Below, piece by piece: positions 1 to 64,000 of a stretch of 64,000 nucleotides of DNA. The position numbers and the translations under genes are program-made. Under the pieces are notes generated by a model. That model ran no database searches and had not been told where the DNA came from. It saw nothing but the letters and a program-made list of their open reading frames with translations. The stretch is from the NCBI GenBank assembly GCA_036985855.1, contig BTQL01000004.1, positions 6,372 through 70,371 on the forward strand, given 5' to 3'. Source of the DNA: Acidimicrobiia bacterium. GTDB lineage: Bacteria > Actinomycetota > Acidimicrobiia > Spongiisociales > UBA5794. Within the stretch, counting starts at the first letter, position 1, and every line of letters begins with the position of its first letter.

Positions 1-1
1 C

Positions 2-418
2 ATGCGCTTCTCTGATGGCATGATGGAGTACGTCAAGGGTGGCTCCGACGAGTTTGCTACCGAGCGCCATGCACTCGGCCAGGCGCTCGAGCAGGCGCAA
101 AACCATGTGGGGGCCCTGGTCGAATACTCGATGAAATCGATGCAGAACCCAACAGATATCTACAAGACGGGTCTGCACGCGAATGCCTTGCTCGAGAGCC
201 TCTCTGAGGTCACGATTGCGTGGTTGCTGCTCGAGCACGCCGAGGTCGCCAACGTGGCTCTGGCCGATGCAACGGGTGACGATGTCGGCTTCTACGAAGG
301 CAAGATCGCCTCGGCGCGGTTCTTCGTCAACGACGCTCTCCCGAGGGTCGCCGTGCGTACTGCTGCGGCCCAGGCAGAAGATGGCTGGCTCATGGAGATG
401 TCCGATGCTGCCTTTTGA
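2..418 (+). CDS. Acyl-CoA dehydrogenase, C-terminal fragment (5' end lies outside the window)
   Basis: The ORF runs in from the window edge. Its C-terminal region resembles the C-terminal helical domain of the long acyl-CoA dehydrogenase at 26758..28530 (FYEGKIASARFF vs AAKVATARFYAV), so this is a paralogue. Confidence 0.55.
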   Translation: MRFSDGMMEYVKGGSDEFATERHALGQALEQAQNHVGALVEYSMKSMQNPTDIYKTGLHANALLESLSEVTIAWLLLEHAEVANVALADATGDDVGFYEGKIASARFFVNDALPRVAVRTAAAQAEDGWLMEMSDAAF

Positions 419-473
419 CATGTGTCGGGTGTGAACTCGCCTGGATCTGAGTGCGTCGAGCTACGCTGGTTTC

Positions 474-974
474 ATGACTGATCGATATGAATCCATCCTG
501 TCGTTGCGTGCTATCAGGCAGTTCGCGCAGCGATCGATCGAATCGACGGACGTCGATGCAGTCCTCGAAGCTGCCAGGTGGACGGGGTCGTCCAAGAACC
601 TGCAGAACTGGTCCTTCATCCTGGTTGACGATCCGCAACAAAAGGAGCGACTCTGTGACGCTGGCGATTTCATGGACCCAGTACGCAACGCACCGGCTGC
701 GATCTGTCTGGTGCAAGAGCCTGAGGGTTACGAGTTCGATACGGGTCGTCTAGCGCAGAACATTATGCTTGCTGCCGATGCGCTTGGTTTGGCTAGCTGT
801 CCCGTGACATTGCACCGCGACGAGATTGCGGCTTCGGTGCTCGAGCTACCTGCCGGTAGAAGGTGTAGGTACGCGATAGCGATCGGGTATCCGGCCCCTG
901 GTGCAGGTCCTGGGCGAATGGGTGGTCGAAAACCGCTCGGTGAGCTTGCGCATCACGACAGCTACGGCGGCTGA
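474..974 (+). CDS. Nitroreductase-family (NADH/FMN) oxidoreductase
   Basis: 166 aa. The 'LSLRAIRQF...VLEAARWTGSSKNLQNWSFILV' region is typical of the nitroreductase fold. Basis is remembered family signatures only. Confidence 0.65.
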   Translation: MTDRYESILSLRAIRQFAQRSIESTDVDAVLEAARWTGSSKNLQNWSFILVDDPQQKERLCDAGDFMDPVRNAPAAICLVQEPEGYEFDTGRLAQNIMLAADALGLASCPVTLHRDEIAASVLELPAGRRCRYAIAIGYPAPGAGPGRMGGRKPLGELAHHDSYGG

Positions 975-977
975 TCG

Positions 978-1232
978 ATGCTTCCGACGCTCATGTTTCT
1001 TGGTTTCGTCTTCGGATACATCTACGGCGTCACTCGGCGCGTGAACGTCACGATTGCGGGTGCCATCCTCGCAGTACTCGGTTTGTGGTTGCTGGTGTTC
1101 ACCGTCGGTGAGATCGACTTCACGATCGCGATATTCATCGTCACCGGGCTGTTGGCTGTCATCAACTATCTGGTTGGAGGACTCCTTGGTTGGGGCATCG
1201 AACGCCTCGTTCGTGTCTTCTTCCGGCGATGA
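978..1232 (+). CDS. Small hydrophobic membrane protein, function unknown
   Basis: 84 aa with two predicted TM helices. It starts 4 nt after the nitroreductase stop. Confidence 0.35.
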   Translation: MLPTLMFLGFVFGYIYGVTRRVNVTIAGAILAVLGLWLLVFTVGEIDFTIAIFIVTGLLAVINYLVGGLLGWGIERLVRVFFRR

Positions 1233-1253
1233 ACACCTCGTTGTCGTTCTGAT

Positions 1254-2555
1254 ATGGCGCAGATAGCGATATTCGACTCAGGGATCGGTGGCACCACGGT
1301 GCTCGACCGCGTACGTGAACACGCTCCCTGGTCCGACCTCATCTACATTGCTGACCACGCGTTCGGACCATACGGAGAGCGTACGCTCGATGAGGTCAGG
1401 GCCAGGACGAAGTTGCTTGCTCGATATCTCGAGTCTGTCGGTGTCAGGGAGATCGTGATCGCCTGCAACTCGGCATCCGCAGCGGCGTTGCACCATCTAA
1501 GGGAAGTGTTGCCAGACGTCGCATTCGTTGGCATGGAGCCGGCTGTCAAACCCGCATCTGAGCTGACACGCAGCGGCATCGTGGGCATACTCGCCACAGA
1601 GGCCACGTTCCAAGGAGAGCTGTTTCGTAGTCTCATCGGACGTCACGCATCTGACATCGTGGTTGTTGAACAGGCGTGTCCTGGCCTGGCCGCGGTCGTT
1701 GAACAGGGCGCACCTGCCGCGGCACTTCTCGATGAGTTCCTTTCTCCCGTTGTGGATGCGGGCGCAGACGTCATCGTGCTCGGCTGCACGCACTACCCGC
1801 TCATTCGATCCGATATCGAGCAGCGCCTACCGAAGGGGACGATTGTCGTCGATCCGTCCGACGCAGTCGCGAAGCGGGTCGTGGCTGTTGCTCACGACTG
1901 CGAAGTCGATCTCGAGGGGACGGCGTCGACGGTGTATTGGACTACAGGACTCGAAACGGAACGTGACGACGGACGACAGTGGATGACGATCGATATCCCG
2001 GGATCAGCGATGGCTGCGGTCAGGGTCCGCGAGACAACGCTGAGCGCCGTCCATGGCGATATCACGACGATGCCGGTTGATGCTGTGGTGAATGCCGCGA
2101 ACAATCATCTCGCGCATGGCGGAGGAATCGCTCTTGCGATCTCGCTGGCCGGCGGTCCGACGATCGATGCGGAATCAGCGGACTGGATCACAACCAATGG
2201 GCCGCTCGGTACTGGCTTGGCAGCCCTTACGTCGGCGGGCAACATGCCGTCGTCGTACGTAATCCATGTTGCCGGCCCTATCTACGCGACCGGCCAGGAG
2301 AACGAACAGCTGCTCGCCGCTGCCGTTAGGGCGGCGCTCGACACCGCGACCGAGATCGAGGCGACTTCCATCGCGGTTCCGGCGATCTCAGCCGGGATAT
2401 ATGGTTATCCACCGGATGAAGCGTCGGCCGTTATCGTCGAAGCCGTTGGCAAGTTCATCGCCGGTGCAGACACAACGTTGGCGTCGGTTCGTCTGGTCGG
2501 ATTCGAAACCGTCATGACCGAACGATTCGCTTCTGCGATATCCTCAGGCGCATGA
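1254..2555 (+). CDS. murI: Glutamate racemase fused to a C-terminal macro (ADP-ribose-binding/hydrolase) domain
   Basis: The N-terminal ~245 aa carry MurI motifs (IFDSGIGGTTV, ACNSASA, GCTHYP). The C-terminal ~185 aa carry macro-domain motifs (GDITTMPVDAVVNAANNHLAHGGGIALAI, SYVIHVAGP, SIAVPAISAGIYGYP). Both domains sit in one continuous frame. Confidence 0.85.
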   Translation: MAQIAIFDSGIGGTTVLDRVREHAPWSDLIYIADHAFGPYGERTLDEVRARTKLLARYLESVGVREIVIACNSASAAALHHLREVLPDVAFVGMEPAVKPASELTRSGIVGILATEATFQGELFRSLIGRHASDIVVVEQACPGLAAVVEQGAPAAALLDEFLSPVVDAGADVIVLGCTHYPLIRSDIEQRLPKGTIVVDPSDAVAKRVVAVAHDCEVDLEGTASTVYWTTGLETERDDGRQWMTIDIPGSAMAAVRVRETTLSAVHGDITTMPVDAVVNAANNHLAHGGGIALAISLAGGPTIDAESADWITTNGPLGTGLAALTSAGNMPSSYVIHVAGPIYATGQENEQLLAAAVRAALDTATEIEATSIAVPAISAGIYGYPPDEASAVIVEAVGKFIAGADTTLASVRLVGFETVMTERFASAISSGA

Positions 2556-3370
2556 CACGACCCACAGTTGGCATCCTCGGTGCGGGTTCCATGGGCGAGA
2601 TATTCGCCCACGGTCTCTTGCGTGCCGGCTGGGAGCCGCAAGACCTCGCCCTTGCCGTTCGAAGGCCTGAGCGCGTACGAGATCTCGAGCACAGCACGGG
2701 AGTCAACACGACCCTCTCTCTCGCTGAGGCGGCAGAGGGCAGGGATGTCCTCGTCATCTCGGTCAAACCGAAGGATGTGCATACTGTGCTCGGCGCGATC
2801 TCTGACCTCGTGACCACCGATCAAGTGGTCGTTTCGATCGTTGCGGGTGTTCCTGTGTCCGTATTCGAAGACGCGTTGCCAGGGCTTCCGATTGTACGAG
2901 CGATGCCCAACACGCCGTCGGCGGTTGACCTCGGAATGACTGCATACACCGTTGGAGAAGCGGCCAGCGTTGAGCATGTGGATCGAGCCGAAGTTGTCCT
3001 TGCAGCGGTCGGCGAGACGCTGCAGGTGTCTGAGGATCTGCTCGATGCGGTGACCGCGGTTTCAGGTACTGGACCTGCGTACGTCTTTCTGATGGCAGAG
3101 GCGCTGATCGAGGCAGCGATCAGGGAAGGACTGCCTCATCATGCAGCGGAGAAGATCGTGCATCAGACGGTTCGTGGTGCCGGTGAACTTCTTGCGGCAT
3201 CGGACAAGTCGGCATTCCGGCTCCGCGGCGAAGTGACTTCTCCCGGTGGCACTACGGCCGCGGCAATGCACATCCTCGAGGATGGCGGTTTCAGAGCTCT
3301 CGTGGAGAACGCCGTCCGAGCGGCAGCGGATCGATCGAGAGAACTGGGCGAGAAGGCGTCGGACAGATGA
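2552..3370 (+). CDS. proC: Pyrroline-5-carboxylate reductase
   Basis: N-terminal Rossmann motif (VGILGAGSMG) and the C-terminal P5CR dimerisation signature (SPGGTTAAAMHILEDGGF). Its start overlaps the murI stop by 4 nt. Confidence 0.9.
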   Translation: MTRPTVGILGAGSMGEIFAHGLLRAGWEPQDLALAVRRPERVRDLEHSTGVNTTLSLAEAAEGRDVLVISVKPKDVHTVLGAISDLVTTDQVVVSIVAGVPVSVFEDALPGLPIVRAMPNTPSAVDLGMTAYTVGEAASVEHVDRAEVVLAAVGETLQVSEDLLDAVTAVSGTGPAYVFLMAEALIEAAIREGLPHHAAEKIVHQTVRGAGELLAASDKSAFRLRGEVTSPGGTTAAAMHILEDGGFRALVENAVRAAADRSRELGEKASDR

Positions 3371-4272
3371 TTCGCTCAGCCGTACTGGCTGTGACTGAAC
3401 GATCGGTAACCAGAAGGATGATCACCGATACCTCGGCCGGTCGGGCCGTGGCGAAGCGATTCGTCGCAGGCGACACCCTTGCATCCGCGATCGAGGTAGC
3501 CAAGCAACTCAACACCAAGGGAATGCGTGTGTCCCTTGACCATCTCGGTGAGCACGTTGCTGAGATAGAGGAAGCGATAGCGGCCAGGGATTCCTATCTC
3601 GCATGCCTCAGCCAGATCTCGGAGCACAACCTCGACGCGAATATCTCGATCAAGCTCACTCAGCTCGGTATGGGACTCGACAACGATGCGGCGGCTCACC
3701 ACCTCGACGAGATCGCGTCTGCAGCTCTCGTGGCCGGAACGACGGTGACGGTCGACATGGAGGAGTCTGAGCACACCCGGACGACAGTGGACCTATACGC
3801 CACTGCACAACATACGCACGGGAATCTGGGAATCGCCGTCCAGTCGTATCTCAGACGCACCGCACATGATCTTGACAGCATCATCCCGCTCGGTGGTCAT
3901 ATCCGCCTCTGCAAGGGTGCATACGCTGAGCCGTCAGAAGTCGCCTACCAGTCCCGCGATGAGGTCGATGCCTCCTTCGACCGTCTTGGAGCCCTGCTCA
4001 TGGAGTCACCGGGCGTGGAACCTGCGATTGCGAGCCACGATGACGCTCGGCTCGAGAAGATCCTTGCCGCGGCAGAGCATCGGGATGAGCGATGGGAGTT
4101 TCAGATGCTCTATGGCGTACGGAGAGATCGTCAGGCCGAGTTGGTGGCCATGGGACACCAGATGCGCGTGTACGTGCCGTACGGAGAGGCGTGGTACCCG
4201 TACCTGACGCGTCGGATGGCCGAACGTCCCGCGAATCTGTTCTTCTTCATGCGGGCGCTGCTCGGGAAATAA
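3367..4272 (+). CDS. Proline dehydrogenase (monofunctional PRODH, PutA-like catalytic domain)
   Basis: The C-terminal 'YVPYGEAWYPYLTRRMAERPANLFFFMRALL' signature is typical of bacterial PRODH. There is a 4-nt overlap with proC. Confidence 0.85.
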   Translation: MIRSAVLAVTERSVTRRMITDTSAGRAVAKRFVAGDTLASAIEVAKQLNTKGMRVSLDHLGEHVAEIEEAIAARDSYLACLSQISEHNLDANISIKLTQLGMGLDNDAAAHHLDEIASAALVAGTTVTVDMEESEHTRTTVDLYATAQHTHGNLGIAVQSYLRRTAHDLDSIIPLGGHIRLCKGAYAEPSEVAYQSRDEVDASFDRLGALLMESPGVEPAIASHDDARLEKILAAAEHRDERWEFQMLYGVRRDRQAELVAMGHQMRVYVPYGEAWYPYLTRRMAERPANLFFFMRALLGK

Positions 4273-4278
4273 ACATCT

Positions 4279-4312
4279 GCATATATGAGCGTATGGTCAT
4301 ATAATAGAGCAG
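4279..4312 (+). promoter_or_regulatory. arsR promoter with a consensus -10 box (TATAAT) 7 nt before the ATG, overlapped by an imperfect inverted repeat (CATATATGA-n8-TCATATAAT)
   Basis: The perfect TATAAT lies at about 4300..4305 and the arsR ATG at 4313, so the mRNA would be leaderless. The inverted repeat is a candidate ArsR/SmtB operator. Confidence 0.45.
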
Positions 4313-4666
4313 ATGGGAACACCGCAACATCAGCACTCCCCGCCGGTCTCTGGCGATCGCCTGCTTGATGAAGCCTCAGCTTCCGATCTCGCTGAGCGTT
4401 TCAAGCTGCTGTCCGACCCACACCGCCTACGAATCATCTACGCGCTTGTTGAGGGTGGAGAGATGTGTGTCGGCGCGATCGCAGCGTTGGTTGGTTCCTC
4501 CGAATCGGCCACGAGTCATCAGCTCCGTAACTTGCGATTGGCCGGGTTCGTGCGGTCCAGACGGCATGGACGCGAGGTCTTCTACTCGGTCGCGGACTCG
4601 CACATTCGCGTTCTTCTCGACGTAGCCGTCGAGCACTACTTGCACGGCCACGAGGATCGCCCGTGA
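4313..4666 (+). CDS. ArsR/SmtB-family metalloregulator
   Basis: Helix-turn-helix with the 'HRLRIIYAL...ELCVGAIAALVGSSESATSHQLRNLRLAGFV' motif. The stop overlaps the downstream CDF transporter start. Confidence 0.85.
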   Translation: MGTPQHQHSPPVSGDRLLDEASASDLAERFKLLSDPHRLRIIYALVEGGEMCVGAIAALVGSSESATSHQLRNLRLAGFVRSRRHGREVFYSVADSHIRVLLDVAVEHYLHGHEDRP

Positions 4667-5565
4667 GCAGTGGTTACGATCACGGAAGCTCTGCAAGCGT
4701 TCGGTACACGAAACCGCTTGCGATTGCATTCGGGCTCGTAGCAAGTTTCGCGATCGTGGAGTTCATAGCCGGTATATCGAGCGGCTCGCTTGCACTTACC
4801 GCCGACGCCGGCCACATGGCGACTGATGCGATTGGCCTTGGTATGGCTCTTGCCGCTGCGGTGGTTTCGAAGCGGGTGAAGCCGAGCTCTACCCAAACAT
4901 ATGGTCTGTATCGCGTTGAGATTCTTGCAGCCCTGGCCAACGCAGTTCTTCTCGCCGGCGTGGCGACCTATGTGATCGTCGTGGCGATCATCAGGCTTCG
5001 CGAGCCGGTTGAAGTTCAAACGGCGCTCATGCTCGTTGTCGCGGTGGGTGGTCTGCTCGTCAATCTCGTCAGCTTCCGCCTTCTCAGGCAGGGTGCCGAC
5101 GAGTCCCTCAACGTCGAAGGAGCGTTCCTCGAGGTACTCGGGGACCTTCTCGCGTCTGTGGGTGTGATCGTCGCCGGTGCGGTGATCCTGATAACCGGCT
5201 GGTATGTGGTCGATGCGATTGTCGGAATTGCGATAGGCCTCTTCATTCTGCCAAGGGCGCTCTCCCTTGGGCGGCGTGCGATACGGATCCTCATGGAGGT
5301 CGCCCCTGAAGGAATCGACGTGGAGTCGATGCGAGAAAAGCTGCTTGCGTTGCCCGACGTGGTTGAGGTGCACGATCTGCACGTGTGGACACTGACATCT
5401 GAAATGCACACAGCGACGGCCCATCTTGTCATCAGCGACGGAGTCGATGGCCATCCCACACTTGATGCTGCTCGCGCTGCACTCTCGACGGAATTCGGCA
5501 TCGACCACGCGACCCTCCAGATCGAACCGGAGTCTCACACTGGTTGCCACGAGGTGGCCTGGTAG
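4663..5565 (+). CDS. Cation-diffusion-facilitator (CzcD-like) metal efflux transporter
   Basis: 300 aa with six TM helices, a CDF C-terminal cytoplasmic domain and His-rich N- and C-termini. It is coupled to arsR. Confidence 0.85.
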   Translation: MSSGYDHGSSASVRYTKPLAIAFGLVASFAIVEFIAGISSGSLALTADAGHMATDAIGLGMALAAAVVSKRVKPSSTQTYGLYRVEILAALANAVLLAGVATYVIVVAIIRLREPVEVQTALMLVVAVGGLLVNLVSFRLLRQGADESLNVEGAFLEVLGDLLASVGVIVAGAVILITGWYVVDAIVGIAIGLFILPRALSLGRRAIRILMEVAPEGIDVESMREKLLALPDVVEVHDLHVWTLTSEMHTATAHLVISDGVDGHPTLDAARAALSTEFGIDHATLQIEPESHTGCHEVAW

Positions 5566-5619
5566 TCGTTCCCGTCATGCCCAGAACTCGTCGACCAGGT
5601 TCCTCTCGTTCGGTTTGTC

Positions 5620-7845
5620 ATGTCGAGCGAGGGCCCACCAGCGCTCCGCCGTTTACAATCGGTCGAGACCCGCGGAGGAGACCAGGTGACGGCAACGGAT
5701 ACGAAGACCGACGACGTGGCTGCCAGAACGTTCGCTGTATCGAAGATCCTGGCAGTGTTCGCCGTTCTCTCCGTTGCCGGCACCCTGGCGCTGTGGTGGC
5801 TTGGCACTCTCCCGGCGGAGCCGTACTTCGAGGTCGGTAGGGAGGTCTTTGGGAACATACCTGCTCTCGTCGTGGCAGTGTTCTACATCCTGGTCGCAGC
5901 GTTCCTCGGCATCTCGATCGGCCTGTTCGCGATGCGAGCCAGGAACTGGGAGCGCGGTAGCTGGGAGCAGCGCTCTGGCGACTTCAAGAGGCGACTGCAC
6001 CGGTTCCGCGAAGGTGTTTCGATGAAGACCGTCATGGAGGACCCGGCGGCCGGAATCATGCACTCACTGATGTACTACGGGTTCATCGTCCTGTTCATCG
6101 GAACGGTCATCCTCGAGATCGACCACGTGGCACCCGTGTCCCTCAAGTTCCTGCAAGGCGCGTTGTATCAGTGGTACTCGCTCATTCTCGACCTCGCCGC
6201 CCTCTCGTTCCTCACCGGTGTGGCGTGGGCAGCGGTACGACGATACGGTGTCAAGCCGTGGCGCATACGAACCAAGACGCGGCCCGAAGATGCGTGGATC
6301 CTCATCATGCTTGCAACGATCGGTGTGTCCGGCCTACTTACCGAGGCCGCCCGGATCGCCTGGATCGGAAGACCTACGTTCGAGCAGTGGTCGTTCGTCG
6401 GATTCCCGCTTTCGAGCCTGATATCGACTACTTCCGCCGGCGGCATCCATCAGATCCTGTGGATCACCCACGCGGTGGCATTCCTCGTGTTTCTCGTGAT
6501 GTTGCCGACCACGAAGCTGCGTCACATGGTCACCACTCCCGCGAACCTTGCGCTGCAGCCACGAGAACGGCCAAAGGGTGCAATGCGCGAGATGCCGAAC
6601 CTCATGGAAGCAACAGACATCGAGACCGTTGGCGCCTCCACCGTCGCCGAATTCACGTGGAAACAGCTACTCGACACGGACGCATGCACGATCTGTGGCA
6701 GATGCACCTCTGTGTGTCCGGCCAACCAGACCGGGAAGCTGCTCGATCCACGCGAGATCGTGCTCAAGCTCGGAACGGTCGCTGCTCTGTCTGGGGAGCC
6801 AGCGATCTCTCCGCCGGTCGGAATCGACCCTGCGATCACCGTCACCTCAGACAACGTGTTCGAGCTCATAACCGCGGAGGAACTTTGGTCATGCACGACA
6901 TGTAGGGCCTGTGACGAGGCATGTCCGGCCGGCATCGAGATCGTCGACAAGATCCTCGACATGCGCCGGTACCTCTCACTCATGGAGGCTGACTTCCCTT
7001 CGGAACTCGGCAAGGTGTACGTGTCGATGGAGAACTCGTCGAATCCATACGGCATGGACCAGAGCACGAGAGGCAATTGGACGGACCAACTTGATTTCGA
7101 GGTGAAACGGCTCGGTGAACCGGGTGTCACCGCTGAGTACCTGATGTGGGTCGGGTGCGCGGGCAGCTTCGACGACCGGAACCGCGCCACCACGCTTGCA
7201 ACGGCGCGCCTCCTGCACAAGGCAGATGTCGACTTCGCCATTCTCGGTCCCAAGGAGCTCTGTAATGGCGACCCAGCGAGGCGCACAGGGAACGAATACG
7301 TGTTCCAGGGTCTTGCTCTGGCGAATATCGAGACGCTCAACGACCTCGGTATCGACAAGATCATCACGCAGTGCCCTCACTGCTTCAACACACTTGGAAA
7401 CGAGTACCCGCAGTTCGGCGGCGACTATTCGGTCATTCACCACTCAGAACTCCTGAGCCAACTTGTCGAGGACGGTCGCCTCACTCCAAGATCGACAGGG
7501 GAATCCATCGTGTTCCATGACCCCTGCTACCTCGGCAGACACAATGACACCTTCCTTGCGCCCCGAACGATCGTGGATGCCGCAGGGATCAGGGTGGAGA
7601 TGCCTCGCAATGGCACAAACTCATTCTGTTGCGGCGCAGGCGGTGGGAAGTTCTGGTTCGAGGAGCGCAGTGGCACGAAGATCAACATCGATAGGACACA
7701 GGAGGCCCTTGCCACGGAGGCAGACATCATTGCCACCGGATGTCCCTTCTGTTACGTCATGCTGGACGACGGTGTCAAAGAGATCGGCGCACATGAGACG
7801 GTGGTCGTCGAGGACATCGCCATGCTGCTCGACAAGCGCACCTAG
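5620..7845 (+). CDS. Membrane-bound heterodisulfide-reductase-like Fe-S oxidoreductase (NarI-like TM domain + 2x[4Fe-4S] + 2xCCG domains; Rv0338c-like)
   Basis: N-terminal multi-TM region, then the ferredoxin motifs CTICGRCTSVCP and CTTCRACDEACP, then two cysteine-rich CCG domains (CPHCFNT; CCGAGGG..GCPFC). Confidence 0.8.
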   Translation: MSSEGPPALRRLQSVETRGGDQVTATDTKTDDVAARTFAVSKILAVFAVLSVAGTLALWWLGTLPAEPYFEVGREVFGNIPALVVAVFYILVAAFLGISIGLFAMRARNWERGSWEQRSGDFKRRLHRFREGVSMKTVMEDPAAGIMHSLMYYGFIVLFIGTVILEIDHVAPVSLKFLQGALYQWYSLILDLAALSFLTGVAWAAVRRYGVKPWRIRTKTRPEDAWILIMLATIGVSGLLTEAARIAWIGRPTFEQWSFVGFPLSSLISTTSAGGIHQILWITHAVAFLVFLVMLPTTKLRHMVTTPANLALQPRERPKGAMREMPNLMEATDIETVGASTVAEFTWKQLLDTDACTICGRCTSVCPANQTGKLLDPREIVLKLGTVAALSGEPAISPPVGIDPAITVTSDNVFELITAEELWSCTTCRACDEACPAGIEIVDKILDMRRYLSLMEADFPSELGKVYVSMENSSNPYGMDQSTRGNWTDQLDFEVKRLGEPGVTAEYLMWVGCAGSFDDRNRATTLATARLLHKADVDFAILGPKELCNGDPARRTGNEYVFQGLALANIETLNDLGIDKIITQCPHCFNTLGNEYPQFGGDYSVIHHSELLSQLVEDGRLTPRSTGESIVFHDPCYLGRHNDTFLAPRTIVDAAGIRVEMPRNGTNSFCCGAGGGKFWFEERSGTKINIDRTQEALATEADIIATGCPFCYVMLDDGVKEIGAHETVVVEDIAMLLDKRT

Positions 7846-8079
7846 GAGGGCCCACCATCGGGTCTGTAGAGGTCATCCTCCTGATCCTGGAGGGGATCAT
7901 GACGGCCCGATCCTCGCTGAACGATTCGGATTCCCCGGACTCATCGGCCTCATCTTCCCTGGCATTTTCGCTGCGGGCACCCTGAGCCTGGTCGAAGAGG
8001 TTGAAACCATCGTCTCTGAGGAATGCAACGATGTGACCGCCTGATGGCTGGGAGCCGGGGCCCGTTAGGGTCTGCTCCT

Positions 8080-8904
8080 ATGAAGATCGGATATCAGGGA
8101 GAGCCGCACAGTTATAGCTATCGCGCAGCGACCGAGCTGTTTCCCGACGACGAGTATGTCGGCCATCGAGGTTTCGCGGCCGCCTTCGATGCGCTCGAAG
8201 GCGGTGATGTCAACCGGCTCGTAGTGCCCGTTGAGAACTCGACGACGGGCTCAGTGCTTCCGGTCCTCGATCGTCTCCCCGGTGACGCAAGCCATGTTCG
8301 ATTCTCGATCCTTGCCGAACATCTCGTCGAGGTACGCCACACGCTGCACGGAATTCCCGGCGCCTCCATCGATGACGTGCGTGAGGTGCGTTCGCATCCT
8401 CAGGCCCTTGCGCAAGCGGAGCAGGTCCTCCTCGACCTCGGTGTCGAGCCGGTGCCGACGTACGACACAGCGGGAGCTGTGCGCCAGGTCGCCGAAGAAG
8501 GCGACCCATCGGTCGCTGCTCTTGCTCCGCCGCGCGCGGGCGCGGCTTATGGCCTCGAGGTTCTTCTTGAACACGTGCTCGACAAGGACCACAACACGAC
8601 GCGTTTCGTGGTTCTCGCGGTCGGGGATCCGGTGGTCAACGAGAATGATGACAAGACAACGATCGTCGTGACCGGTTCGCATACACCTGGATCTCTCGCC
8701 CTCGTGCTGACCGAACTTGGACTCCGTGGTGCGAACCTCACTCGTATCGAATCACGACCCTCCGGAGTTGCGTGGAACTACCGGTTCTTCATCGATCTCG
8801 TGCACGCTCCCGGACCTGCCGGTCTGGCACACGTCCTCGATCCTCCACCAGCGAATGCGGCTGAGGTTCTGAACCTTGGGTCATACAAGGCGGAGGTCAA
8901 GTAG
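8080..8904 (+). CDS. pheA: Prephenate dehydratase
   Basis: PDT catalytic domain (KIGYQGEPHSYSY...VENSTTGSV) plus a C-terminal ACT domain (ESRPS). The track ORF begins at 8023; MKIGY at 8080 is the more plausible start. Confidence 0.85.
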   Translation: MKIGYQGEPHSYSYRAATELFPDDEYVGHRGFAAAFDALEGGDVNRLVVPVENSTTGSVLPVLDRLPGDASHVRFSILAEHLVEVRHTLHGIPGASIDDVREVRSHPQALAQAEQVLLDLGVEPVPTYDTAGAVRQVAEEGDPSVAALAPPRAGAAYGLEVLLEHVLDKDHNTTRFVVLAVGDPVVNENDDKTTIVVTGSHTPGSLALVLTELGLRGANLTRIESRPSGVAWNYRFFIDLVHAPGPAGLAHVLDPPPANAAEVLNLGSYKAEVK

Positions 8905-8954
8905 GTCGGTCGTCGTCAGTAGTTGACTGCTACCGTTGCGTCTCAGGAGGCAAC

Positions 8955-9833
8955 GTGGCGACGAGCACGGCCAGTTTCGGTACCGGCAAGCGTGAAGGGC
9001 ACGATTCGTCCGGCTATTACGGCCGGCGGATGCATGCAGCCGGTCGCGATCGCGAGGTCGGCGAACTGGTCGATCCTCCCGCATCTGTGGTTGATCACCT
9101 GTTCCACGGGTCATCCGAGTCGATGCACCAGATTCCGGACAACTGCGTGGCGCTGATGGTGACTTCACCTCCGTACAACGTCGGCAAGGACTATGACGAG
9201 GACCTGGACATCGACGAGTACCTTCAGCTCCTCAACGGGGTGTTCACTGAAACGTTCCGGGTGCTTGAACCCGGCGGGCGGGTTGCCGTGAACGTTGCGA
9301 ACCTCGGCCGGAAGCCATACATCCCACTCAATCAGTACGTGTCGGCGCTTCTGACAGAGATCGGATTCGATCTGCGGGGCGAGATCATCTGGCAGAAGGC
9401 GAAATCTGCTGGAGGGTCATGTGCGTGGGGATCGTGGCAGTCCGCAAAGAACCCGACCCTGCGCGACATCCACGAATACGTCATCGTTGCTTCGAAAGGT
9501 TCGTACGCGCGGGTCAGGAGAGGTGAGGACACGATCTCAAAGGACGAGTTTCTCGACGCCACAGTTTCGATCTGGAACATTCTCCCGGAATCTGCACGGA
9601 GAGTTGGTCATCCGGCCCCGTTCCCCGTCGAACTTCCACGCAGGCTGATCGAGCTGTACACCTTTGAAGCTGACCTGGTGCTTGATCCCTTCCTCGGTTC
9701 GGGAACGACAGCCGTCGCGGCCGTGGAGTCCAGGAGGCACTACGTCGGTTATGAGCTCGATGCCGGATACATCGACATTGCCGAACGCAGGATCCACGAA
9801 GGGCGAACGGGGACTCGCTCGGTCCATCTCTGA
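8955..9833 (+). CDS. Beta-class DNA methyltransferase (N4-cytosine or N6-adenine), solitary
   Basis: Motif IV SPPY (MVTSPPYNVGKDY) precedes motif I (DPFLGSGTT), which is the beta-class order. No restriction endonuclease gene is adjacent. The true start is probably internal (MHAAG.. or MHQIP..). Confidence 0.8.
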   Translation: MATSTASFGTGKREGHDSSGYYGRRMHAAGRDREVGELVDPPASVVDHLFHGSSESMHQIPDNCVALMVTSPPYNVGKDYDEDLDIDEYLQLLNGVFTETFRVLEPGGRVAVNVANLGRKPYIPLNQYVSALLTEIGFDLRGEIIWQKAKSAGGSCAWGSWQSAKNPTLRDIHEYVIVASKGSYARVRRGEDTISKDEFLDATVSIWNILPESARRVGHPAPFPVELPRRLIELYTFEADLVLDPFLGSGTTAVAAVESRRHYVGYELDAGYIDIAERRIHEGRTGTRSVHL

Positions 9834-9834
9834 C

Positions 9835-10476
9835 ATGGCCCCGATCGAACGCGCCCTGTTGCGGACGGTGCCATGGCTGCTCGGCGGTCTCGTCCTGTCG
9901 ATACCCCTCCTCCTCGTGGACGTGGCAGGCGATCCGCTCGTCACTTTCACAGTGCAGCTCACCGTGCTCGTTGGATTCGGCTTGGTTCTCTCCCACGTCC
10001 TGGTGCGGCTTGGCACGGCTGAGTGGTTCATCGGAGTCTCGTGGAGCACTTTCGTGAGGCTGATCTCGAGTGGCATCGGGTTGGTCGTACTCGTGACGGG
10101 GACGGTTGGCCTCGTGACCCTCGCCTCCTCCGCTGCCCTCCGGTACGATCCGTCCGCACAGTTCCTGCAGCTGATCTCAGCTCTTGACATCGCGTGGGTA
10201 GGGGCAGCGATCACGATTGGGGCCTACCGCGCGTGGGGTCGAGCTTGGGCGGTGGTCGGCGGAGCGGCGGTAGGCGTTGTCTGCATTTGGTCGATCTGGA
10301 ACTATCTCGACCATGTTGGATTTGGTCAGAACGGTGAGTGGATCGTGTCGGCGCCGGACCTCACGCGCTTCGTGCTTCCGTATGACACGGTCGCTGCTGT
10401 CGCGGCCGTTTCGGTGTTCCTGATCGGTGTGCGCGCGAGAGCTCAGGCCACAGAGCAGCCAAGCCCCCAGTCGTAG
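9835..10476 (+). CDS. Integral membrane protein, function unknown
   Basis: About 6 TM helices. Its ATG overlaps the methyltransferase stop (TGACATGG). The track ORF is extended upstream to 9664. Confidence 0.45.
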   Translation: MAPIERALLRTVPWLLGGLVLSIPLLLVDVAGDPLVTFTVQLTVLVGFGLVLSHVLVRLGTAEWFIGVSWSTFVRLISSGIGLVVLVTGTVGLVTLASSAALRYDPSAQFLQLISALDIAWVGAAITIGAYRAWGRAWAVVGGAAVGVVCIWSIWNYLDHVGFGQNGEWIVSAPDLTRFVLPYDTVAAVAAVSVFLIGVRARAQATEQPSPQS

Positions 10477-11183
10477 GGCGTGAACACGACCTTCGGCTTG
10501 TGAGTCGTCACATGAGCAGCGTCATCGGTGTCGAACCATTGGCTGATTGCTGCAGCGAGCTCGGGAACCCTTGCCGGTCGTAAAGTCGGCATCTTGTGTG
10601 GGCGTACGAAGTCCCCGCCGTACCACTTCAGAACCCTTGTGAGGTGAAGGGTGTTGTTTGACTTTTCGAGCCTGCCTCCGCCGTTGGAAAGAAAGAACCG
10701 CATCTGGTCGTCGAGCTGCTCATCAAGGCGAGGTCCGTCGAACGGTTCGCTACGAAGGGTCGGACAAGACACGGAACCGCACACGAGTGCTCCGTGGATT
10801 CGGGGATCACCGAACCTGCGGATCTTGCCGTGTTCGATGTCATCGAGGGACATAGTCTCACCTGCCACGGTTGCCCATGGTGCGGAGAACGCCCCCGAAA
10901 CTCGTAACACAGAGTCGTAGTCGTGTGAGTACGCCTGGCCTGCCCGGTGGAGCGCCCCCGCGTTGTAGAGGTTGATCCAGTAAGCGAGAGACTCTCGTGG
11001 ATTGAGAGTGTCGGGGTCGATCGCAGCGAGCGCGTCTCGGTAGTCAGCCAGGTGTGTGCCTGCGTCGGCAAGCGACCGCACACCATGTTTCCGCATCTGG
11101 CCGAGGATTTCGGCGAGTGGTGCGTGATCTAGTTCATCGTGACCACTTGGTCGAGGTCGCCTCAACCGACGAGCGTACAGCAT
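10443..11183 (-). CDS. DUF547-domain protein
   Basis: Conserved block 'YWINLYNAGALHRAGQAYSHDYD...VCGSVSCPTLRSEPF'. The track ORF runs to 11489, but the N-terminal 100 aa are low-complexity; start probably M at about 11183. Confidence 0.55.
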   Translation of the reverse strand: MLYARRLRRPRPSGHDELDHAPLAEILGQMRKHGVRSLADAGTHLADYRDALAAIDPDTLNPRESLAYWINLYNAGALHRAGQAYSHDYDSVLRVSGAFSAPWATVAGETMSLDDIEHGKIRRFGDPRIHGALVCGSVSCPTLRSEPFDGPRLDEQLDDQMRFFLSNGGGRLEKSNNTLHLTRVLKWYGGDFVRPHKMPTLRPARVPELAAAISQWFDTDDAAHVTTHKPKVVFTPYDWGLGCSVA

Positions 11184-11274
11184 GTTCCATGCCGCGTGGA
11201 GAGGGTTCGGTCCGATGCTCACGGAGTGGAAACTCCCGGACCCGTGGGAGTGTTCCGGGAAAATGAGACCTACG

Positions 11275-12687
11275 TCAGCCGGACGCCGATTCGGGTATGG
11301 GCTCGGATGTTTCGGCGGAGCCTTCTTCTGGTGTCTTGAGCAAGCGAAGGATCGTGAATCCGACCACTCCCGCGACGAAGGATCCGAGGAAGATCCCCAA
11401 TTTGGCCTCGTCTGCGAGCAATACCTGGTTGAAGGCCAACTCGGTAACGAACAGGGACACCGTGAATCCGATGCCTGCCAGTGCGCCAAGCCCGACGATG
11501 GTCTTCATATTGGTACGCCTTGGCAACACACCAAGATTGAGTTTCAGCCCAAGCCATGTGGCCGCCGTCACACCCACGGGTTTGCCGACCATCAGACCAA
11601 CCGCAACACCGAGCGCGATCGGACTCGTGAGCTGTTCGCCGAGCCCTGTTCCTGTTCCGACGAATCGCACGCCAGCATTCGCTAGTGCGAACAGCGGAAC
11701 GATCACAAATGACGACCAGGGGTGGAGTGCGCGTTCAAGGCGGTTCAGCGGTGGCACCGAGGCCTTCGCCACCTCAGCCAGTTCGAGGGCATCATGGTCG
11801 AGACGCTCCACAGCGTGTCGTGCTGCTCGGTTGATGTCCCACCGTTCGAGAACGAGCACTGCTTTCTGCCTGAACTGCTCATCGGAGTACTTGGCATACA
11901 CGGGCGTCATGAGGCCAAGGACGACACCGGCGATTGTCGCGTGGACGCCTGATTCGAGAAACCCGTACCAGATGGCGAACGCCACAGGAACGTAGAACAA
12001 CATGCTCGAGACGCCGACCTTCTTCGCGAAGTGCATTGCGAGAAGCAGCACTGCGGCGAATGCCAGGTAGCCGAGATGGAGCTCGTCTGTGTAGAACACA
12101 GCGATCACAACGATGGCTCCAATATCGTCGACGATGGCCAGAGCAAGCAGGAACAGCTTCGCTCCGACCGATACTCGTGATCCGAGCAGGGCCACCACAC
12201 CAACGGAGAAGGCGATGTCGGTTGCCATCGGGATCCCCCAACCTCGCAGTGCCTCAGGGTTGCCGATTGGTGCAACGAAGGCGATGAAGATCAGGGCGGG
12301 TACGACCATGCCTCCGAGAGCGGCCAGAGCAGGGAGCGAGGCTTTCTTCACTGAGTTCAGCTCGCCGACCACGAGCTCCCGTTTGATCTCCAGACCGACG
12401 ACAAAGAAGAAGACGACCATCAGCCCATCGTTGATGAGGTTCTTCAGCGTCTCGTCGATCTCAATGATTCCTGCGGAGAATTCGATGGGCGTATTGAACA
12501 ACTCGAAGTACGCGTTGCTCCATGCCGAATTGGCCCAGATGATCGCGATCATCGCGGCGATCAACAGGACGATGCCACCGGCCGCTTCAACGCGTGTGAA
12601 CTCGATTACCGGGCGGATGAACCTGTGAGGCACGATTCGGTTGGATGAGAGCCATGTTTCATGGATGGGTTCATGAGGATTCGCCAT
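11275..12687 (-). CDS. nhaA: Na+/H+ antiporter NhaA
   Basis: 470 aa, 11-12 TM helices, NhaA signature 'GIPMATDIAFSVGVVALLG' and 'LAIVDDIGAIVVIAVFY'. Confidence 0.9.
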   Translation of the reverse strand: MANPHEPIHETWLSSNRIVPHRFIRPVIEFTRVEAAGGIVLLIAAMIAIIWANSAWSNAYFELFNTPIEFSAGIIEIDETLKNLINDGLMVVFFFVVGLEIKRELVVGELNSVKKASLPALAALGGMVVPALIFIAFVAPIGNPEALRGWGIPMATDIAFSVGVVALLGSRVSVGAKLFLLALAIVDDIGAIVVIAVFYTDELHLGYLAFAAVLLLAMHFAKKVGVSSMLFYVPVAFAIWYGFLESGVHATIAGVVLGLMTPVYAKYSDEQFRQKAVLVLERWDINRAARHAVERLDHDALELAEVAKASVPPLNRLERALHPWSSFVIVPLFALANAGVRFVGTGTGLGEQLTSPIALGVAVGLMVGKPVGVTAATWLGLKLNLGVLPRRTNMKTIVGLGALAGIGFTVSLFVTELAFNQVLLADEAKLGIFLGSFVAGVVGFTILRLLKTPEEGSAETSEPIPESASG

Positions 12688-12815
12688 GAAACCGCAAGCC
12701 TAGGAGACCGTTGATCAATACATGTTGGCCATCTCGACGGCACTCGCGATCATGGGCGACGACACCGGTCATGTGACGCGGCCGGTTACCATCGCCGCCA
12801 TCCGGAGGTGCTTTC

Positions 12816-13748
12816 GTGGGCGTGGACATTCTGAGAATCGTCGCTGGCCTCGTTGTCCTCATTCTCGCTGCCGATCGTCTCGTTCTCTCCGCCGTGCGCA
12901 TCGCCAAGGTCTACAACGTGTCTGTCGTCGTCATAGGCGCGGTGATTGTCGGGTTCGGAACGTCTGTGCCCGAGTTCGTGGTATCGGCAATCGCAGCGTC
13001 GGATGGGCGGACCGGGCTAGCCATGAGCAACGTGGTCGCCTCGAATACGGTCAACGTGACCCTCGTGCTCGGCGCATCGGCGCTGGTCGCGATGTTGGTG
13101 ACCAAACAAACCGTGGTGAGACGCGAAGGCCTCTTGATGCTTGGATCTGTCGTTGCGCTTGCAGCTGTTCTGGCGGATGGGTACGTCGGGGTTGGCGAGG
13201 GTCTTCTGCTGGCGACAGGAATGCTGGTGGCGATCTGGCTGCTCGTATTGTGGGCGAAGAACGGAACCGACAACTCTGGAGATGACCTCACCGACATCGT
13301 CGCGGATCCTGACAGGGTATGGATCGAGATTATCTACGGCATCGTGGCTCTTGTGGCGACCGTCGTCGCCGGCCAGCAATTGCTCGTTGGTGTCGTCTCC
13401 ATCGGGGAGACGATGGGCCTCTCCGTCGTGTTCATGGGCTTGATAACGGGTGTCGGCACAAGCCTTCCCGAGCTATCGGCTGCCCTTGCGGGAGCCAGAC
13501 GAGGTGCATCGGATCTTGTACTCGGCAACGTCCTCGGTTCCAACGTCTTCAATTCGCTCGGTGTGGCCGGGCTAGCGGCGATCATCGGTCCAGGCGTGGT
13601 TGATGGAGTACCAACGGTGCTGCTCGGATTGATGCTCCTGGCTGCTGTTTTCGCCGGTGTATTTGCGTATACATCCCAGCGAATCAACCGAATTGAAGGA
13701 TCCATCCTCATCGGTACATTCCTCATCTACGCGTACCTTTCGCTGTGA
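12816..13748 (+). CDS. CaCA-family Ca2+/Na+ (cation) antiporter
   Basis: Two internally repeated alpha-repeat regions (GTSVPEF.. / GTSLPEL..), the YrbG/NCX-type signature. It is divergent from nhaA. Confidence 0.85.
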   Translation: MGVDILRIVAGLVVLILAADRLVLSAVRIAKVYNVSVVVIGAVIVGFGTSVPEFVVSAIAASDGRTGLAMSNVVASNTVNVTLVLGASALVAMLVTKQTVVRREGLLMLGSVVALAAVLADGYVGVGEGLLLATGMLVAIWLLVLWAKNGTDNSGDDLTDIVADPDRVWIEIIYGIVALVATVVAGQQLLVGVVSIGETMGLSVVFMGLITGVGTSLPELSAALAGARRGASDLVLGNVLGSNVFNSLGVAGLAAIIGPGVVDGVPTVLLGLMLLAAVFAGVFAYTSQRINRIEGSILIGTFLIYAYLSL

Positions 13749-15490
13749 CGCCGTCAAACGAATCCGTGGTCGCGGCTCTTCGCCTGCTCGTTGCATACAC
13801 GAAGCTCGAAGATGGCCAGAGTCAATCGTTTCGAACTCGCGCGTATGAGAAGGCAATCGACGCCATCGCAGCAACATCGGAGCCCGTCGGGGAGATGTCT
13901 GTATCCGAGCTGACCAAGATCGATGGTGTCGGTGACAGTACGGCCCGCAAGATCGTGGAGTTCGCATCGAACGGGAGCATCGCCAAGGTAGAGCGGCTCA
14001 AGAAGCAGTTCCCTCCGACAATGCTCGACCTCATGCGCATTCCGGGCCTCGGCCCCAAGACCGTGCTTCTCCTCCAGAACAGCCTGGGGGTCGTGGACGT
14101 CCCTGCCCTCACCGAGGCGATCGAGAGACAACAGCTTCGGACGCTCCCTGGACTGGGGCCGAAGTCTGAAGCGAAGATCGCGCAGGCGATATCGCTCCTT
14201 GGCATCCACTCGGACGAGACCAGAACACCGATTGCTGAAGCCATGGATATCGCACGACGAGTCGTCGCGGAGCTCAAGGACGTCGAGGGTGTGCATACGG
14301 TGGACTACGCGGGCAGTCTGCGCAGGCTGACAGAAACCATCGGTGACGTCGATATCCTCGTCACAGCCGGAGCCGAATCGCCCGTGGTGGAACGATTTCT
14401 GGCGCTCCCTGGTGTTACAGCGGTCCTCGGATCTGGCTCGACGAAGGCTTCGGTGGTGATCGATGACCGAATGCAGGTCGATCTTCGCGTCGTACCCGAA
14501 GCTGCCTTCGGTGCTGCCCTTCTGTACTTCACCGGTTCGAAGGCCCATAACATCGCGTTGCGCCAACGTGCGCTCAACAGGGGTCTCACCCTCAATGAAT
14601 ATTCGCTCTCTGAGGTCGGAAGCGCAGCCGTGGTGGCCGCGTCGACCGAGGCCGATATCTACCACAGACTCGACCTTGCCTGGATCACTCCCGAGCTGAG
14701 GGAAGACACAGGCGAGATAGCTGCTGCTGATTCCGGTTCGCTTCCCATGCCGATAGCGGTTGGCGACCTGCGCGGTGATCTCCATGTTCACACTGACTGG
14801 TCCGGTGACGGTCGAAGCACCATCTCAGAGATGCTTGACACCGCCGTCTCGCGAGGTCTCGAATACGTCTCCATAACCGATCACGCAGAGAACCTCGCCA
14901 TGAACGGTCTTTCAAGGAAGCGCATGCTCGAGCAGCGCGCGGTGATCGAAGAGATGCGAGCGCACTATCCGGGCCTGACGATCCTGCACGGGGCGGAGTT
15001 GAATATCGGTGCAGATGGTTCAATCGACTATGACAGCGAGTTCCTTGCACGGTTCGATTTCGGTGTTGCGTCGATCCATTCTCACTTCGATCTCTCGCCG
15101 CAAGACCAGACAGATCGTCTGATCGCGGCGATACGTAATCCTGCCGTCAACGTGATCGGTCATCCAAGTGGTCGAATGATCGGCCGGAGACCAGGGGTCC
15201 CCTTCGATGGCGATGCGGTCTTCGAAGCGGCGGCTGGTTCAGGTACCGCGCTGGAGATCAACAGCCATCTCCACCGCCTCGACCTGCAAGCGTCTCACCT
15301 ACGTCGGGCCGTTGAGACCTCGGAAGTGATGTTCGCGATATCGACCGATGCGCACCACGCGTCGGCATACAGCAACGTGAAATGGGGTGCGGCCCTGGCC
15401 CGAAAGGGATGGGTTCCTCTGGGAAGGGTTGTCAACGCGCTCGAAACACAGACCTTTCTCGATTGGGTTGACAGAAAGCGGAACTCATGA
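13745..15490 (+). CDS. polX: Family X DNA polymerase with C-terminal PHP phosphoesterase domain (PolX)
   Basis: HhH motifs (LPGLGPKT), a Pol-beta-like nucleotidyltransferase core, and a PHP domain (HVHTDWSGDG...ITDH). The start is GTG and overlaps the upstream stop. Confidence 0.85.
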   Translation: MTPSNESVVAALRLLVAYTKLEDGQSQSFRTRAYEKAIDAIAATSEPVGEMSVSELTKIDGVGDSTARKIVEFASNGSIAKVERLKKQFPPTMLDLMRIPGLGPKTVLLLQNSLGVVDVPALTEAIERQQLRTLPGLGPKSEAKIAQAISLLGIHSDETRTPIAEAMDIARRVVAELKDVEGVHTVDYAGSLRRLTETIGDVDILVTAGAESPVVERFLALPGVTAVLGSGSTKASVVIDDRMQVDLRVVPEAAFGAALLYFTGSKAHNIALRQRALNRGLTLNEYSLSEVGSAAVVAASTEADIYHRLDLAWITPELREDTGEIAAADSGSLPMPIAVGDLRGDLHVHTDWSGDGRSTISEMLDTAVSRGLEYVSITDHAENLAMNGLSRKRMLEQRAVIEEMRAHYPGLTILHGAELNIGADGSIDYDSEFLARFDFGVASIHSHFDLSPQDQTDRLIAAIRNPAVNVIGHPSGRMIGRRPGVPFDGDAVFEAAAGSGTALEINSHLHRLDLQASHLRRAVETSEVMFAISTDAHHASAYSNVKWGAALARKGWVPLGRVVNALETQTFLDWVDRKRNS

Positions 15491-15515
15491 CGTCGCTGTT
15501 CCGTTGTAACCGCTG

Positions 15516-17063
15516 ATGCGGAAGGACACGATGGATTTCAGTGCGCGCCGTCGCTCGGCATGGTCGGGTACTGCTGGCGTTGCGGTGGCGCTCGGAGCTA
15601 CGGAACTCTTCGCAGGTCTCTCGAGCACTATTCCCTCTGCGATCTCGTCGATTGGCGCGGTGGTCGTTGAAATCTCCCCCGGATGGCTCGAGTCTTTCGC
15701 CATTGCAACGTTCGGTACCGCGGACAAGGCTGCGCTCGGCATCGGGATCTTCGTGACGGCGCTGATCGTCGGATGGTTCCTCGGCCGGGCGTCGACAAAC
15801 ACCCCCGTTCCGATCACCCTCGGGTTCCTTGGTTTTGCCGTGCTTGGCATTGCCGCAGAGCTCGCCGAGGTCGGCGCTGAAGCAGTTGTGGTGGTTTTGA
15901 CCACTCTCATATCTGCAACTGCAGGAGTACTCACCTGGTACGGCTTCAAGGAATGGACCGCAGCGCGAGACCACGAGATCACCGACACTGATGTCCCGAG
16001 CATCCAACGTCGCAGGCTGTTGCTTGCTGTTGGAGCAGCTGCCGTGGTGTCGACCGTGGCTGTCGGCATCGGGAGATCGATGATCAGATCGAGAGCAGAG
16101 GCCCAGATCGCGGCGCTCGAACTTCCGGAGCCCAAAGAGGTAGCGCTCGATCCTACGGAAGCGAACGACTTCGACCTTTCCGGCGTCCTGCCGATCGTCG
16201 TTCCGAGCTCGATCTTCTATCGGATCGATACTGCGCTCGTTGTACCGACCGTTGACCCCGATGATTGGACCCTCACGGTCCACGGCATGGTCGACAACGA
16301 GGTTGTGCTCTCGTACGGCGATCTGCTCGGCATGCCCCTGGTCGAGCGATACACGACGCTCTCGTGCGTGTCCAACGAGGTAGGGGACAGGCTGGTAGGC
16401 AATGCGCTTTGGACGGGAGTCCTCCTTACCGACATTCTCGAACAGGCAGGGGTCCAAGATGGAGCAGATCAACTCGTGGGACGATCCGTGGACGGGTGGA
16501 CCGCGGGGTTCCCGACCGAGCTCGCCTTCGACGGCCGTGATGCCCTGGTCGCCGTTGGCATGAACCGTGAGGTGCTACCGGCGAATCACGGCTTTCCTGC
16601 AAGGCTTGTCGTGCCCGGTCTCTACGGATATGTTTCTGCGACGAAGTGGCTCTCTGAGATCGAGCTGACAACGTGGGATGCGTTCGACGGATTCTGGATT
16701 CCGCGTGGCTGGTCGAAGGTGGGTCCGATCAAGACACAGTCGCGAATTGACCGCCCGAAGAATCGTTCGAAGATCGACGCCGGCAGATACACATTCGGAG
16801 GGGTCGCATGGGCTCCAACCCGCGGTATCGAACGCGTCGAAGTACAGATAGATGGGCGTCCATGGGAAGTTGCCGAGCTCACCGTGCCTCTATCGACCGA
16901 TAGCTGGGTTCAGTGGGCCTTCGAGGCAGACATCGAGCAGGGCGACCACACCGTTGCGGTGCGAGCGACGGATGGCAGCGGCGCGACCCAGCCAGAAGGA
17001 CCGGTCGCACCGAGGCCGAACGGAGCCGAGGGCTGGCACGCGATTCGATTCGTCAGCGCTTGA
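15516..17063 (+). CDS. Membrane-anchored molybdopterin-dependent oxidoreductase (sulfite-oxidase family)
   Basis: N-terminal TM helices, then an Oxidored_molyb core (YTTLSCVSNEVGDRLVGNALWTGVLL) and a C-terminal Ig-like dimerisation domain. Confidence 0.75.
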   Translation: MRKDTMDFSARRRSAWSGTAGVAVALGATELFAGLSSTIPSAISSIGAVVVEISPGWLESFAIATFGTADKAALGIGIFVTALIVGWFLGRASTNTPVPITLGFLGFAVLGIAAELAEVGAEAVVVVLTTLISATAGVLTWYGFKEWTAARDHEITDTDVPSIQRRRLLLAVGAAAVVSTVAVGIGRSMIRSRAEAQIAALELPEPKEVALDPTEANDFDLSGVLPIVVPSSIFYRIDTALVVPTVDPDDWTLTVHGMVDNEVVLSYGDLLGMPLVERYTTLSCVSNEVGDRLVGNALWTGVLLTDILEQAGVQDGADQLVGRSVDGWTAGFPTELAFDGRDALVAVGMNREVLPANHGFPARLVVPGLYGYVSATKWLSEIELTTWDAFDGFWIPRGWSKVGPIKTQSRIDRPKNRSKIDAGRYTFGGVAWAPTRGIERVEVQIDGRPWEVAELTVPLSTDSWVQWAFEADIEQGDHTVAVRATDGSGATQPEGPVAPRPNGAEGWHAIRFVSA

Positions 17064-17121
17064 CCCCCGACCGAATCGTCCCCGACGCTAGATCGTACGC
17101 TCGCTGAGTTCGCGTGCGGTC

Positions 17122-19686
17122 TCAGGGAACGAGCACCAGCGTTGCTTCTGCGTCGGCCTCGATGTCGTCCTTGGCCCATAACATCGGGACGGTCTCGCCT
17201 TTCAGCCAAAGCGGGGCCATGTCGATGTAGTGCTTGTTGTCGATATGACCTGACTGGCCCGTCGTATGGATTGCGCGTGATTGTGTCAGGTCGCCAAGGT
17301 CCACAAGCATGCGCATCGAAGGGAGCCAGTTGACGTCGTATCCCTCGGTGGCGTCCCATCCAACCGCATTCACCACAGATGTTGCTCCGCTTGCGGGGAA
17401 TGGACCGCGGTTGAAGCGATCTTCGATGATGCCGATCCCTGACTTCCCGAGAGTTTGGTTGACGAAGATCATGCGGTGCAGCTCGCCCCACGTCCAGCCC
17501 CCGACGTCTGACCCCATTCGGTCACGTGCTTCGCTGACTCCTGCGAAGAATGCGGCGACGATCATGTCATCTCTCGTCTCGACATCGGATGTGTTCACGT
17601 CGTCCCAGAACTCGTCCTCGGGATTGTCGACGAGGCTGTACATCACCTCGAACCAACGTGAACCGCCACTCGGGGCGATGTCTTCGGGTAGCTCGTCGTT
17701 GAACGTCAGATCGAGAAGGTTGCGCCAGGTCGTATTCCATACGGCGGCACCGGTGCTCTCCGCGAAGTTCTGGAGATCCCAGTCGAGTAGCTCGTTGAGC
17801 GCCTCGCTCTCGACATCCTCTAGATTGATTTCGCTCGCCTTCATCGCGGCCTCGAGGAACGGGATGATGCGTTGGGCGTTGAGGTCGTAGCTGTCGAATT
17901 GGATTGTTGCGTTCCCCTCGGTCCCGATACCAAAGTTCGACGTCACGAGATCAACGATCCTCCGTGCCCTGTAACCGTAGGACCAGTCCTTGGTGATCAG
18001 GTATGGATAGCTGCCATCGATCACTGCGTTGTTCGCGGTAACGATGTACCCAGACGGTGGGTTGAAGACATACGGGAGCTCTCCATACGGGATGAAACCC
18101 GTCCACTCGTACTCCCCCGACCATCCCGGAACCGGCAATGTTCCATCGCCTTTGGACCGGATAGGTATATTGCCGGGCATCTGATAGCCGATGTTGCCTT
18201 TGGTGTCCGCATATAGGAGGTTCTGTGAGGGAACTGCGAACAGCAACGCCGCTTCGCGGAACTCTTCGAAGTTGCTAGCAGTATTGATGCCGAGGATCGG
18301 GCCGGCGATCGAAGGAACCTCGTCGAGGGCTGTCCAGCGCATCGCGACCTCGAACTGTTCCGGTTTGGCTAGTCCGGTATCAGCGAAGTCATCGAGAGGT
18401 TCGTAGATGCCCGAGAGGATCGGTCCGTGGATAGTTGATCGCACCTCGATCTGAACGTCATCACCTCCCGCGACAGTGAGTGTTTCCGTACGGACGTCCA
18501 TATCGAGCCACTCGCCCCTGTATTCGTATTGGTTCGGATTCTCAGGGTTGATCTTCTCGATGTAGAGGTCCTGAACATCTGGACCGACGTTGGTGAAACC
18601 CCAAGCGATATCCGCGTTGTGTCCGATGATGACTCCGGGTACACCAGCGAAGGAGAACCCCGCAACGTCGTATGGGCAATCATCCGATACAGAATTGCAG
18701 TGCAGCCCTACTTGGTACCAGATCGAGGGCATCTGAGCCGAGAGGTGAGGATCGTTCATGAGGAGCGGACTCCCGGTGTCAGTGAACTTCCCTGCTATCG
18801 CCCATGAGTTCGAACCGATTCCGGATTCTAGATCTCCGCCGGCAATCCGAGAGAGAGCATCAATCGCATATGCTGCGGACCGAAGTGGAGTCTGAAGTGC
18901 CTCTGATGTGAGCACGGTCGCCCCGACTCCGCTCGCTGATGTCGAGCCCGAGTCCACGATATATGGATTTCGGTCGCCTGGGTATTCGGGATAGAGCTGG
19001 TCGACGCGCTCTGAGGACATCACCCCGAGGGCGAGTGCCCTTCCGATTTCGGCGCCGTGATTTCCGCTGAGATCCCACGACATCACCTTTCCCCACGCAA
19101 GTGATTGGGCGGGTGTCCATGGCTCGGGTGTGTAGTTGCGATTGGTGAGCTCGAGGATCGAGTACTCGAAAGACAGATCCGCCGGCGATTGTGTGGCGAG
19201 GTACGCGTTGACGCCGGCGGCGTAGGACTCGAGCAGCGACTTCAGCTCCGGCGTTTCGGAGGCGAATTGAGCCTCGGCCTGCCGACCCCAGCCCATCGTC
19301 CGCAGAAAGGCGTCGGTCTCGATCGAGTCTTCGCCGAACATCTCAGACAAAGTGCCATATGAGATGTGGCGCCAGAAGTCCATCTGATAAAAGCGATCCT
19401 GGGCGTGGACATAACCCTGGGCCATCATGAGGTCCTCGGCCGAATCTGCGTAGATGTGCGGAATGCCCAGCGAGTCGCGGATCACCGTAACCGACCCGGA
19501 CAGACCTTCGATCTGAATCGTCCCATCCACCTGTGGAAAGGCGCGGTGAACCGAGACCTGAGCGAATGCAATCGCAAGAACGACGAAGGCAACGAGCAGG
19601 CCAAGGAACGTCCATAGGAGTTTCTTGAAGACTCCTTTCTTCTTCGACTCGTCCCGATTCGGTAGCGTCGATTGCGAATCGCCCAT
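17122..19686 (-). CDS. Penicillin-acylase-family Ntn hydrolase (penicillin amidase / AHL-acylase-like) with N-terminal signal anchor
   Basis: Ntn autoprocessing site G|SNSWAIAG and pac-family motifs throughout. A hydrophobic anchor follows M at 19686. The track ORF extends to 19875. Confidence 0.85.
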   Translation of the reverse strand: MGDSQSTLPNRDESKKKGVFKKLLWTFLGLLVAFVVLAIAFAQVSVHRAFPQVDGTIQIEGLSGSVTVIRDSLGIPHIYADSAEDLMMAQGYVHAQDRFYQMDFWRHISYGTLSEMFGEDSIETDAFLRTMGWGRQAEAQFASETPELKSLLESYAAGVNAYLATQSPADLSFEYSILELTNRNYTPEPWTPAQSLAWGKVMSWDLSGNHGAEIGRALALGVMSSERVDQLYPEYPGDRNPYIVDSGSTSASGVGATVLTSEALQTPLRSAAYAIDALSRIAGGDLESGIGSNSWAIAGKFTDTGSPLLMNDPHLSAQMPSIWYQVGLHCNSVSDDCPYDVAGFSFAGVPGVIIGHNADIAWGFTNVGPDVQDLYIEKINPENPNQYEYRGEWLDMDVRTETLTVAGGDDVQIEVRSTIHGPILSGIYEPLDDFADTGLAKPEQFEVAMRWTALDEVPSIAGPILGINTASNFEEFREAALLFAVPSQNLLYADTKGNIGYQMPGNIPIRSKGDGTLPVPGWSGEYEWTGFIPYGELPYVFNPPSGYIVTANNAVIDGSYPYLITKDWSYGYRARRIVDLVTSNFGIGTEGNATIQFDSYDLNAQRIIPFLEAAMKASEINLEDVESEALNELLDWDLQNFAESTGAAVWNTTWRNLLDLTFNDELPEDIAPSGGSRWFEVMYSLVDNPEDEFWDDVNTSDVETRDDMIVAAFFAGVSEARDRMGSDVGGWTWGELHRMIFVNQTLGKSGIGIIEDRFNRGPFPASGATSVVNAVGWDATEGYDVNWLPSMRMLVDLGDLTQSRAIHTTGQSGHIDNKHYIDMAPLWLKGETVPMLWAKDDIEADAEATLVLVP

Positions 19687-19738
19687 GAGGCGGCATCGTA
19701 CCGGTCGCGGTGAAACCGTGTCGCCGTATGCTTGGCGC

Positions 19739-20227
19739 ATGGATTCTGAACCCAAAGCAATCGCATCGAAAACGGTCACGCCTGAGGTCGTGACCGAGTC
19801 AACACAGACCGAGGATCGCGAAGATTCGCGGCCACACGTTTCTGAGCCATCGAAACTGATCCGCATTGCTTCCATGACGAGGGCGATGCTCGATGAGGTG
19901 AGAGAGGCTCCTCTCGACGAAGCGGGTAGGCAGCGATTGGTTGCTATCTACGACCAGTCCATCGACGAGCTGCGCGACGTTCTTTCGGACGATCTCGTCG
20001 AGGAGCTCGACGCCGTGTTCATTCCGATCACTGAGTTGCCCTCAGAGGCTGAGCTTCGTATCGCCCAGGCTCAGCTCGTCGGATGGCTCGAAGGCCTCTT
20101 CCACGGGATTCAAGCTTCGTTGATAAGCCAGCAGATGGCTGCGTCATCCCAGCTCGAGCGTATGCGCCAACAAAAGGCGCTTGAGGGCGGCGATGCGGAC
20201 GATCGCGGGAACGGCCTCTATCTCTAG
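19739..20227 (+). CDS. Bacterial proteasome activator (Bpa/PafE)-like protein
   Basis: About 160 aa, acidic N-terminus, helical core 'IRIASMTRAMLDEVREAPLDEAGRQRLVAIYDQSIDEL', C-terminus '...GNGLYL' resembling the Bpa GQYL HbYX-type tail. The start is uncertain (track 19625). Confidence 0.55.
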   Translation: MDSEPKAIASKTVTPEVVTESTQTEDREDSRPHVSEPSKLIRIASMTRAMLDEVREAPLDEAGRQRLVAIYDQSIDELRDVLSDDLVEELDAVFIPITELPSEAELRIAQAQLVGWLEGLFHGIQASLISQQMAASSQLERMRQQKALEGGDADDRGNGLYL

Positions 20228-20353
20228 AGTGCACCGTTCGCAGTGCGGTGTTCATAGTCAGAATCCGTGTGAAGACCGTCCTGCCGTCCCTTGGAGGGCC
20301 GTAGGCGCCATGGGGGTGGACCTCGGTCGATTCCAATCCTCTAGTGTGAAGCC

Positions 20354-21208
20354 ATGACGCTCTACACACTGCATACTCCTCCACCGATGAAGAGTCCCAT
20401 TCTTGTTTTCGGTCTTGCGGGATGGGGAGATGCCGCTTCGGCTGCGAGTGATGCCGCCGATTGGCTCGCGGAAGACGGACAACCGATCGTCACTTTCGAT
20501 CCTGACTCGGTTTTCGATTATCGGTCCAACCGCCCGATCCTCAGATTCAGCGCAGGGGAAGCTCAGTCGCTCGCTTGGCCTCGTATGGAGATCGTACATG
20601 TGCGGCCCTCCGGGAGGGATGTACTTGTCATGGTTGGCAACGAGCCTGATTACGCGTGGGCTCGTATCAGCGACGCGCTGGGGGATCTTGTGCAGCACCT
20701 CGACGTCGCTCATCTCGTGACACTCGGATCTGTTCCGACGCCTGTTCGGCACGGACTGGACACCGCTGTGTTTTGCACGACGTCAGACCCCAGGTTGCTC
20801 TTGCCGGGCGACGAGATGCTCATGGATGAGATCATCGTGCCTGCGGCAGCCGGGACCGTGTTCCGCTCAGCCGTACAGGATGTCGGCGTCGAGGCGATCG
20901 GGTACTGGGCACAGGTTCCGCAGTATGTCGGAAGACCGTATCACCCTGCGGTCCTGGGTTTGTTGGGAAAGGTATCTGCCCAGATCGGTGCAGAGTTCGA
21001 CGTTGCCGAAATGGAGGAGGAGGCACGAGTGCAGATCGATCGTCTTGATGAGATCATCTCGCAGCGGTCGGCGGCTGCTGAGTTCATCGAAGGACTCGAG
21101 GACCGTGTTGGCACGACGTCGAAGGTCCCGGACGATCTACCGACTGCCGACGAGATTGCTGATGAGGTACTCAAGTTCCTTCAGAATCCGGACGCCGAAG
21201 AAAACTGA
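20354..21208 (+). CDS. PAC2-family (proteasome assembly chaperone 2-like) protein
   Basis: The N-terminal 'ILVFGLAGWGDAASAA' and overall layout match actinobacterial PAC2 proteins. The alternative start MKSP at about 20387 is plausible. Confidence 0.7.
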   Translation: MTLYTLHTPPPMKSPILVFGLAGWGDAASAASDAADWLAEDGQPIVTFDPDSVFDYRSNRPILRFSAGEAQSLAWPRMEIVHVRPSGRDVLVMVGNEPDYAWARISDALGDLVQHLDVAHLVTLGSVPTPVRHGLDTAVFCTTSDPRLLLPGDEMLMDEIIVPAAAGTVFRSAVQDVGVEAIGYWAQVPQYVGRPYHPAVLGLLGKVSAQIGAEFDVAEMEEEARVQIDRLDEIISQRSAAAEFIEGLEDRVGTTSKVPDDLPTADEIADEVLKFLQNPDAEEN

Positions 21209-21271
21209 TTCCGTCGGTTCCCAGATCGCTCGGCCAGGCGACCTCGATGGCGTGCGCGAGTGTTCGTAGCT

Positions 21272-21871
21272 CTAGCTTCCCAGGATCCCTACGAAGAGAG
21301 TCATGACGGCGAGAACTGCCGTGACGGCGATCATCGCCCAAACGGACCAGGTCAAGCCTTTGACCGAGCTGATCTGATCGCGCAGAGCAGCGGTTAGGGC
21401 AGCAAGTTCAGCGTCCGAGGCGCTCGCGACAGGTGCGGGTTTCGCCGTAGTACTTTCGACGACAGCCGTGGCGTTTTCGACGGACTTCGTGGGCTTTCCC
21501 TTGTCCTTCTTTGGTTCTTCCGGCATGACGAACGCGTCGATTTCGTCTTGAATCGAATCGTCCAGTGACCCATCGGGGCCGGCCAGAGGCATGAACGAGA
21601 CGGTTTCTCCGTCGGTCGGATGCCCGAGATAGAGGGTGGTTGGTCCGGTGATGACTGTCGTCTGGATCCGCTGGCCGTCAGAGAAGATGCCATTGCGGCT
21701 GCCGGCGTCCTCGACCTTCCAAACGGTTCCATCGAAGGAGGCCACAGCGTGTTTTCGGGATATCCCGGGTCGAACGATTCGTATGGTTGAGGCAGCGTCT
21801 GAGCCGATGAGGGCAGTGGCGTCATCGTCGACGGTCGTTTCGCTTCCTTGGTAGATGATTTTCAGTGGCAC
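21272..21871 (-). CDS. FHA-domain protein with C-terminal transmembrane anchor
   Basis: FHA core 'IVRPGISRKHAVASFDGTVWKVEDAGSRNGIFSDGQRI', then a Pro/Ala-rich linker and a C-terminal TM helix. Confidence 0.75.
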   Translation of the reverse strand: MPLKIIYQGSETTVDDDATALIGSDAASTIRIVRPGISRKHAVASFDGTVWKVEDAGSRNGIFSDGQRIQTTVITGPTTLYLGHPTDGETVSFMPLAGPDGSLDDSIQDEIDAFVMPEEPKKDKGKPTKSVENATAVVESTTAKPAPVASASDAELAALTAALRDQISSVKGLTWSVWAMIAVTAVLAVMTLFVGILGS

Positions 21872-21999
21872 GTCGCCCCCCGGGTGACTTCGATGCAGGT
21901 CACATGAGCGTAGCCCACCTGTGTTTCTGGAACGAACATCTTCGGGACGGGCAGCGGCACTAGCCTGATGACTACAGATTCCGAGGAGGAGGTCCGCCC

Positions 22000-22668
22000 A
22001 TGAAGGTCGGCGATGTCATGAGTACCGAGGTCATCACGATCGATGCAGATGCTCCGCTAAAGGAGGCTGCGACCGCAATGGTGCATTCCGGTGTGAGCGG
22101 ACTTCCCGTCGTCGATGACGACCGCAAGGTCGTCGGAATCATCACTGAGGCTGACTTCGTGACAGCTGAGGCCAATCGGTCCTGGGGCCGTCAGAGGCGT
22201 CGCTTGCTCGCTAATTTTCTTGGTGAGACCACTCCACCGAACGCCAAGACGGTGTCAGACGTGATGACCGCTGATCCGCATACGATCGATAGTGGGTCAT
22301 CTGTCACAGAAGCCGCGCGAGCGATGACGGATCTGCGGGTGAAGAGACTTCCCGTCATCTTTCCTGACGGAATTCTCTGCGGAATCATCTCCCGCGCCGA
22401 TGTCATGGCTATCTTTGCACGGCCTGACGAAGCGCTTGCGGACGAGATCGTCAGCAGTGTCGTGGTGGACGTGCTGCAACTGCTACCAGGGGAAGTGACG
22501 GTAAAGGTCAAGGAGGGTGTCGCTGAGATCTCCGGCCACGTGTCGACGCGGATGGACGGCCGGATGCTCGAGGAACTGGCCTCCCGGGTCGAGGGCATTG
22601 TGGCCGTCGACTCGACGGTGACCTGGACCCACGGAGAACCAGAACCTGGATCTGTTCCCGGAATCTGA
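22000..22668 (+). CDS. CBS-pair protein with C-terminal BON domain
   Basis: Two CBS motifs (VMSTEVITIDADAPL...; VMTADPHTIDSGSSV...) and a BON-like C-terminus (VTVKVKEGVAEISGHVST...VEGIVAVDSTVTW). Confidence 0.75.
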   Translation: MKVGDVMSTEVITIDADAPLKEAATAMVHSGVSGLPVVDDDRKVVGIITEADFVTAEANRSWGRQRRRLLANFLGETTPPNAKTVSDVMTADPHTIDSGSSVTEAARAMTDLRVKRLPVIFPDGILCGIISRADVMAIFARPDEALADEIVSSVVVDVLQLLPGEVTVKVKEGVAEISGHVSTRMDGRMLEELASRVEGIVAVDSTVTWTHGEPEPGSVPGI

Positions 22669-22827
22669 CTTTTCCAGAGTACGGACCAACGAATCACGAC
22701 GAGAACCATCGCCAATTTGGTGCACGTCGCCTGTTCTCGCACAAAACGGGAATTCACACACCGCCGTAGTCGTTATAAGGTTCACGGAGAGAAAAGGGAT
22801 GGCACATTGCTTACGTTGAGCGATCTG

Positions 22828-23088
22828 ATGTGGGAACCAGACGCCGGCTGGAGAAAAGCTGCTGCATGCAGCGGTGTCGAGAGCGACACTTTCTTTCCAG
22901 CGTCTGACGAAGAATCCGCGGCCAAGGCCGCAAAGGCGATCTGCGCCGAATGTCCTGTGCGTGACGCATGTTTGCAGTATGCGTTGGCAACAAACCAAGC
23001 GGCCGGTGTCTGGGGCGGCCTCGATTCAGGAGAACGGCGGCGAATGCGTCGCAGGCTGCGTGACCGCGAACGCCGCAAGGCGTCCTGA
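22828..23088 (+). CDS. WhiB-family Fe-S transcription factor
   Basis: Four Cys (C..C..C......C) and the 'GVWGG' turn typical of WhiB. The track ORF starts at 22717; MWEP at 22828, or TTG at 22816, is more consistent with a WhiB of about 85 aa. Confidence 0.85.
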   Translation: MWEPDAGWRKAAACSGVESDTFFPASDEESAAKAAKAICAECPVRDACLQYALATNQAAGVWGGLDSGERRRMRRRLRDRERRKAS

Positions 23089-23094
23089 CGGGTT

Positions 23095-23961
23095 TCAGGA
23101 AGAAACGCGGTCCTTTGTAGGTCTGGTCTGTTTGTTGTGCGCTCTCAGCTCCTGTGTCAGCGACTTTGTCGCCAACACGATGAAGAACAGGACGATGGGG
23201 ATCAACGCCATCGTCGCTGAGCCAGACGTGCCCAGGTGGTAGCTGATGATGAGCCCACCCAGCACAGAGAGGATGCCGATCGCTCCCGCTGTCAGCATCA
23301 TGGTCGGTACCCTGCGCACGAGAAGTGCTGCGGTTGCCGGAGGGCCGACCATCAGCCCGAACACGAGCAGTGTGCCGACCGTCTGGAATGAGCCCACGAT
23401 CGAAAGCGTGATCAGCACGAGCAGGATGGCGTGGGTCACTCGCGGCTTGAGCCCGAACAATTCGGCTTTCAGGTCGTTGAACGCAAGCACAAGCAACCGT
23501 CGGTATAACAGCGTCGTTCCACCAATGGTTGCCACAGCAACGACAGCGAGAACAGCGATGTCGGAACTGGACACGCCCAGAGCGTTGCCGAAGAGGATCG
23601 CGTTGAGGGTTCCGCTCGCTCCCTCCGTCGTCGAGATCAGGATCACGCCGAGGGCGAGCATTCCTGCGAACAGCAAGCCGATGCCTGTGTCTTCTGAGAA
23701 CTCGGTCTGGCGGTGTACGAAGTTGATGCCCGCAACCATCACAAGAGCGGCGGCAATGGCGCCGATGAGCACATTGAAATCGAACAACACGGCAAGAGCG
23801 ATTCCCGGAATCACACCATGAATCAATGCATCACCAAGGAACGTCATCCCACGGATCACCACCCAGGTACCGACCACAGCAAACACAATCGCCGCGAGCG
23901 ATCCCGCGATCAGTGCCCTTTGCTGAAACGCGAGCGAAAAAGGTTCGAGCAACCAATCCAT
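23095..23961 (-). CDS. ABC-3 family metal (Zn/Mn) transporter permease
   Basis: 288 aa with 8-9 TM helices and the ZnuB/MntB-like 'GDALIHGVIPGIALA' motif. No cognate ATPase or substrate-binding protein gene is adjacent. Confidence 0.8.
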   Translation of the reverse strand: MDWLLEPFSLAFQQRALIAGSLAAIVFAVVGTWVVIRGMTFLGDALIHGVIPGIALAVLFDFNVLIGAIAAALVMVAGINFVHRQTEFSEDTGIGLLFAGMLALGVILISTTEGASGTLNAILFGNALGVSSSDIAVLAVVAVATIGGTTLLYRRLLVLAFNDLKAELFGLKPRVTHAILLVLITLSIVGSFQTVGTLLVFGLMVGPPATAALLVRRVPTMMLTAGAIGILSVLGGLIISYHLGTSGSATMALIPIVLFFIVLATKSLTQELRAHNKQTRPTKDRVSS

Positions 23962-24080
23962 TGAGGGCCACGGTAGCGACTCATGTCGAGCCAGTCGTCG
24001 ATCATCGTGAGCCCTGTGTTCTCAACTGCCGAAACGTACATCGACGGTCCACGCAGCGGCGCTCGTAGCCTGCAGCGGGA

Positions 24081-24590
24081 CTATTTCTCGGTGATCGTCA
24101 CCGAGTTGATCGTAACCGGATCGTGCGGGCGGTCCTGTGCTCCGGCCTGAGCCCCCGCGATTGCGTCCACGACATCGAGGCCTTCGGTCACCTCGCCGAA
24201 GATCGTGTACTGGTTCGGCAGTCCGTAGTCGGCGTGCATGATGAAGAACTGCGAACCGTTGGTGTTCGGACCTGAGTTCGCCATTGCGAGCGTTCCGCGG
24301 TCGTAGGACGTCTTGGAGTGAGCCTCGTCGCGGAATCTGTATCCGGGACCGCCCCGGCCCGTGCCGGTCGGGTCGCCGCCCTGAACCATGAAACCCGGGA
24401 TGACACGGTGGAAGATGACGTCGTCGTAGAAGCCGTCGTTTCCGAGAAACATGAAATTGTTGACGGTCTGAGGTGCATCAGCGGCGTATAACTCCACCGA
24501 GATGTCACCTGCACTCGTGTGAAGCACCGCTTCGTACGACTTGGAGAGATCGATCGTCATCTCCGGTGCTGCTTCGTATTGTTTGCTCAT
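24081..24590 (-). CDS. Cyclophilin-type peptidyl-prolyl cis-trans isomerase
   Basis: 'FHRVIPGFMVQGGDP...GTLAMANSGPNTNGSQFFI' signatures. The track ORF extends to 24824; M at 24590 gives a typical cyclophilin of about 169 aa. Confidence 0.85.
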   Translation of the reverse strand: MSKQYEAAPEMTIDLSKSYEAVLHTSAGDISVELYAADAPQTVNNFMFLGNDGFYDDVIFHRVIPGFMVQGGDPTGTGRGGPGYRFRDEAHSKTSYDRGTLAMANSGPNTNGSQFFIMHADYGLPNQYTIFGEVTEGLDVVDAIAGAQAGAQDRPHDPVTINSVTITEK

Positions 24591-24646
24591 GCTTGCTCCT
24601 GTCCGAGTTCTCGGATTCCGCCAGGAGAGTATCGATCGACTCTCTC

Positions 24647-25882
24647 CTAGAACCCGCGGCGCTTTCGTTTCTTGATCGACTTTGCCTTGAAGGGTGCTTC
24701 TTCGGGTGGCGGCTCCCAGGAGGCGAGATCGGCCAAACGTTCGTCGTTTGAGAACATCTTGACAATAGGAACGTTGAGGTCCGCTCTCCGTTGGATGCCG
24801 AGCACCTCGTTCACCTGGTCCCACTCGACGAGAGTCACGACGAGACCTTCTTCGCCTGCACGGGCAGTCCGCCCGCTGCGGTGGAGGTACGTCTTTGGGT
24901 CGTCTGGTGGGTCGAAGTGAACGACAACGTCGATCCCATCGATGTGAAGTCCGCGTGCAGCAACGTTCGTTGCAACGAGCACTTTCACTTTTCCGTCAGT
25001 GAACCGGCTCAAGGACTGTTCCCGCTTTCGCTGAGGAAGGTCGCCGTGGATCGGTGCAGCGGCGACGTCGAGCTCGCGAAGGTCTCTCGAGAGACGGTCA
25101 GCCCCGGCCTTGGTCCTGGTGAACGCCAGGACGCGATCATTGTGCTTTGAGAGCTCCTTCACGACCTTGGCTTTGTCCATGTAGTGGACCTTGAGGAACC
25201 GATGTTCCATGCTCTCGACCGTCTCAGTGGGCGACTCGACCCTGTGGTCCACGGGATCACTCATGTACCGGTCGATGAGTTCCCGAACCTGGTGGTCGAG
25301 TGTTGCGGAAAAGAGGAAGGTCTGGCGATCATCGGGCAGATGGCTCATGATCGCTCGTACCTGAGGCATGAACCCCATGTCGGCCATCTGATCGGCTTCG
25401 TCGATCGTCACAATGCTGATGTCCTGTGGATCGAACGCCTTGCGTTCAATCAGGTCGATCAGTCGCCCAGGTGTCGCGATGGCAACGGACGCCCCGCGGT
25501 TCAGGGCCTCGGTTTGTGGTCCCATCGGCGCTCCGCCGTATACGGACACGGCAGTGAGCCCGCGCAGTTCGAGGAACGGTGTGAGTGCGCGGGTGACCTG
25601 GACTGCGAGCTCACGTGTCGGGACGAGGACGAGTCCTTGGGGTCGCTTTGGTCTCCCCTTGGTGACGTGCATGATCATCGGCAAGCCGAAGGCGAGGGTT
25701 TTGCCAGAACCGGTCTCCGCTTTGCCAGTGATGTCCTTGCCCGCTATCGCGTCTGACATCGTCATCTTCTGGATCGGAAACGGAGATGTGATGCCTTGTG
25801 TCTTGAGTTCAGAAACGAGGTCTTCGTCGACGCCAAGGTCGGTAAAGGTTGTCGCGTTTTCAGTGGATTGGTCTGTAGTCAT
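24647..25882 (-). CDS. DEAD-box ATP-dependent RNA helicase
   Basis: Q-motif, Walker A (AETGSGKT), PTRELA, DEAD, SAT and HRSGRTARAG motifs. Confidence 0.9.
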   Translation of the reverse strand: MTTDQSTENATTFTDLGVDEDLVSELKTQGITSPFPIQKMTMSDAIAGKDITGKAETGSGKTLAFGLPMIMHVTKGRPKRPQGLVLVPTRELAVQVTRALTPFLELRGLTAVSVYGGAPMGPQTEALNRGASVAIATPGRLIDLIERKAFDPQDISIVTIDEADQMADMGFMPQVRAIMSHLPDDRQTFLFSATLDHQVRELIDRYMSDPVDHRVESPTETVESMEHRFLKVHYMDKAKVVKELSKHNDRVLAFTRTKAGADRLSRDLRELDVAAAPIHGDLPQRKREQSLSRFTDGKVKVLVATNVAARGLHIDGIDVVVHFDPPDDPKTYLHRSGRTARAGEEGLVVTLVEWDQVNEVLGIQRRADLNVPIVKMFSNDERLADLASWEPPPEEAPFKAKSIKKRKRRGF

Positions 25883-25978
25883 TCCCTAGGGCGAGGTAGA
25901 CGAGGTGAGCCCCTGTAGTGAAGGTAGCTGCCCTGGATCGATAGTCCGTGCGTTTGTCGCACGCGATGGACCATACGG

Positions 25979-26761
25979 TCAGCGCCTTCGGGCTGCCCGC
26001 TTGCTCTGGCCCCGCCCGATGGCATAGCTGACAGCAGCGAGAACAATGGCTCCGGAAGCTGCGGTCGTTCTCTTCATCACTTTCTTGCGCGTTCGAGAGA
26101 ACTCGACGATCGGCCACCCGCGACGGAATGCGATCGTTTCGAGCGCGCGATCCGGATTGACGGCAACGGGGTGACCCACGACTTCAAGCATCGGCAGGTC
26201 ACCCGAGGAATCCGTATAGGCATATGAGCGAGACAGGTCGTAGCCCCGACGGTCGGCGACGTTTCTGATCGCTTCCGCTTTGCCCTCGCCGTAGCAGAAC
26301 GGGGCGGCGAGTCTCCCTGTGTACACATCGTCTACGATCTCAGAAACAGTGCCGATTTCGCCGGTCATCTCCATGGCATTGGCGAACTTCTCAACGATCT
26401 CAACCGGCGACGCAGACACGATGTACGTGTCCCTACCCGCATCGGTGTGCAGGTCGACAAGGCCTCGTGCCTCTCTCTTGACGTCGCTGAGTAGCTTCGG
26501 TATGACCTCGTCGGCGAGGTCGGTGAACATCGATACCGGTACATCCTTGATGGCCTCGAGGATCCTGCTCTTGACCGCCTCGGTCTTGTCGTCAGATGCA
26601 CCCGACAGCTTGAACGTCACAGCTGATGCTGCATCCTTGAGCAGCTGGGCTGTTGGCACCATGCCATTGCGGTATGCAACCCAGCCAAACGTGAAAACAG
26701 AGGAACCCCCGATGATCGTCCGGTCGAGGTCAAAAAAGGCTGCGGCGCCCTTTTCGGTCAT
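25979..26761 (-). CDS. HAD-IB family phosphatase (SerB-like) with C-terminal TM segment
   Basis: DxDxT motif (FFDLDRTII), a HAD-IB cap and a C-terminal hydrophobic helix. The start overlaps the acyl-CoA dehydrogenase stop. Confidence 0.7.
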   Translation of the reverse strand: MTEKGAAAFFDLDRTIIGGSSVFTFGWVAYRNGMVPTAQLLKDAASAVTFKLSGASDDKTEAVKSRILEAIKDVPVSMFTDLADEVIPKLLSDVKREARGLVDLHTDAGRDTYIVSASPVEIVEKFANAMEMTGEIGTVSEIVDDVYTGRLAAPFCYGEGKAEAIRNVADRRGYDLSRSYAYTDSSGDLPMLEVVGHPVAVNPDRALETIAFRRGWPIVEFSRTRKKVMKRTTAASGAIVLAAVSYAIGRGQSKRAARRR

Positions 26762-28530
26762 GCCGAAGTGCCGATGTATTCACCGTCGACAGCGAACAAC
26801 AGACCGGGACCGTCTGTGGCGGCTGCAAGCAGGCCGTGCACCTTCGGGAGCAGGTTGACTGCATAGAATCTCGCTGTTGCGACCTTGGCAGCCATCCATG
26901 GATCCGAGTCGGCATCGGGCAGCGCAGCCAAGGCCTGACGGGCGAGGTAATAACCACCTGCGAGTGTTCCCAGCATCTCCTGATACGGTGTCGCGCCGGC
27001 CATCCTCGCTTGGACGTCGGCGGACAAGTTGAGCCACTCGGTTGCCGTCCGCACAGACCGGACGGCATCTGCGAGCTGGGATCGCAGGTCCGAAAGTTCC
27101 TGTCCGGCAACACCTAGTGGCCCATCGAGAGCATCGATCTCATCCAGATACCCCGCTATGACAGACCCGCCACCCATCGGAAGCTTTCGCATGACGAGAT
27201 CGAGCGCCTGGATACCGTTCGTTCCCTCGTATATCGGAGTGATCCGCACATCGCGGTAGAACTGCGCAGCTCCGGATTCCTCGATGAAACCCATGCCGCC
27301 AAACACTTGTACGCCGATGGAAGCGATCTCGACGCCGCGGTCCGTACACCAGGACTTTGCAATCGGCGTGAGCAGCGCGAGACGATCTCCACCTGCGGTG
27401 CGCGCAGTCTCGTCCTGTGCGTTATGGAACCGGTCCTCAGCCGCGGCTGCGTCGTACACGAGACAGCGCATAGCTTCCGTGTATGCCTTCATTGTCATGA
27501 GCATCCGCCGAACATCGGCATGATCGATAATGGGTGAGGACTCCTGAGATCCGAGCGCTCTTCCCTGAATCCGTTCCTTTGCGTACGCGGCGGCGTGTTC
27601 ATACGCGCGCTCGGCAACAGACAGACCCTCAAGTCCGACCTCGAGGCGGGCCTGATTCATCATCGTGAACATGTAGTGCATACCTTGGTTCTCTTCGCCG
27701 ACGAGATAGCCGGTTGCTCCGTCGAAGGACATCACACACGTCGGGCTTGCATGGATACCCAGTTTGCGCTCGATCGACACGATCTCAACGGCATTGCGGC
27801 TTCCCGGGGTTCCGTCGTCGTCGAGGATGAACTTGGGGACGACGAACAGTGAGATGCCCTTCGTGCCTGCAGGCGCGTCCGGCGTGCGGGCGAGGACGAG
27901 GTGGATGATGTTGTCCGTGAGATCGTGATCACCCCATGTGATGAAGATCTTCGTGCCACTGATCGCATAGCTGCCGTTGTCGTTCTGCACGGCCTTGGTC
28001 CGGACCGCACCAACATCCGACCCGGCTGCTGACTCGGTGAGCACCATCGTTCCCGTCCAGTCGCACGAGATCAGCTTTGCGAGGTACTGATCGCGCAGTT
28101 CGTCACTTCCGTGGCGCGTCAGCAAGGTGATCCCACTGCCGGTGAGCATCGGATTGAGCGAGAAGGCGAGATTCGCCGACGTCATCATCTCAGAGACGGC
28201 TAGACCGACGGCCTTGGGAAATCCGTGGCCTCCGTACTCCTGGGATCCTGTAACGGCCGTCCAACCAGCGTCGACGAGCTTGCGCCACACCGGCTTGAAC
28301 TCCTCGGGGGTGACCACATTGCCATCCTCGAGGATGGCGCCCGTCTGATCACCGATCTCATTCGTCGGAGCGAATACCTCGGAGAAGAAACGAGCAGACT
28401 CTTCCAACACACCTTCGATCGTGTCAGGCTCGACATGTTCGAAACCTGGCAACGCAATGATCGATCGGATGTCCGAAATGGTGTCGAGCGTGAAGGTGAT
28501 GTCTCTTATGGGGGGTGTGTAGGTGGCCAT
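26758..28530 (-). CDS. Long-chain-type acyl-CoA dehydrogenase (about 590 aa, with C-terminal extension domain)
   Basis: Acyl-CoA dehydrogenase N-terminal, middle and C-terminal domains plus an extra helical C-terminal domain. The track ORF extends to 28689; the hydrophilic MATYTPP start is at 28530. Confidence 0.85.
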   Translation of the reverse strand: MATYTPPIRDITFTLDTISDIRSIIALPGFEHVEPDTIEGVLEESARFFSEVFAPTNEIGDQTGAILEDGNVVTPEEFKPVWRKLVDAGWTAVTGSQEYGGHGFPKAVGLAVSEMMTSANLAFSLNPMLTGSGITLLTRHGSDELRDQYLAKLISCDWTGTMVLTESAAGSDVGAVRTKAVQNDNGSYAISGTKIFITWGDHDLTDNIIHLVLARTPDAPAGTKGISLFVVPKFILDDDGTPGSRNAVEIVSIERKLGIHASPTCVMSFDGATGYLVGEENQGMHYMFTMMNQARLEVGLEGLSVAERAYEHAAAYAKERIQGRALGSQESSPIIDHADVRRMLMTMKAYTEAMRCLVYDAAAAEDRFHNAQDETARTAGGDRLALLTPIAKSWCTDRGVEIASIGVQVFGGMGFIEESGAAQFYRDVRITPIYEGTNGIQALDLVMRKLPMGGGSVIAGYLDEIDALDGPLGVAGQELSDLRSQLADAVRSVRTATEWLNLSADVQARMAGATPYQEMLGTLAGGYYLARQALAALPDADSDPWMAAKVATARFYAVNLLPKVHGLLAAATDGPGLLFAVDGEYIGTSA

Positions 28531-28660
28531 AACGAAAGCGTAGACCGTAGTCGGTGGATGGTAGCCAGTGGGACCTGCACTCCCGATCTTGCCGCGCAGG
28601 CCTACGGTTGTCTTCCCCCGGAGTACCCTCTCGTGAACCATCCGACTCTGGAGTGATCCA

Positions 28661-29158
28661 ATGCGTGTACGCCACATCACGGTTCTCATGGTCGCTATCG
28701 GGCTGCTTGCGGCCGCGTGTGGAGGCGGTGCCGCGGAGGAATTCGTCGTCCAGGATGGCGATCTGGTCGAGGTCCACTACATCGGAACCCTCGACGATGG
28801 TTCACAGTTCGACTCGTCGCGAGACCGTGGAGTGCCCCTTACCTTCACCGTTGGTGCGGAAGCTGTCATCTCAGGATTCGATGAGGCGGTACGTGGAGGA
28901 AAGGTCGGCGACGTACGAACCGTTCGAATCGAACCCGGGGAGGCGTACGGTGAGTGGAGCGAGGACAACGTCATCGAGGTTCCGTTCAACCCTGAGCAGG
29001 GTGATGTGAAGGTCGGCGACCAGGTCTTTCTCACGAACTCTCAGCGCGCGATCGTGCTCGAGGTGACCGAGCAGACGGTCACGCTCGACGCCAATCACCA
29101 GCTCGCGGGTAAGGCGCTCACTTTCGAGATCGAGATCCTCGCGATCACCCGTGGTTAG
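28661..29158 (+). CDS. FKBP-type peptidyl-prolyl isomerase lipoprotein
   Basis: Lipobox LLAAAC, FKBP core 'VEVHYIGTLDDGSQFDSS...PLTFTVGAEAVISGFDEAV'. Confidence 0.8.
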   Translation: MRVRHITVLMVAIGLLAAACGGGAAEEFVVQDGDLVEVHYIGTLDDGSQFDSSRDRGVPLTFTVGAEAVISGFDEAVRGGKVGDVRTVRIEPGEAYGEWSEDNVIEVPFNPEQGDVKVGDQVFLTNSQRAIVLEVTEQTVTLDANHQLAGKALTFEIEILAITRG

Positions 29159-30941
29159 ACCCGCCGAGGGCACCCTCCCAGATCGCACGGAACGTCGCTG
29201 AAGTCTGGCTGAGATCCTTGGCCTTTCCGACGGCGACAATGCGTCCTCTGTCCATCACTATGACGCGGTTTGCTTGGGCCAGGGCAGCGTGACGATGTGA
29301 TACAACGAGCGCTGCAACGTCGACCCTGGCCTCAAAGAGGCGTCGCCACAGTGTCCGCTCTGTCTCGACATCGAGCGCAGATGACACATCGTCGAGTACA
29401 AGGAGTTGTGGACCGCGGGTGAGCATTCGGACCGCAGCAGACCGTTGGACCTGTCCGCCGGACAGTCGAACTCCCCGCGGGCCGATAAACGTTTCGAGAC
29501 CCTCGGGCATCTGCTCGATATCGCGTCGCATCGTGGCGATCCGAATCGACTCATCGAGCTGGCCGTCGGCGAGGTCTGCACCGAGCACGAGGTTGTCCAC
29601 CAGCGACATCGAGAAAAGCCTCGGCACCTGTGGCGTGTACGCCACGCGCGGAGGGACGAGCCATGTCGAGGGATCGGCAACCGTCTCACCGTTCCAGTAG
29701 ATCGTGCCTGCGTCCGCAGGAAGAAGACCCAGAACAGTTCGCATCAGTGTCGTCTTGCCCGATCCGATGCGACCGGTCACGACAACGAACTCTCCTGCAG
29801 CGATGTCAAAATCGATGTCTTCTATGCCATTCGTCGAATCCTGGTAGTGGAACGAAAGAGAACGTACAGAGAGAGACTCGAAGGAATCCACCTCAATCGG
29901 TCGGGGAATCGGTGTTGGCGCGTTCTGGTCGAGGCCCAGGTTGGTCCGACGGATCAGTCTGTCCCACGGGTCACCCGACAGTGCCGCCGTGAGTCGTTCC
30001 ATACTGACGCTGCCCTGTTTCGCTCTAGCAATGAACACCCCGTAGAAATAGGCCGAATCGGTCACCACACCGAGTAAGTAGACGAACAGAGCGAACTCAC
30101 CAAGTGACATGCCTGCGGACCCGGTTGCGTTGAGTCTTCCTGCTGCGAGCAGAAGAATGAGGCCTGTGCCGAGGTTTACCGTGTTGCGGAACACAGCCTC
30201 GAGAACCGATGTGAGCGTCCGGTCACGCACCATCATCGTCTTGCGCAGGTCGTTGAGTTCCACGAAGTGGCCGAGCATGTGGGATTCGGCGCCGGCGACC
30301 TTTACAGACTGTGTCGCCGCAAAGGTCTCTCCGAGGAAGCCCGTGATCGCCTCGGTCGTTTCGCGAGCGCGTCTCCGGTACCGACGAACGAGACCTCCGG
30401 TGCGGTTCGACACGACACCGACAACGATCACGGGTACCGCGATCACGAGTGTTGTCGTAGGGTCGATCGTCCACATGATCGCGAACGAAATGGATCCGGC
30501 GGCAAGCGAACCGGCGAAATCGACGAACAGATCGAACGGCTCGATCACGTGTTCGATGTCGTCCCTGAACCTGCTGACGACCTCACCGGGTGTTTCGGAG
30601 AGACCGATGGCGCCGGGCAATTCGTAGATACGGACCAGCAGGTTTCGTCGCATCGCAGCGGCCGCTCTGAACAGCAGTGATGCGTGATTCCGCATAGCCA
30701 GGACGATGAAGATCGAGCGCATCGCTGCGTATCCGAACACTGCGGCCACGAGCAGCGTGACCGTTGTGACGGGGATGCCCTCGACGAGTGCGTCGAAATA
30801 GCGAGCTGTAACGAGCCCGATGAGTATGGGCATCGTCCAGATGCCCATCCACAGGAACAATGCGAAACCGTATCGGATCGGTTGTCTCCGCATCATCCCG
30901 AGCAGGACACGTCCGAAAGCAGGTGTCGGTTGGGTCGTCAT
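29145..30941 (-). CDS. ABC exporter, fused permease + ATPase (heterodimer partner B)
   Basis: Six-TM domain, then Walker A (GRIGSGKTT), ABC signature (LSGGQ) and Walker B. Confidence 0.85.
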   Translation of the reverse strand: MTTQPTPAFGRVLLGMMRRQPIRYGFALFLWMGIWTMPILIGLVTARYFDALVEGIPVTTVTLLVAAVFGYAAMRSIFIVLAMRNHASLLFRAAAAMRRNLLVRIYELPGAIGLSETPGEVVSRFRDDIEHVIEPFDLFVDFAGSLAAGSISFAIMWTIDPTTTLVIAVPVIVVGVVSNRTGGLVRRYRRRARETTEAITGFLGETFAATQSVKVAGAESHMLGHFVELNDLRKTMMVRDRTLTSVLEAVFRNTVNLGTGLILLLAAGRLNATGSAGMSLGEFALFVYLLGVVTDSAYFYGVFIARAKQGSVSMERLTAALSGDPWDRLIRRTNLGLDQNAPTPIPRPIEVDSFESLSVRSLSFHYQDSTNGIEDIDFDIAAGEFVVVTGRIGSGKTTLMRTVLGLLPADAGTIYWNGETVADPSTWLVPPRVAYTPQVPRLFSMSLVDNLVLGADLADGQLDESIRIATMRRDIEQMPEGLETFIGPRGVRLSGGQVQRSAAVRMLTRGPQLLVLDDVSSALDVETERTLWRRLFEARVDVAALVVSHRHAALAQANRVIVMDRGRIVAVGKAKDLSQTSATFRAIWEGALGGSNHG

Positions 30942-32746
30942 GCGAGCGCCTCCTCCATGCCCGCCACGAGCAGCCGTGAGAACGTCGAATCCGGGTCGTT
31001 CTCGAGACGGCTCCGCTCTCCCTGTTCGATGACCTTGCCGTCCTCGAGTATCACGATTTCGTCTGCCCGCGCGACCGTCGCGAGCCTATGTGCGATGAGG
31101 ATCGCCGTTCGATTCTCGAGGAGGTGTTCGACCGCTCGATCGATGAGGGCTTCCGTGGCCGGATCAAGCCTCGAGGATGCCTCGTCGAGCACCACGACCC
31201 CTGGGTCGCGCAGGAACACCCTGGTGAACGCAAGAAGCTGTGCCTGACCCGCCGAGAGACCGCTGCTCCCCGACTCGAGCATCGTGTCGAGGCCTGCGGG
31301 AAGGGAATCGAGCCATTCGTCGAGCTCGAGCCTGTGAATGACGTCGCTCAGCTTTTCATCGCTGACAGACCGATCGAAGAACGTCAAGTTGTCGCGTACT
31401 GTTGCACGGAAGAGCTGCACATCTTGGGTGACCATTGCCACTCGATGGCGTAGGTCAGCCATGTTGATGTCCCAGGTCGCAGTCTCGCCGAGGAGCACGG
31501 CACCAGCCTGTGGTTCGTACATCCGGGTGAGCAGTCGAGCGATCGTCGACTTTCCGGATCCGGTGCGCCCGAGCAATCCGACGATACGGCCGGGTGCTAC
31601 ATCGAATGACACATCGTCGAGGATCGTTTCGTTCCCTGCCTCATCGTCGTATCTGAAGGTGACCCGGTCGAACCTCACACGGAGCGGCCCATCTGGGAGC
31701 TCGTGTTCTCTTCGCTGGATCAGGGAGGATTCACGGGCGAGAAGCTCTTCGACTCGCTCGATCGACGCACCGGCCTTCTGCAGATCGATGAGCTCTTCGC
31801 GGATCTGCTCGATTGGCCTATGTGCCATCTCGACATACTGGAATAGGAGGTAGACCGACCCAAGGGTCAGCGTACCGATCCCGAAGAGCCATGCACCGGT
31901 GATCAACACAACAGCGAGCGACACGAAGTACAGCGCCATCGATGCGCTCCACATCACGGCCCAGCCGGTCCATCCTCGGACGATCTGGGGCAGCCACTTA
32001 CGCTGAATGGCGTCGAATCGAGACAACATGAATCCTGTGGCACCGTTGGCCTCGATGTCTTCGGTGCCATCCATCTGCTCTCCGATGAACCCGTACATCT
32101 CAGCACTGGTCGCTCGGATTGTCTTGTGCCAAGGCACGGTGATTCCGTGCAGCCTAAAGAGACCGAGGAACGTGAGGGAAGTGAACACCGTGATGGAGAG
32201 CCCGATGATCCATGACTCCCTCCAAAGAAGGGCCATGATGCCCACCAGCAGCACACCGTTTCCAACGACCTTGATCATCATCGAAGAGAAGAAGTTCGAC
32301 AAAGCCGTTATGTCACCATCGATCCGCTCGATGAGTTCACCAGGACTCGAGCTCTTGTGGAACCCCATGTCGAGGTGGAGCACATGATCTGTGAGGTCTG
32401 CGCGCAATTGATTCGTGGCCGACCACCCGATCTGTTCAGCGAGATAGGTCGACCAGACAGCGAGCAACTGATGCACGATGGCGATCCCCATGAACATGAG
32501 TGCGATGGGGATGAGAGCTGACGTCGGTTCCCCTGATGTCGCTCGATCGATGAACAGCGCTATCAGCTGCGGGTTGACAAGCTGCAGTGCGATCGTCGCG
32601 AGCAGGATGAGACCGAGCAGCATCGCCTTTGAGCGGTGCGGCCGGAGGTATCCGGTGAAGAGTCTGAAGTATGCGCGTACGGGGATCATGGGTGGTCCTT
32701 GAAGGATCGAGGGCGAGCCAGGGGTCACGAACGGCCAAGCCGTCAC
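30938..32746 (-). CDS. ABC exporter, fused permease + ATPase (heterodimer partner A)
   Basis: Same architecture (GRTGSGKST, LSAGQAQ). There is a 4-nt overlap with the downstream partner. Confidence 0.85.
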   Translation of the reverse strand: MTAWPFVTPGSPSILQGPPMIPVRAYFRLFTGYLRPHRSKAMLLGLILLATIALQLVNPQLIALFIDRATSGEPTSALIPIALMFMGIAIVHQLLAVWSTYLAEQIGWSATNQLRADLTDHVLHLDMGFHKSSSPGELIERIDGDITALSNFFSSMMIKVVGNGVLLVGIMALLWRESWIIGLSITVFTSLTFLGLFRLHGITVPWHKTIRATSAEMYGFIGEQMDGTEDIEANGATGFMLSRFDAIQRKWLPQIVRGWTGWAVMWSASMALYFVSLAVVLITGAWLFGIGTLTLGSVYLLFQYVEMAHRPIEQIREELIDLQKAGASIERVEELLARESSLIQRREHELPDGPLRVRFDRVTFRYDDEAGNETILDDVSFDVAPGRIVGLLGRTGSGKSTIARLLTRMYEPQAGAVLLGETATWDINMADLRHRVAMVTQDVQLFRATVRDNLTFFDRSVSDEKLSDVIHRLELDEWLDSLPAGLDTMLESGSSGLSAGQAQLLAFTRVFLRDPGVVVLDEASSRLDPATEALIDRAVEHLLENRTAILIAHRLATVARADEIVILEDGKVIEQGERSRLENDPDSTFSRLLVAGMEEALA

Positions 32747-32963
32747 CTTGGTGGGTCTCGAGAGTGGGGAGAAGGCTGGTGTTACAGAGCTCTCTGGCGC
32801 GCGAGAGCCGGTGATGATGGATTTGGCACTTGCTGCCTTCTCATCGACCCTCCTTGATCGCTAACCCGGTCCCCAAAGACCGGTTGGCGCCATGCTCGCG
32901 GAGGGTCAACCAGATGTCAAGCTTGGACACGCATCAGCTGTCGGGGAAGAGGCAGTCGCGGCG

Positions 32964-33776
32964 TTAGGAGAGCAGGTGTACGACGATCAGCGAGCCGATC
33001 ATCGCGACGGAGTTCGTGCCGATGTGGGCGAGCACCGCGGCATAGGTGCTGTTCGCGTAGAGGCGGATCCAGAGGAACCCGAGACCAGCGATGAATGTTC
33101 CGGCAATGGCTCCAGTGAGGGCGATCACGAGGCCGATTGCACCCATGAAGAGGTCACCACCAGGATTCGTGTCGAGCGTGTCCAGCGTTGGGAGAATGTG
33201 CCAGAGACCGAACAGTACCGAGGTCATGAGCCCGGCGATCAGGGGTGATCGGCGCCGTATGAGCATCCCGAATACGATGCCCCTGAATAGCACCTCTTCA
33301 TAGAGTGCGGTCGCGAGCGGAACGCGAACGAACGCTTGGAACAGAACCCAGCCGACCGAGTTATCGATGATACGGTCGTCTCTGAACAGTTCACGTGTGG
33401 CCGGAATAGCGATACCAATCGCGACTCCAACCGCGATGATTCCGATCACGATGGTGCCAACCGAGACGCCCTGTTTCGCGCGGTCGGTCCGCAGGCCCAT
33501 CGTCGTCCATGTGGTCCCTGCCCTGCGCGCAACGAGGAGAGCTACGCCGAGGATCCCCAGGTTGAATGGAATGTGCCAAACATCGTCGAGGATCTCGTTG
33601 GTGACGATGTTTGCGTATCCGGCAAGTGCAAGGATTGCGAGAAGATGGAAGATGTGCGTGTCATGCGGCCGGGGCGGCTTGTTGAGCCAGAAGGATGGAC
33701 GCCACATCTGCTCCCAGTCGGCCAGTGGCCAGGACCAAGCCTGTTCGTGTCCGGTCGCTCTGAGATCCTTGCCCAT
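32964..33776 (-). CDS. CPBP-family (CAAX/Abi) intramembrane metalloprotease
   Basis: Motifs EEVLFRG.. and FGLWH. The track ORF N-terminus (to 33899) is a translation of repeat copy 1; the real start is M at about 33776. Confidence 0.75.
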   Translation of the reverse strand: MGKDLRATGHEQAWSWPLADWEQMWRPSFWLNKPPRPHDTHIFHLLAILALAGYANIVTNEILDDVWHIPFNLGILGVALLVARRAGTTWTTMGLRTDRAKQGVSVGTIVIGIIAVGVAIGIAIPATRELFRDDRIIDNSVGWVLFQAFVRVPLATALYEEVLFRGIVFGMLIRRRSPLIAGLMTSVLFGLWHILPTLDTLDTNPGGDLFMGAIGLVIALTGAIAGTFIAGLGFLWIRLYANSTYAAVLAHIGTNSVAMIGSLIVVHLLS

Positions 33777-33818
33777 TCGACCAGAGTACCGAACACGGAG
33801 CCCACACCGAGACTTGTG

Positions 33819-33868
33819 TACCCAGGGTTCGAGACCGCAGTGAGTCCGGTCTACAGCCCAGAGAACGG
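33819..33868 (-). repeat. Structured interspersed repeat, copy 1 (forms a near-perfect 50-bp inverted repeat with copy 2)
   Basis: Reverse complement = CCGTTCTCTGGGCTGTAGACCGGACTCACTGCGGTCTCGAACCCTGGGTAC. It matches copy 2 at 49 of 50 positions. Internal hairpin AGACCG-n9-CGGTCT. Confidence 0.85.
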
Positions 33869-33930
33869 ATGAGTCGTTGTTCCGTGGTGCCATCGGCACG
33901 GGCCTATGGTTTGGGGTCTACGCTTAACCC

Positions 33931-34509
33931 GTGCCCATCTTGCATGGATTCAAGCAGACGGTGCTCGACCTCGGTCGGGGCGAAGCCAAGACCAAGGCGC
34001 GTCCACTCACTGTTGACGACGAGACACTCGACCGGTCCGCGGCTGGTCTTGATCGCAGAGATTCCGAACGTGCGGTCCTGTTCTGGTTGCTGTCTGACCG
34101 AGCTCTATTCTATGTCGTTGGCTGTGATCCGGTCGATCACACGTACCGAATCCCATACGAGGCGTTCGCAGAAATCAGCCTCGATTATGACGAGAACGAG
34201 GAGTTCCTGCCCTGGTACACGCGGATTTCGATCTCCCCGATCGGTGCCGGGGCGATCACCCGACTTGAGCCAGGAGCGATTCCGGGACAGCCACTCGGCG
34301 TCCTGCCGCCCGTGCCCGTAGACGGTGCTGAGAGGGCCCGTTTGGCCCGAGGTGAGGCCGTACCGCTCGCTGGCTTCGGAACTTGTCCCAAGCGATTCCG
34401 AAGCGCTCTGGAACGGCGGATGGAATTGGCAGGTGTTCCACTTTCGGTCACCGGTGCCGAAGCGGCCGAGCGCAAGAGTCGTGCTGTGAGACGCAAGGTC
34501 TCCGGCTAG
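33931..34509 (+). CDS. Hypothetical protein (192 aa), no recognisable domain
   Basis: It is the only ORF between inverted repeat copies 1 and 2. Coding-like GC3 bias. No motif recognised. Confidence 0.4.
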   Translation: MPILHGFKQTVLDLGRGEAKTKARPLTVDDETLDRSAAGLDRRDSERAVLFWLLSDRALFYVVGCDPVDHTYRIPYEAFAEISLDYDENEEFLPWYTRISISPIGAGAITRLEPGAIPGQPLGVLPPVPVDGAERARLARGEAVPLAGFGTCPKRFRSALERRMELAGVPLSVTGAEAAERKSRAVRRKVSG

Positions 34510-34535
34510 GGGAGCGTTGCGCCCTGCGCGCGAAT

Positions 34536-34585
34536 CCATTCTCTGGGCTGTAGACCGGACTCACTGCGGTCTCGAACCCTGGGTA
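34536..34585 (+). repeat. Structured interspersed repeat, copy 2
   Basis: CCATTCTCTGGGCTGTAGACCGGACTCACTGCGGTCTCGAACCCTGGGTAC. It lies 27 nt after the 33931..34509 stop and 17 nt after the stop of the minus-strand gene 34602..35246. Confidence 0.85.
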
Positions 34586-34601
34586 CGCGGTCGTGGATCG
34601 A

Positions 34602-35246
34602 CTACTCGAGCTTTTCGATGTTGTGGCTACCGCAATCCCGGCACCGCATGGGAGCGTGCTCTTCGGCGGTACCGACCCGCAGACTTGTGCCGCAGGCCTT
34701 GCAGAAGTTCGCGTTGCGGTAGTGAGTGGTACCGCACGATGGGCAATCTGCCCAGTCGGTGGTCGTTGCGTCGATGCCACGATCGTCCGATTCGGGCGCG
34801 TCGCCCGGAGGAGGAGGTGTGTACGACCAGAAGCTCTCTTCGTTGTCCACGGTCGCCGGTGCGAAGGGCGGATCCGGTTCGGTTTCTGGTGAGATCGATC
34901 TTGCATGGGTGGTCTCGGGTATGGCGCGTCCATGCGGATCGAGCGTGAAGAGAGCAATGCCCTGGGTTTCGGCGATCGAGAGCGCTCCTGGCGAGAATCC
35001 GGATGGCGAGAAAAGCAGGAGTTTCTTGCCGGCTTCCGCTGCGCGCAACAAGGCGAGTACCGAAGACTGCTCCACTGGTCCGTCGCTGGACCTGACTCGA
35101 ACGAACGCCTTCTCTGTGTGGAGTTCAACGGATCCGTGGGCAGGCTCCGTGATGTCCACCGGCGGATCCCCCGCGTGGTCGAGCCACAGGAATGTCGCTT
35201 GATAGGCCTCGTCGAGTGATAGCTGACTGTGTTTCGGGATGCCCAT
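34602..35246 (-). CDS. Restriction-endonuclease-fold (Mrr-cat/PD-(D/E)xK-like) protein with C-terminal double zinc ribbon
   Basis: The N-terminal ~110 aa follow the Mrr_cat pattern (GDPPVD...VELHTEKAFVRVRSSDGPVEQSSV..LLLFSPSGFSPGALSIAE). A Pro-rich linker follows, then CPSCG..CKACG and CRDCG cysteine pairs. Confidence 0.55.
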   Translation of the reverse strand: MGIPKHSQLSLDEAYQATFLWLDHAGDPPVDITEPAHGSVELHTEKAFVRVRSSDGPVEQSSVLALLRAAEAGKKLLLFSPSGFSPGALSIAETQGIALFTLDPHGRAIPETTHARSISPETEPDPPFAPATVDNEESFWSYTPPPPGDAPESDDRGIDATTTDWADCPSCGTTHYRNANFCKACGTSLRVGTAEEHAPMRCRDCGSHNIEKLE

Positions 35247-35259
35247 ACGTGAATGAAGC

Positions 35260-36159
35260 TTACCCGACGGGCCACCCTCGCTCGAAGGCGATCGAGTGGT
35301 GCCAGTCGGCGAGAAGAGTTCGGAGTGCCGCGACGAATGCCAAGGGTTGGTCGAGCGTCAGATGGTGATGAGCCTCGGGTATCTCGATGACAGGCGAGAC
35401 CCGTCCCATGAGCTCGTACATGTATGCGGCTGTGTCGGGTGGTACGACAACAGACTTTTCACCCGTGAACAGAGCGACTCGGCACTTCACGGACGCCAGC
35501 TGATCACGGAGGGTGTCATGCGTCCGCTCGAAGATATTCGGATCGAATTTCCAGGTCCACCCTTCGTCGGTCTCGTGCACCGACATCCGGGCTATGTAGT
35601 CGATGATGTAATCGTTCTCACATGGCTGGCGCGGCACCAGCGCGAAGTGAGACACCGCCTGTTCCAGAGTTGCATATGTGCCGGGCGTTCTGAAAACGTG
35701 ACTTGATCGGCTTTCCTCGGATTCTGGAGCGGGCTGGCTGACGGGCGCATCAACGATGACGGCCCCTTTCAGTCTCCCTCCGAACGTCGCTGCTGTTTGA
35801 ATCGTGACCATGCCCCCGAGGCTGTGTCCGACGACTACTGGGGGTCCTGGGAACTCGGCGTCTTCTGCTACGGCCATGACCTCGCGGGCCCACACCTCGT
35901 GAGAATATGAATCGCGTCTGTCTGAGTCGCCCATGCCAGAGAGGTGGATCGCAACGGCGTGCCACTCGCTCACGAAGAGCGGCGCGATGAACGACCACCA
36001 GTGGGCGTGCGCCGCACCACCGTGCACGAACACGAGTCCGGGATTCTTCCGGTCGCCCCACGACAGATATCGGATGGTGGCGCCCTCAACGATGACTGCC
36101 CGGTCCTCCGGCTCGTGCGAAATCGCAGTATCGAACCACGTCGGAGCCAAGCTACTCAC
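35260..36159 (-). CDS. Alpha/beta-hydrolase fold protein
   Basis: HGG motif (VFVHGGAAHAH) and the nucleophile elbow GHSLGG. It lies 13 nt upstream of the REase-like gene on the same strand. Confidence 0.75.
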   Translation of the reverse strand: MSSLAPTWFDTAISHEPEDRAVIVEGATIRYLSWGDRKNPGLVFVHGGAAHAHWWSFIAPLFVSEWHAVAIHLSGMGDSDRRDSYSHEVWAREVMAVAEDAEFPGPPVVVGHSLGGMVTIQTAATFGGRLKGAVIVDAPVSQPAPESEESRSSHVFRTPGTYATLEQAVSHFALVPRQPCENDYIIDYIARMSVHETDEGWTWKFDPNIFERTHDTLRDQLASVKCRVALFTGEKSVVVPPDTAAYMYELMGRVSPVIEIPEAHHHLTLDQPLAFVAALRTLLADWHHSIAFERGWPVG

Positions 36160-37855
36160 CGGTCCGCACTTCCTCGGACAGCACGAACCATCTCAGATCC
36201 TCGAATGATGCGGTTGCTTCCACAGGCGGTTGCGCGGGCCCCATCTTCGGGTCGATCGACTCGAACAGAGTTCGCGCCTCTTCGAGATACCGGGCGAGCT
36301 CGGTTTCGGGAGCGTGAGCCGGGCAGGCCTCGTACCGCATCGTGCCGTCGCTGTAGTCGACATTGACCAAGGAGAACGGTGGATCACCTCGCCCATCCAC
36401 GTGCACCCACTCGGCGGTGTGTGTGTCGAACTGATACCACGGAAGCAGCTTCCAACCGTGCGTAGCCACGAGGTTGACGGCTTCGGTGATGAAGTCGAAG
36501 ACAGTCTCTGAGATGAAGTAGTTGAAACTGACCCGAACCCAACCGGGCTTGATCCCCTCACAGCCGAGTCCGACTTCGTGGCTGATCTCGGCGGAGTGCT
36601 CGTCGTCGATTCCCAGCAGCGAGTGACCATAGGGACCGGCACACGAACAGCCACCTCTTGACTGGATTCCGAACAGATCATTGAGGACGGCAACGATGAA
36701 GTTGTGATGGAGATACTGTCCCTTGTGCTTGACAACGAACGACACGATCGAGAGGCGATCAGCGTCAGGATTGCCGAGGATTTCGATTGCCGGATTCTGG
36801 CTCCAAGACGAAATCGCTCTCTTGATGAAGCCCTCTTCGAGGACTCGGATACGCGATGGACCCACCGCTTCCTTGAGTTGGAAGACGAGTCCAGCTCGAA
36901 TCGAACCGACAATCGCCGGTGTGCCACCCTCCTCCCGATGCTCGACGTCTGCTATGTACTCGTGCGAATCGATGCGAACGAATGAAACGGTGCCCCCTCC
37001 GGGTACCGCAGGCACCGCATTCCTGAACAGTTCCTTGCGAGCGACGAGCAATCCGGGTGTGCTCGGACCACCGATCAGCTTGTGGATCGAGATGAAGACA
37101 GCGTCCTTGTATGCCTCTGGTGCATCTCGTGGTTGCACGTCCATCGAAACGTATGGAGCCGCTGCTGCGAAGTCCCAGAACGATAATGCTCCATATCGGT
37201 GGAGTAGGGCAGCGATTCCCTCCGTGTCGGACAGGATCCCTGTGACGTTCGATGCCGCCGAGAACGAACCGATCTTCACCGATCGGTCCCGATACTTGAT
37301 GAGTTCTCGTTCGAGTTGCGCTTTGTCGATGAGGCCGTCGCTGTCCTCGCCGATCTTGACGACATCGGCGATCGACTCGCGCCATGGAAGCTCATTCGAG
37401 TGGTGTTCGAACGGTCCGATGAATACGACGGGCCGCTCATCGGGCGGTATCGCGTCGGAGAGCTGGAACTGTGAGTCGAGCGTGTCCGGTATCGATAGGC
37501 CAAGAACACGGATCATCCGGTCGATCGCACCCGTGCAGCCGCTACCAACGAATATGACGGCGTATTCGTCCGAGGCGTTGAGGCAACGCCGAATTATCTC
37601 ACGCGCATCCTCGCGGAACCCGGACGTCTGGAGTCCGGTTCCTGAGGCCTCTGTGTGGGTATTCGCGTAGAGGGGGAGGACGACATCTCTGATGTAGTCC
37701 TCGATGAAAGTCAGCGATCTTCCTGAAGCGGTGTAGTCGGCATAGGTCACACGACGAGGCCCGTACGGTCCGGACACGACATTGTCCCCCCCGATTACAG
37801 ACGCCCGTACGGTTTCGATGATGTCCATGAGTGGAGGGTAGACGGTAGACAGCAA
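36152..37855 (-). CDS. Class-V aminotransferase-fold PLP enzyme (cysteine desulfurase-like) with C-terminal extension
   Basis: PLP-lysine region 'ISIHKLIGGPSTPGLLV' and a NifS/IscS-like fold. At 567 aa it is longer than canonical desulfurases. Confidence 0.75.
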   Translation of the reverse strand: MLSTVYPPLMDIIETVRASVIGGDNVVSGPYGPRRVTYADYTASGRSLTFIEDYIRDVVLPLYANTHTEASGTGLQTSGFREDAREIIRRCLNASDEYAVIFVGSGCTGAIDRMIRVLGLSIPDTLDSQFQLSDAIPPDERPVVFIGPFEHHSNELPWRESIADVVKIGEDSDGLIDKAQLERELIKYRDRSVKIGSFSAASNVTGILSDTEGIAALLHRYGALSFWDFAAAAPYVSMDVQPRDAPEAYKDAVFISIHKLIGGPSTPGLLVARKELFRNAVPAVPGGGTVSFVRIDSHEYIADVEHREEGGTPAIVGSIRAGLVFQLKEAVGPSRIRVLEEGFIKRAISSWSQNPAIEILGNPDADRLSIVSFVVKHKGQYLHHNFIVAVLNDLFGIQSRGGCSCAGPYGHSLLGIDDEHSAEISHEVGLGCEGIKPGWVRVSFNYFISETVFDFITEAVNLVATHGWKLLPWYQFDTHTAEWVHVDGRGDPPFSLVNVDYSDGTMRYEACPAHAPETELARYLEEARTLFESIDPKMGPAQPPVEATASFEDLRWFVLSEEVRTGE

Positions 37856-37885
37856 GCAGTAGACAGCGTGGGAACTCGTTGCCGT

Positions 37886-38467
37886 CTATAGAGCTATCGC
37901 TCCTTCGCTGAGTAGCAGCTCCTTCTTCATTTCGGGGCCGAAGGCGTAGCTGCCTACTGAGCCGTCCGAGCGCACAACGCGGTGACATGGGATGAGAAAC
38001 GGGATCGGGTTCTTGGCGAGTGCCGTACCAACCGCTCGTGTTGCTCCCGGTTTGTGGAGTTCCTCTGCTATCCAGCCATAAGGGCGCACTGTTCCGTTCG
38101 AGATGGTCGCACAGGTTCTGAGTACGGACTGCTGGAAGCTCGAAAGGCCGCGCAAGTCGAATGACAGGCCCATCGACCGGCCGCTTTCCAACGCCTCTTC
38201 GATCTCGGACTTGAGCAGCTTCGGTATCACATCGGCCTCATAGGCAACCCGCCTGTGGTGATCGACGAACTCATCCACGGTCTTGTCAACGAAGAGAGGG
38301 GTCAGTCCCGTGATCCCGGTCCGGCTCCATGCGATCCACACCGGTCCACGGGAGCTATCGACTTTGGCAACGAGATCCCCTGCGTCTGCGCCGACAACCG
38401 TCGCACGTTCGAGATCGGCGGGCGGTGATTCGGCAAGTCCCGCGAGTGCCTGTTCGATGTAGTTCAT
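37886..38467 (-). CDS. ogt: Methylated-DNA-protein-cysteine methyltransferase (Ogt/MGMT)
   Basis: Active-site PCHRVV and a DNA-binding HTH region (RAVGTALAKNPIPFLIPCHRVVRSDGSVGSYAFG). The start overlaps the ECF sigma factor stop (ATGA). Confidence 0.8.
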   Translation of the reverse strand: MNYIEQALAGLAESPPADLERATVVGADAGDLVAKVDSSRGPVWIAWSRTGITGLTPLFVDKTVDEFVDHHRRVAYEADVIPKLLKSEIEEALESGRSMGLSFDLRGLSSFQQSVLRTCATISNGTVRPYGWIAEELHKPGATRAVGTALAKNPIPFLIPCHRVVRSDGSVGSYAFGPEMKKELLLSEGAIAL

Positions 38468-39036
38468 TTCAGTTCCTCTCGTTCCAGAGCGTCTCTCAAC
38501 CTGTCGAGTCCACGCGAAACGTCAGCTTTCACTGTTCCCTCCGGCCGACCGGTGATTTCCGCGATTTCGGCGATTGGCAAGTCAGCCACATGGCGGAGAA
38601 CGACTGCATTGCGCTGCTCAACCGAGAGTCTCGCCAGCCGTCGATTCCACGACGCCGCGTCGATCGGTGTCTCGTCGGACGCAGCATTCGGGCCGCCCGT
38701 ATGCCGGGCAGTCTCGTTCCTGGAATGTCCTGCTCGGTCCCGACACAGATTGAGGGCAATGGTCCAGAGCCACGCCCGAATGCGCAGATCACGGATTCGG
38801 GCGTCGCTGTACCCGTCGAGCGCTCGGTATGCCCGAAGGAATGTGTCTTGTGCGACTTCCTCGGCATCCTCATGTCTGTGAGTCAGTCTCCGTGCGCCCG
38901 AGTAGATCCCCGGCTGGCAGCTGCGCACGAGCATGGTGAATCCAAGGTCGCGGTTCGTGACCAGGACCTGCTTGATCTCCGCGTCGGTTGATGCATCACG
39001 CGCCTTCATAACCAATAGAACCGGTTCGTGTGCCAA
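38464..39036 (-). CDS. ECF-subfamily RNA polymerase sigma-70 factor
   Basis: Sigma-2 (LQDTFLRAYRAL) and sigma-4 (VVLRHVADLPIAEIAEITGRPEGTVKADVSRGL) regions. 190 aa, no extension. Confidence 0.85.
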   Translation of the reverse strand: MAHEPVLLVMKARDASTDAEIKQVLVTNRDLGFTMLVRSCQPGIYSGARRLTHRHEDAEEVAQDTFLRAYRALDGYSDARIRDLRIRAWLWTIALNLCRDRAGHSRNETARHTGGPNAASDETPIDAASWNRRLARLSVEQRNAVVLRHVADLPIAEIAEITGRPEGTVKADVSRGLDRLRDALEREELK

Positions 39037-39046
39037 TCGGTTGCAG

Positions 39047-39442
39047 TCAATCGAGAAGTTCCGATAACAATGCCCTCACCCGCAGATCGATTTCGTCCCT
39101 CACGGATCGCACGATGTCGAGATCCTTGCCGGCAGGATCGGTCAGTTCCCAGTCCTGGTAGCGCGTTCCCGGAAGCACGGGGCAGGCATCCCCACACCCC
39201 ATCGTGATCACGACATCGGATGCACCGACATCGTCGGTCGACAGCACTCTCGGAGATCTACCGGCGATATCGATTCCCCACTCCGCCAGAACATTCACGG
39301 CTGCAGGATTGACTTCATTTCCTGGTTCCGAGCCGGCGGATCGCACCTCGACGCGCCCCATCGCGTGGTGCTCGAGAAGAGCAGCCCCCATCTGCGAGCG
39401 TCCTGCGTTGTGGACACAGACGAAGAGAACTCGGGGTGTCAT
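39047..39442 (-). CDS. arsC: Arsenate reductase, LMW-PTP/thioredoxin-coupled type
   Basis: P-loop CVHNAGRS plus the downstream Cys pair in 'GCGDACP' that is characteristic of ArsC rather than a generic LMW-PTP. Confidence 0.75.
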   Translation of the reverse strand: MTPRVLFVCVHNAGRSQMGAALLEHHAMGRVEVRSAGSEPGNEVNPAAVNVLAEWGIDIAGRSPRVLSTDDVGASDVVITMGCGDACPVLPGTRYQDWELTDPAGKDLDIVRSVRDEIDLRVRALLSELLD

Positions 39443-39501
39443 GATGCCTTTCGGGATTCGCAGCGATTCTACAGCCGGCCAGGAGGGCGTAGGCTCGCCC
39501 G

Positions 39502-40392
39502 ATGACGAACGATCGTGCGACCAGAGGGGTGATGCTCGCCTTGCTCGCAGCGACGCTTTGGGGTGTGACAGGCGCGGTAGCAGCCGGTGTTTTTGAGGTC
39601 GTGTCTCCCGCGAGGGTTGCTCAGACTCGCTCGCTCGTCGCTCTTGCTGTGCTCGTTCCTTATGCAGCGCACCGTGGTGCGTTGCGCCTCGAAGGTGGGC
39701 TCTGGAGATTCGCCCTGCTCGGGGTGAACCTGGCGCTGGTCAACGTGACGTTCTATTGGGCTCTCGATGCGCTCGGTGTCGGGCCCGGGGCAACGATCCA
39801 GTTCCTCGGCCCCATCCTCGTGCTCGGTTGGATGGTTGTTGTTCATCACACCAAGGTCAGGTCACTTGTGTGGGCGGCCGCGGCCTTCGCTGTGTTCGGT
39901 GTTGGCCTCGTGACGAAGGCGTGGACGCTGGAGGCGTCCGACGCACTAGGGATAGCTGCTGGTCTTGCTTCGGCTGTTGCGTTTGCGACGTATCTGCTCT
40001 ACGGCGAGTATCTCGGAAAGACATTTCGACCGGCGCAGATAGCCACGTGGGGTTTCGTTTTCGCATCGTTGATATGGCTGGTCGTGTTGCCCATCTGGAC
40101 TTTCCCCACGGCGATCGGCACGAGGGCGTGGATCGATCTCATCATCATCGGAGTACTCGGAACTGCGGTCCCGTTCATCGCAGGGTTCGCTGCCTTGAGG
40201 CTTGCGCCCTCGGGAATCGTGGGCGTGATAGCTACGGCAGAGCCTGCGATCGGAGCTGTGGCTGCAGCGATCATGCTCGGTCAAGCCCTCGATCCGGTGC
40301 AGTGGGTGGGAGTTGCTGCCGTTGTCGTCGCTGTTGCCGTTGTGCAGCGTTGGGGTCTCACCCGCCTTCACCCGGCCTCACCGATCGCATGA
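39502..40392 (+). CDS. DMT-superfamily (EamA-like) transporter
   Basis: 10 TM helices as two EamA repeats. Confidence 0.8.
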   Translation: MTNDRATRGVMLALLAATLWGVTGAVAAGVFEVVSPARVAQTRSLVALAVLVPYAAHRGALRLEGGLWRFALLGVNLALVNVTFYWALDALGVGPGATIQFLGPILVLGWMVVVHHTKVRSLVWAAAAFAVFGVGLVTKAWTLEASDALGIAAGLASAVAFATYLLYGEYLGKTFRPAQIATWGFVFASLIWLVVLPIWTFPTAIGTRAWIDLIIIGVLGTAVPFIAGFAALRLAPSGIVGVIATAEPAIGAVAAAIMLGQALDPVQWVGVAAVVVAVAVVQRWGLTRLHPASPIA

Positions 40393-40441
40393 TCTTTTCC
40401 GCCCGGGGAAGTAGGGGCCGACCCGCTGGTAGCTTGACGTT

Positions 40442-40894
40442 ATGAGGTTCGCCAAGAGATTGCTCTTCGGAATGTTCGCGCTCGCGACGTCCTGCACGCT
40501 TGCAGCATTCGTGGTCAGAAAGAGGATCCCCGCATTCGGCGATGAGAGCGACGACAGATTCTCCGTTGTCGCGGCCATGGACGGCGCCGTATTCGCAAGT
40601 GAGGCGACGAACCTTGCGGAAGGCAGTGCGACGACCTTCATGGGTGGGATAGAACTCGATCTGATGGATGCCGACGTCGGGCCGGGGGCCTACCTCGTAC
40701 TTCGAGCTGTGATGGGTGGGATCGATGTTGTTGTCCCTTCGGCGTGGCGCGTCGAGGTGATGGGGCGGTCGGTGATGGGTGGAGTTGCAAACCTCACTGC
40801 ACCAGATGTTCTGTCAGACGACGCACCGGTGCTTCTCATCGACGCACTGGCCGTCATGGGAGGTATCGAGATCCACGCCGCGAGCGTCACCTGA
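40442..40894 (+). CDS. Membrane-anchored protein with LiaF-C-like repeat domain (function unknown)
   Basis: N-terminal TM helix, then repeated 'MGGI(D/E)(V/I)' beta-strand-like motifs (MGGIELDL, MGGIDVVV, MGGVANL, MGGIEIHA). Confidence 0.45.
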   Translation: MRFAKRLLFGMFALATSCTLAAFVVRKRIPAFGDESDDRFSVVAAMDGAVFASEATNLAEGSATTFMGGIELDLMDADVGPGAYLVLRAVMGGIDVVVPSAWRVEVMGRSVMGGVANLTAPDVLSDDAPVLLIDALAVMGGIEIHAASVT

Positions 40895-41457
40895 TGGCCG
40901 TTGATCTTGCATCAACGGTCACCTATCTCAAGGACCATGCAATCGAGCATGGGTTCCATGTACACGACGAACGGCATTTCGTCGAGACATACACGCTGCG
41001 TCAGTCGTGGGAGATCGATGTGCATCCTGCCGAAGCCTGCGCCGGTCCACTGGATCTTCACATCGCGCTGGACGTGGAACCGCGTTTGCTGCTTCGTTTC
41101 GAGGATGCACTGCAGGCTGCCGATGGCATCCCTGAAGAGGACGGTGACGAGTTTGAAGTCACCTTCCTATTCAATTGGTCTTTGCCACCTCTCCACGAAG
41201 CGCCCGACATCATCGTGCTGTCTGCCGAGTTTGCAGGAATCGGCGGCATCGACTTGCCGATCGAGGTATCTGCTGTAGAGACGATGGGAGCTCTGTCAGA
41301 CAAGGAGGACCGACTGCTCTCGGTCGTTGGTGCGGCAAAACGATCGCTTGCAGACATCGTCTTCAAGCAAGATTCGTTGTGTGATGTTCTCGACCGCGTT
41401 CACGAGGTCAGCATGTACATGGTCGAGCACGCGAATGAATGGCTCGACGAATACTGA
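40894..41457 (+). CDS. Acidic cytoplasmic hypothetical protein, translationally coupled to the upstream gene (TGATG overlap)
   Basis: 187 aa, no recognisable motif. The track ORF starts at 40744; MAVD.. at 40894 overlaps the upstream stop. Confidence 0.45.
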   Translation: MAVDLASTVTYLKDHAIEHGFHVHDERHFVETYTLRQSWEIDVHPAEACAGPLDLHIALDVEPRLLLRFEDALQAADGIPEEDGDEFEVTFLFNWSLPPLHEAPDIIVLSAEFAGIGGIDLPIEVSAVETMGALSDKEDRLLSVVGAAKRSLADIVFKQDSLCDVLDRVHEVSMYMVEHANEWLDEY

Positions 41458-41673
41458 GTCCGCTTGGCGTGCGGGTGAAGCTGGGTCCGTATCAGTCAGC
41501 CGAGCACAGCCGGATTCCAAACCGGTGCAGCCTCGTCAACGATTGTTTCGAATTTGAGACCCATCAGGATCGCTTCGGCACACCCGGCCCGTTCGGCCTC
41601 CGCGGCAGCCTACATCGATGCCAGCCAAGCGATATCTCTGCGGTCCTCGCTCATGGAGAGAAACGACCGAGCC

Positions 41674-44600
41674 TTACTGAGCATCTCTCAGCTCCCTTGG
41701 TTTGCGAGCGATGAAGTATTTCGCCTGCGGGTGGTGGCAGATGATCGCCGATGTCGTCTGCTCGGGTTGGTACTGGAATCCGGTTTCTGGTCCGACATGG
41801 ATTCCGACGCGGTCCGCTCCGAGAAGGTCTGCAACGGTGAGATTGTCCTCAAGATCCGGACAAGCCGGGTATCCCCATGAGTATCGGCCGCCGCGGTAGC
41901 GCTGTCGGAAGAGACCCCTGATAGTCGGGTCGTCCTCGTTCGCGATTCCAAGCTCCTCGCGCACTCGGGCGTGCCAATACTCAGCAAGAGCTTCAGTCAT
42001 CTCGACCCCGAGACCGTGGAGCTTCAGATATTCTTCGTACCGATCCTCCGAAAAGAGCTGAGCAGTTCGCTGGGAAACTGCAGTTCCCATCGTCACGATG
42101 TGGAATGCTGCGACATCAGTGAGGTCTGCGTCGACCGGACGGAAATAGTCTGCGATGCAAAGCCATGGTGGGCCAGGTTGCCTCGGGAATCGGAACCGTA
42201 CAAGTTCCTGTGTCCGAGTCTGGTCTGCCCACACGATGAGCTCGTTGCCGTGGCCGTTCACGGGGAAGTAGCCATACACAACCTGCGGCTGAAGGAGGTC
42301 CTCGGCGCGTGCCGCAGTGATTGCACGCCGCAGCTCAGGAGCGAGACGTTCCTTGAATTGCGCGTCCGTCTCTCCGTGTTCAGGGCGATAATGCCATTGG
42401 TTGCGGAGCAGTGCCGTCGTGTTGAGATACCCGGCGATCTCGTCGAGTTCGATGCCTTTCACGATACGCGATCCGTAGAACGGAGGATCAGGGATCGGTT
42501 TGTCAGCAGATACCTCCGGAGACCGATCGGGTGCGACTCCATGATCCGTTTCCTTACGATCGATCTTTGGAAGTTCGCGCCTCGGGGACTTTGGTTCGTC
42601 GCGTCTACCAGCTATCCACTCCATTGCATCGAGACCGGCAAAGGCATCCTTGCCATAGATCACGGGACCGGGGTGTCGCCGGGCAAGGTCATCTTCAACG
42701 TAGCTTCGCGTCAGCGCGGCACCGCCGAGGAGAACAGGCACGTCATCGTGACCTCTTCGGGAGAGTTCATCGAGGTTGTCCCGCATCACGAGCGTGCTCT
42801 TCACCAGGAGCCCGCTCATTCCGATCGCATCGGCTTCGTGCTTCTCGAGCGCTTCGATCATTTCAGTGATGGACACCTTGATTCCGAGGTTGTGCACCCG
42901 GTATCCGTTGTTCGTGAGGATGATGTCCACGAGGTTCTTTCCGATGTCGTGGACGTCCCCGGATACCGTTGCAATAACGATGCTGCCGCGGTCAGCGGTG
43001 TCGACGTGGTCGAGGTGTGGCTCGAGGTACCGCACCGATGTTTTCATCGTTTGTGCAGAACGCAGGACGAAAGGGAGCTGCATTTCGCCGGCACCGAATA
43101 GCTCGCCGACGGTTTTCATACCCGCAAGGAGTACATCGTTGATGATCGAGAGCGCAGTCGTTTCTTCAAGTGCTTTGTCGAGGTCGTCTTCGAGACCGAT
43201 CGCGTTCCCTGCAACGATTCGCTTCTCCAGACGTTCGATGAGCGTCAGACCCTCGAATGGGTCTTTTGCCTTTTCGGCGTCTGTCACTGTTTCAAATGCC
43301 TCGAGAAGCACTTCAAGGGGGTCGTATCCTTCTGCCCTGCGGTCATAGACCAGGTCGGTGCATGCTTTGAGATGCTCTTCCTCGATCGCTGAAAGGGGTG
43401 TGATCTTGCCCGCGTGGATGATCGCTGCGTCGAGTCCAGCTTCAAGGCATTCGTAGAGGAAGACGGAGTTGAGCACTCGCCTAGCCGCTGGTCTGAGGCC
43501 GAAGGAGATGTTCGACACCCCGAGCACAGTGCTCACGCCTGGGAGTTCCGATTTGATTCGCTTGATCGCCTGGATCGTTTCCATCCCGTCGCGTCTGAGG
43601 TCGTCGTCACCCGTCGAGAGAGGAAACGTGAGGGGATCGAAGATGAGGTCTTCGGCCCTGAGCCCGTAACGCTCGGTCGCGATCCCATAGAGACGATGGG
43701 CAACTTCCATCTTCCACTCGACGTCGCGTGCCTGACCCCGCTCGTCGATGAGGAGACATATCACGGCCGCCCCGTGTTCCTTTGCGAGAGTGAGCACTCT
43801 GTCAAGGCGAGATCCTGTCTCGTCGCCCGATTCGAGGTTGGCCGAGTTGAGGACACACCTTCCTCCGAGTTGCTCGAGCGCTGCTTGCATGACCTCTGGT
43901 TCGGTTGAGTCGATGACAACCGGTGCAGCGACATCTGTCGAGAATCGTTGGGCGATCGGTGTTATGTCTGCAGCACCGTTTCTTCCCACGTAGTCGACAC
44001 ACAGGTCGACCAGGTGCCCCCCCTCTGCGACCTGATTCTCCGCAATGCCGACACACGCGTCGATGTCTCCATCGAGCATCGCCTCCCTGAAGGCCTTTGA
44101 CCCGTTCGCATTGGTCCGTTCGCCGATGATGAGAAACGACGTGTCCTGGTGAAGCGACACCGCTGAGTAGGTCGAGGTGACTGCGGGTATTGCGGAAGGA
44201 TTCCTCTCGGCTGGCGCCCTGTGACCGACTGCATCGATAAGCGTTGCGATGTATTCGGGCGTCGTGCCACAGCAGCCTCCGACGACACTCACACCGTACT
44301 CCTCGACGAATGTGGTGAGATGTTTGGCGACATCCGACGCACCGACGTCATAGTGCATCTCACCGTTGACGACGGACGGCAGGCCAGCGTTCGGTATCAC
44401 CGATATCGGCACCGTCGCGTGGCGTGACAGCACCCGAATCGGTTCGTACATCTCGACGGGTCCGGTCGCGCAGTTGATGCCGATCACATCTGTGCCGAGT
44501 GCTTCGATCGCAGCGAGTGCGGCACCGATCTCGGTGCCCGGCAACATGCGTCCGGTCAACTCGATTGTCACCTGGGTCTGCAGCGGCACGTCGCGTCCCG

Positions 44601-45129
44601 ATGACCGCATGGCGCGGCGGGCACCGTTGATGGCTGCCTTGACAGAGAGGAGGTCGAACTGCGTCTCGATGATGAGCAGGTCTACTCCTCCGTCGATGAG
44701 GCCTGCGGACTCGATCTCGTATTGGCCGCGCAGGTCCGCGTACGCGATTTGGCCGAGAGTCGGAAGCTTCGTCCCAGGGCCGATGGAACCTGCGACGAAT
44801 CGGTCGTCGAATTCGTCTGCGACATGCCTCGCGATCGTGGCACCAGCGGCAGCGAGCTCGTACGCCCTGTCGGCGAGGTCATATTCGCCGAGCGGTACCC
44901 CGAAGGCACCGAAGGTGTTCGTCTCGATGACATCTGAGCCGACGTCCAGGTAGGCGCGGTGCAGGGACTCGATCACGTCAGGACGGGTGATGTTGAGGAT
45001 CTCGTTGCAGCCTTCGAGGTCGGGACCACCGAAATCCTCGTCGGTGAGGTCCTGTGCTTGGAGCCATGTACCTGTTGCGCCGTCGAAGACGACAACACGC
45101 TGTGAAAGGGTGTCGATGTAGTCGGTCAT
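41674..45129 (-). CDS. metH: Cobalamin-dependent methionine synthase
   Basis: 1151 aa with Hcy-binding, pterin-binding, B12-binding (DxHxxG...) and AdoMet activation domains, all collinear. Confidence 0.95.
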   Translation of the reverse strand: MTDYIDTLSQRVVVFDGATGTWLQAQDLTDEDFGGPDLEGCNEILNITRPDVIESLHRAYLDVGSDVIETNTFGAFGVPLGEYDLADRAYELAAAGATIARHVADEFDDRFVAGSIGPGTKLPTLGQIAYADLRGQYEIESAGLIDGGVDLLIIETQFDLLSVKAAINGARRAMRSSGRDVPLQTQVTIELTGRMLPGTEIGAALAAIEALGTDVIGINCATGPVEMYEPIRVLSRHATVPISVIPNAGLPSVVNGEMHYDVGASDVAKHLTTFVEEYGVSVVGGCCGTTPEYIATLIDAVGHRAPAERNPSAIPAVTSTYSAVSLHQDTSFLIIGERTNANGSKAFREAMLDGDIDACVGIAENQVAEGGHLVDLCVDYVGRNGAADITPIAQRFSTDVAAPVVIDSTEPEVMQAALEQLGGRCVLNSANLESGDETGSRLDRVLTLAKEHGAAVICLLIDERGQARDVEWKMEVAHRLYGIATERYGLRAEDLIFDPLTFPLSTGDDDLRRDGMETIQAIKRIKSELPGVSTVLGVSNISFGLRPAARRVLNSVFLYECLEAGLDAAIIHAGKITPLSAIEEEHLKACTDLVYDRRAEGYDPLEVLLEAFETVTDAEKAKDPFEGLTLIERLEKRIVAGNAIGLEDDLDKALEETTALSIINDVLLAGMKTVGELFGAGEMQLPFVLRSAQTMKTSVRYLEPHLDHVDTADRGSIVIATVSGDVHDIGKNLVDIILTNNGYRVHNLGIKVSITEMIEALEKHEADAIGMSGLLVKSTLVMRDNLDELSRRGHDDVPVLLGGAALTRSYVEDDLARRHPGPVIYGKDAFAGLDAMEWIAGRRDEPKSPRRELPKIDRKETDHGVAPDRSPEVSADKPIPDPPFYGSRIVKGIELDEIAGYLNTTALLRNQWHYRPEHGETDAQFKERLAPELRRAITAARAEDLLQPQVVYGYFPVNGHGNELIVWADQTRTQELVRFRFPRQPGPPWLCIADYFRPVDADLTDVAAFHIVTMGTAVSQRTAQLFSEDRYEEYLKLHGLGVEMTEALAEYWHARVREELGIANEDDPTIRGLFRQRYRGGRYSWGYPACPDLEDNLTVADLLGADRVGIHVGPETGFQYQPEQTTSAIICHHPQAKYFIARKPRELRDAQ

Positions 45130-45231
45130 CGAGCACCTCTCGTACAGACACAGGTGCGTTCTGTTGTGGGCACCATCGCGGCTCCTCTCGTCCCGAAACG
45201 CTCACGCGCCTCGAGCGGGTCACCGCTCGTT

Positions 45232-45320
45232 GACATCTCATCGATCAGGCATTGGCACCGAACAGATCGGTTGCCGCGGCTTCACAGGGCCTGTCCCTCC
45301 ACCGCTCTGGATGAGCGCTT
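45232..45320 (-). promoter_or_regulatory. SAM-I (S-box) riboswitch in the metH 5' leader
   Basis: Transcribed strand: CUCAUCCAGAGCGGUGGAGGGACAGGCCCUGUGAAGCCGCGGCAACCGAUCUGUUCGGUGCCAAUGCCUGAUCGAUGAG. It has P1 (CUCAUC/GAUGAG), the GGAGGGA kink-turn, the GGCCC..GCAACC element of P3 and the GGUGCCAAU element of P4. A CGAGCGG-UGAC-CCGCUCG hairpin follows. It lies about 100 nt upstream of the metH ATG. Confidence 0.85.
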
Positions 45321-45353
45321 CGATCAGTGAGCATAGCCGGCTTGTCGGAGGGT

Positions 45354-45719
45354 TTAGGCGTCGCGACGTTTCTTGCGCCGACGCATGTAGCCGCCGAACC
45401 AGCCGAGTAATGCACCAAGCGCGATCGCGATGATGATCACCAGTGACAGCGGAACCCTTCCGCTGAAGAACAGAAACTCCATCTCGGTCTCATCGCTGTT
45501 CTGGACGATGAAGACCGCGGCAATGACGGCGACGATACCTGTGATGATCAGCCCGATCGGGAGACCACCTTCCTTGTATTCCAGGTCGTCTGATCGTTCC
45601 TCGCCGGATTCGTCCGCCACGATGTACCTCCTGGTGGGCCTTCGGCGCACGATATCACACGGTTCGCGAGGCACTAGATTCGTCCCATGAACGAACCCAA
45701 CACAAACCTGAAACGGCAA
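45354..45719 (-). CDS. LapA-like (DUF1049) small membrane protein
   Basis: C-terminal 'GGLPIGLIITGIVAVIAAVFIVQN...RVPLSLVIIIAIALGALLGWFGGYMRRRKKRR' is typical of the DUF1049/LapA fold. The TTG start at 45719 would overlap the divergent gene, so the true start is probably downstream. Confidence 0.45.
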   Translation of the reverse strand: MPFQVCVGFVHGTNLVPREPCDIVRRRPTRRYIVADESGEERSDDLEYKEGGLPIGLIITGIVAVIAAVFIVQNSDETEMEFLFFSGRVPLSLVIIIAIALGALLGWFGGYMRRRKKRRDA

Positions 45720-46892
45720 TCGACCGACAGCTCGACGCGGATGGGCATATCGATCGCTCTCGCCGTTCTATTCGGTATTGCATTGCTCGCGGCGAATCAC
45801 GCGGCATGGCTCACGACCACCATTCTCGACACTGACAGCTTCGTCGCGACATTCGAACCTCTTCCCCAGGACGAGGCGGTATCGCTGGCACTGGCAAACA
45901 AGATCGCCGACGCAGTCATAGAGTCCTACGAGGTATCTGATGTGATCTCAGAGGCTCTTCCGGACGGCATTGCATTCATTGCTGTTCCCCTGACCGACGG
46001 AGTCAGGGATCTGACTGCGGGTATCGCTGCGGAGATCATCCGCTCAGACGCGTTCTCGACTGTATGGACAGCGGCCCTTGCGGCTTCGCACAAGATCGCG
46101 ACGTTATATGTCGGAGCATTCGACGATGGCGTGCTGAAGGCGGAGGACGGTGTTGCTGTGCTCGATCTCACGGCGGTCGGCGCCCAGATTTCCGAGAATC
46201 TTGGCGGCCGTGGATTCGGTCTCCTCGAGGGAGCGGACCGTGAGCTCACGGTCGAGCTGTTCGAGTTGCCTGACTCCGGAATGGTCAAGTTCGTCGTCAA
46301 TTTGATGCACTCGATCAGATGGGTCGTTTTCCTAATCACGATCGGGTTCTTGGCCCTCGCGGTCGCCGTGGCGACGAACAGACGGAGGATTGCGATGTGG
46401 GTCGGCGGCGCGACCGTGCTCGCAATGCTCTTGTCGCTCATCGACATGAGATATCTGAGGGTTGCGCTGACAGGAGACATCGAGGACCCGATTCTGAAGG
46501 CGGGTGCTGAAGCCGCATGGGACATCGTCTTCAGACGGTTCGTATGGCAGTCGTGGGTCGTTCTGCTGTTGGGTGCTGTCGTGGTCTTTGCGGCATGGGC
46601 CATGGGAGATTCCGCTGGTGCGGTGTCCATGCGGGCCGCTGCTGGCGGTACGAATCAGTCGTTTCGGGGTCGTGGTCAGGAATCCCCGGCCATGGTTTTC
46701 GTTGTATCACATCGTCGACTGATCGAGTGGGGCACAGTGGCAGTCGTCATCGGATTTCTGCTGATCGCTCCACCACCCCCGCTCTGGGTTGTTGTCGTGG
46801 GCATCTCGCTGGCGGTCGCGATCATCGCGGGTGTCGAATACATCTCTGCGCGAGTTCCGGAGGAACAGTCAGCCACCGAACGCCCCTCGTAG
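45687..46892 (+). CDS. Integral membrane protein, function unknown
   Basis: 401 aa. An N-terminal TM helix, a soluble region of about 170 aa, then about 6 C-terminal TM helices. Confidence 0.5.
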   Translation: MNEPNTNLKRQSTDSSTRMGISIALAVLFGIALLAANHAAWLTTTILDTDSFVATFEPLPQDEAVSLALANKIADAVIESYEVSDVISEALPDGIAFIAVPLTDGVRDLTAGIAAEIIRSDAFSTVWTAALAASHKIATLYVGAFDDGVLKAEDGVAVLDLTAVGAQISENLGGRGFGLLEGADRELTVELFELPDSGMVKFVVNLMHSIRWVVFLITIGFLALAVAVATNRRRIAMWVGGATVLAMLLSLIDMRYLRVALTGDIEDPILKAGAEAAWDIVFRRFVWQSWVVLLLGAVVVFAAWAMGDSAGAVSMRAAAGGTNQSFRGRGQESPAMVFVVSHRRLIEWGTVAVVIGFLLIAPPPPLWVVVVGISLAVAIIAGVEYISARVPEEQSATERPS

Positions 46893-46907
46893 TCGTACGG
46901 ACATACC

Positions 46908-48701
46908 TCAGCGATCGGTCCGGTACCACTCTTCGATGTTCCAGGTGTGGGATGCCTGAGACGGGTTCATCTTGAACCCTCCGATCTCGTCAGTCCACAC
47001 CGCGCCCGCTGTCAGTCTCTGCACGATCGGCAGTATCACCGCTTGGTCCGCGAGGATCTCCTCTGCTTCTCGCACGAGTGCAACGATCTCGGCTTCGTCG
47101 ACCGTCGTGTTCATCTCCTTGACGATCTCTGCGAATCGTTTCGTATTCTCGTCTCTGACGTCTGATCCCCGGGTGCCCCACCGGTAGAAGTTTCGGCCCT
47201 TCGGCGGCCGGCTGCTCGGATCGAAGACGTCATGAAAGGCGACGAGTCCTGCCAGTCCTGGTGACCCGACCCATGCCCACTGCCCGATGTCCCACGAGCC
47301 TTCGTCGAGCATCTCGCCGAAGAACACAGACGAGTCTTTGAGTTCGAGTTCGAACGGGATGCCTGCTTCGGTCATCATCTCCTTGTACAGACGGGCTAGT
47401 CGTGGCCGCTCATCGGCGTTGCTGGTAGTGGTGAATACAGCCGAACACTCGCGGCCGGTCTCTGCGACAGCGATCTGGTAGAGGGCCCGGGCGGTGTCGG
47501 GATCATACGGGTATCGGCTCCAGGCGTCCGTTGAGATGGAAGGCGTGAATGCGTCGACGTACGATTGCATTGCCGTTCCGTAGCCGGGGTACCAGGAATT
47601 CGCCGCGGCGTCCCGATCGATGGCGTGCATGACCGCCCGACGGAACGCCAGATTATCGTTGCATGAGTCGGGGGATAGGTCGAGCCGACTGTTGGAGAAC
47701 TGGAAGTTGACGTGTTCCCATACGGGTCCAGGGATGACCTCGATGACCGCACCCTCAGCTTCGAGCTTCTTGAGCGGCTCGATGGCCCCCTCGAGCCAGG
47801 GAGGCGGCTGGATGACGTCCACCTCGCGCGCCTTGAACGCGCGGATGATCTGTTCTGTCTCGGGGATGATCCGAAACTCGACGCCGTCGAGGTAGGGGAG
47901 TTGCGTGCCGGTCGCGGGATCTGTCTTCCAGTAGTTCTCGTTGCGGAGGAAGGTGACGGTCTTGTTCTTCTCGAAGGTGTCGAGGACGAAAGGTCCGCCG
48001 GATGGCCACGTCGTCGTGTTCCAGTCCTCGGCAAAGTTGCTGCCTTCGACAGCATGTTTCGGGATCAGCCATTGGAAGAGTGCCTCATGTTTCATCGTCG
48101 GACGTCGGAGGGTCAGCGAGAACGTCCTGTCGCCGACCTCAGAGGCGATGATCGCTGCGTCCGTGTAGGTTCCCCGTCCTGATGAAGACTCGGCCTCAAT
48201 GGCGAGGGCCGTATCCACTGTGAACTGGAAGTCGTCTCCGGAGATCGGTGTTCCGTCCGACCACACGGCCTCGTTCCGGATGCGATAGGTCACGGTCATC
48301 GTACGGTTGCGGTTCACCACGATCCCGCCGTTGGCGACGGTTGGGAGCTCAGTGACGACTTCGGGGGTCCGCTCGAGTGTGTACCCGTCGATGTCCCATG
48401 CACCGGTGAGCCAGGCCTGACCGATGATCGAAACGATGAAGTTGTCGCCACCCGGTGCGAACGGATTCAGCGTTGGCGGAAACTGGTCGTCAGCGATGAT
48501 CACCGTCCCGCCATAACCGGGCCCGGATGGCGCACGGGTGGTGGTCGTCGTTGACGACGAAGTCGTGGTCGTTGGAGGTGCCTTCACCGTCGTGGAGGTC
48601 GTTGTCAATGTCTCGGGAGGCGCGACTGCGTCGTCGACAGAGCCAGTGCATGCTGCCACCAGAAAGGCCAGGGCTACGCCACCTACGAGCATTCGCCTCA
48701 T
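46908..48701 (-). CDS. ABC transporter substrate-binding lipoprotein, family 5 (peptide/nickel, DppA/OppA-like)
   Basis: Lipobox LVAAC, a Thr/Ser-rich linker and an SBP_bac_5 fold. No permease or ATPase genes are adjacent. Confidence 0.85.
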   Translation of the reverse strand: MRRMLVGGVALAFLVAACTGSVDDAVAPPETLTTTSTTVKAPPTTTTSSSTTTTTRAPSGPGYGGTVIIADDQFPPTLNPFAPGGDNFIVSIIGQAWLTGAWDIDGYTLERTPEVVTELPTVANGGIVVNRNRTMTVTYRIRNEAVWSDGTPISGDDFQFTVDTALAIEAESSSGRGTYTDAAIIASEVGDRTFSLTLRRPTMKHEALFQWLIPKHAVEGSNFAEDWNTTTWPSGGPFVLDTFEKNKTVTFLRNENYWKTDPATGTQLPYLDGVEFRIIPETEQIIRAFKAREVDVIQPPPWLEGAIEPLKKLEAEGAVIEVIPGPVWEHVNFQFSNSRLDLSPDSCNDNLAFRRAVMHAIDRDAAANSWYPGYGTAMQSYVDAFTPSISTDAWSRYPYDPDTARALYQIAVAETGRECSAVFTTTSNADERPRLARLYKEMMTEAGIPFELELKDSSVFFGEMLDEGSWDIGQWAWVGSPGLAGLVAFHDVFDPSSRPPKGRNFYRWGTRGSDVRDENTKRFAEIVKEMNTTVDEAEIVALVREAEEILADQAVILPIVQRLTAGAVWTDEIGGFKMNPSQASHTWNIEEWYRTDR

Positions 48702-48790
48702 GTACCGAGGATATCATCTCGGCCATCAGACACCAGGTGCCAGACACTTCGAAACGGGCATCTAGTAATAGTGAGGTCGTTCGTTCGCGC

Positions 48791-48846
48791 CCGTTCTGTG
48801 GGCCGTGGACCGCACTCACTCCGGTCCAGAACCCTGGGTTGAGTAC
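48791..48846 (+). repeat. Structured interspersed repeat, copy 3
   Basis: CCGTTCTGTGGGCCGTGGACCGCACTCACTCCGGTCCAGAACCCTGGGTTGAGTAC. The stem carries compensatory changes relative to copy 2 (GGACCG/CGGTCC vs AGACCG/CGGTCT). Confidence 0.8.
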
Positions 48847-48871
48847 CAGGTCTTGCGCCATACTTGGTGGC

Positions 48872-49963
48872 ATGCGGTTTGCCATGGTGATTGCGGTGCT
48901 GGCTCTCGTCGCCGGCGCGTGCACCGGGTCAGGTTCCCAACCCGTCCCCACCTCTGTGCCGGATGCATCTACGACGCTCGGCACGTCGACGACCTCTAGG
49001 CTGTCGGACACGACCTCGACATCCCAGGCTGCAACTACGACGGTTGAACCGTCCGTTGCGACCGACAAGGCGCCTGAGGTGTTCCAATACGCTGTGGTCG
49101 CCGAGAAGGAAGCTCGCAGACTCGCGGTCATTGATCCGAATGGGGCGTGCGCCGACAATGGCAACGGCTGTGATCTGACTCCGGTTCGAACCGTGGATCT
49201 GTCCGAACGACCGCACAACCTCACCAGCATCGGTTCGGTTGTGTACGCGACTCACCCGGACGCACGGTCGATGTCCCGGATTGACATCGTCACCGGCGAT
49301 GTTCTGACGGTAGCGATCGGGCGCGAACCTCACGATGTCAAATATGACCCAATGTCCGGCGCGATGGTCGTGGCGGATGAGGCCGGACGATCTCTCCTCA
49401 CCGTCGATCCGGAAACCTTGGCTGTCATCGACACACTTGATCTTCCGGGCGAACCCCACGATCTCGCCATCGGCGATGGTGTCATCTGGGTCACTCTCAT
49501 GCGTCGCAGCGAACTCGTCAGAGTCACCGGCGATACAGTCGAGTTGTTGCCAGCCGGTGGCTCACCGCACGATCTCATCGTGGATCTGGACGGGTCTATC
49601 TGGTACTCCAACTGGGGCTCGAAACGTCTCAATATCTTCGATCCTGCCTCCGGAGTCACACCGGAGGCGCCCGTCGGCGTTGGTGAGCCCCAGCACTTCG
49701 CCGTTTCCCCCGAAGGGGCGGTCTGGATATCTGACATCGCCGGTGACGCGATTGTTGGGTTCACTTCGGAGCAATCGGTGACGGTAGACGTCGGACCCTC
49801 CCCGCACCACCTGGCGTTCGTGGGCGACACGATCGTGGTCGCAGTCAGCGGCTCCGGTGAAGCCGTGTTCGTGAGAAACGGACAGGTTGTTGCGAGATCG
49901 CAACTCACCCCCGGCCTGCACGGGGTCGCAGTCGTCGAGCTGACGCAGTTCTCTGGGCCCTAG
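48872..49963 (+). CDS. Secreted lipoprotein with predicted beta-propeller (YVTN/NHL-like repeats)
   Basis: Lipobox LVAGAC, a Thr/Ser-rich linker and repeated 'PH(D/H)L..(D/G)' strand motifs. It is bracketed by repeat copies 3 and 4, and its TAG stop lies inside copy 4. Confidence 0.6.
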   Translation: MRFAMVIAVLALVAGACTGSGSQPVPTSVPDASTTLGTSTTSRLSDTTSTSQAATTTVEPSVATDKAPEVFQYAVVAEKEARRLAVIDPNGACADNGNGCDLTPVRTVDLSERPHNLTSIGSVVYATHPDARSMSRIDIVTGDVLTVAIGREPHDVKYDPMSGAMVVADEAGRSLLTVDPETLAVIDTLDLPGEPHDLAIGDGVIWVTLMRRSELVRVTGDTVELLPAGGSPHDLIVDLDGSIWYSNWGSKRLNIFDPASGVTPEAPVGVGEPQHFAVSPEGAVWISDIAGDAIVGFTSEQSVTVDVGPSPHHLAFVGDTIVVAVSGSGEAVFVRNGQVVARSQLTPGLHGVAVVELTQFSGP

Positions 49964-50000
49964 ACCGGACTCAGTGCGGTCCAGAACCCTGGGTTTGCGG
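49946..50000 (+). repeat. Structured interspersed repeat, copy 4
   Basis: GCAGTTCTCTGGGCCCTAGACCGGACTCAGTGCGGTCCAGAACCCTGGGTT. It sits between convergent genes (lipoprotein stop and nrdJ stop). Confidence 0.8.
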
Positions 50001-50004
50001 GTTC

Positions 50005-53000
50005 TTAGCTGCAGCCTTTGGAGTCGCCGCAGTTGAGGCAGCGGTAGCAGGAGCCGTTGCGGATCGTGATGTGACCACAGGTGTCACACAGGGGGGCATC
50101 ACCCATCTTGTCTGCGAGCAGCGCCTGGACCGCTGCTGTTTGGACCTCCTGCGCTGAGTGGGCTGCTTGCGGTGCGACGGCCGCTGGCACCGACGCAACG
50201 GATGTTTGCGGAGCAGGCGTCGATACGCTGTCGGCGAACTTCGCTGCCCTCATCTGTGCCTCGATGTCGCGTTCCATCGCAGCTTCCGTCAGGTCGAGTT
50301 GGAGCCCGGCATCCACAGCGGCTCCCTTCGGAGGCTCGGGCAGATCACCTGTGCGATCTGGTGGAACCTGGGCGAGCTCGTCCCTGTGGAGGTACTCGAC
50401 CCCCAGCGCTCTGAACACGTAGTCGATGATCGAGTTCGCCATCTTGATGTTCGGGTGCCCTTCGACCATGCCCCGTGGCTCGAACGTCTGGAACGTGAAC
50501 GTGTCGACGTACTCCTCGAGCGGAACACCGTATTGGAGCCCCTTGCTCACCGCAATGGCGAAACATCCGAGAATCCCCCGCAGCGTTGCGCCCTCTTTTG
50601 CGAGATCCAGGAAGACCTCGCCAAGCGTGCCGTCCTCATATTCGCCCGTGCGAAGGAAGACCTTGTGACCGCCGATACGTGCTTCCTGAGTGAATCCAAC
50701 CCGTCGTGACGGCAGAAGGAACCGGGGTCTCGGCATCGCTTCGTACGCCTCGGTAGGGGACATACCTGGTCGGTACATCCCGCCAAAGATGTCTACCTCG
50801 CGCTCGATCGCTGCGGTGATCTCATCGGGTTCTTCGTCGGACGTGCCTTCGTCGGACGTCGATGACAACGGCTGGGATGCTTTCGAGCCGTCCCTGTAGA
50901 GCGCCATCGCCTTGAGTCCGAGCTCCCAGGACATCTGGTAGGACTCCTCGATGTCCGCGACCGTTGCCTCGTTCGGCATGTTTATGGTCTTTGAGATCGC
51001 ACCCGAAATGAATGGCTGTGCGGCAGCCATCATCTTGATGTGCCCGATGTGATGGATGTAGCGTTCGCCGTACTTACCGTTCTTGTTGGCCGTATCGAAC
51101 ACCGGGAGGTGCTTGTCCCTCAGCCCGGGAGCACCCTCGATTGTCTGACGCCCGCAGATGACGTTGTTCGCCTCATCGATCTCAGCATCGCTGAAGCCGA
51201 GGGCGGAAAGCATGTTGAACCCGAGACCGTTGTACTCCTCTGCGGTGAAACCGAGACGCTGCATCGTCTCTTCGCCCAATGTCCACTGATTGAATGCGAA
51301 ACCGATCTCGAACACGCCGGGAAGCGTTGCTTCGATCTTGTGAAGGTTCTCATCCGTGAACCCTTTTGCGCGGAGTGTCTCAGCGTTGACGCTTGGTGCC
51401 CCCTCGAGGCTCATCGTGCCCAAGACGTAATCGATGATGGTGCTGATCGCCGTTTCGTCGTACCCGAGGCGCGCAAGTGCCGGAGCAACAGACTGGTTGG
51501 CGATCTTGAAGTAGCCGCCCCCAGCGAGTTTCTTGAACTTCACGAGTGCGAAGTCAGGCTCGACACCTGTGGTATCACAATCCATCAGGAGCCCAATGGT
51601 GCCCGTAGGCGCTAAGCATGTGGACTGTGCGTTGCGGTAGCCGTGCTCTTCGCCGCGCGCTACTGCCGTGTCCCATGCGTCGTGGGCGAAGGCCAACATA
51701 TCCGCGGGGCACACGTCTTGGTCGATACCGACGACGGTGTGGCCAATGGCGTCGTACTCAGACTGGTCGGCGTCGTAGGCAGCCTTCTGGTGGTTTCTCA
51801 TCACACGGAGCATCGAGTCGGAGTTCTCGTGATACAGAGGGAACGGCCCAACGACGGAGGCCATCTCCGCAGAAGCTGCATAGGAGTAACCCGTGAGGAT
51901 CGAAGTCAATGCACCGGCGATAGCGCGACCCTCGTCGGAATCATATGCGATGCCCATCCGCATGAGGATGGAGCCGAGGTTTGCGTACCCGAGGCCGAGC
52001 GTGCGGTAGTCGTAGGAACCCTGGGCAATGGCTTCAGACGGGAAGTGTGCCATCGTCACCGAGATCTCGAGAACGATCGTCCAGAGGCGGATTGCGTACT
52101 TGTAGCTCTCGAGATCGAAATCACCGGTTGCGTCGTCGTAGAACGTGCCGAGGTTCACGGAGGCAAGGTTGCACGCCGTGTTGTCCAAGAAGAGGTATTC
52201 CGAACATGGGTTGGACGCCCTGATCTGACCGCCGGCGGGGGAGGTGTGCCACTCGTTGATGGTGGTGTGGAACTGGACACCTGGATCAGCCGACGCCCAA
52301 GCGGCTTGCGCGATCTGATGCCACAGATCACGTGCCTTGACGGTTTTCATCGGTGCGCCGTCAGTCCGACGCGTGAGATCCCAGTCTTCATCTGCCATTG
52401 CGGCATCGATGAACTCGTTTGTCATGCGGACCGTGTTGTTCGAGTTCTGACCCGAGACCGTGGCATATGCCTCGCCGTTGAAGTCCGAGGAGTAGCCACA
52501 GGCGATAAGGGCTTTGACCTTCTCTTCTTCGACAGCTTTCCAGTTGATGAACGTCTCGATGTCTGGGTGATCGACGTCGAGGATGACCATCTTCGCCGCC
52601 CGACGGGTGGTGCCGCCCGACTTTATTGCTCCTGCCGCGCGGTCGCCGACCTTGAGGAATGACATCAGACCAGACGACTTGCCTCCACCGGAGAGCGGTT
52701 CGCCCTCGGCCCTGAGATTCGAGAAGTTGGTTCCAGTACCTGATCCGAACTTGAAAAGGCGGGCCTCCCTGACCCAGAGATCCATGATGCCGCCAGCGTT
52801 CACCAGGTCGTCATCAACGGACTGGATGAAACACGCGTGGGGTGATGGCCTGCTGTACGAGTCGGGAGATGCGGTGAGCTCCTCGGTCTCGGGATCTACG
52901 AACCAGAACCCTTGCTCTGGTCCTTCTATGCCGTATCGATGATGCAGCCCCGTGTTGAACCACTGGGGGGAGTTCGGTGCCGCCATCTGGTGCAGAAGCA

Positions 53001-53391
53001 TGTAGGCGATCTCGTCCTCGAACACCTGCGCATCATGGGTGGAAGCAAAGTATCCGTTCTCCTCACCCCACCAACGCCACGTGGAGGCAAGGCGGTCGAT
53101 GACCTGGCGGGCCGAGTTCTCGGGTCCGAGTACCGGATCTCCGCTGTCGTCGACGATCGCGGTGCCCTTCTCATCGAACTGGGGTACACCTGCTTTGCGA
53201 AAGTACTTGGACACCATGATGTCCGCCGCCACCTGGGACCAGTCTGCGGGTATCTCAGCATCGGTCATTTCGAAGACGACCGACCCGTCCGGATTCGTGA
53301 TCCTCGAGTCCCGCCTCGACCATTGGACGGTGTCATACGGGTTTACACCCACGGTGGTGAACCGCCGTTCGATGCTGAGTCCTGCTGCCAT
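50005..53391 (-). CDS. nrdJ: Adenosylcobalamin-dependent (class II) ribonucleotide reductase
   Basis: Class II RNR core with a C-terminal Zn-ribbon (CDTCGHITIRNGSCYRCLNCG). The track ORF extends to 53463; MAAGLSIE at 53391 is the likely start. No intein signature seen. Confidence 0.9.
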   Translation of the reverse strand: MAAGLSIERRFTTVGVNPYDTVQWSRRDSRITNPDGSVVFEMTDAEIPADWSQVAADIMVSKYFRKAGVPQFDEKGTAIVDDSGDPVLGPENSARQVIDRLASTWRWWGEENGYFASTHDAQVFEDEIAYMLLHQMAAPNSPQWFNTGLHHRYGIEGPEQGFWFVDPETEELTASPDSYSRPSPHACFIQSVDDDLVNAGGIMDLWVREARLFKFGSGTGTNFSNLRAEGEPLSGGGKSSGLMSFLKVGDRAAGAIKSGGTTRRAAKMVILDVDHPDIETFINWKAVEEEKVKALIACGYSSDFNGEAYATVSGQNSNNTVRMTNEFIDAAMADEDWDLTRRTDGAPMKTVKARDLWHQIAQAAWASADPGVQFHTTINEWHTSPAGGQIRASNPCSEYLFLDNTACNLASVNLGTFYDDATGDFDLESYKYAIRLWTIVLEISVTMAHFPSEAIAQGSYDYRTLGLGYANLGSILMRMGIAYDSDEGRAIAGALTSILTGYSYAASAEMASVVGPFPLYHENSDSMLRVMRNHQKAAYDADQSEYDAIGHTVVGIDQDVCPADMLAFAHDAWDTAVARGEEHGYRNAQSTCLAPTGTIGLLMDCDTTGVEPDFALVKFKKLAGGGYFKIANQSVAPALARLGYDETAISTIIDYVLGTMSLEGAPSVNAETLRAKGFTDENLHKIEATLPGVFEIGFAFNQWTLGEETMQRLGFTAEEYNGLGFNMLSALGFSDAEIDEANNVICGRQTIEGAPGLRDKHLPVFDTANKNGKYGERYIHHIGHIKMMAAAQPFISGAISKTINMPNEATVADIEESYQMSWELGLKAMALYRDGSKASQPLSSTSDEGTSDEEPDEITAAIEREVDIFGGMYRPGMSPTEAYEAMPRPRFLLPSRRVGFTQEARIGGHKVFLRTGEYEDGTLGEVFLDLAKEGATLRGILGCFAIAVSKGLQYGVPLEEYVDTFTFQTFEPRGMVEGHPNIKMANSIIDYVFRALGVEYLHRDELAQVPPDRTGDLPEPPKGAAVDAGLQLDLTEAAMERDIEAQMRAAKFADSVSTPAPQTSVASVPAAVAPQAAHSAQEVQTAAVQALLADKMGDAPLCDTCGHITIRNGSCYRCLNCGDSKGCS

Positions 53392-53449
53392 AGGTTTCCT
53401 TCTCTCGGTCTCGTGCCACGCATCCGGGCGGTATATCCACAGACTTGTC

Positions 53450-53510
53450 CACATGCGCAACATGTTGTGTCCTATATGGCTCCATACCCACTACATGTTG
53501 CGTGGTTGCA
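53450..53510 (-). promoter_or_regulatory. Candidate tandem NrdR boxes upstream of nrdJ
   Basis: A perfect palindrome ACAACATGTTGT at about 53457..53470 and an imperfect second copy CTACATGTTGCG about 33 bp away, in a 280-bp AT-richer leader. Both resemble the remembered NrdR-box consensus (acaCwAtATaTwGtgt). Confidence 0.4.
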
Positions 53511-53674
53511 CGAGTGTAATTACATTTGTGTCACTCGTCAAACACCATCCGAGTCGTCTCGTACTTGTCCGATCCGGGGGAAGATATGTCATTTGTAGCG
53601 GCCCGGTGTGACACATTGCCAACCGAGCAGCAACCCACTTTTCGCGAAGGTGGACACTTTTCGCGCCCTCGCCC

Positions 53675-55111
53675 TCAACCGACGACCGATCCGTCGTCTA
53701 TGTTCGCTCTCTCGCGAAGCGTTGCCCGTACAGCCTCGATGTCTGCCGGACACGTCTTGGACGCCTTCCAGTAGCACCAACCCGTTGGCAGGAAGAACAC
53801 CTGAAACAGAGAGAGGCCGAGGGCAAGATTGAACGGCGGCGGGAGGGTCTTTCGAATCGTGTCGGCCGTGACGGTTGTCAATCCCGTTCCGACCGCACGG
53901 CCGATGCCGTTGATGAAATTTCCGACGCCGAATACGGTGCCGCGGTGTTCAGGGACGTTCACATCCGAGATCAAGGCAAACCAGTTCGGTGAGTCGGCTG
54001 AGGTGAGGGCGAGGGCGATGATCGCCGACAAGAACGCGAGCGCGACCCAAGGGTTCGTGACGATTGCGGCGAGAACCTCAGGGACGAACGTTGCTGTGCT
54101 TGCCCCGTCTGTCACCTCCAGGCCGCGCAACGGTACCCAGAAGAAGACGAGGAAGAACGGAATGGCCCCGAGGATGCCGATGGCAGAAACGTATGCCCTT
54201 CCGGATAGATTCCGCCGCTGCCATCGGTCGCCGATGTGGCCGAAGAGAATCGAGAACAGAGCGCCGACCGTGAACAGAGCGGCGAACAGACCGCCTACTT
54301 GTTGACCGGTGGCTTGTGAGTATCCCTCGGCGATGACTTTCTCCTGGTAGAGCAACGGCACCCACACGAGCGATCCGTAGGCGACCTGTGCGGTCAGCCC
54401 CTGGAGAACGAGCCAGGTGTTCGTTTTGACCGCTCGAAGGTCTTCGATCTGTCCGGCGTCGATCGAGTATTCATACGTCTCGCCCCTGGCGTACATCTCC
54501 TGAAGGTCGGGTTCCTTGTACCCGCGGGGTGCGTCGAAGGTCGTCAGGAATAGGAGCGAGAACAGGAAACCTGCAGCGGCGAGGATGACGAACGGAGCTG
54601 TATGGTTTTGAGCTCCGGCTTGAGACGCGAGCAGGCTTCCGACAAGCGAACCGATCCCCTGGCTGAGCCCCCAGAATGACATCGCGAGTCCGCGTCTCCT
54701 CGGTGCGATGAAGTCGGAGATGACAGAGAACCCGACCGACGCGATCGATCCGAGGCCGATACCAGCGATGATCTGGAGGCCCAACAGTGACCAGTACGAA
54801 GTTGTGAACCCGGACAGGCCAACGGCAGCCGACCAGATGACCGTGCCCCACAGGAGCAGTTTCTTGCGGTCCCTCGAGTCAGCGAGATATCCCCATACGA
54901 CTGCCGTCACCGCGGTCACCAATATCTGTGCCCCTGTGAGGACTCCGATCGCTGTTGTGCTCACATCGAAGGTTTCGCGTAGTCGGGGAACCATCGAGGG
55001 GATGAGGGCGATCGCCGCGTTGTCGAGTGAAGCAAGGATGACGAACACGACGATCGTATAGACGACGTGGGTTGTGCCGCCCCACCAAGCGCGGCTCACG
55101 GTGGTTGTCAT
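53675..55111 (-). CDS. MFS transporter
   Basis: 478 aa with 12-14 TM helices and an MFS motif A-like 'GYLADSRDRKKLLLWG'. Confidence 0.85.
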   Translation of the reverse strand: MTTTVSRAWWGGTTHVVYTIVVFVILASLDNAAIALIPSMVPRLRETFDVSTTAIGVLTGAQILVTAVTAVVWGYLADSRDRKKLLLWGTVIWSAAVGLSGFTTSYWSLLGLQIIAGIGLGSIASVGFSVISDFIAPRRRGLAMSFWGLSQGIGSLVGSLLASQAGAQNHTAPFVILAAAGFLFSLLFLTTFDAPRGYKEPDLQEMYARGETYEYSIDAGQIEDLRAVKTNTWLVLQGLTAQVAYGSLVWVPLLYQEKVIAEGYSQATGQQVGGLFAALFTVGALFSILFGHIGDRWQRRNLSGRAYVSAIGILGAIPFFLVFFWVPLRGLEVTDGASTATFVPEVLAAIVTNPWVALAFLSAIIALALTSADSPNWFALISDVNVPEHRGTVFGVGNFINGIGRAVGTGLTTVTADTIRKTLPPPFNLALGLSLFQVFFLPTGWCYWKASKTCPADIEAVRATLRERANIDDGSVVG

Positions 55112-55138
55112 GTTCGTATCGTGGCAGCGATCCGAACG

Positions 55139-55414
55139 CTAATCGGCGGGCATTTCCTCGATTCCGGCCGGCGGGTTGCCGTCGACGATCGTGTCATCTG
55201 TCACCGGTGGCTGCGGTGGTGCGGACTGCTTGGGACCTTTGCCGAAGGGTGCCCATGCCGCAAGGATGAGCCCAAGGAGGAGTCCAAGCAGGGGCAGAAT
55301 CCAGATCAGGTCAGAATGGAGTGGGATGACGCCGTAGAGAACCAACGTCAACCCACCGAACAGGCCGAACAAGAAACCTGCCACGATGCCAAGAATCGGT
55401 CGACCCTTCATCAT
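55139..55414 (-). CDS. Small membrane protein, unknown
   Basis: 91 aa with two TM helices. Coupled by an ATGA overlap to the upstream secreted protein. Confidence 0.4.
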   Translation of the reverse strand: MMKGRPILGIVAGFLFGLFGGLTLVLYGVIPLHSDLIWILPLLGLLLGLILAAWAPFGKGPKQSAPPQPPVTDDTIVDGNPPAGIEEMPAD

Positions 55415-55959
55415 GTCACCTTCCTCTTCACACCGGCCCCCAGTGTTGCCACACCAAATACCAGCGCGCCGATCGCGCTGATGATTGCGGCGGCCCCGGG
55501 ACTACCTGCGAGTTTCATCGTCACCGCGACAACACATGTCTGCCCGAGTTGCGTGTGCGAAGCTGTGACTTCAAGCTGTACGCCGCGCGGAACGAAACCG
55601 GGGACTTCGTAGGTATAGGCTCCTGAATCGGAGACCTCGACGGTGTCCCCGTCCCAGTCCGCAACTGCCCAATTGAAGCGTGGGAGTCGAACCGACACAG
55701 CCCCGAAGAACGGTACTTCGTTGGGGGGTGCAGGAAGGTTGATGTTGCCCGCCCACTGGACCGTGTCCTTCTCCGGCACGACTACGACTTTGCTCAGTGG
55801 TGTGCTTTCTGTCACCGTCGTGTTGTCCGTGAACGCGGCACTTCCCGTGCACTTGCCCTGGAACACCTCGGCGTTCGCCGGTGCGGCGAGGCCAACCACC
55901 CAGAATGCAGTGATGGTTCCGAGCAGCACAAGACTCGCCGCTTTTCGTCTGTCTCCCAT
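55411..55959 (-). CDS. Secreted/membrane-anchored hypothetical protein
   Basis: Signal peptide (..AAPANA), a domain of about 120 aa, and a C-terminal TM helix. Confidence 0.4.
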   Translation of the reverse strand: MGDRRKAASLVLLGTITAFWVVGLAAPANAEVFQGKCTGSAAFTDNTTVTESTPLSKVVVVPEKDTVQWAGNINLPAPPNEVPFFGAVSVRLPRFNWAVADWDGDTVEVSDSGAYTYEVPGFVPRGVQLEVTASHTQLGQTCVVAVTMKLAGSPGAAAIISAIGALVFGVATLGAGVKRKVT

Positions 55960-56004
55960 GTTTCTGCCTCCCTCTTCGTATCACGATAGACGGTCCTCGG
56001 TCGC

Positions 56005-57846
56005 GTGTCCGGTGATTATCCTCCGCGTATGAGACACCGACCCTCACGGCAGGCGCCGACGTGGGTGCCAGATGTCGACACGATCGACAGCGCAAACCTC
56101 ACAGCCGCCATGATGTCGCGGGGTATCGGTACGTACGATGAGTTCCATCGCTGGTCCGTCGCGGATCCGGACGGTTTTTGGGCGATGGTTGTTGAAGACC
56201 TCGAGATCCGATTCGACGAGGAACCGGCGGCTATCCGCGGAAGTGATGATGCCACAGACCCTGATTGGCTTCCTGGGGCTTCATTGAACATCGTGCGATC
56301 ATGCCTGGACCACGACCCCGGTGCTGCCGCCATCGTGGCCGGTTCCCAGGACGCACTCCGGACGGTCTCGGTAGGCGAACTGACAGAGCGCGTAGCCGCG
56401 TTTGCTGGAGGATTCGATCGGGCCGGGTACACCGAGGGCGATGCAGTGGCAATCGTGATGCCCATGACCGTCGAGGCGGTCGTCGCCTATCTCGGAATCA
56501 TCTCGGCGGGTGGTGTGGTCGTATCGATAGCCGACTCCTTCGTCTCGGACGAGGTCGAAACTCGACTCTCGATTACGTCACCGGTCGCGGTTGTTACCCA
56601 GGATCGAGCCATCCGGCTCGGTCGGGTGCTGCCGATGTACGCCAAATGTGTCGAGGCCGGGGCCCCGCCATGCATTGTCGTCGAAACCGGATCAGGGATG
56701 CCGCTGCGAGACGGGGACATCTGGTGGGACGATTTTGTTGTTCCCGGCTCTGTTTTCGATCCGGTCGCACTGGCTGCATCTGCCCACACGAACATCCTCT
56801 TTTCATCGGGCACGACCGGTGACCCGAAAGCGGTCCCGTGGTCACAGACAACACCCATCAAGGCGGCAATGGATGGTCGGTTTCATCAGGACATTCACAG
56901 TGGTGATGTCGTGGCCTGGCCCACGAATCTTGGATGGATGATGGGGCCGTGGCTCATCTATGCAGCACTCCTCAATGGAGCGACGATCGCGTTGTACGAC
57001 GACGCACCAACGAGCGAAGGTTTCATACGATTCATCCGGAATGCGGGCGTTACAATGCTTGGCATCGTTCCATCGATCGTTGCGGCATGGCGCGGATCCG
57101 GTGTCCTGGCAGAGGGCGACTGGACTGCGGTTCGTGTGGTGTCATCAACCGGTGAGGCATCGAACCCAGATGACTACGACTGGCTCATGCGGGTGGCTGG
57201 TGATGTGCCGCTGATCGAGTATTGCGGTGGCACCGAGATCGGTGGTGGGTATGTGACGGGTACGGTGCTCCAGCCTGCGGTTGCCTCGCGTTTCACCACT
57301 CCTGCTCTCGGACTTGACATGGTCCTGTTCGATGACGAAGGAGAGCCCGCCGACGAGGGAGAGGTATTCCTCGTACCGCCATCGATGGGGCTTTCGACAG
57401 AGCTGTTGACCGGCGATCACCGGATCGTCTACTACGAAGGCCTCCCGGCATACAACCGACCACTACGTCGTCACGGCGACCAGATGGTGAGAGAGGACGG
57501 TGGCCTTTATCGAGCTCTGGGGAGGGTCGACGACGCGATGAACCTTGGAGGCATCAAGGTCTCGTCCGCAGATCTCGAAGAAGCTATCGGTGACCTCGAC
57601 GGTGTGGCCGAAGTTGCTGCGGTGGCTGTCCCTCCGAAAGGCGGGGGTCCCGATCGACTCGTCGTGTTCGCCGTGCCGGATGATGCGCCCGACGTGCACG
57701 CACTGCGCGCAGAGATGCAACAGAGGATCAGTGCCACTCTGAACCCGCTGTTCAAGGTACATGAGGTCGTGTTGATCGATGAGCTCCCCCGCACCGCATC
57801 CCACAAGGTGATGCGTCGTTCACTGAGGGCCGACTACCAGGATTGA
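56005..57846 (+). CDS. Acetyl-CoA-synthetase-family adenylate-forming acyl-CoA ligase (ACS/acetoacetyl-CoA-synthetase-like)
   Basis: ACS-type N-terminal domain (YDEFHRWSVADPDGFW), an AMP-binding core (FSSGTTGDPKAV), and a C-terminal Lys in 'PRTASHKVMRR'. Confidence 0.8.
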   Translation: MSGDYPPRMRHRPSRQAPTWVPDVDTIDSANLTAAMMSRGIGTYDEFHRWSVADPDGFWAMVVEDLEIRFDEEPAAIRGSDDATDPDWLPGASLNIVRSCLDHDPGAAAIVAGSQDALRTVSVGELTERVAAFAGGFDRAGYTEGDAVAIVMPMTVEAVVAYLGIISAGGVVVSIADSFVSDEVETRLSITSPVAVVTQDRAIRLGRVLPMYAKCVEAGAPPCIVVETGSGMPLRDGDIWWDDFVVPGSVFDPVALAASAHTNILFSSGTTGDPKAVPWSQTTPIKAAMDGRFHQDIHSGDVVAWPTNLGWMMGPWLIYAALLNGATIALYDDAPTSEGFIRFIRNAGVTMLGIVPSIVAAWRGSGVLAEGDWTAVRVVSSTGEASNPDDYDWLMRVAGDVPLIEYCGGTEIGGGYVTGTVLQPAVASRFTTPALGLDMVLFDDEGEPADEGEVFLVPPSMGLSTELLTGDHRIVYYEGLPAYNRPLRRHGDQMVREDGGLYRALGRVDDAMNLGGIKVSSADLEEAIGDLDGVAEVAAVAVPPKGGGPDRLVVFAVPDDAPDVHALRAEMQQRISATLNPLFKVHEVVLIDELPRTASHKVMRRSLRADYQD

Positions 57847-57916
57847 CGGTCATGCGGCTGTCTGCGCATCACGCAATCACACGTATCATCCATGCCAGAG
57901 AACGAGGAGGTTCCCG

Positions 57917-58804
57917 ATGGGGGTCGATGCGCCATACGAAGCGCTGAAGGAACGCGTCAGAGGGCTTGACGGCGTTGTGATGGTCATCGGTGATGCCGAG
58001 ACAGGAAAAACGACTCTCGCTCGCATGTTGCTGCGCGATGCGGTCGAGCACGGCCGTACGGTGGTCTATGTCGACGGTGATGTGGCTGCGGCAACGGTGG
58101 GACCGATCGGATGTGTCGGGTTGAAGGTGGTGTCATCTCTCGATGACTGCGAGACGCTCCTCGTTCCCGACGAGCTCCGATTCGTTGGGGCGGTCGAACC
58201 GGATGGAGTCGTCCTGCCACACGTGGTTGCCGTCACTGCGTTGATCGACATCGCCAAGGAGATGGCTGATCTCGTCATCTGTGATACAACCGGCGTGGTC
58301 ACTGGCGTGGTTGGCCAGACGCTGAAGTATCACCTTGTCGAGTTGGCTCAGCCGGCGCTTGTCATAGCGATCAGACGTGGCGCAGAGCTCGATCCGGTCA
58401 TCGGCATGCTGAGACGCTTCCTGTCCACGAGAGTCGCAGAAGTCGACCCTCCGGAGGATATTGTCTCGGGTTCCCCGATCGATCGGCAGGACACCAGAGC
58501 CGAAGCTCTGCACCGAAACCTCGGCGATGATCCACCGCGATGGAGGGTACAAACGACGGTGTTCGCCCCGACACTGCCGGACGGATTCGATGTCAGCCGA
58601 CTGGATGGCATGCTCGTTGGCGTCCAGGACGAACGCGGCCGATGCCTTGGTCTCGGAGTGCTCGAACACGTTGATGGAACCGTGAAGGTGGCAACAAGAT
58701 TCGGCGACGAGATGCGGGGCCTCAGACTCGGGTCGATCAGGGTCGATCTGGAAACGTTCGCAACGAGCCGAGTGAGACTGCGCGAGCTGATATTCGGCGT
58801 CTGA
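57917..58804 (+). CDS. Clp1/Grc3-family P-loop protein (polynucleotide 5'-hydroxyl-kinase-like; SIMIBI-class NTPase)
   Basis: P-loop segment 'VVMVIGDAETGKTTLARMLLRDAVEHGRTVVYVDGDVAAATVGPIG' closely parallels the remembered Clp1 segment '[45 protein letters not shown]'. The Walker-B-like 'LVICDTTGVV' corresponds to the Clp1 'INTxGW' motif. Confidence 0.5.
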   Translation: MGVDAPYEALKERVRGLDGVVMVIGDAETGKTTLARMLLRDAVEHGRTVVYVDGDVAAATVGPIGCVGLKVVSSLDDCETLLVPDELRFVGAVEPDGVVLPHVVAVTALIDIAKEMADLVICDTTGVVTGVVGQTLKYHLVELAQPALVIAIRRGAELDPVIGMLRRFLSTRVAEVDPPEDIVSGSPIDRQDTRAEALHRNLGDDPPRWRVQTTVFAPTLPDGFDVSRLDGMLVGVQDERGRCLGLGVLEHVDGTVKVATRFGDEMRGLRLGSIRVDLETFATSRVRLRELIFGV

Positions 58805-58852
58805 GCTCGCTCCGCTCCGCGGCCTCCTTCAGGTGCACATCGATCCCACGCG

Positions 58853-59116
58853 ATGATGGTCGGGGGCACACCGTGGACAACGAAGGAATGCGATGATTCT
58901 GGAGCTGCGACCGGCAACGGTGAACGATACGTCGCGGCAGTTGTGGCGCATGCCCGTGAGACCTTCGAGCACCGCCGACTTCGCGTGACCATCGCCTGGG
59001 GTAACGAGCGGGCGTTTCGCGTGTGGTCCGGCGTGGGGTTCGTCGAGGTCGTCCGCTTCGTCTCATCGCGCACAGTTATGGGAACGAACGAGTTCGTCGT
59101 GCTCGAGTTCGCGTGA
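58853..59116 (+). pseudogene. Probable GNAT acetyltransferase remnant (internally deleted and frameshifted)
   Basis: A GNAT-like N-terminus, MILELRPATVNDT.., sits in one frame (from about 58893). A GNAT-like C-terminus, RLRVTIAWGNERAFRVWSGVGFVEV, sits in another frame (58853..59116). The central acetyl-CoA-binding motif A is missing. Confidence 0.3.
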
Positions 59117-59179
59117 GCTGCGCGGCGCTTATTGCCGATGACAGGGTGCGGCCCTTGAGATCGAGGTCCCGACGAGGTC

Positions 59180-60373
59180 CTACACACTCTCCAGAAGGAC
59201 AGCCGTTCCGAGTCCAGAGCCCGCGGGCACCGTCGCCCCTCCGAAGTCAAGGTCACGCTGCTTCAGCGCTTTGGCGAGGTGCACCGAGATTCTCAGGCCC
59301 GACATGCCGACGGGATGCCCCAGTGCAACAGATCCTCCGTCGACGTTCAGCCTTTCCCGATCCCAGCCACCCTTCTCCTCGCACGCGAGGAGCTGCACAG
59401 CAAAACCCTCGTTGCATTCGATGAGGTCGAGATCGTCCAGGGTTCTGTCCGCTCCGGAGAGCGCTGCGTTGAGGGCGTCGACACAGGAGTAACCCATGAG
59501 ATTCGGGTCGCACCCGACCATGGCCGTTCCCTCTGTGACGATGCGGGCGAGAGGCTCGAGATTGTGCTTGTTCATCGCGTCGGCGCTCGCGATGATCGCC
59601 GCTGCTGCGCCGTCGTTGATCGTGGCGGCATTTCCCGCAGTGATGACACCACCAGGCTGAACGCTCCGAAGTTCGCCAAGGATCTCAACGGTCGACCCGG
59701 CGCGTGGGTTCTCGTCGACGTCGAAGATCATCGATCCGCGCCTCAAAGGCACCTTGATCGGCACGATCTCATCGGTGAAGCGGCCGTCGGCGATGGCGGC
59801 GAGCGCTCGTTCGTGGGACACGATGGCGTATTCATCCATCTGACGTCTGGAGATGCCGTCGACCTCGGCGTGATGTTCGGCGACATCGATCATGTAGTTG
59901 GCGTCGCCCCACATCCCGGACCCCGCCAGGGTGCACTCGCGTAACGTGTCGAGAAACGCACCGCTTCCGAGCCGGTGCCCCCATCGAGAACCCGGCACCA
60001 TGTGCGGGGCGTTACTCATCGATTCGAGTCCGAGAACCATCACCATGTCGGCCGCACCGATAGCGATCTGATAGGTCGCCTGGATCAGGGCGGCCATCGA
60101 TGAACAGCACTGCATGTTGATCGTGAAGGCTGGCACGCCCTCGGGTACCCCGACGCGCATACCGACGATACGCGCCGGGTTCGATTCGGTCATGTCCTGA
60201 AGAACCATCCCCGCGATGATGAGATCGAGCGCCCCCGCATCGACGTTCACTCGATCGAGCAGCGAGGCGGCCACGTCGGACCCGAACTCGGTCGCCCGCA
60301 GAGGTTTCAGCGAACCTCCGAACTTGCCTATGGGACTCCTCAGACCTTCGATGAGGAACACATCTCTGCCCAC
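59180..60373 (-). CDS. Thiolase (acetyl-CoA C-acetyltransferase)
   Basis: Active-site Cys region (NMQCCSSMAAL), thiolase signatures including 'CNEGFAVQ', and the C-terminal GGATVPAGSG motif. GTG start. Confidence 0.9.
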   Translation of the reverse strand: MGRDVFLIEGLRSPIGKFGGSLKPLRATEFGSDVAASLLDRVNVDAGALDLIIAGMVLQDMTESNPARIVGMRVGVPEGVPAFTINMQCCSSMAALIQATYQIAIGAADMVMVLGLESMSNAPHMVPGSRWGHRLGSGAFLDTLRECTLAGSGMWGDANYMIDVAEHHAEVDGISRRQMDEYAIVSHERALAAIADGRFTDEIVPIKVPLRRGSMIFDVDENPRAGSTVEILGELRSVQPGGVITAGNAATINDGAAAAIIASADAMNKHNLEPLARIVTEGTAMVGCDPNLMGYSCVDALNAALSGADRTLDDLDLIECNEGFAVQLLACEEKGGWDRERLNVDGGSVALGHPVGMSGLRISVHLAKALKQRDLDFGGATVPAGSGLGTAVLLESV

Positions 60374-60409
60374 GGTGCTCTCCCTTGTTGCTTATGCTGT
60401 CGGCGATAT

Positions 60410-60432
60410 TTATAATAACGGACGTTCGTTAG
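60410..60432 (+). promoter_or_regulatory. Imperfect inverted repeat TAACGGAC|GTTCGTTA in the divergent thiolase/mutase promoter region (candidate TetR-family operator)
   Basis: A 16-bp inverted repeat (7 of 8 arm matches) inside an AT-rich 97-bp divergent intergenic region. A TetR regulator is encoded at the downstream end of the cluster. Confidence 0.3.
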
Positions 60433-60470
60433 ATGTACAATCGCGACGGAGACGGAAAGGAGACTCGACC

Positions 60471-62189
60471 GTGTCCGATGACGCAAGCGAGGCTCGATTG
60501 AGAGAGCTCTCAGCGCAATGGCAGGCCGAGTACGAGAAACTCGTTGTGAAGTTTGGCGATGCCGCTCCCAAGCGGGCGACGAATCCGACGACACACTCAG
60601 GTCTCCCTCTCAAGTCGGCCTATTTCCCCCATGACGTCGCAGAGCTCGACCTGGTCGAGGCCCCCGGTGCGTACCCGTTCACACGAGGGAATCTGGCTGC
60701 GCAATACCAGCTGATGCACTGGGCCAACCAGCCGGTCATCGGTTACGGGCTGCCGGAGGACACGAGGGATCGCATGGATTCCCTCGCCGAACAGGGCATG
60801 GTCGGCTACTTCGGCCAGCGGTTCTACAACCTCGTCTACGACCTGGTTTCCCACGAGGGCCTCGACCCGGACCATCCCGCAGCGAGGGGCCGCGTCGGTC
60901 AGGCCGGAATGGGCGTGTACTCGAAGGCCGATATGGCCCGACTGTTCACAGGGATGGATCTGACGAAGATGAACGTCGTCCACATCTCGTATTACCAGGT
61001 GGTACCGGCCCTCGCGCAGTACATCGCCCTTGCCGAGGATCAGGGGCTGACACCCGATCAGCTGCGCGGGAACTCGATGAACTGGTACCACCAGTCCGCT
61101 TATGTCGGCATGAGCGCCTTTCCACCACGCCAGGGCCACCGGCTGGCAGTCGACCTGATCCAATACTGCACCAGGGAAATGCCCAGGTGGAACACCACCA
61201 ACTTCTTCGGATACGGTGCGGAGGAGGCCGGAGGGACCGCGGTCGAAGAGATTGCGTTCATGCTCGCCTACGGCATCGATCTGGTGCGAGCATGCATCGC
61301 GTCTGGGCTCACGGCCGACGAGGTGCTGCCACGCTTCGGTTTCCAGGTCGCCCAGGCGAATGACTTCTTCGAGGAGATCTGCAAGATTCGCGCGCTACGA
61401 CAGATCTGGGCGACAACCATGAAGGAACGATTCGGAGCGGAGAATCTCCGGTCGATGCATGTACGTATCCACACGCACACGTCTGGCGTATCCCTGACGG
61501 CCCAACAGCCTCTCGTGAACCTGATCAGGACGACGCTGCACGCTTTCGGGGCAGCGTTGTCCGGTGTGCAAGCGATGGAGGTGTCCGCCTACGACGAGGC
61601 CTACGCCCTCCCGACGGAGGAGGCGGCAACCCTCGCCCTGCGCGTCCAGCAGGTGATCCAGGAGGAGACCAACATCACGTCGGTTTCCGATCCTCTCGCC
61701 GGGTCCTACTACGTTGAATCGTTGACCAGCCAGCTCGCAGAAGCTGCGCTCGAACTCGTAGAGCAGATCGAGGCACAGGGAGGTTACATAGCCGCTCAGG
61801 AATCTGGTTGGCTTCGGCGACGGATTGAGACGTCCGCAGAACGCTGGCGAGATCTCATCGATTCTGGTGAGCGTTCCGTTGTGGGACTGAACAAGTACCA
61901 GACCGACGGGCCGCCCCCAACGGATCTCTTTGTGGTTGAGTCCGAGGTCGAGCAGATCGCAGTCAAACGCATCAAGGAACTCCGGGCCAACAGGGACAAC
62001 GACCGGTGGGAGAGGGCTATGTGCGAGTACGCAGAGGCCGCGGAGGAGCTGGCCACGAAGGACTATGCCGACATCGACGGCAGTCTCATGGAAGCGGCTA
62101 TCGACGCTGCGCGAGCAGACGCCACGACAGGAGAGATGATGGGTGTCCTCAAGAGCGCCCTGGGATGGACGGCACCACATGAGTATTGA
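60471..62189 (+). CDS. Acyl-CoA mutase catalytic (large) subunit, MCM family, without fused B12 domain (IcmA/HcmA-like)
   Basis: About 572 aa from a GTG start preceded by GGAAAGGAG. The MCM-family substrate-binding TIM barrel carries PFTRG..., a Tyr in '..VIGYGLPEDT..' aligned to the MCM Tyr89 region, and 'HEGLDPDHPAARGRVGQAGMGV' aligned to the MCM '[22 protein letters not shown]'. The track ORF starts at 60216 inside the thiolase gene. Confidence 0.85.
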   Translation: MSDDASEARLRELSAQWQAEYEKLVVKFGDAAPKRATNPTTHSGLPLKSAYFPHDVAELDLVEAPGAYPFTRGNLAAQYQLMHWANQPVIGYGLPEDTRDRMDSLAEQGMVGYFGQRFYNLVYDLVSHEGLDPDHPAARGRVGQAGMGVYSKADMARLFTGMDLTKMNVVHISYYQVVPALAQYIALAEDQGLTPDQLRGNSMNWYHQSAYVGMSAFPPRQGHRLAVDLIQYCTREMPRWNTTNFFGYGAEEAGGTAVEEIAFMLAYGIDLVRACIASGLTADEVLPRFGFQVAQANDFFEEICKIRALRQIWATTMKERFGAENLRSMHVRIHTHTSGVSLTAQQPLVNLIRTTLHAFGAALSGVQAMEVSAYDEAYALPTEEAATLALRVQQVIQEETNITSVSDPLAGSYYVESLTSQLAEAALELVEQIEAQGGYIAAQESGWLRRRIETSAERWRDLIDSGERSVVGLNKYQTDGPPPTDLFVVESEVEQIAVKRIKELRANRDNDRWERAMCEYAEAAEELATKDYADIDGSLMEAAIDAARADATTGEMMGVLKSALGWTAPHEY

Positions 62190-62598
62190 GATCGCACCGG
62201 GCGAGCCCATCCGGGTTCTGCTAGCCAAACCAACACATGACTGCCACGATCGCGGCGTTCGCCTTGTTGCAAAGAAGATGCGAGATGCAGGCTTCGAGGT
62301 CATCTTCATCAACTTCCTCCTACCCGAGGAGGTGGTGCAGGCTGCCGTCGACGAGGACGTCCATGTGGTCGGCGTCTCGACATCCGCAGGAGGCCACCTT
62401 CCCATCTTCGAAGACGTCATCGCCGGACTTGCTTCCCAGGGTCGAGGCGACGCGGTCGTGATCGCTGGTGGTGTGATTCCGCCAGGGGATGAGACGACAC
62501 TGCGGGGTTGGGGTGTCGAGGCGATCTTCGGCCCCGGCACCAACGCGGCCCAGGCGATCGAGATGATCAGGGCGCGGCTCACTCCGGTTTCGCCATGA
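62179..62598 (+). CDS. Acyl-CoA mutase small subunit (cobalamin-binding domain, IcmB/HcmB-like)
   Basis: B12-binding DxHxxG motif (KPTHDCHDRGV) and a Rossmann-like fold. ATG at about 62179 overlaps the large-subunit stop. Confidence 0.85.
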   Translation: MSIEIAPGEPIRVLLAKPTHDCHDRGVRLVAKKMRDAGFEVIFINFLLPEEVVQAAVDEDVHVVGVSTSAGGHLPIFEDVIAGLASQGRGDAVVIAGGVIPPGDETTLRGWGVEAIFGPGTNAAQAIEMIRARLTPVSP

Positions 62599-63506
62599 GG
62601 TCGCCAAGAAAAGTCGCCATCATCGGTGGCGGAGGTGTTATGGGTCACGGCATCGCGCTTGCCTGCCTGCAACACTCCGATGCAGATGTCTCGATCATCT
62701 CCCGCCGAGAAGAATCCGTTGAGCGTGGGCTCGACCTCATTCTCGAAGGTCGGTTTGGGCTTGCCCGAGGCGTTGAAAAGGGTCGCCTCACCGCGGAGCA
62801 GGCCGCGGACGCGAGGTCGCGTCTGTCGGGCACCGTCAACTACGAGGAAGGGCTGTCCGGTGCCGATCTCGTCTTCGAGACCGTGCCGGAGGTCCTCGAC
62901 ATCAAACACGAGGTCCTGCGTGAGGCCGAGCGCTGCGCATCGGACGACGCGGTGCTCGCCACGAACACCTCATCGATCCTGATCGCAGAACTGGCTGCTC
63001 CCCTTGACGACCCGAGCCGGCTCGTTGGCACCCATTGGTTCTATCCCGCGAACATCCTCCCGCTCGTTGAGGTGGCTCGCAGTGCGTTCGTCGATGAGAA
63101 CGCCCTCACCGGTGTTGTCGCATACCTAGGCACGATCGGAAAGCGGCCCGTGGTGGTGAAGGACTCCCCGGGGTTCTTCATGACGCGTTTCATCAACAAC
63201 TTCCTGGCCGAGGCCATCCGGCTGGTGGAACTCGGGATCGCGGGTCCTGCGGAGATCGATGAGATGGTCAAGACGGGGCTCGGCTGGCCCATGGGTGTGT
63301 TTGAACTTCTCGACGCTTCGAGTTTCGAAGCCTTCTACCACGCCCAGGAATACCTCCACGAGACGTGCGGCGAACGGTATGCCGTACCGCCGCTCGCACG
63401 TCAAGCGTTCTCCGCCGGATACCTCGGTTCCAAAGACCTCAAGCCTGGAAGCCGGGGCGGTTGGTACGACTTCCTCGGTGTCGAGAAGACAGAGGGCACA
63501 GCTTGA
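62595..63506 (+). CDS. 3-Hydroxyacyl-CoA dehydrogenase (NAD-binding)
   Basis: N-terminal GxGxxG (VAIIGGGGVMGHGIA) and the 3HCDH C-terminal domain. ATGA overlap with the mutase small subunit. Confidence 0.85.
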   Translation: MRSPRKVAIIGGGGVMGHGIALACLQHSDADVSIISRREESVERGLDLILEGRFGLARGVEKGRLTAEQAADARSRLSGTVNYEEGLSGADLVFETVPEVLDIKHEVLREAERCASDDAVLATNTSSILIAELAAPLDDPSRLVGTHWFYPANILPLVEVARSAFVDENALTGVVAYLGTIGKRPVVVKDSPGFFMTRFINNFLAEAIRLVELGIAGPAEIDEMVKTGLGWPMGVFELLDASSFEAFYHAQEYLHETCGERYAVPPLARQAFSAGYLGSKDLKPGSRGGWYDFLGVEKTEGTA

Positions 63507-64000
63507 CCAAGCCAACTGCGGCCAACCGAAGGGAACAGCTACTCGAAGCGGCTGCTGCCTGCTTTTCCCGGGAGGGATACGATGCAGCATCGATGCGTGC
63601 GATTGCCGACGAGGCGGGGATGCGCACCGCGTCGATCTACTACCACTTCAACGGCAAGGACGACCTGCTCGTGGCAGTCCACGAGGAGGCGCTCAACCGG
63701 ATTCGAGAGGCCACCCGTGGGGCGCTCCGCGACATCGATGATCCATGGGAACGGCTCGAAGCAGCCTCCGCTGCCCACCTGGAGATCCTCCTCACTGGTG
63801 GGACCTTCTTCAAAGCCGTCATGCAGCACGTGCCGCACAAGGTCGAAGGGCGCGAGCTGATCTTCAAACTTCGAGATGACTACGAGAACATCTTCACCGA
63901 CCTCGTTGCGGCCCTGGAGCTCCCGCCGGACACCGAGCGGGAAACGTTTCGTTTGATGCTGCTGGGAGCGATGAACTGGACCTTCACATGGTGGCGTCCC
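63503..64000 (+). CDS. TetR/AcrR-family transcriptional regulator (3' end outside the window)
   Basis: TetR HTH 'REQLLEAAAACFSREGYDAASMRAIADEAGMRTASIYYHFNGKDDLL'. A TTG start overlaps the dehydrogenase stop. The ORF runs off the window end. Confidence 0.7.
   Translation, partial: MTKPTAANRREQLLEAAAACFSREGYDAASMRAIADEAGMRTASIYYHFNGKDDLLVAVHEEALNRIREATRGALRDIDDPWERLEAASAAHLEILLTGGTFFKAVMQHVPHKVEGRELIFKLRDDYENIFTDLVAALELPPDTERETFRLMLLGAMNWTFTWWRP

What the first reader, a model, noticed from the sequence alone, without database searches (positions are those of the whole stretch)
1254..4272. Glutamate racemase fused to a macro domain, translationally coupled to proC and proline dehydrogenase
MurI is normally a stand-alone protein of about 270 aa. 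Here it carries a complete C-terminal macro domain with all three signature blocks in the same reading frame. The next two genes overlap by 4 nt each and encode P5C reductase and proline dehydrogenase. This places an ADP-ribose-binding or de-ADP-ribosylating module on a peptidoglycan D-Glu enzyme inside a glutamate/P5C/proline operon. MurI moonlights as a DNA-gyrase inhibitor in some bacteria, and macro domains reverse protein or DNA ADP-ribosylation, so the fusion could mark ADP-ribosylation-based regulation of cell-wall precursor supply. I do not recall this architecture being characterised.
Basis: partly seen in the sequence, partly recalled or inferred. Interest (0 to 1): 0.7.

Follow-up and report, generated by a model that had tools for sequence, protein, structure and literature searches.

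The report
Glutamate racemase fused to a macrodomain
In one lineage of uncultured Acidimicrobiia, the cell-wall enzyme glutamate racemase has fused with the ADP-ribose-binding macrodomain gene that has long sat next to it; the fusion is real, conserved and unstudied, but nothing yet shows that the two halves work together.

Summary
ORF 1254..2555 encodes a 433-aa protein with a complete MurI glutamate racemase (TIGR00067 above its cutoff, both catalytic Cys) and a complete macrodomain (PF01661, 116 bits). proC and a proline dehydrogenase gene follow, each with a 4-nt ATGA overlap.

It is not an assembly error. An independent assembly gives the identical protein, and more than 120 protein clusters (62-100% identity) share the architecture.

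The fusion is a derived state. Related Acidimicrobiia carry the same syntenic block (acyl-CoA dehydrogenase, nitroreductase, murI, macro, proC, proDH) with murI and macro as separate genes that abut or overlap. MurI and macro trees agree, and split forms branch basally, implying about three independent fusions. One relative (L014) later lost the macro part.

The link to proC is not conserved: opposite-strand genes are inserted in some genomes, and the context differs entirely in others. No ADP-ribosyltransferase or sirtuin lies in the 64-kb window.

The macrodomain resembles PARP14-MD1, Af1521 and coronavirus Mac1. It keeps every ADP-ribose-binding motif but lacks the MacroD Asp/His.

Most likely this is a bifunctional fusion of two co-translated neighbours. 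Regulation of D-Glu supply by ADP-ribosylation remains speculative. No literature on the architecture was found.

The parts
1254..2555 (+). murI-macro fusion gene (433 aa plus stop)
   Evidence: ORF. PF01177 and PF01661 both match, and TIGR00067 is above its cutoff. A 100% identical protein, P0001, occurs in NCBI and in an independent Logan assembly.
1254..1997 (+). MurI (glutamate racemase) module, aa 1-248. Catalytic Cys71 is at nt 1464-1466 and Cys178 at nt 1785-1787.
   Evidence: TIGR00067 covers aa 4-217 and NF002035 covers aa 3-244. The stand-alone MurI proteins P0123 (249 aa) and L014 (245 aa) end at this position. The fold matches MurI structures at TMt 0.74-0.84.
1944..2027 (+). Remodelled inter-domain linker (aa 231-258), overlapping the end of the MurI module. 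W243 and D247 are near-invariant, and there are no indels within clade A. The usual MurI C-terminal helix is replaced.
   Evidence: Conservation. The linker alignment shows a 6-aa deletion relative to clades B and C. AlphaFold models beta strands at 226-230, 243-245 and 252-258 with pLDDT above 80 and overall pTM 0.88.
2028..2552 (+). Macrodomain module (aa 259-433), of the PARP14-MD1 / Af1521 / coronavirus Mac1 type
   Evidence: PF01661, 116 bits. The best PDB sequence matches are PARP14 macro 1 and YmdB. TMt is 0.88-0.94 to 3q6z, 5l9k and 1spv. The ADP-ribose motifs are invariant.
2552..3370 (+). proC (pyrroline-5-carboxylate reductase). Its ATG overlaps the fusion's TGA (ATGA).
   Evidence: TIGR00112 255.8 bits, above the 196.75 cutoff; also PF14748 and PF03807.
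3367..4272 (+). Monofunctional proline dehydrogenase, with an ATGA overlap onto proC
   Evidence: PF01619, 117 bits. NF045947 (ProDh_Thermus) scores 259 bits, below its 500 cutoff. The gene is adjacent to proC in every related locus that has proC.
474..974 (+). Nitroreductase-family gene, a conserved upstream member of the syntenic block (context only)
   Evidence: PF00881. It lies upstream of murI in L001, L002, L005-L009, L012-L014, L054, L086 and L089.
978..1232 (+). 84-aa predicted membrane protein between the nitroreductase gene and murI (context only; no family match)
   Evidence: ORF. No Pfam or PADLOC hit. It is called as a gene in the independent assembly.

Best explanation
The 433-aa protein is a lineage-specific fusion of two genes that were already long-standing, translationally coupled neighbours in this group of Acidimicrobiia. 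One is murI. The other is a small (about 175 aa) macrodomain gene. The ancestral arrangement was murI, then a stop/start overlap (ATGA) or a 4-nt spacer, then macro. Loss of the stop or a frameshift there joined the two genes. This appears to have happened about three times independently. In the window's clade the linker was then remodelled: the MurI C-terminal helix was lost and replaced by a Trp-containing beta linker.

The product is most likely bifunctional. The N-terminal half is an ordinary cofactor-independent glutamate racemase that supplies D-Glu for peptidoglycan (inferred from profile, motifs and fold). The C-terminal half binds ADP-ribose and most probably hydrolyses ADP-ribosyl esters, such as mono-ADP-ribosylated Glu/Asp, O-acetyl-ADP-ribose or ADP-ribose-1''-phosphate. 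That is inferred from similarity to PARP14 MD1, Af1521 and Mac1.

The fusion guarantees 1:1 co-expression and co-localisation. The racemase does not need it. The proC and proDH genes downstream are syntenic neighbours that happen to be translationally coupled in this genome; they are not an obligatory functional unit with the fusion.
For: Both domains score above curated cutoffs, and their catalytic or binding motifs are invariant. Both folds are confirmed.

Split forms exist in the same synteny:
- L054: GGAGGA-TGA-actg-ATG.
- L015: in-frame TGA.
- L086: 4-nt spacer.
- L089: ATGA overlap.

The stand-alone macro ORFs of L054 and L015 score 128 and 126 bits on PF01661. More than 120 clusters of stand-alone orthologous macro proteins exist at 57-80% identity.

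The MurI and macro NJ trees are congruent, and split forms are basal to each fused clade. The macro-less L014 keeps the clade-specific remodelled linker, which points to secondary loss.

Other MurI relatives are fused to unrelated domains: Sua5/YciO/YrdC, DUF3090, an AlkD-like domain and peptidase C26.

The fusion-proC junction varies between genomes. The window contains no ADP-ribosyltransferase or sirtuin and the fusion matches no defence model.

The closest solved relative, PARP14 MD1, hydrolyses Glu-linked ADP-ribose (PMC10499325).
Against: Several observations hint at more than neutral co-expression. The same pair fused repeatedly. The adjacency has persisted down to about 45-50% identity. 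Macro conservation (60-66%) equals that of MurI. The structured, conserved linker with pTM 0.88 suggests a fixed inter-domain geometry.

No activity was measured. Whether the fused gene is the only murI in these genomes was not tested. The trees are NJ trees without support values.
Confidence: 0.62

Rival explanations
1. Functional coupling. The macrodomain is a regulatory or protective module for MurI. It might sense ADP-ribose or O-acetyl-ADP-ribose (NAD+ turnover) and allosterically tune D-Glu production. Or it might remove ADP-ribose from MurI or an associated partner. In the split state the two proteins would form a complex.
For: The murI-macro adjacency or fusion is conserved across three clades down to about 45-50% identity, with co-diverging trees. 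There were about three independent fusions. The clade-A linker is conserved, indel-free and structured, and pTM is 0.88. The ADP-ribose pocket residues are invariant.
Against: L014 lost the macrodomain and kept MurI. The whole surrounding block, including clearly unrelated genes, is equally syntenic, so adjacency alone is weak evidence. Closely related stand-alone macros also sit away from murI (L087, L088). No writer enzyme lies nearby. MurI fuses readily with unrelated domains.
Confidence: 0.22
2. The macro half is a non-catalytic reader or a purely structural appendage. It would bind ADP-ribose or a related nucleotide without hydrolysing it, for example for localisation or oligomerisation.
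For: The canonical MacroD/YmdB catalytic Asp and His are replaced: GGGVDGAIH in YmdB reads GGGIALAIS here. No NCBIfam macro equivalog reaches its cutoff.
Against: The same substitutions occur in Af1521, PARP14 MD1 and coronavirus Mac1 (substitution pattern partly, partly my recollection of the Af1521 and Mac1 sequences). PARP14 MD1 and Mac1 are shown to be active hydrolases in PMC10499325; the Af1521 PDB entries are named ADP-ribose glycohydrolase / ADP-ribosylglutamate hydrolase. The NAAN asparagine, the GGG loop and the SAGIYG loop are all invariant.
Confidence: 0.1
3. DNA or gyrase link. MurI moonlights as a gyrase inhibitor, and the macrodomain reverses ADP-ribosylation of DNA or RNA, in the manner of DarG.
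For: PARP14 MD1, the closest solved relative, removes ADP-ribose from the phosphate ends of ssDNA and ssRNA (PMC10499325). MurI inhibition of gyrase is known in mycobacteria (from my own knowledge; not tested here).
Against: There is no PADLOC match of any kind (DarG is the model I was looking for) and no DarT-like neighbour. Nothing in the sequence addresses gyrase binding.
Confidence: 0.04
4. Assembly or annotation artefact: a frameshift or missed stop codon joined two genes.
For: Two-gene versions do exist in relatives.
Against: An identical protein occurs in an independent assembly of another run. More than 120 fused clusters come from many samples, with an indel-free conserved linker. The reading frame is continuous in the window.
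Confidence: 0.01

Closest known systems
Glutamate racemase MurI/RacE (TIGR00067; for example M. tuberculosis 5hj7, B. anthracis RacE1 2dwu)
   Same: aa 1-248 cover the MurI fold: two-Cys mechanism motifs, a profile score above the equivalog cutoff, and TMt about 0.8.
   Different: It carries a 175-aa C-terminal macrodomain. In the window's clade the usual C-terminal helix is replaced by a beta linker. It lacks the N-terminal extension of the E. coli type (the residue numbering fits this; that the extension marks the UDP-MurNAc-Ala-activated type is my recollection).
Macrodomains of the PARP14-MD1 / PARP9-MD1 / coronavirus Mac1 / Af1521 group
   Same: PARP14 MD1 is the best PDB sequence match (3vfq/3q6z, E=2.6e-35). 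The motifs GDxT, NAAN, HGGG-[VI]-A and SAG-[IV]-[YF]-G are shared, and TMt is about 0.9. These relatives hydrolyse Glu/Asp-linked mono-ADP-ribose.
   Different: It is bacterial and fused to a metabolic enzyme rather than to a PARP or a viral polyprotein. No cognate transferase has been identified.
E. coli YmdB / Oceanobacillus MacroD (canonical MacroD-type O-acetyl-ADP-ribose deacetylases)
   Same: About 35% identity (structural alignments), same fold, same ADP-ribose pocket.
   Different: The catalytic Asp and His of GGGVDGAIH are Ala293 and Ser297 here. NCBIfam equivalog cutoffs are not reached (144 bits against 200).
Stand-alone murI plus macro gene pairs in related Acidimicrobiia (L054, L015, L086, L089)
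   Same: Orthologous genes in the same syntenic block (nitroreductase, murI, macro, proC, proDH).
   Different: There they are two polypeptides with a stop/start overlap or a 4-nt spacer. Here they form one polypeptide.
Other MurI fusions (MurI-Sua5/YciO/YrdC, MurI-DUF3090, MurI-AlkD-like, peptidase C26-MurI)
   Same: MurI is joined to a second, unrelated domain in nearby lineages.
   Different: The partner domain differs. None is characterised, as far as I could find.

Membership tests
Glutamate racemase MurI (TIGR00067 / PF01177) | Profile score above the curated cutoff | tested here: met
   TIGR00067 159.2 bits against 146.65; PF01177 88.3 against 31.
Glutamate racemase MurI (TIGR00067 / PF01177) | Two catalytic cysteines in the ACN(S/T)AS and GCTHYP motifs, plus the N-terminal DSG(I/V)GG motif | tested here: met
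   C71, C178 and D8-S9-G10 are present and invariant in the 24-sequence alignment and at least 98% conserved among 120 homologues.
Glutamate racemase MurI (TIGR00067 / PF01177) | Two-domain MurI fold | tested here: met
   The AlphaFold model (pLDDT 89) matches 2dwu, 5hj7, 2jfo and others at TMt 0.74-0.84.
Glutamate racemase MurI (TIGR00067 / PF01177) | Racemase activity; role as the housekeeping (sole) D-Glu source | not testable with these tools
   This needs an enzyme assay or complementation, and a whole-genome scan for a second murI. Orthology with the stand-alone MurI at the same locus (L014, L086, L089) supports a housekeeping role.
Macro domain (PF01661), ADP-ribose binding | Profile above cutoff and a complete domain | tested here: met
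   116 bits against 22, profile positions 1-117 of 118. TMt 0.88-0.94 to solved macrodomains.
Macro domain (PF01661), ADP-ribose binding | ADP-ribose pocket motifs: adenine-contacting Asp, NAAN, GGG loop, and the second loop SAG-x-[YF]-G | tested here: met
   D269, N280-N283, G289-G291 and S379-G384 align with PARP14 MD1 and YmdB and are invariant.
Canonical MacroD / YmdB O-acetyl-ADP-ribose deacetylase | Catalytic Asp and His in GGGVDGAIH, and the equivalog profile cutoff | tested here: not met
   The sequence here is GGGIALAIS (Ala293, Ser297). The best NCBIfam macro model, NF001664, scores 144 bits against a 200 cutoff. It may still work like the Mac1/PARP14-MD1/Af1521 hydrolases, which lack these residues.
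Mac1 / PARP14-MD1 / Af1521-like ADP-ribosylhydrolase | Hydrolysis of Glu/Asp-linked mono-ADP-ribose | not testable with these tools
   Only sequence and fold similarity were shown. The activity of the relatives comes from PMC10499325.
DarTG-type toxin-antitoxin / anti-phage defence macrodomain | Match to DarG or other defence models, and an adjacent DarT or other ADP-ribosyltransferase | tested here: not met
   No PADLOC match. The neighbours are a nitroreductase gene, an 84-aa membrane protein gene, proC and proDH. No ART or sirtuin lies within 64 kb.
   The ATGA overlaps are present in the window. At the fusion-proC junction, relatives show 27-53 nt gaps (L001, L002), inserted opposite-strand genes (L005, L008, L089) or no proC/proDH within 6 kb downstream (L011; flank too short in L003, L015). 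Only the proC-proDH pair is consistently coupled.

The most novel reading that the evidence does not exclude
MurI and the macrodomain protein form a functional unit throughout this Acidimicrobiia lineage, as a complex when split and covalently when fused. In that unit, ADP-ribose, O-acetyl-ADP-ribose or protein ADP-ribosylation gates D-glutamate production. This would be the first link between ADP-ribosyl signalling and peptidoglycan precursor synthesis. The repeated independent fusions and the rigid remodelled linker would then be signatures of selection for that coupling.
Probability: 0.18. Interest if true: 0.65.

Novelty: new variant of a known kind. Interest (0 to 1): 0.36.

Why it matters
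Bacterial macrodomains mostly lack known substrates. A macrodomain that has stayed next to an essential cell-wall enzyme, and has fused with it several times, gives a concrete and testable candidate for a physiological partner or pathway. Natural controls are available within one lineage: split forms, fused forms and a form that has lost the macrodomain. If the halves prove independent, the locus is still a clean example of how ATGA-overlapping neighbour genes repeatedly collapse into one ORF. It is also a caution against reading function into fusions and operon adjacency in compact, highly syntenic genomes.

Tried and rejected
- Assembly artefact: rejected. An identical protein occurs in an independent assembly, and more than 120 fused clusters exist.
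- Fixed glutamate/proline operon: rejected by comparing loci.
- DarG-like or defence role: no PADLOC match.
- Nearby writer enzyme: Pfam scans of 48 called genes (of 51; three short ORFs were not scanned) across the 64-kb window found no ART, sirtuin, second murI or cell-wall gene.
- Promoter and terminator scan of 1-10000: nothing above shuffled expectation, so operon boundaries stay undefined.
- Foldseek against AFDB, to find annotated proteins with the same architecture: the library was unavailable.
- Pfam on the ORFs downstream of murI in non-fusion relatives: uninformative. There was one Hsp70 and otherwise no hits, and the ORF choice was uncertain.
- Literature searches for glutamate racemase or MurI with macro domain, macrodomain, ADP-ribosylation or the Pfam accessions: nothing relevant.
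- UDP-sugar-binding (UDP-MurNAc-Ala sensor) version of the macrodomain: considered and set aside, because the adenine-contacting Asp269 and all ADP-ribose motifs are invariant.
Full report
**1. The observation**

All are on the + strand, and each junction is a 4-nt ATGA overlap.

The 433-aa product matches two Pfam families:
- PF01177 Asp_Glu_race, aa 19-208, 88 bits.
- PF01661 Macro, aa 279-393, 116 bits, covering the whole profile.

It passes the NCBIfam equivalog cutoff for glutamate racemase (TIGR00067, 159.2 bits against 146.65). It does not reach the cutoff of any macro equivalog; the best is NF001664, 144 bits against 200.

The next gene is a bona fide proC (TIGR00112, 255.8 bits against 196.75). 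The third is a monofunctional proline dehydrogenase (PF01619, 117 bits).

**2. The fusion is not an artefact**

The identical protein (P0001, "BMS9Abin12_0311 [Acidimicrobiia bacterium]") also occurs in an independent Logan assembly of run DRR500112, with the same neighbours. The 120 best homologue clusters (62-100% identity, 414-477 aa, many samples and sources) all carry both domains. Many of them are simply named "glutamate racemase".

In an alignment of these 120, several features are at least 98% conserved, and invariant in the 24-sequence alignment A1:
- both MurI cysteines (C71 in ACNSAS, C178 in GCTHYP);
- the DSGIGG motif;
- the macro motifs GD269xT, N280AAN283, H288GGG291 and S379AGxYGYP386.

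The linker (aa 215-262) has essentially no indels, and W229, T231, W243 and D247 are nearly invariant.

**3. Structure**

AlphaFold on a 24-sequence alignment gives pLDDT 89 and pTM 0.88. The linker is modelled as beta strands (226-230, 243-245, 252-258) with pLDDT above 80.

Foldseek against the PDB matches the N-half to MurI structures (2dwu, 5hj7, 2jfo; TMt 0.74-0.84). It matches the C-half to macrodomains (3q6z PARP14 MD1, 5l9k OiMacroD, 1spv YmdB; TMt 0.88-0.94). No solved chain spans both halves.

By sequence, the closest solved macrodomain is PARP14 macro 1, followed by E. coli YmdB. The YmdB/MacroD catalytic Asp and His (GGGVDGAIH) read GGGIALAIS here. PARP14 MD1 aligns as YGGLAAALS, and as I recall the sequences, Af1521 and coronavirus Mac1 also lack this Asp and His. 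PARP14 MD1 and Mac1 are active hydrolases of Glu-linked mono-ADP-ribose and of ADP-ribosylated nucleic-acid ends (PMC10499325), and the Af1521 PDB entries are named as ADP-ribose hydrolases.

**4. How wide is the architecture?**

An exhaustive HMMER search of 1.84 billion 50%-identity representatives found only two full-length fusion representatives (P0121 at 60%, P0122 at 51%). The architecture is therefore confined to a narrow clade.

Near MurI relatives carry other fusions:
- MurI-Sua5/YciO/YrdC (P0126, L018, L021);
- MurI-DUF3090 (P0137);
- MurI-AlkD-like (P0158);
- peptidase C26-MurI (P0179).

A stand-alone 249-aa MurI at 58% identity (P0123) ends exactly where the fusion's linker starts.

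**5. Origin of the fusion**

A scan of species-representative genomes found the full fusion in about a dozen Acidimicrobiia-like MAGs (43-71% identity). I mapped the window's genes onto all loci and inspected the junctions. Three facts emerged.

(a) The window's clade A (L001, L002, L005-L009) shares a long syntenic block: acyl-CoA dehydrogenase, nitroreductase, murI-macro, proC, proDH, other genes, an HdrD-like gene, prephenate dehydratase and a methyltransferase.

(b) L054 and L015 encode murI and macro as separate adjacent genes. L054 reads GGAGGA-TGA-actg-ATG, which gives the macro gene a Shine-Dalgarno-like sequence and a different frame. L015 has an in-frame TGA. The stand-alone macro ORFs score 128 and 126 bits on PF01661.

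(c) L014 has the same block but a 245-aa MurI ending "...DGRFPWETAAI*", 47 nt before proC. It still carries the clade-A-specific remodelled linker: a 6-aa deletion of the MurI C-terminal helix and the DGRxxW motif. It therefore lost the macro part secondarily.

A search with the L054 stand-alone macro returned 760 hits. The top 120 are all 168-192-aa stand-alone proteins apart from one 98-aa fragment, at 57-80% identity (the fragment at 97%).
- The two closest that I looked up, L086 (71%) and L089 (64%), sit in the same block as murI (257 or 248 aa), then macro (175 aa), then proC and proDH. The spacing is a 4-nt spacer in L086 and an ATGA overlap in L089.
- Two more distant ones, L087 and L088 (about 60%), are in unrelated contexts.

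NJ trees of the MurI and macro parts are congruent. Split forms sit basal to each fused clade: L089 outside clade A; L086 and L054 beside L012 and L013; L015 beside L003 and L011.

The simplest reading is an ancestral, translationally coupled murI-macro pair that fused about three times. These trees have no support values, and fission cannot be formally excluded.

**6. The proline genes**

proC and proDH are always adjacent and usually overlap. The junction between the fusion (or the macro gene) and proC is variable:
- 27-53 nt gaps in L001 and L002;
- a 468- or 621-aa membrane-protein gene on the opposite strand in L008 and L005;
- another opposite-strand gene in L089;
- no proC or proDH within 6 kb downstream in L011, where HD-domain and flagellar-switch-like genes follow on the other strand; in L003 and L015 the downstream flank is too short to judge, though the upstream context also differs.

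The "glutamate/P5C/proline operon" is thus a feature of local synteny, not a conserved functional unit. Consensus promoter and terminator scans gave nothing above shuffled expectation.

**7. Partners**

The rest of the window is ordinary chromosome. It encodes an Na+/H+ antiporter, PolX, penicillin amidase, ABC transporters, MetH behind a SAM riboswitch, a class II ribonucleotide reductase, methylmalonyl-CoA mutase and others. It contains no ADP-ribosyltransferase, sirtuin, second murI or peptidoglycan gene. The fusion matches no anti-phage defence model.

**8. Interpretation**

*Shown:*
- a real, conserved two-domain protein;
- both domains intact and under purifying selection at similar levels (MurI 58-75% and macro 60-66% identity within clade A);
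- derivation from neighbouring genes;
- dispensability of the macro part for maintaining MurI (L014).

*Inferred:*
- racemase activity;
- ADP-ribose binding and hydrolysis.

Most likely (about 0.6) the protein is a bifunctional fusion whose halves act independently. The fusion would have been made easy by the stop/start overlap, and it is tolerated or mildly favoured because it fixes stoichiometry.

The regulatory alternative has a probability of about 0.2. In it, the macrodomain senses ADP-ribose or O-acetyl-ADP-ribose, or erases ADP-ribosylation on MurI or a partner. It is kept alive by the repeated fusions, the long-lived adjacency and the rigid remodelled linker. There is no direct support for it.

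**9. Novelty and score**

I found no paper that mentions this architecture. Databases label the proteins "glutamate racemase" or "macro domain-containing protein". Both domains are well-known kinds, so the combination is a new, uncharacterised variant confined to one lineage of uncultured Acidimicrobiia.

It offers a tidy natural experiment (split, fused and macro-lost forms) and a testable lead for a bacterial macrodomain substrate. On present evidence it is a moderately interesting gene fusion rather than a new system. Interest 0.36.

Noticed in passing
window 2552-4272; also L001, L002, L005-L010, L012-L014, L054, L086, L089: proC (P5C reductase) and a monofunctional proline dehydrogenase are always adjacent, and usually overlap by 1-4 nt, across this lineage. 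No P5C dehydrogenase lies beside them. The two enzymes catalyse opposite reactions, so together they could run a proline/P5C redox cycle. This is an unusual pairing for bacteria.
   Followed up: partly
L018 5995-7293, L021 6001-7305; proteins P0126, P0137, P0158, P0179: MurI in neighbouring lineages is fused to other domains: Sua5/YciO/YrdC (sister to one macro-fused clade), DUF3090, an AlkD-like DNA_alkylation domain, and an N-terminal peptidase C26 (gamma-glutamyl hydrolase-like). MurI seems unusually prone to fusion.
   Followed up: partly
L014 6001-6738 (QJWC01000009, Acidimicrobiia SZUA-258): A natural macro-less derivative of the fused gene. It keeps the remodelled linker stub (…DGRFPWETAAI*) and lacks the usual MurI C-terminal helix.
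   Followed up: yes
window 45235-45317 (-), upstream of 41674-45129 (-): A SAM riboswitch (RF00162, 69.8 bits) lies directly upstream of a B12-dependent methionine synthase (MetH) gene.
   Followed up: no
window 8955-9833 (+): A Type II N6/N4 DNA methyltransferase (PADLOC MTase_II, 340 bits). It is syntenic in L002 and L009, and no restriction enzyme is obvious beside it, so it is probably a conserved orphan methyltransferase. The next 1.4 kb (9.8-11.3 kb) holds only a predicted membrane ORF and a long ORF on the minus strand that I did not scan.
   Followed up: partly
window 5620-7845 (+): A 741-aa protein. Its homologues in L001 and L002 match Nitrate_red_gam, 4Fe-4S and CCG (HdrD-like) domains. 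It is conserved downstream of the block in most related loci.
   Followed up: no
window 57917-58804 (+): A Clp1-type P-loop protein (PF16575 CLP1_P, 84 bits), a family better known from eukaryotic and archaeal polynucleotide kinases.
   Followed up: no
L006 (CAXMSN010000037, labelled Kiloniellales), L010 (QQUL01000366, labelled Armatimonadetes), P0088 (labelled Proteobacteria): Contigs carrying the Acidimicrobiia-type fusion and its synteny are binned under unrelated phyla. These are probably mis-binned MAG contigs.
   Followed up: no
window 13745-15490 (+) and 50005-53463 (-): A PolX-family polymerase with a PHP domain, and a class II (B12-dependent) ribonucleotide reductase that also matches a TSCPD domain (PF12637, aa 928-1021). 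Both are ordinary, noted only as context.
   Followed up: no

What the first reader, a model, noticed from the sequence alone, without database searches (positions are those of the whole stretch)
33819..34585. Near-perfect 50-bp inverted repeat pair bracketing a single unknown ORF
Copies 1 and 2 of the repeat are 49/50 identical and in opposite orientation, about 670 bp apart. They enclose exactly one 192-aa ORF with no recognisable domain. This geometry is what is seen for MITE-like mobile cassettes or invertible DNA segments. No recombinase or transposase gene is nearby. The flanking genes are a CPBP (Abi-like) protease and a restriction-endonuclease-fold protein, a context reminiscent of defence islets.
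Basis: seen in the sequence. Interest (0 to 1): 0.65.

Follow-up and report, generated by a model that had tools for sequence, protein, structure and literature searches.

The report
Dispersed palindromic repeats flanking a core gene
The two near-identical inverted 53-base repeats are copies of a widespread short intergenic repeat family of Acidimicrobiia that landed on either side of an ordinary, vertically inherited gene; the gene is not mobile cargo, but in related genomes the same repeats always bracket a DNA-binding nuclease gene, which suggests an undescribed counterpart of the REP/RAYT systems.

Summary
The arms at 33818-33870 and 34534-34586 are 52/53 complementary and enclose one 192-aa ORF.

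The cassette or invertible-segment reading is not supported.
- ORF192 is a conserved Acidimicrobiia gene with more than 200 homologues and a weak PH-like fold.
- It sits in the same neighbourhood (ABC, ABC, CPBP, ORF192, Mrr/Zn-ribbon, hydrolase) in relatives that carry no repeat, one repeat, or upstream tandem arrays.
- No recombinase or transposase lies between 19.7 and 50 kb.

The repeat belongs to a large family with consensus gcgWACCCAGGGTTC, then a 24-25 nt variable, covarying hairpin, then rGCCCAcAGAAyg.
- 130 of 136 copies are intergenic. They occur in both orientations, usually close to stop codons.
- They often form tandem arrays or tail-to-tail doublets.

The new result concerns a ~300-aa gene encoding an AbiEi-like wHTH fused to a Vsr/EDxHD-like nuclease (DUF559/MTES_1575). 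In 7 of 7 loci fetched by protein homology alone, and in 3 more loci, this gene is bracketed by an inverted pair of that genome's own repeat subtype, in the same -> <- geometry as around ORF192. This parallels REP/RAYT with a different enzyme. The mobilising role of the nuclease is inferred, not shown.

The parts
33818..33870 (+). Repeat copy 1, in element (+) orientation: GTACCCAGGGTTC, hairpin, GCCCAGAGAACGGAT. It lies in the divergent spacer between the CPBP gene and ORF192. Its palindromic end faces outward.
   Evidence: nhmmer with the family HMM, E=6e-14
34534..34586 (-). Repeat copy 2, in element (-) orientation, 52/53 identical to copy 1. It lies in the convergent spacer between ORF192 and the Mrr-like/Zn-ribbon gene. 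Its palindromic end faces outward.
   Evidence: E=9e-15. The orthologous spacer is 38-48 bp without an element in L005-L007 and L141-L145.
33931..34509 (+). ORF192, a conserved Acidimicrobiia protein of unknown function. It has an N-terminal helix, a PH-like beta-sandwich and a small alpha/beta C-terminal part. It is a resident core gene, not cargo.
   Evidence: 205 homologues at E<=1e-3, the best 120 at 64-100% identity. Conserved synteny. No Pfam hit. AF2 pLDDT 72, with only weak PH-domain fold matches.
32964..33776 (-). Rce1-like/CPBP intramembrane protease, the left neighbour. The true start is ATG 33776; the longest-ORF call to 33899 runs through repeat copy 1.
   Evidence: Pfam PF02517, 1.1e-15. 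Orthologues are 269-270 aa.
34602..35246 (-). 214-aa protein with a weak Mrr_cat-like N-terminus and a C-terminal double zinc ribbon, the right neighbour. It is syntenic in all relatives.
   Evidence: Pfam DZR 3.8e-6; Mrr_cat 5e-4, which is below Pfam's cut-off. Synteny.
48791..48839 (-). Repeat copy 4 (about 86% identical to copy 1), in the divergent spacer between the SBP_bac_5 gene and the 363-aa lipoprotein gene.
49948..49994 (-). Repeat copy 3 (about 89% identical to copy 1), in the convergent spacer between the 363-aa gene and class II ribonucleotide reductase. It supplies the last codons and the stop codon of gene 48872-49963.

Best explanation
The two arms are independent copies of a short (about 55 nt) dispersed intergenic repeat family of Acidimicrobiia. 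Each element has four parts:
- a conserved outer end containing the 13-bp palindrome GAACCC(A/T)GGGTTC;
- a 24-25 nt variable segment that forms a hairpin together with GGGTT and rGCCC;
- a conserved inner end, GCCCAcAGAAyg;
- a weakly conserved YYGCG lead-in.

The copies sit in the two spacers flanking a vertically inherited core gene (ORF192), so the gene was not brought in by them.

In the closest relatives the upstream spacer is an insertion hotspot. The downstream copy is specific to this lineage and is almost identical to the upstream one. It is therefore most likely a recent local inverted copy of it, or the two were homogenised by gene conversion.

The family behaves like REP/REPIN or MITE-type non-autonomous DNA. 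In related genomes its putative cognate gene encodes an AbiEi-like winged-helix DNA binder fused to a Vsr/EDxHD-like nuclease, and that gene is always bracketed by the same -> <- inverted pair.

Shown: the family, its distribution, the synteny, and the bracketing of the nuclease gene.
Inferred: that the nuclease binds, cuts or spreads the elements, and that copy 2 derives from copy 1.
For: The inverted repeat and the extra copies are.

Family breadth:
- The strict pattern finds 5 copies in 4 contigs of one related MAG, mostly at contig ends.
- 129 distinct copies align in 71 columns. Conservation extends beyond the searched letters: YYGCGW on the 5' side, and R at column 53, C/G at 59 and YGG at 64-66.

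Hairpin covariation: 77.7% of cells are paired against 65.2% in shuffles and at most 43% in slid controls. There are 266 double-sided changes against 130 in shuffles.

Placement:
- 130 of 136 copies are intergenic. Both orientations occur (tandem-sense 34, tandem-antisense 20, convergent 31, divergent 18).
- In tandem and convergent spacers the median distance to the adjacent stop codon is 11-22 nt.
- Occupancy of neighbouring spacers falls with distance: 7.8%, 5.7%, 2.0%, 3.1% and 0% at offsets 1-5.
- Same-spacer inverted doublets are -> <- 21 times and <- -> once.

ORF192 is resident:
- 205 homologues were found at E<=1e-3.
- Synteny is identical in L005-L010 and L141-L145.
- Repeats are absent from both spacers in L005-L007, L009 and L010.
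- L008 has only a downstream copy, of another subtype.
- L141-L145 have only upstream tandem arrays of 2-4 copies, with a 38-bp element-free downstream spacer.

Nuclease association:
- The AbiEi_4 plus DUF559/MTES_1575 gene is bracketed in L003, L029 and L075/L114.
- It is bracketed in 7 of 7 independent loci fetched by protein homology only: L131, L132, L135, L137, L139, L140 and L148.
- The hairpin subtype matches between the two arms of a locus but differs between genomes.
- The protein model has pLDDT 89.6. Its N-terminal part matches the AbiEi antitoxin 6y8q (E 5.7e-6). Its C-terminal part matches the homing endonuclease I-Bth0305I, 3r3p (TM 0.79), and DUF559 3hrl.
- Acidic and His residues are invariant in the motif RRFDVAF...IEWDSRRWH.
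Against: - No target-site duplication or clean filled/empty pair was found, because the closest relatives are only about 90% identical in protein and their spacers do not align.
- The per-genome copy number is unknown; only 64 kb of this genome is available.
- No AbiEi-DUF559 gene lies in the window, so its presence in this genome is inferred from a relative. MAG CAZWMX01 has the nuclease unit (L003), the same repeat subtype (L001-L004), and a 90%-identical ORF192 (L143).
- The nuclease gene sits in conserved synteny over 60-100% identity. It is therefore not itself visibly jumping, and its flanking repeats could simply be its operator and terminator.
- Hairpin stability is unremarkable (z -0.2 to -2.5).
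- The metagenome loci were selected with a pattern that fixes the conserved ends, so their invariance there is partly by construction.
Confidence: 0.8

Rival explanations
1. Mobile cassette or composite element: the two arms are terminal inverted repeats of one roughly 770-bp unit that carries ORF192 as cargo.
For: The 53-bp near-perfect inverted repeats enclose exactly one ORF. The same -> <- geometry encloses the nuclease gene elsewhere.
Against: ORF192 orthologues sit at the identical chromosomal position with 0 or 1 flanking repeat sites occupied. No ORF192 copy was seen in another context. No target-site duplication was found. Each arm also exists as a solo element.
Confidence: 0.04
2. 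Invertible (phase-variable) segment: recombination between the arms flips ORF192 relative to an outside promoter.
For: Inverted repeats of 53 bp are long enough for RecA-dependent inversion, and the arms are nearly identical.
Against: No recombinase lies between 19.7 and 50 kb. The orientation is the same in all six orthologue groups examined. The arms belong to a family with more than 100 unrelated sites. An ORF with its own upstream spacer inside the segment would gain nothing obvious from flipping.
Confidence: 0.05
3. RNA-level or host-function element: the repeats act as 3'-UTR hairpins (terminator, mRNA stabiliser or translation-coupled regulator), or as binding sites for a host DNA-binding protein, and are kept for that function rather than spread as selfish DNA. 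In this locus an ORF192 transcript containing both arms could form a 53-bp 5'-3' panhandle.
For: The copies lie a median 11-22 nt from stop codons and are enriched in convergent spacers (30% against a 16% background). The hairpin covaries. The invariant T-G pair at the stem base favours one strand. E. coli REPs have documented 3'-UTR effects, according to the papers listed.
Against: No T-tract or terminator-like site was found at either arm. Stability is weak. Both orientations occur in tandem spacers, 34 against 20. 17% of copies lie in divergent (promoter) spacers, including copies 1 and 4 of the window. Tandem arrays, chimeras and strain-variable copy number look like proliferation, not function. 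No Rfam family matches.
Confidence: 0.11

Closest known systems
REP / REPIN elements with their RAYT (REP-associated tyrosine transposase) genes
   Same: Both are short extragenic imperfect palindromes, multi-copy and mostly just downstream of genes. Both occur singly, in tandem and as inverted doublets. Both have a cognate protein gene, inherited in conserved synteny, that is flanked by two repeats in inverted orientation, and the repeat subtype co-varies with the gene between genomes (the REP/RAYT literature is listed).
   Different: The cognate protein is not an HUH/Y1 (IS200/IS605-type) transposase. It is an AbiEi-like wHTH plus a Vsr/EDxHD-like PD-(D/E)XK-type nuclease. There is no GTAG or CGTC tag. 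The element is longer (about 55 nt) and has two conserved non-stem ends flanking a variable hairpin. The host is Acidimicrobiia.
MITEs derived from insertion sequences
   Same: Both are small non-coding repeats that share their ends with a longer protein-coding unit. Presence and absence vary between lineages, and copies cluster locally.
   Different: A single element has no terminal inverted repeats of its own. No target-site duplication was seen. The coding unit's protein belongs to no known transposase family, and the coding unit itself looks stationary over 60-100% protein identity.
EDxHD / Vsr-like homing endonucleases (I-Bth0305I) and DUF559 proteins
   Same: The C-terminal domain of the associated protein matches 3r3p (TM 0.79, rmsd 2.9) and 3hrl. 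A profile hit to 3r3p has E=0.019. Vsr acts at CTWGG/CCWGG (PMC3384342), and the element's palindrome centre is CCWGG.
   Different: The gene is free-standing and chromosomal, with no intron or intein. It is fused to an AbiEi-type DNA-binding module and is associated with a dispersed repeat family rather than a single homing site. The CCWGG link is only a resemblance.
AbiEi antitoxin (type IV TA / Abi system)
   Same: The N-terminal approximately 200 aa match 6y8q (E 5.7e-6), and Pfam gives a weak AbiEi_4 hit. From my own knowledge, AbiEi proteins bind inverted repeats in their own promoter.
   Different: No AbiEii nucleotidyltransferase toxin gene is adjacent. A nuclease domain is fused instead.

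Membership tests
REP/RAYT system | Short extragenic imperfect palindromes present in many copies | tested here: met
   130 of 136 copies are intergenic. There are 4 copies in 64 kb and more than 120 metagenome loci. The hairpin covaries. The per-genome count could not be measured.
REP/RAYT system | Conserved GTAG (or CGTC) tetranucleotide tag at the foot of the palindrome | tested here: not met
   The conserved ends are gcgWACCCAGGGTTC and GCCCAcAGAAyg. The corresponding position in the window copies reads GTAG, CTAG or GTGG.
REP/RAYT system | Cognate gene flanked by repeats in inverted orientation | tested here: met
   All 10 independent AbiEi-DUF559 loci are bracketed -> <-.
REP/RAYT system | Cognate gene encodes an HUH Y1 (IS200/IS605-like) transposase | tested here: not met
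   Pfam gives MTES_1575, DUF559 and AbiEi_4 only. Fold matches are AbiEi and I-Bth0305I.
MITE / composite transposon (the arm-ORF-arm unit) | Unit moves as a whole: same unit at other sites, and an empty site lacking the whole unit in relatives | tested here: not met
   Relatives keep ORF192 at the same site without the arms.
MITE / composite transposon (the arm-ORF-arm unit) | Target-site duplication flanking the terminal inverted repeats | tested here: not met
   The outer flanks ...GAGACTTGT and GCGGTCGTG... share no direct repeat.
Invertible DNA switch | Site-specific recombinase encoded nearby | tested here: not met
   Genes from 19.7 to 50 kb are all housekeeping by Pfam or by synteny annotation.
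Invertible DNA switch | Both orientations present in a population | not testable with these tools
   No reads are available. Across the six orthologue groups examined only one orientation is seen.
Intrinsic terminator | GC-rich stem followed by a T-tract | tested here: not met
   No terminator-like site at either arm. Fold z-scores for the two arms are -0.2 to -0.5.
Known RNA families (Rfam 15) | Match to a curated covariance model | tested here: not met
   The only hit in the window is the SAM riboswitch elsewhere. Nothing meaningful at E<=10 in 33700-34700.
EDxHD/Vsr-like nuclease (for the associated protein, not in the window) | Vsr-like nuclease fold with conserved acidic and His catalytic residues | tested here: met
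   3r3p TM 0.79 and 3hrl TM 0.70. Profile E=0.019. Invariant E220, D232, E243 and H250, plus D245 at 90% or more. I did not map these residues onto the published active site.

The most novel reading that the evidence does not exclude
The repeats belong to a previously undescribed REP/REPIN-like system in Acidimicrobiia whose partner enzyme is an AbiEi-type winged-helix protein fused to a Vsr/EDxHD-like nuclease, instead of a RAYT tyrosine transposase. In this reading the protein recognises the GAACCC(A/T)GGGTTC palindrome and is responsible for maintaining or spreading the elements. The ORF192 bracket would then be a 'pseudo-unit' that mimics the nuclease gene's own -> <- flanks.
Probability: 0.4. 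Interest if true: 0.75.

Novelty: new variant of a known kind. Interest (0 to 1): 0.5.

Why it matters
The window's inverted pair itself is ordinary: two small repeats around a housekeeping gene. Annotators should avoid calling it a cassette, and should avoid extending the CPBP ORF through the repeat.

The family behind it is more interesting.
- It is abundant in uncultured Acidimicrobiia from sediments and hydrothermal samples.
- It has strongly conserved ends across subfamilies whose hairpins are otherwise unrelated.
- It is consistently paired with a DNA-binding nuclease gene of a family (DUF559/MTES_1575 with an AbiEi domain) that is very common in Actinobacteria and has no assigned role.

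If the nuclease really services these repeats, that would give DUF559/AbiEi fusion proteins a function. It would also show that REP-type 'domesticated replicator' systems evolved more than once, with unrelated enzymes. Practically, these repeats break metagenome assemblies: many copies sit at contig ends.

Tried and rejected
- tRNA fragment or att site: GGTTCGAGACC resembles a T-arm, but ARAGORN finds no tRNA in the window and other subfamilies lack the resemblance.
- Known RNA motif: no Rfam hit.
- Integron attC or CRISPR: tandem copies have a 59-61 nt period, but the 'spacers' are themselves repeated and the copies are scattered. Rejected by inspection.
- Literature search by sequence string, and for DUF559, MTES_1575, RAYT and Acidimicrobiia repeats: nothing describes this family.
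- Recurrent cargo between bracket pairs: apart from the nuclease gene, the bracketed genes are unrelated housekeeping genes such as TrpD, cysteine synthase, RpiB and an SBP.
- Alternative upstream hairpin (5' flank pairing with the 5' arm around the palindrome): only weak support beyond the constant palindrome (66.5% against 62.8%).
- Two distinct arm types (GCCCGCGGAA against GCCCACAGAA) as fixed left and right ends of the nuclease unit: rejected, because orthologous arms in L075 and L140 carry swapped types.
- IMG/VR scan: its two hits are not family members.
- The window's own contig could not be retrieved, and afdb50 was unavailable for fold search.
- PDB sequence search with the single nuclease protein gave nothing; only the profile reached 3r3p.

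Full report
**1. Observation**

The window has 60% G+C. The repeat finder on 32000-36500 returns one strong inverted pair. Its arms are 33818-33870 and 34534-34586, 53 nt long, 98% complementary and 663 nt apart. Direct comparison gives 52/53 identity, and similarity stops abruptly at both ends. The 43-nt core occurs twice in the window and never in 100 shuffles.

Exactly one sizeable ORF with good codon statistics lies between the arms: 33931-34509 on the + strand, 192 aa. On the left is an Rce1-like/CPBP protease. On the right is a 214-aa protein with a weak Mrr_cat match and a double zinc ribbon.

**2. The repeat is not private to this locus**

A relaxed search and blastn-short find two more copies, at 49948-49994 (-) and 48791-48839 (-). 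They are 86-89% identical to copy 1. An HMM of the family finds just these four in the 64 kb.
- Copies 4 and 3 also flank a single gene, 48872-49963, but as a direct pair.
- Copy 3 supplies that gene's stop codon.
- Copies 1 and 4 lie in divergent (promoter-side) spacers. Copies 2 and 3 lie in convergent spacers.

**3. ORF192 is a resident core gene**

The protein has 205 homologues at E<=1e-3. The best 120 are 64-100% identical, almost all are 190-200 aa long, and all are from Acidimicrobiia or Actinomycetota MAGs and metagenomes. The 100% hit names the source as MAG BMS9Abin12.

I fetched contigs for orthologues at 90, 89, 83 and 69% identity. All show the same gene order: ABC, ABC, CPBP(-), ORF192(+), Zn-ribbon protein(-), alpha/beta hydrolase, aminotransferase V, MGMT-like protein, sigma-70.

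Repeat content at the two spacers varies between these relatives:
- L005-L007, L009 and L010 have none on either side.
- L008 has a copy of a different subtype, downstream only.
- L141-L145 (90% identity) have two to four tandem (+) copies of two subtypes plus a chimeric copy in the upstream spacer. The number varies between contigs. Their downstream spacer is 38 bp and element-free.

ORF192 therefore predates the repeats at this site. The upstream spacer is an insertion hotspot. The downstream copy in the window is lineage-specific. Because it matches the upstream copy 52/53 but matches the window's other copies at only 86-89%, I infer that it is a recent local inverted copy of the upstream one, or that the two were homogenised by gene conversion.

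ORF192 has the same orientation relative to its neighbours in every relative, so nothing suggests inversion.

The AF2 model of ORF192 (pLDDT 72) has an N-terminal helix, a seven-stranded sandwich and a small alpha/beta tail. Foldseek against the PDB gives only weak PH-like matches (hSac2, CARMIL, SSRP1, Vps36, Sin1), none at E<=1e-3. It is not a recombinase, transposase or nuclease.

Pfam on the genes between 19.7 and 50 kb finds only housekeeping functions. These include a proteasome activator, PAC2, FHA, CBS, ABC-3, cyclophilin, a DEAD helicase, HAD, acyl-CoA dehydrogenase, FKBP, MGMT, a sigma factor, LMW-PTP, EamA and an SBP. This is not a defence island.

**4. The repeat family**

The strict pattern found five copies on four contigs of one related MAG (CAZWMX01), mostly at contig ends. 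One inverted pair there brackets a 302-aa ORF.

From these, 129 distinct copies align without trouble in 71 columns.

Conservation extends beyond the letters the search fixed. On the 5' side the consensus is Y-Y-G-C-G-W. There is an R before GCCC, a C/G at the variable position of CCCAnAGAA, and Y-G-G after it. That gives an element of about 55 nt, which matches the 53-nt identity in the window.

The central 24-25 nt differ completely between subfamilies but keep their length and their pairing. For the helix GGGTTC+N8 / N8+rGCCC:
- 77.7% of cells pair, against 65.2% in shuffles and at most 43% in slid controls;
- there are 266 double-sided changes, against 130 expected.

A second, upstream helix around the palindrome GCGAACCC-A-GGGTTCGC has only weak support. 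Thermodynamically the hairpins are unremarkable, with z-scores from -0.2 to -2.5. Neither arm has a T-tract terminator. Rfam has no matching family.

**5. Where the elements sit**

I used a simple codon-usage gene caller that I trained on the loci themselves and checked on the window.
- 130 of 136 copies are intergenic.
- Of the 103 copies that could be classified, 34 are sense and 20 antisense in tandem spacers, 31 lie in convergent spacers and 18 in divergent spacers. The background is 66% tandem, 16% convergent and 18% divergent.
- In tandem and convergent spacers the median distance to the adjacent stop codon is 11-22 nt.
- Elements cluster. Neighbouring-spacer occupancy falls from 7.8% at offset 1 to 0-3% at offsets 3-5.
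- Within one spacer there are 17 tandem pairs (period about 60 nt) and 22 inverted doublets. Of the doublets, 21 are tail-to-tail (-> <-) and one is head-to-head. Across genes, -> <- outnumbers <- -> by 10 to 3.

Apart from the nuclease gene described next, the genes bracketed by pairs are unrelated housekeeping genes. The family is essentially absent from IMG/VR.

**6. The associated nuclease gene**

The 302-aa ORF bracketed in L003 carries weak AbiEi_4 and DUF559/MTES_1575 domains. tblastn found homologues in three more element-fetched loci (L029, L075, L114). Each is bracketed by an inverted pair once diverged copies are included.

As an unbiased test I fetched loci by protein homology alone, at 74, 65, 60, 54, 52, 51 and 50% identity. 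All seven independent loci (L131, L132, L135, L137, L139, L140, L148) show a (+) element 40-90 nt upstream and a (-) element just downstream of the gene, with the palindromic ends facing outward.

Further properties of these loci:
- The hairpin subtype differs between genomes but matches between the two arms, and it matches solo copies on the same contigs.
- The gene occupies at least five different neighbourhoods. One of them (TilS, Zincin_2, gene, zf-HC2, sigma) is conserved from 60 to 100% identity. This is behaviour like a vertically inherited, domesticated gene.
- The AF2 model has pLDDT 89.6. Its N-terminal two-thirds match the AbiEi antitoxin (6y8q, E 5.7e-6). Its C-terminal domain matches the Vsr-like EDxHD homing endonuclease I-Bth0305I (3r3p, TM 0.79) and the DUF559 structure 3hrl. 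A sequence profile also reaches 3r3p at E 0.019.
- Acidic and His residues in RRFDVAF...IEWDSRRWH are invariant across 38-40 homologues.
- Vsr acts at CTWGG/CCWGG (PMC3384342). The element's palindrome centre is CCWGG. That is a resemblance only.

No homologue lies in the window. However, the MAG that shares the window's repeat subtype and has a 90%-identical ORF192 (L143) does encode one (L003).

**7. Interpretation**

Shown:
- The inverted repeat is real.
- It consists of two members of a large intergenic repeat family.
- ORF192 is a resident gene.
- The family always brackets an AbiEi-Vsr-like nuclease gene.

Inferred:
- The downstream arm arose by a recent local inverted copy.
- The nuclease binds, nicks or spreads the elements, by analogy with REP/RAYT.

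The closest known system is REP/REPIN-RAYT (papers listed). Two defining features of that system fail here: there is no GTAG/CGTC tag, and the partner is not an HUH transposase. So this works like a REP system but is not a member of that family. MITE, cassette, invertible-switch and terminator readings each fail at least one tested defining feature.

**8. Verdict**

The specific finding is ordinary and its cassette/switch interpretation is not supported. The repeat family and its nuclease partner appear undescribed in the literature I could search and deserve follow-up.

Limits of this analysis:
- Only 64 kb of the genome was available, and there were no reads.
- No strain-level filled/empty pairs were found.
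- The element ends were fixed by the search pattern in the metagenome set.
- The gene caller was home-made.

Noticed in passing
window 45235-45317 (-): A SAM riboswitch (RF00162, 69.8 bits) lies upstream of the 1151-aa gene 41674-45129 (-). I did not identify the gene.
   Followed up: no
window 49948-49994 and gene 48872-49963: The last five codons and the stop codon (QFSGP*) of the 363-aa lipoprotein-like gene lie inside repeat copy 3, so the element has replaced the gene's original 3' end. Together with copy 4 (48791-48839), this gene is bracketed by a direct pair.
   Followed up: partly
window 33777-33899: The longest-ORF call for the CPBP gene (GTG at 33899, 311 aa) reads through repeat copy 1. 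Orthologues are 269-270 aa, so the true start is ATG 33776. Translating through the element in one frame gives 'NPGF', which appears in several spurious ORFs in the loci.
   Followed up: yes
L005 3860-4000, L008 3838-4000, L010 3886-4000: The CPBP-ORF192 spacers of relatives that lack the element carry different short tandem heptamers: GTTCACA x3; GTAGTAC x3-4; CCGATGA x4 and GACGTCT x3. Their meaning is unknown.
   Followed up: no
L141 1263-1500, L142 1-219, L145 860-1151: Strain-level variation exists in the spacer orthologous to the window's copy 1. There are 2-4 tandem elements of two subtypes and one chimeric element that starts as one subtype and ends as the other.
   Followed up: partly
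L016 11465-11605, L011 5998-6136, L039 5741-5882 and about 18 others: These are tail-to-tail inverted doublets 20-30 nt apart (21, against 1 head-to-head). They resemble REPINs and have the same geometry as the flanks of the nuclease gene. The two arms of a doublet often differ, one ending GCCCGCGGAA and the other GCCCACAGAA.
   Followed up: partly
L148 1364-1560: In this locus the AbiEi-DUF559 unit lies immediately next to what looks by eye like a tRNA gene. I did not run ARAGORN on this locus.
   Followed up: no
L029 4918-5788: The AbiEi-DUF559 gene here is split into three tblastn pieces, probably a frameshifted pseudogene, yet it is still bracketed by the inverted pair. The left arm's palindrome centre reads CCCTGGG instead of CCCAGGG.
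   Followed up: no
L001-L004 (MAG CAZWMX01) and many hits: Element copies often sit within about 100 nt of contig ends, and many nuclease homologues are on contigs of 1-2 kb. This is consistent with the repeats breaking short-read assemblies.
   Followed up: no

Follow-up and report, generated by a model that had tools for sequence, protein, structure and literature searches.

Dispersed palindromic repeats in Acidimicrobiia are tied to a gene for a wHTH-DUF559 nuclease. The product of this partner gene is a protein of ~300 aa that combines an AbiEi-like wHTH with a DUF559/Vsr-like nuclease, and at every locus examined the gene is flanked on both sides by inverted palindromic repeats. This bracketing points to a REP-like system that operates without the usual transposase, and the partner gene is the new result of the present analysis. 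The window, a 64,000-nucleotide stretch of the Acidimicrobiia MAG BMS9Abin12, contains exactly four copies of the repeat, an imperfect palindrome of ~50 nt, all of them inside 16 kb.

Copy 1 spans 33812..33869 (core 33820-33864) on the minus strand, while copy 2 (34535..34592, core 34540-34584), copy 3 (48790..48847, core 48795-48839), and copy 4 (49945..50002, core 49950-49994) lie on the plus strand. Each was found by consensus match, repeat search, and covariance model. The four sites carry no more than one mismatch to the consensus, shuffled sequence gave 0 matches, no copies are expected by chance, and a repeat search of the window returned the same family. A covariance model derived from 90 members of the family and run across the whole window with filters off matched only these sites, at 68.4 bits for copies 1, 2, and 4 and 62.8 bits for copy 3, the next best match (15 bits) being the antisense of copy 4. 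Because this search finds no others, the number of copies, originally given as at least four, is exactly four. Similarity extends beyond a 45-nt core by ~5 nt on its 5' side and ~8 nt on its 3' side. Copies 1 and 2 form an inverted (-,+) pair 675 nt apart, and no doublets with a fixed short spacer occur within the window. The compensatory change reported for the central stem is real: pair 13-33 reads A13-T33 in copies 1 and 2, G13-C33 in copy 3, and A·C, an intermediate, in copy 4. Taken alone, a compensatory change at one pair among four copies would be weak evidence for a conserved structure, and the folds of single copies are unremarkable (z -0.9 to -2.5); the extended alignment is what makes it convincing.

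The positions of the copies relative to genes are varied. Copy 1 occupies a divergent spacer, 43 nt upstream of an Rce1-like gene, whose true start at 33776 was set by orthologue comparison, and 66 nt upstream of a 192-aa ORF (33931). This ORF (stop at 34509) converges on a Zn-ribbon/Mrr-like gene (stop at 34602), and copy 2 lies in the spacer between them. Copy 3 separates two divergent genes, an SBP_bac_5 gene (starting at 48701) and a lipoprotein gene (ATG at 48872). The lipoprotein gene in turn converges on a class II ribonucleotide reductase gene (stop 50005-50007), and the 41-nt spacer left between the two is filled by copy 4, which also takes in the final 14 nt of the lipoprotein CDS together with its stop codon at 49961-49963. 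The initial annotation had correctly placed this stop codon inside copy 4; its description of all copies as intergenic is slightly too strong.

Orthologous sites differ in the presence, copy number, and central sequence of the repeat. Copies 1 and 2 are missing from orthologues with 89% protein identity, an orthologue with 83% protein identity has a repeat with a different centre at the copy-2 site, and differences in centre or array length are seen at further orthologous sites. The 192-aa gene is itself conserved and syntenic across Acidimicrobiia, and in close relatives it is without the repeats. A profile search of six-frame translations of the 64 kb revealed no partner gene; the window copies are solo members of the family.

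The family is large and widespread among Acidimicrobiia: two pattern scans recovered at least 134 loci, of which 14 are in four Acidimicrobiia MAGs and at least 120 are in metagenomes. The loci listed and the window together contain at least 177 distinct copies, in which the arms are conserved and the centre varies. Arm conservation in this set is partly imposed by the search patterns, and the unbiased flanks of genes retrieved by protein sequence provide confirmation for TGGGC and CCCTGGGT alone. The unit consists of conserved, non-identical arms (C-R-T-TCTGTGGGC ... GAACCCTGGGT-WCGC), the 3' one belonging to a 13-nt palindrome, GAACCCTGGGTTC, and these arms enclose a lineage-specific central hairpin. 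The sequence of the central ~25 nt varies among lineages, and the hairpin is retained. An alignment of 90 distinct 58-nt copies shows two-sided changes at each of the 10 central pairs, with a covariation score of 0.302 vs. 0.143 for shuffled data (0/500 reach 0.302) and at most 0.093 when pairing partners are slid. The structured, dispersed, REP-like family proposed in the initial annotation is thus borne out by both its further copies and its covarying stem. The copies examined are all in spacers or overlap a stop codon, and in the broad sense of the term, namely a short, multi-copy, extragenic imperfect palindrome, the family is REP-like.

Repeat copies occur singly, as tandem arrays, or as inverted doublets. 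Among the loci listed, linkers are 14-16 nt in 14 of 16 close direct pairs, and five inverted (-,+) doublets in related loci have a spacer of 27-28 nt, short and fixed as in REPINs; (+,-) pairs closer than 1 kb were absent from the loci examined. Most of the copies at the loci listed are found at gene 3' ends (66 between co-directional, 40 between convergent, and 17 between divergent genes), and both orientations relative to genes are represented. At these loci the GGGT end has a stop codon within 0-20 nt in 65 of 96 cases, far above chance, and the abutting stops are enriched for TAA, which together may reflect selection at the level of RNA or translation instead of mobility. Some copies follow tmRNA and tRNA genes.

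The association with the partner gene was observed in both pattern-based and protein-based retrievals. All five pattern-retrieved loci that contain the gene exhibit (-,+) bracketing. In an unbiased assessment, homologues were chosen by protein sequence alone (eight looked up, seven with DNA), and 7/7 were bracketed by inverted palindromic copies. Five of these (P0011, P0019, P0033, P0056, and P0269) have (-,+) bracketing by the Acidimicrobiia family with lineage-specific centres, P0250 is flanked by a diverged relative of the family (GAACCTTAGGTTC), and P0318 by an unrelated palindrome. A 28%-identical DUF559 gene of cultured Tsukamurella is likewise situated between palindromic arms of 42 nt with 93% complementarity, and solo copies of this 42-mer occupy one convergent and one divergent spacer. 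Bracketing was seen for a single gene among ~970 other called genes. The whole unit measures 1.04-1.13 kb, with the TCTG ends of the repeats toward the gene and the GGGT ends outward, and the bracketing copies are the host genome's own repeat variant. Such units sit in at least nine distinct gene neighbourhoods. Four lineages share the partner gene at one syntenic locus, which indicates that the gene itself moves rarely; the syntenic proteins are 60-74% identical to the query, and the flanking repeat centre has changed type. Judged from loci of up to ~15 kb, this synteny also lends partial support to a vertically inherited partner that co-occurs with the repeat population, as in REPIN-RAYT systems. 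No target-site duplication was visible in eight nuclease units with 45-58-nt inverted ends, and no clean empty site was found.

Several features identify the partner as a predicted PD-(D/E)xK nuclease of the DUF559/Vsr-like type. Its Pfam matches are DUF559, MTES_1575, and AbiEi_4, and the DUF559 (PF04480) scores of the L004 and L008 proteins (23.8 and 26.5 bits) exceed the cut-off of 20.6. In an AlphaFold2 model (pLDDT 89.9), the fold of the N-terminal ~200 residues resembles AbiEi (6y8q), while the C-terminal part best matches the catalytic domain of I-Bth0305I (3r3p, TM 0.82) and also resembles Vsr (1vsr, TM 0.52) and NGO0050 (3hrl). Residues D232, E243, H250, D259, and R262, predicted to be of catalytic type, are invariant in 50 homologues. 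Identification of the partner as a Y1 HUH transposase, the RAYT/IS200 type that the initial annotation had proposed to look for, was rejected on the basis of these domains and this fold.

The repeats are best explained, with somewhat better than even probability, as REP/REPIN-like DNA palindromes of Acidimicrobiia intergenic regions whose partner is a nuclease instead of a RAYT. The nuclease would recognise the palindromic or cruciform element and cut at or near it, and repair with other copies as template would then let copies spread, homogenise, expand, or be deleted, so that the nuclease would hold the place of RAYT in classical REPs. Such cutting and repair would account for uniformity within genomes and divergence between them with compensatory stem changes, as well as for the tandem arrays, the doublets of fixed geometry, and the presence or absence of copies at orthologous sites. 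Surviving copies would be those located where harm is least, namely gene 3' ends and spacers, and some may serve secondarily as 3'-end hairpins. More tentatively, and at rather less than even probability, a vertically kept homing-type endonuclease with an AbiEi wHTH and a Vsr-like domain may maintain and spread genome-wide palindromes by cutting and recombinational repair. We know of no means by which a PD-(D/E)xK nuclease would seed solo copies at new sites; homing or gene conversion accounts more readily for spread into existing copies than for the colonisation of new sites, and the association of repeat and nuclease gives no direction of causality.

That causality could be reversed if a free-standing, selfish, homing-type wHTH-DUF559 gene inserts into the centre of inverted doublets of any palindromic repeat that a genome carries, the repeats being propagated or maintained by something other than the nuclease. 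IS1397 and ISKpn1 target REP/BIME loops in this way. Such a landing pad is consistent with the empty (-,+) doublets, whose polarity is shared by the filled ones, with the homing endonuclease as closest structural match of the catalytic domain, and with the unrelated palindromes that bracket the genes of distant lineages; one partner copy (L035) is a frameshifted pseudogene, and many homologues are carried on ~1-kb contigs. We nevertheless regard it as unlikely, since it does not say how the repeats arose, spread, and came to be homogeneous within a genome, the changed repeat centre at the one syntenic locus favours long co-residence over repeated invasion, and the gene is present at only one of ten loci in MAG CAZWMX01. 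A classical REP system, in which a RAYT (an IS200/IS605-type Y1 HUH transposase) elsewhere in the genome mobilises the repeats in trans, would agree with their size, palindromic nature, extragenic position, doublets, and species-specific sequence at shared sites. In copies 1 and 2 the stem is also preceded by a GTAG tetranucleotide, which some CAZWMX01 copies share, but its place is taken by GTGG in copy 3, CTAG in copy 4, and unrelated bases in other lineages, so that the conserved GTAG or CGTC of tagged REPs has no counterpart here. Considering also that the repeat-bracketed gene is not a Y1 transposase, and that a keyword search of a published REP survey returned no mention of Actinobacteria (PMC3733652), this possibility appears slim.

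The remaining candidates assign the repeats a role in RNA or in recombination. A host RNA element, either a bidirectional terminator lacking a U-tail or a 3'-end mRNA stabiliser for which the nuclease gene is an incidental carrier, would explain the enrichment at gene 3' ends, the abutting stop codons and their TAA bias, the copies after tmRNA and tRNA genes, and the filling of a convergent spacer by copy 4 and by a Tsukamurella solo copy. The hairpin, however, has no T-tail, being followed by GAACCCTGGGT on one strand and GCCCACAGA on the other, and no terminator-like site coincides with any window copy; intrinsic (Rho-independent) termination, one of the functions originally suggested, was therefore rejected as the primary reading. 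Two of the four window copies and 17 others are in divergent promoter spacers, a terminator would have no need of conserved, asymmetric arms or of their conserved mismatches, and neither the tandem arrays and fixed doublets nor the invariable two-sided bracketing of one gene family, including its upstream side, is explained, all of which makes a host RNA element improbable, although the hairpin may have a secondary role at mRNA 3' ends. The suggestion of a small structured RNA fared no better as a primary reading, given the divergent promoter locations, the occurrence of both orientations relative to genes, and the lack of G·U excess on the transcribed strand (G·T 61 vs. A·C 80). No Rfam family matches the repeat: the window passes the gathering threshold only for a SAM riboswitch, and seven loci scanned by E-value yielded tmRNA, tRNA, and a single sub-threshold match, due to chance, of a miRNA family to the palindrome of one locus. 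Phage copies were also looked for, and none were found. The absence of strand asymmetry, U-tail, Rfam match, and phage copies favours an element that acts at the DNA level. Recombinase targets, whether attC-like or the Xer/dif-like bounds of a cassette, are suggested by the two window genes that each lie between two copies and by the attC-like combination of conserved ends and structured, variable centre. These too were rejected as a primary reading, because the ends GTTC...GAAC reverse the AAC...GTT order of attC (R''(RYYYAAC) ... R'(GTTRRRY)) and the 25-nt centre far exceeds the 6-8 nt of dif; in addition, pairs occur in both relative orientations, copies are scattered among conserved housekeeping genes, and the bracketed 192-aa gene is conserved, syntenic, and repeat-free in close relatives. 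A recombinase target or small structured RNA gene is the least probable of the readings considered, with very little likelihood.

The preferred reading, a REP/REPIN-like family with a nuclease partner, can be compared with several known systems. The REP/REPIN-RAYT systems of Proteobacteria (Nunvar 2010; Bertels & Rainey 2011, PMC3116915; Di Nocera 2013, PMC3733652) similarly involve short, imperfect extragenic palindromes with a 3'-end bias, uniformity within genomes and lineage differences that extend to shared sites, inverted doublets of constant spacing, and a partner gene located between inverted copies at a conserved locus. Their partner is an HUH Y1 transposase, whereas here it is a wHTH plus PD-(D/E)xK (DUF559/Vsr-like) nuclease; the present unit is also longer (45-58 nt), its arms are conserved although partner proteins share only 35-74% identity with the queries, tandem arrays in head-to-tail arrangement are frequent, and the host belongs to Actinomycetota. 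If the proposed partnership is correct, Actinomycetota hold a second, mechanistically distinct counterpart of REPIN-RAYT that does without HUH single-strand transposition, and the Acidimicrobiia family and the Tsukamurella palindrome would represent two lineages of it.

The BIMEs of enterobacteria resemble the present arrays in having clustered palindromic units and conserved linkers, but BIME units alternate in orientation while the arrays here are mostly direct. IS1397 and ISKpn1 likewise place a protein-coding element between two inverted palindromic units, yet IS1397 has a DDE transposase, inverted repeats of its own, and target duplication, whereas the repeats are the sole flanks of the nuclease gene. 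Correia/NEMIS MITEs and attC sites are also small, non-coding, structured intergenic repeats; in the present family the terminal-repeat and target-duplication signature of MITEs is not apparent, and no linked DDE transposase or integrase was noted at the loci examined. I-Bth0305I shares with the partner, in addition to its catalytic fold, a selfish-gene style of organisation, but it is intron-encoded in a phage gene and has one long target site, while the partner is free-standing, combines its nuclease with an AbiEi-like DNA-binding part, and is associated with a genomic repeat present in many copies. Unlike the AbiEi antitoxin, the N-terminal domain of the partner is fused to a nuclease and has no AbiEii toxin partner. 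The promoter spacer of the partner gene itself contains a palindrome, TGTCAC-N6-8-GTGACA, that recalls AbiEi autoregulation at inverted repeats.

The window carries four copies of the element, at 33820-33864 on the minus strand (copy 1) and at 34540-34584, 48795-48839 and 49950-49994 on the plus strand (copies 2, 3 and 4), each matching the consensus with at most one mismatch. The same four were recovered from the window by an independent repeat finder, in agreement with the initial annotation of a ~50-bp family with at least four copies, and a consensus search of shuffled sequence gave no matches. Alignment of the copies with 80-nt flanks placed the extent of their similarity at ~58 nt. No fifth or degenerate copy was found in the window by sub-motif searches or by a covariance model of 90 family members scanned over its whole length with filters off; this model scored the four copies at 62.8-68.4 bits and its next-best match, the antisense of copy 4, at 15 bits.

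Gene context, established from ORFs, Pfam matches and orthologues, shows that copies 1 and 3 each lie in a divergent promoter spacer, and copies 2 and 4 each in a convergent one. The description of all copies as intergenic therefore holds at the level of spacers but not strictly for copy 4, which occupies an entire 41-nt spacer and includes the stop codon of the lipoprotein gene, as had been noticed initially. An ORF that appeared to cross copy 1 was rejected as an over-extension, since orthologues put the start of the Rce1-like gene at 33776. The compensatory change reported for the central hairpin is present, as an A-T pair in copies 1-2 and a G-C pair in copy 3, with an A·C intermediate in copy 4; four copies alone make this thin evidence, and the folding energies of single copies were not unusual. 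The gene beside copy 2 (34602-35246, minus strand) has a weak match to the restriction endonuclease domain Mrr_cat (E 5e-4) and a C-terminal double zinc ribbon; its synteny is kept in orthologues, and no link to the repeats was seen.

One protein of the window is 100% identical to BMS9Abin12_0341, which assigns the window to the Acidimicrobiia MAG BMS9Abin12. Beyond the window, the family proved to be large. A scan of species-representative genomes in which the stem was left free returned 14 loci, spread over four Acidimicrobiia MAGs; many lie at contig ends, and some consist of copies arrayed head to tail at a 61-nt period. On metagenome contigs, a broader scan returned at least 120 loci, and the listed loci and the window together hold at least 177 distinct copies, with 44 or 45 nt between fixed points. 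The arms C-R-T-TCTGTGGGC and GAACCCTGGGT-WCGC are common to all copies, a conservation partly imposed by the search patterns; TGGGC and CCCTGGGT are also kept in copies found solely as flanks of protein homologues. The central ~25 nt differ greatly between lineages (e.g., GACCGGACTCAGTCCGGTC, CTGGGTAGTACTGGGTACTACCCAG, and GGGTGCGATTTCCGCACCC) and nearly always form a hairpin in the 45-nt class. When 90 distinct copies were aligned without gaps, each of the ten central pairs showed changes on both sides, and the covariation score was 0.302, compared with 0.143 in shuffles (none of 500 reached 0.302) and at most 0.093 when the partners were slid. Separate per-column counts agreed, and the structure-preserving covariation anticipated for an extended alignment is thus borne out. 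No copies occurred in a viral contig collection. Among variants, the unit at 2940-2964 of locus L001 lacks the centre (GTTCTCTGGGCTCACGACGGGTTGC) and looks like the product of a deletion between an internal direct repeat, CTGGGYTCACGAC, which is present after both TGGGC and TGGGT. In a subfamily with an additional hairpin upstream (GCCCACAGA-tga-TCTGTGGGC), tandem copies at locus L018 (13993-14133) are joined by 3-nt linkers in a 48-nt period. CRISPR arrays were rejected on account of the short, constant linkers.

Comparison of orthologous sites revealed turnover of the element. Copies 1 and 2 flank a 192-aa ORF, a gene that is conserved in Acidimicrobiia together with its synteny. Its orthologues at 89% protein identity lack the element on both sides, an orthologous locus at 83% has an element with a different centre at the position of copy 2, and more distant loci have none; at 83-89% protein identity, the orthologous spacers have diverged too far for alignment. 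At other sites with 78-92% identical flanks the elements differ in centre or array length, and at the 3' end of the ribonucleotide reductase gene an element is found both in the window and in locus L061, with different centres. These differences indicate that copies are gained, lost, expanded, and re-matched to the resident variant. Pairing of flank matches across all loci showed only copy-number and centre differences and no clean empty site. The divergent spacer between the Rce1-like and 192-aa genes (33777-33930), which in the window holds copy 1, contains in orthologues tandem heptamers that differ by genome: TTCACAG x3; ACGTAGT x3 with TGTTCTC/TGCCCTC; and CCGATGA x4, GTCTGAC x3, and AGCTGTR x3 (L143 2360-2500; L146 2338-2500; L149/L150 2302-2500).

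The family is associated with a particular protein-coding gene. In five loci retrieved by the element pattern, an ORF of ~300 aa, frameshifted in one of them, lies between two inverted copies ordered (-) on the left and (+) on the right, independent of the strand of the gene. Pfam matches to this ORF are DUF559 (above cut-off), REase_MTES_1575, and AbiEi_4. An unbiased test of the association used eight homologues chosen by protein sequence alone, whose flanks were then read; DNA was obtained for seven, P0335 being the exception. Five (P0011, P0019, P0033, P0056, and P0269) lie between (-,+) copies of the Acidimicrobiia element family, which among them show three or more centre types. The copies around P0250 belong to a diverged relative with the outer palindrome GAACCTTAGGTTC, and those around P0318 to an unrelated 43-nt palindrome. 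The units measure 1.04-1.13 kb and occupy at least nine different neighbourhoods, Hpt-TilS-Zincin_2 being one locus common to the units of four lineages, and no target-site duplication was found around eight units. Among ~970 other called genes, only the 192-aa gene of the window is bracketed likewise. This ORF was rejected as a decayed partner or cargo gene, since a profile of 111 nuclease homologues found no match in six-frame translations of the window, the interval between copies 1 and 2 included, and since it is a conserved syntenic gene. Nor is the bracketed architecture general to all DUF559 genes, as the single-domain ycjD of E. coli has no matched inverted pair.

The nuclease family comprises 556 close homologues at E<=1e-10, is under purifying selection, and has invariant acidic, His, and Arg residues. 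In the AlphaFold2 model (pLDDT 89.9), the first ~200 residues match AbiEi antitoxin, and for the last ~100 the top match is a homing endonuclease, I-Bth0305I, in its catalytic domain (TM 0.82), followed by Vsr and NGO0050; these likenesses came from the fold search, and a PDB search with the protein sequence found no relative. A reading of the conserved T3·G43 in CCCTGGG as a Vsr-type T:G mismatch was dropped, its register being unlike CTWGG. A palindrome, TGTCAC-N6-8-GTGACA, sits in the nuclease gene's promoter spacer (L008 5341-5385; L135 2957-3000; L136 2953-3000; L139 2945-3000) and is plausibly an autoregulatory operator for the AbiEi-like winged helix.

A counterpart occurs in a cultured organism. 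The sole full-length match in PLSDB was a 28%-identical DUF559 gene of Tsukamurella tyrosinosolvens NCTC13231 (protein WP_068740572.1). Palindromic arms of 42 nt, 93% complementary to each other and unrelated to the Acidimicrobiia element, bracket this gene (L157 1359-2394). Of the solo intergenic copies of the 42-mer (L158 1501-1542; L159 1501-1542), one fills a convergent spacer and another lies in a divergent spacer, the same picture as in the window. Because this strain carries the system, it is directly testable. The PLSDB "plasmids" concerned look like chromosome fragments, with nrdF and pntB aboard.

The placement of copies bears on whether the element acts as DNA or RNA. Genes were called with a self-trained ORF caller whose performance was checked on the window. 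Relative to forward orientation, convergent gene pairs enclose 40 copies, co-directional pairs 66 (42 antisense and 24 sense), and divergent pairs 17. The GGGT end points toward a gene 3' end in 96 cases vs 50, with a stop codon 0-20 nt away in 65 of the 96. Stops abutting this end are TAA in 31 of 70 (44%), compared with 10.5% of all called stops, and lie in CTAA in 23 of 70; TTAG occurs within 22 nt of the GGGT end in 15% of copies, against a background of 0.4%, and the homologous linker position in tandem arrays is CTGA (examples of the 3'-flank pattern are window 50005-50008, L015, L021, L080, and L119). Spacing is likewise fixed, with 14-16-nt linkers in 14 of 16 close direct pairs and 27-28-nt spacers in the five inverted pairs whose TCTG ends face each other; inverted pairs of opposite polarity never lie closer than 1 kb. 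The terminator or mRNA stabiliser suggested initially is improbable as the primary role and fits the data less well, there being no T-run after the hairpin; the element may have a secondary role as RNA at the 3' ends of genes, which would fit the proximity to stop codons. A small structured RNA, also suggested initially, or a recombinase site is very improbable: no Rfam family was found for the element in the window at the gathering threshold or in seven loci at E<=1, and G·T mispairs are about as frequent as A·C mispairs, with neither tracking the transcribed strand. The missing T-run and the lack of strand asymmetry speak for an element acting at the DNA level and against an RNA under selection on one strand. 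Elements are also found directly after a tmRNA gene and near tRNA genes (L006 2606-3115; L016 1575-1776; L087 207-421).

REPs are among the commonest bacterial repeats, and to our knowledge RAYTs are the only class of REP partner enzyme. The Acidimicrobiia family is REP-like, as initially proposed, in form and behaviour, but the bracketed partner is a DUF559/AbiEi-like nuclease and the family fails two defining tests of REP-RAYT systems, the tag and the Y1 transposase, so that a classical RAYT-driven REP fits less well and is quite improbable. The nuclease gene, with its winged helix and Vsr-like domain, is invariably associated with the repeats and holds the position of RAYT genes relative to REPs and REPINs (PMC3116915, PMC3733652). 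We slightly favour a mechanism in which the predicted nuclease would recognise and cut the palindrome or its cruciform, and recombinational repair from other copies would drive the spread, homogenisation, expansion, and loss of repeats. The main rival reverses causality, the nuclease gene being a selfish gene of the homing type, with inverted doublets of whichever repeat the genome has as its landing sites; we regard this as unlikely, with an appreciable chance of being correct. Whole super-families of REPs, among them the CGTC type, have no known mobiliser according to the REP survey PMC3733652, which notes the lack of a dedicated enzyme for CGTC REPs; a keyword search of this survey gave no mention of Actinobacteria. 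The searchable literature was found to describe neither DUF559/MTES_1575 genes between dispersed palindromes, nor RAYT-associated REPs in Actinobacteria, nor palindromic intergenic repeats in Acidimicrobiia.

If a nuclease of a different fold does hold the RAYT position, repeat-plus-keeper systems would have evolved more than once, and a large family of actinobacterial "DUF559/AbiEi-domain" hypothetical proteins would gain a function. A large share of nuclease homologues lie on contigs of ~1-3 kb, as would fit assembly breaks at the flanking repeats, and genome-scan loci often end in element arrays; the many nuclease genes on ~1-kb metagenome contigs would then be explained. In practice, the repeats fragment Acidimicrobiia MAG assemblies, contigs ending in them, and can mislead start and stop calling, as at copies 1 and 4. 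The window also contains an ordinary SAM riboswitch with no relation to the repeats (RF00162, 69.8 bits; 45235-45317, minus strand), which lies ~105 nt upstream of a 1151-aa ORF (41674-45129, minus strand) that appears methionine synthase-like from its sequence.
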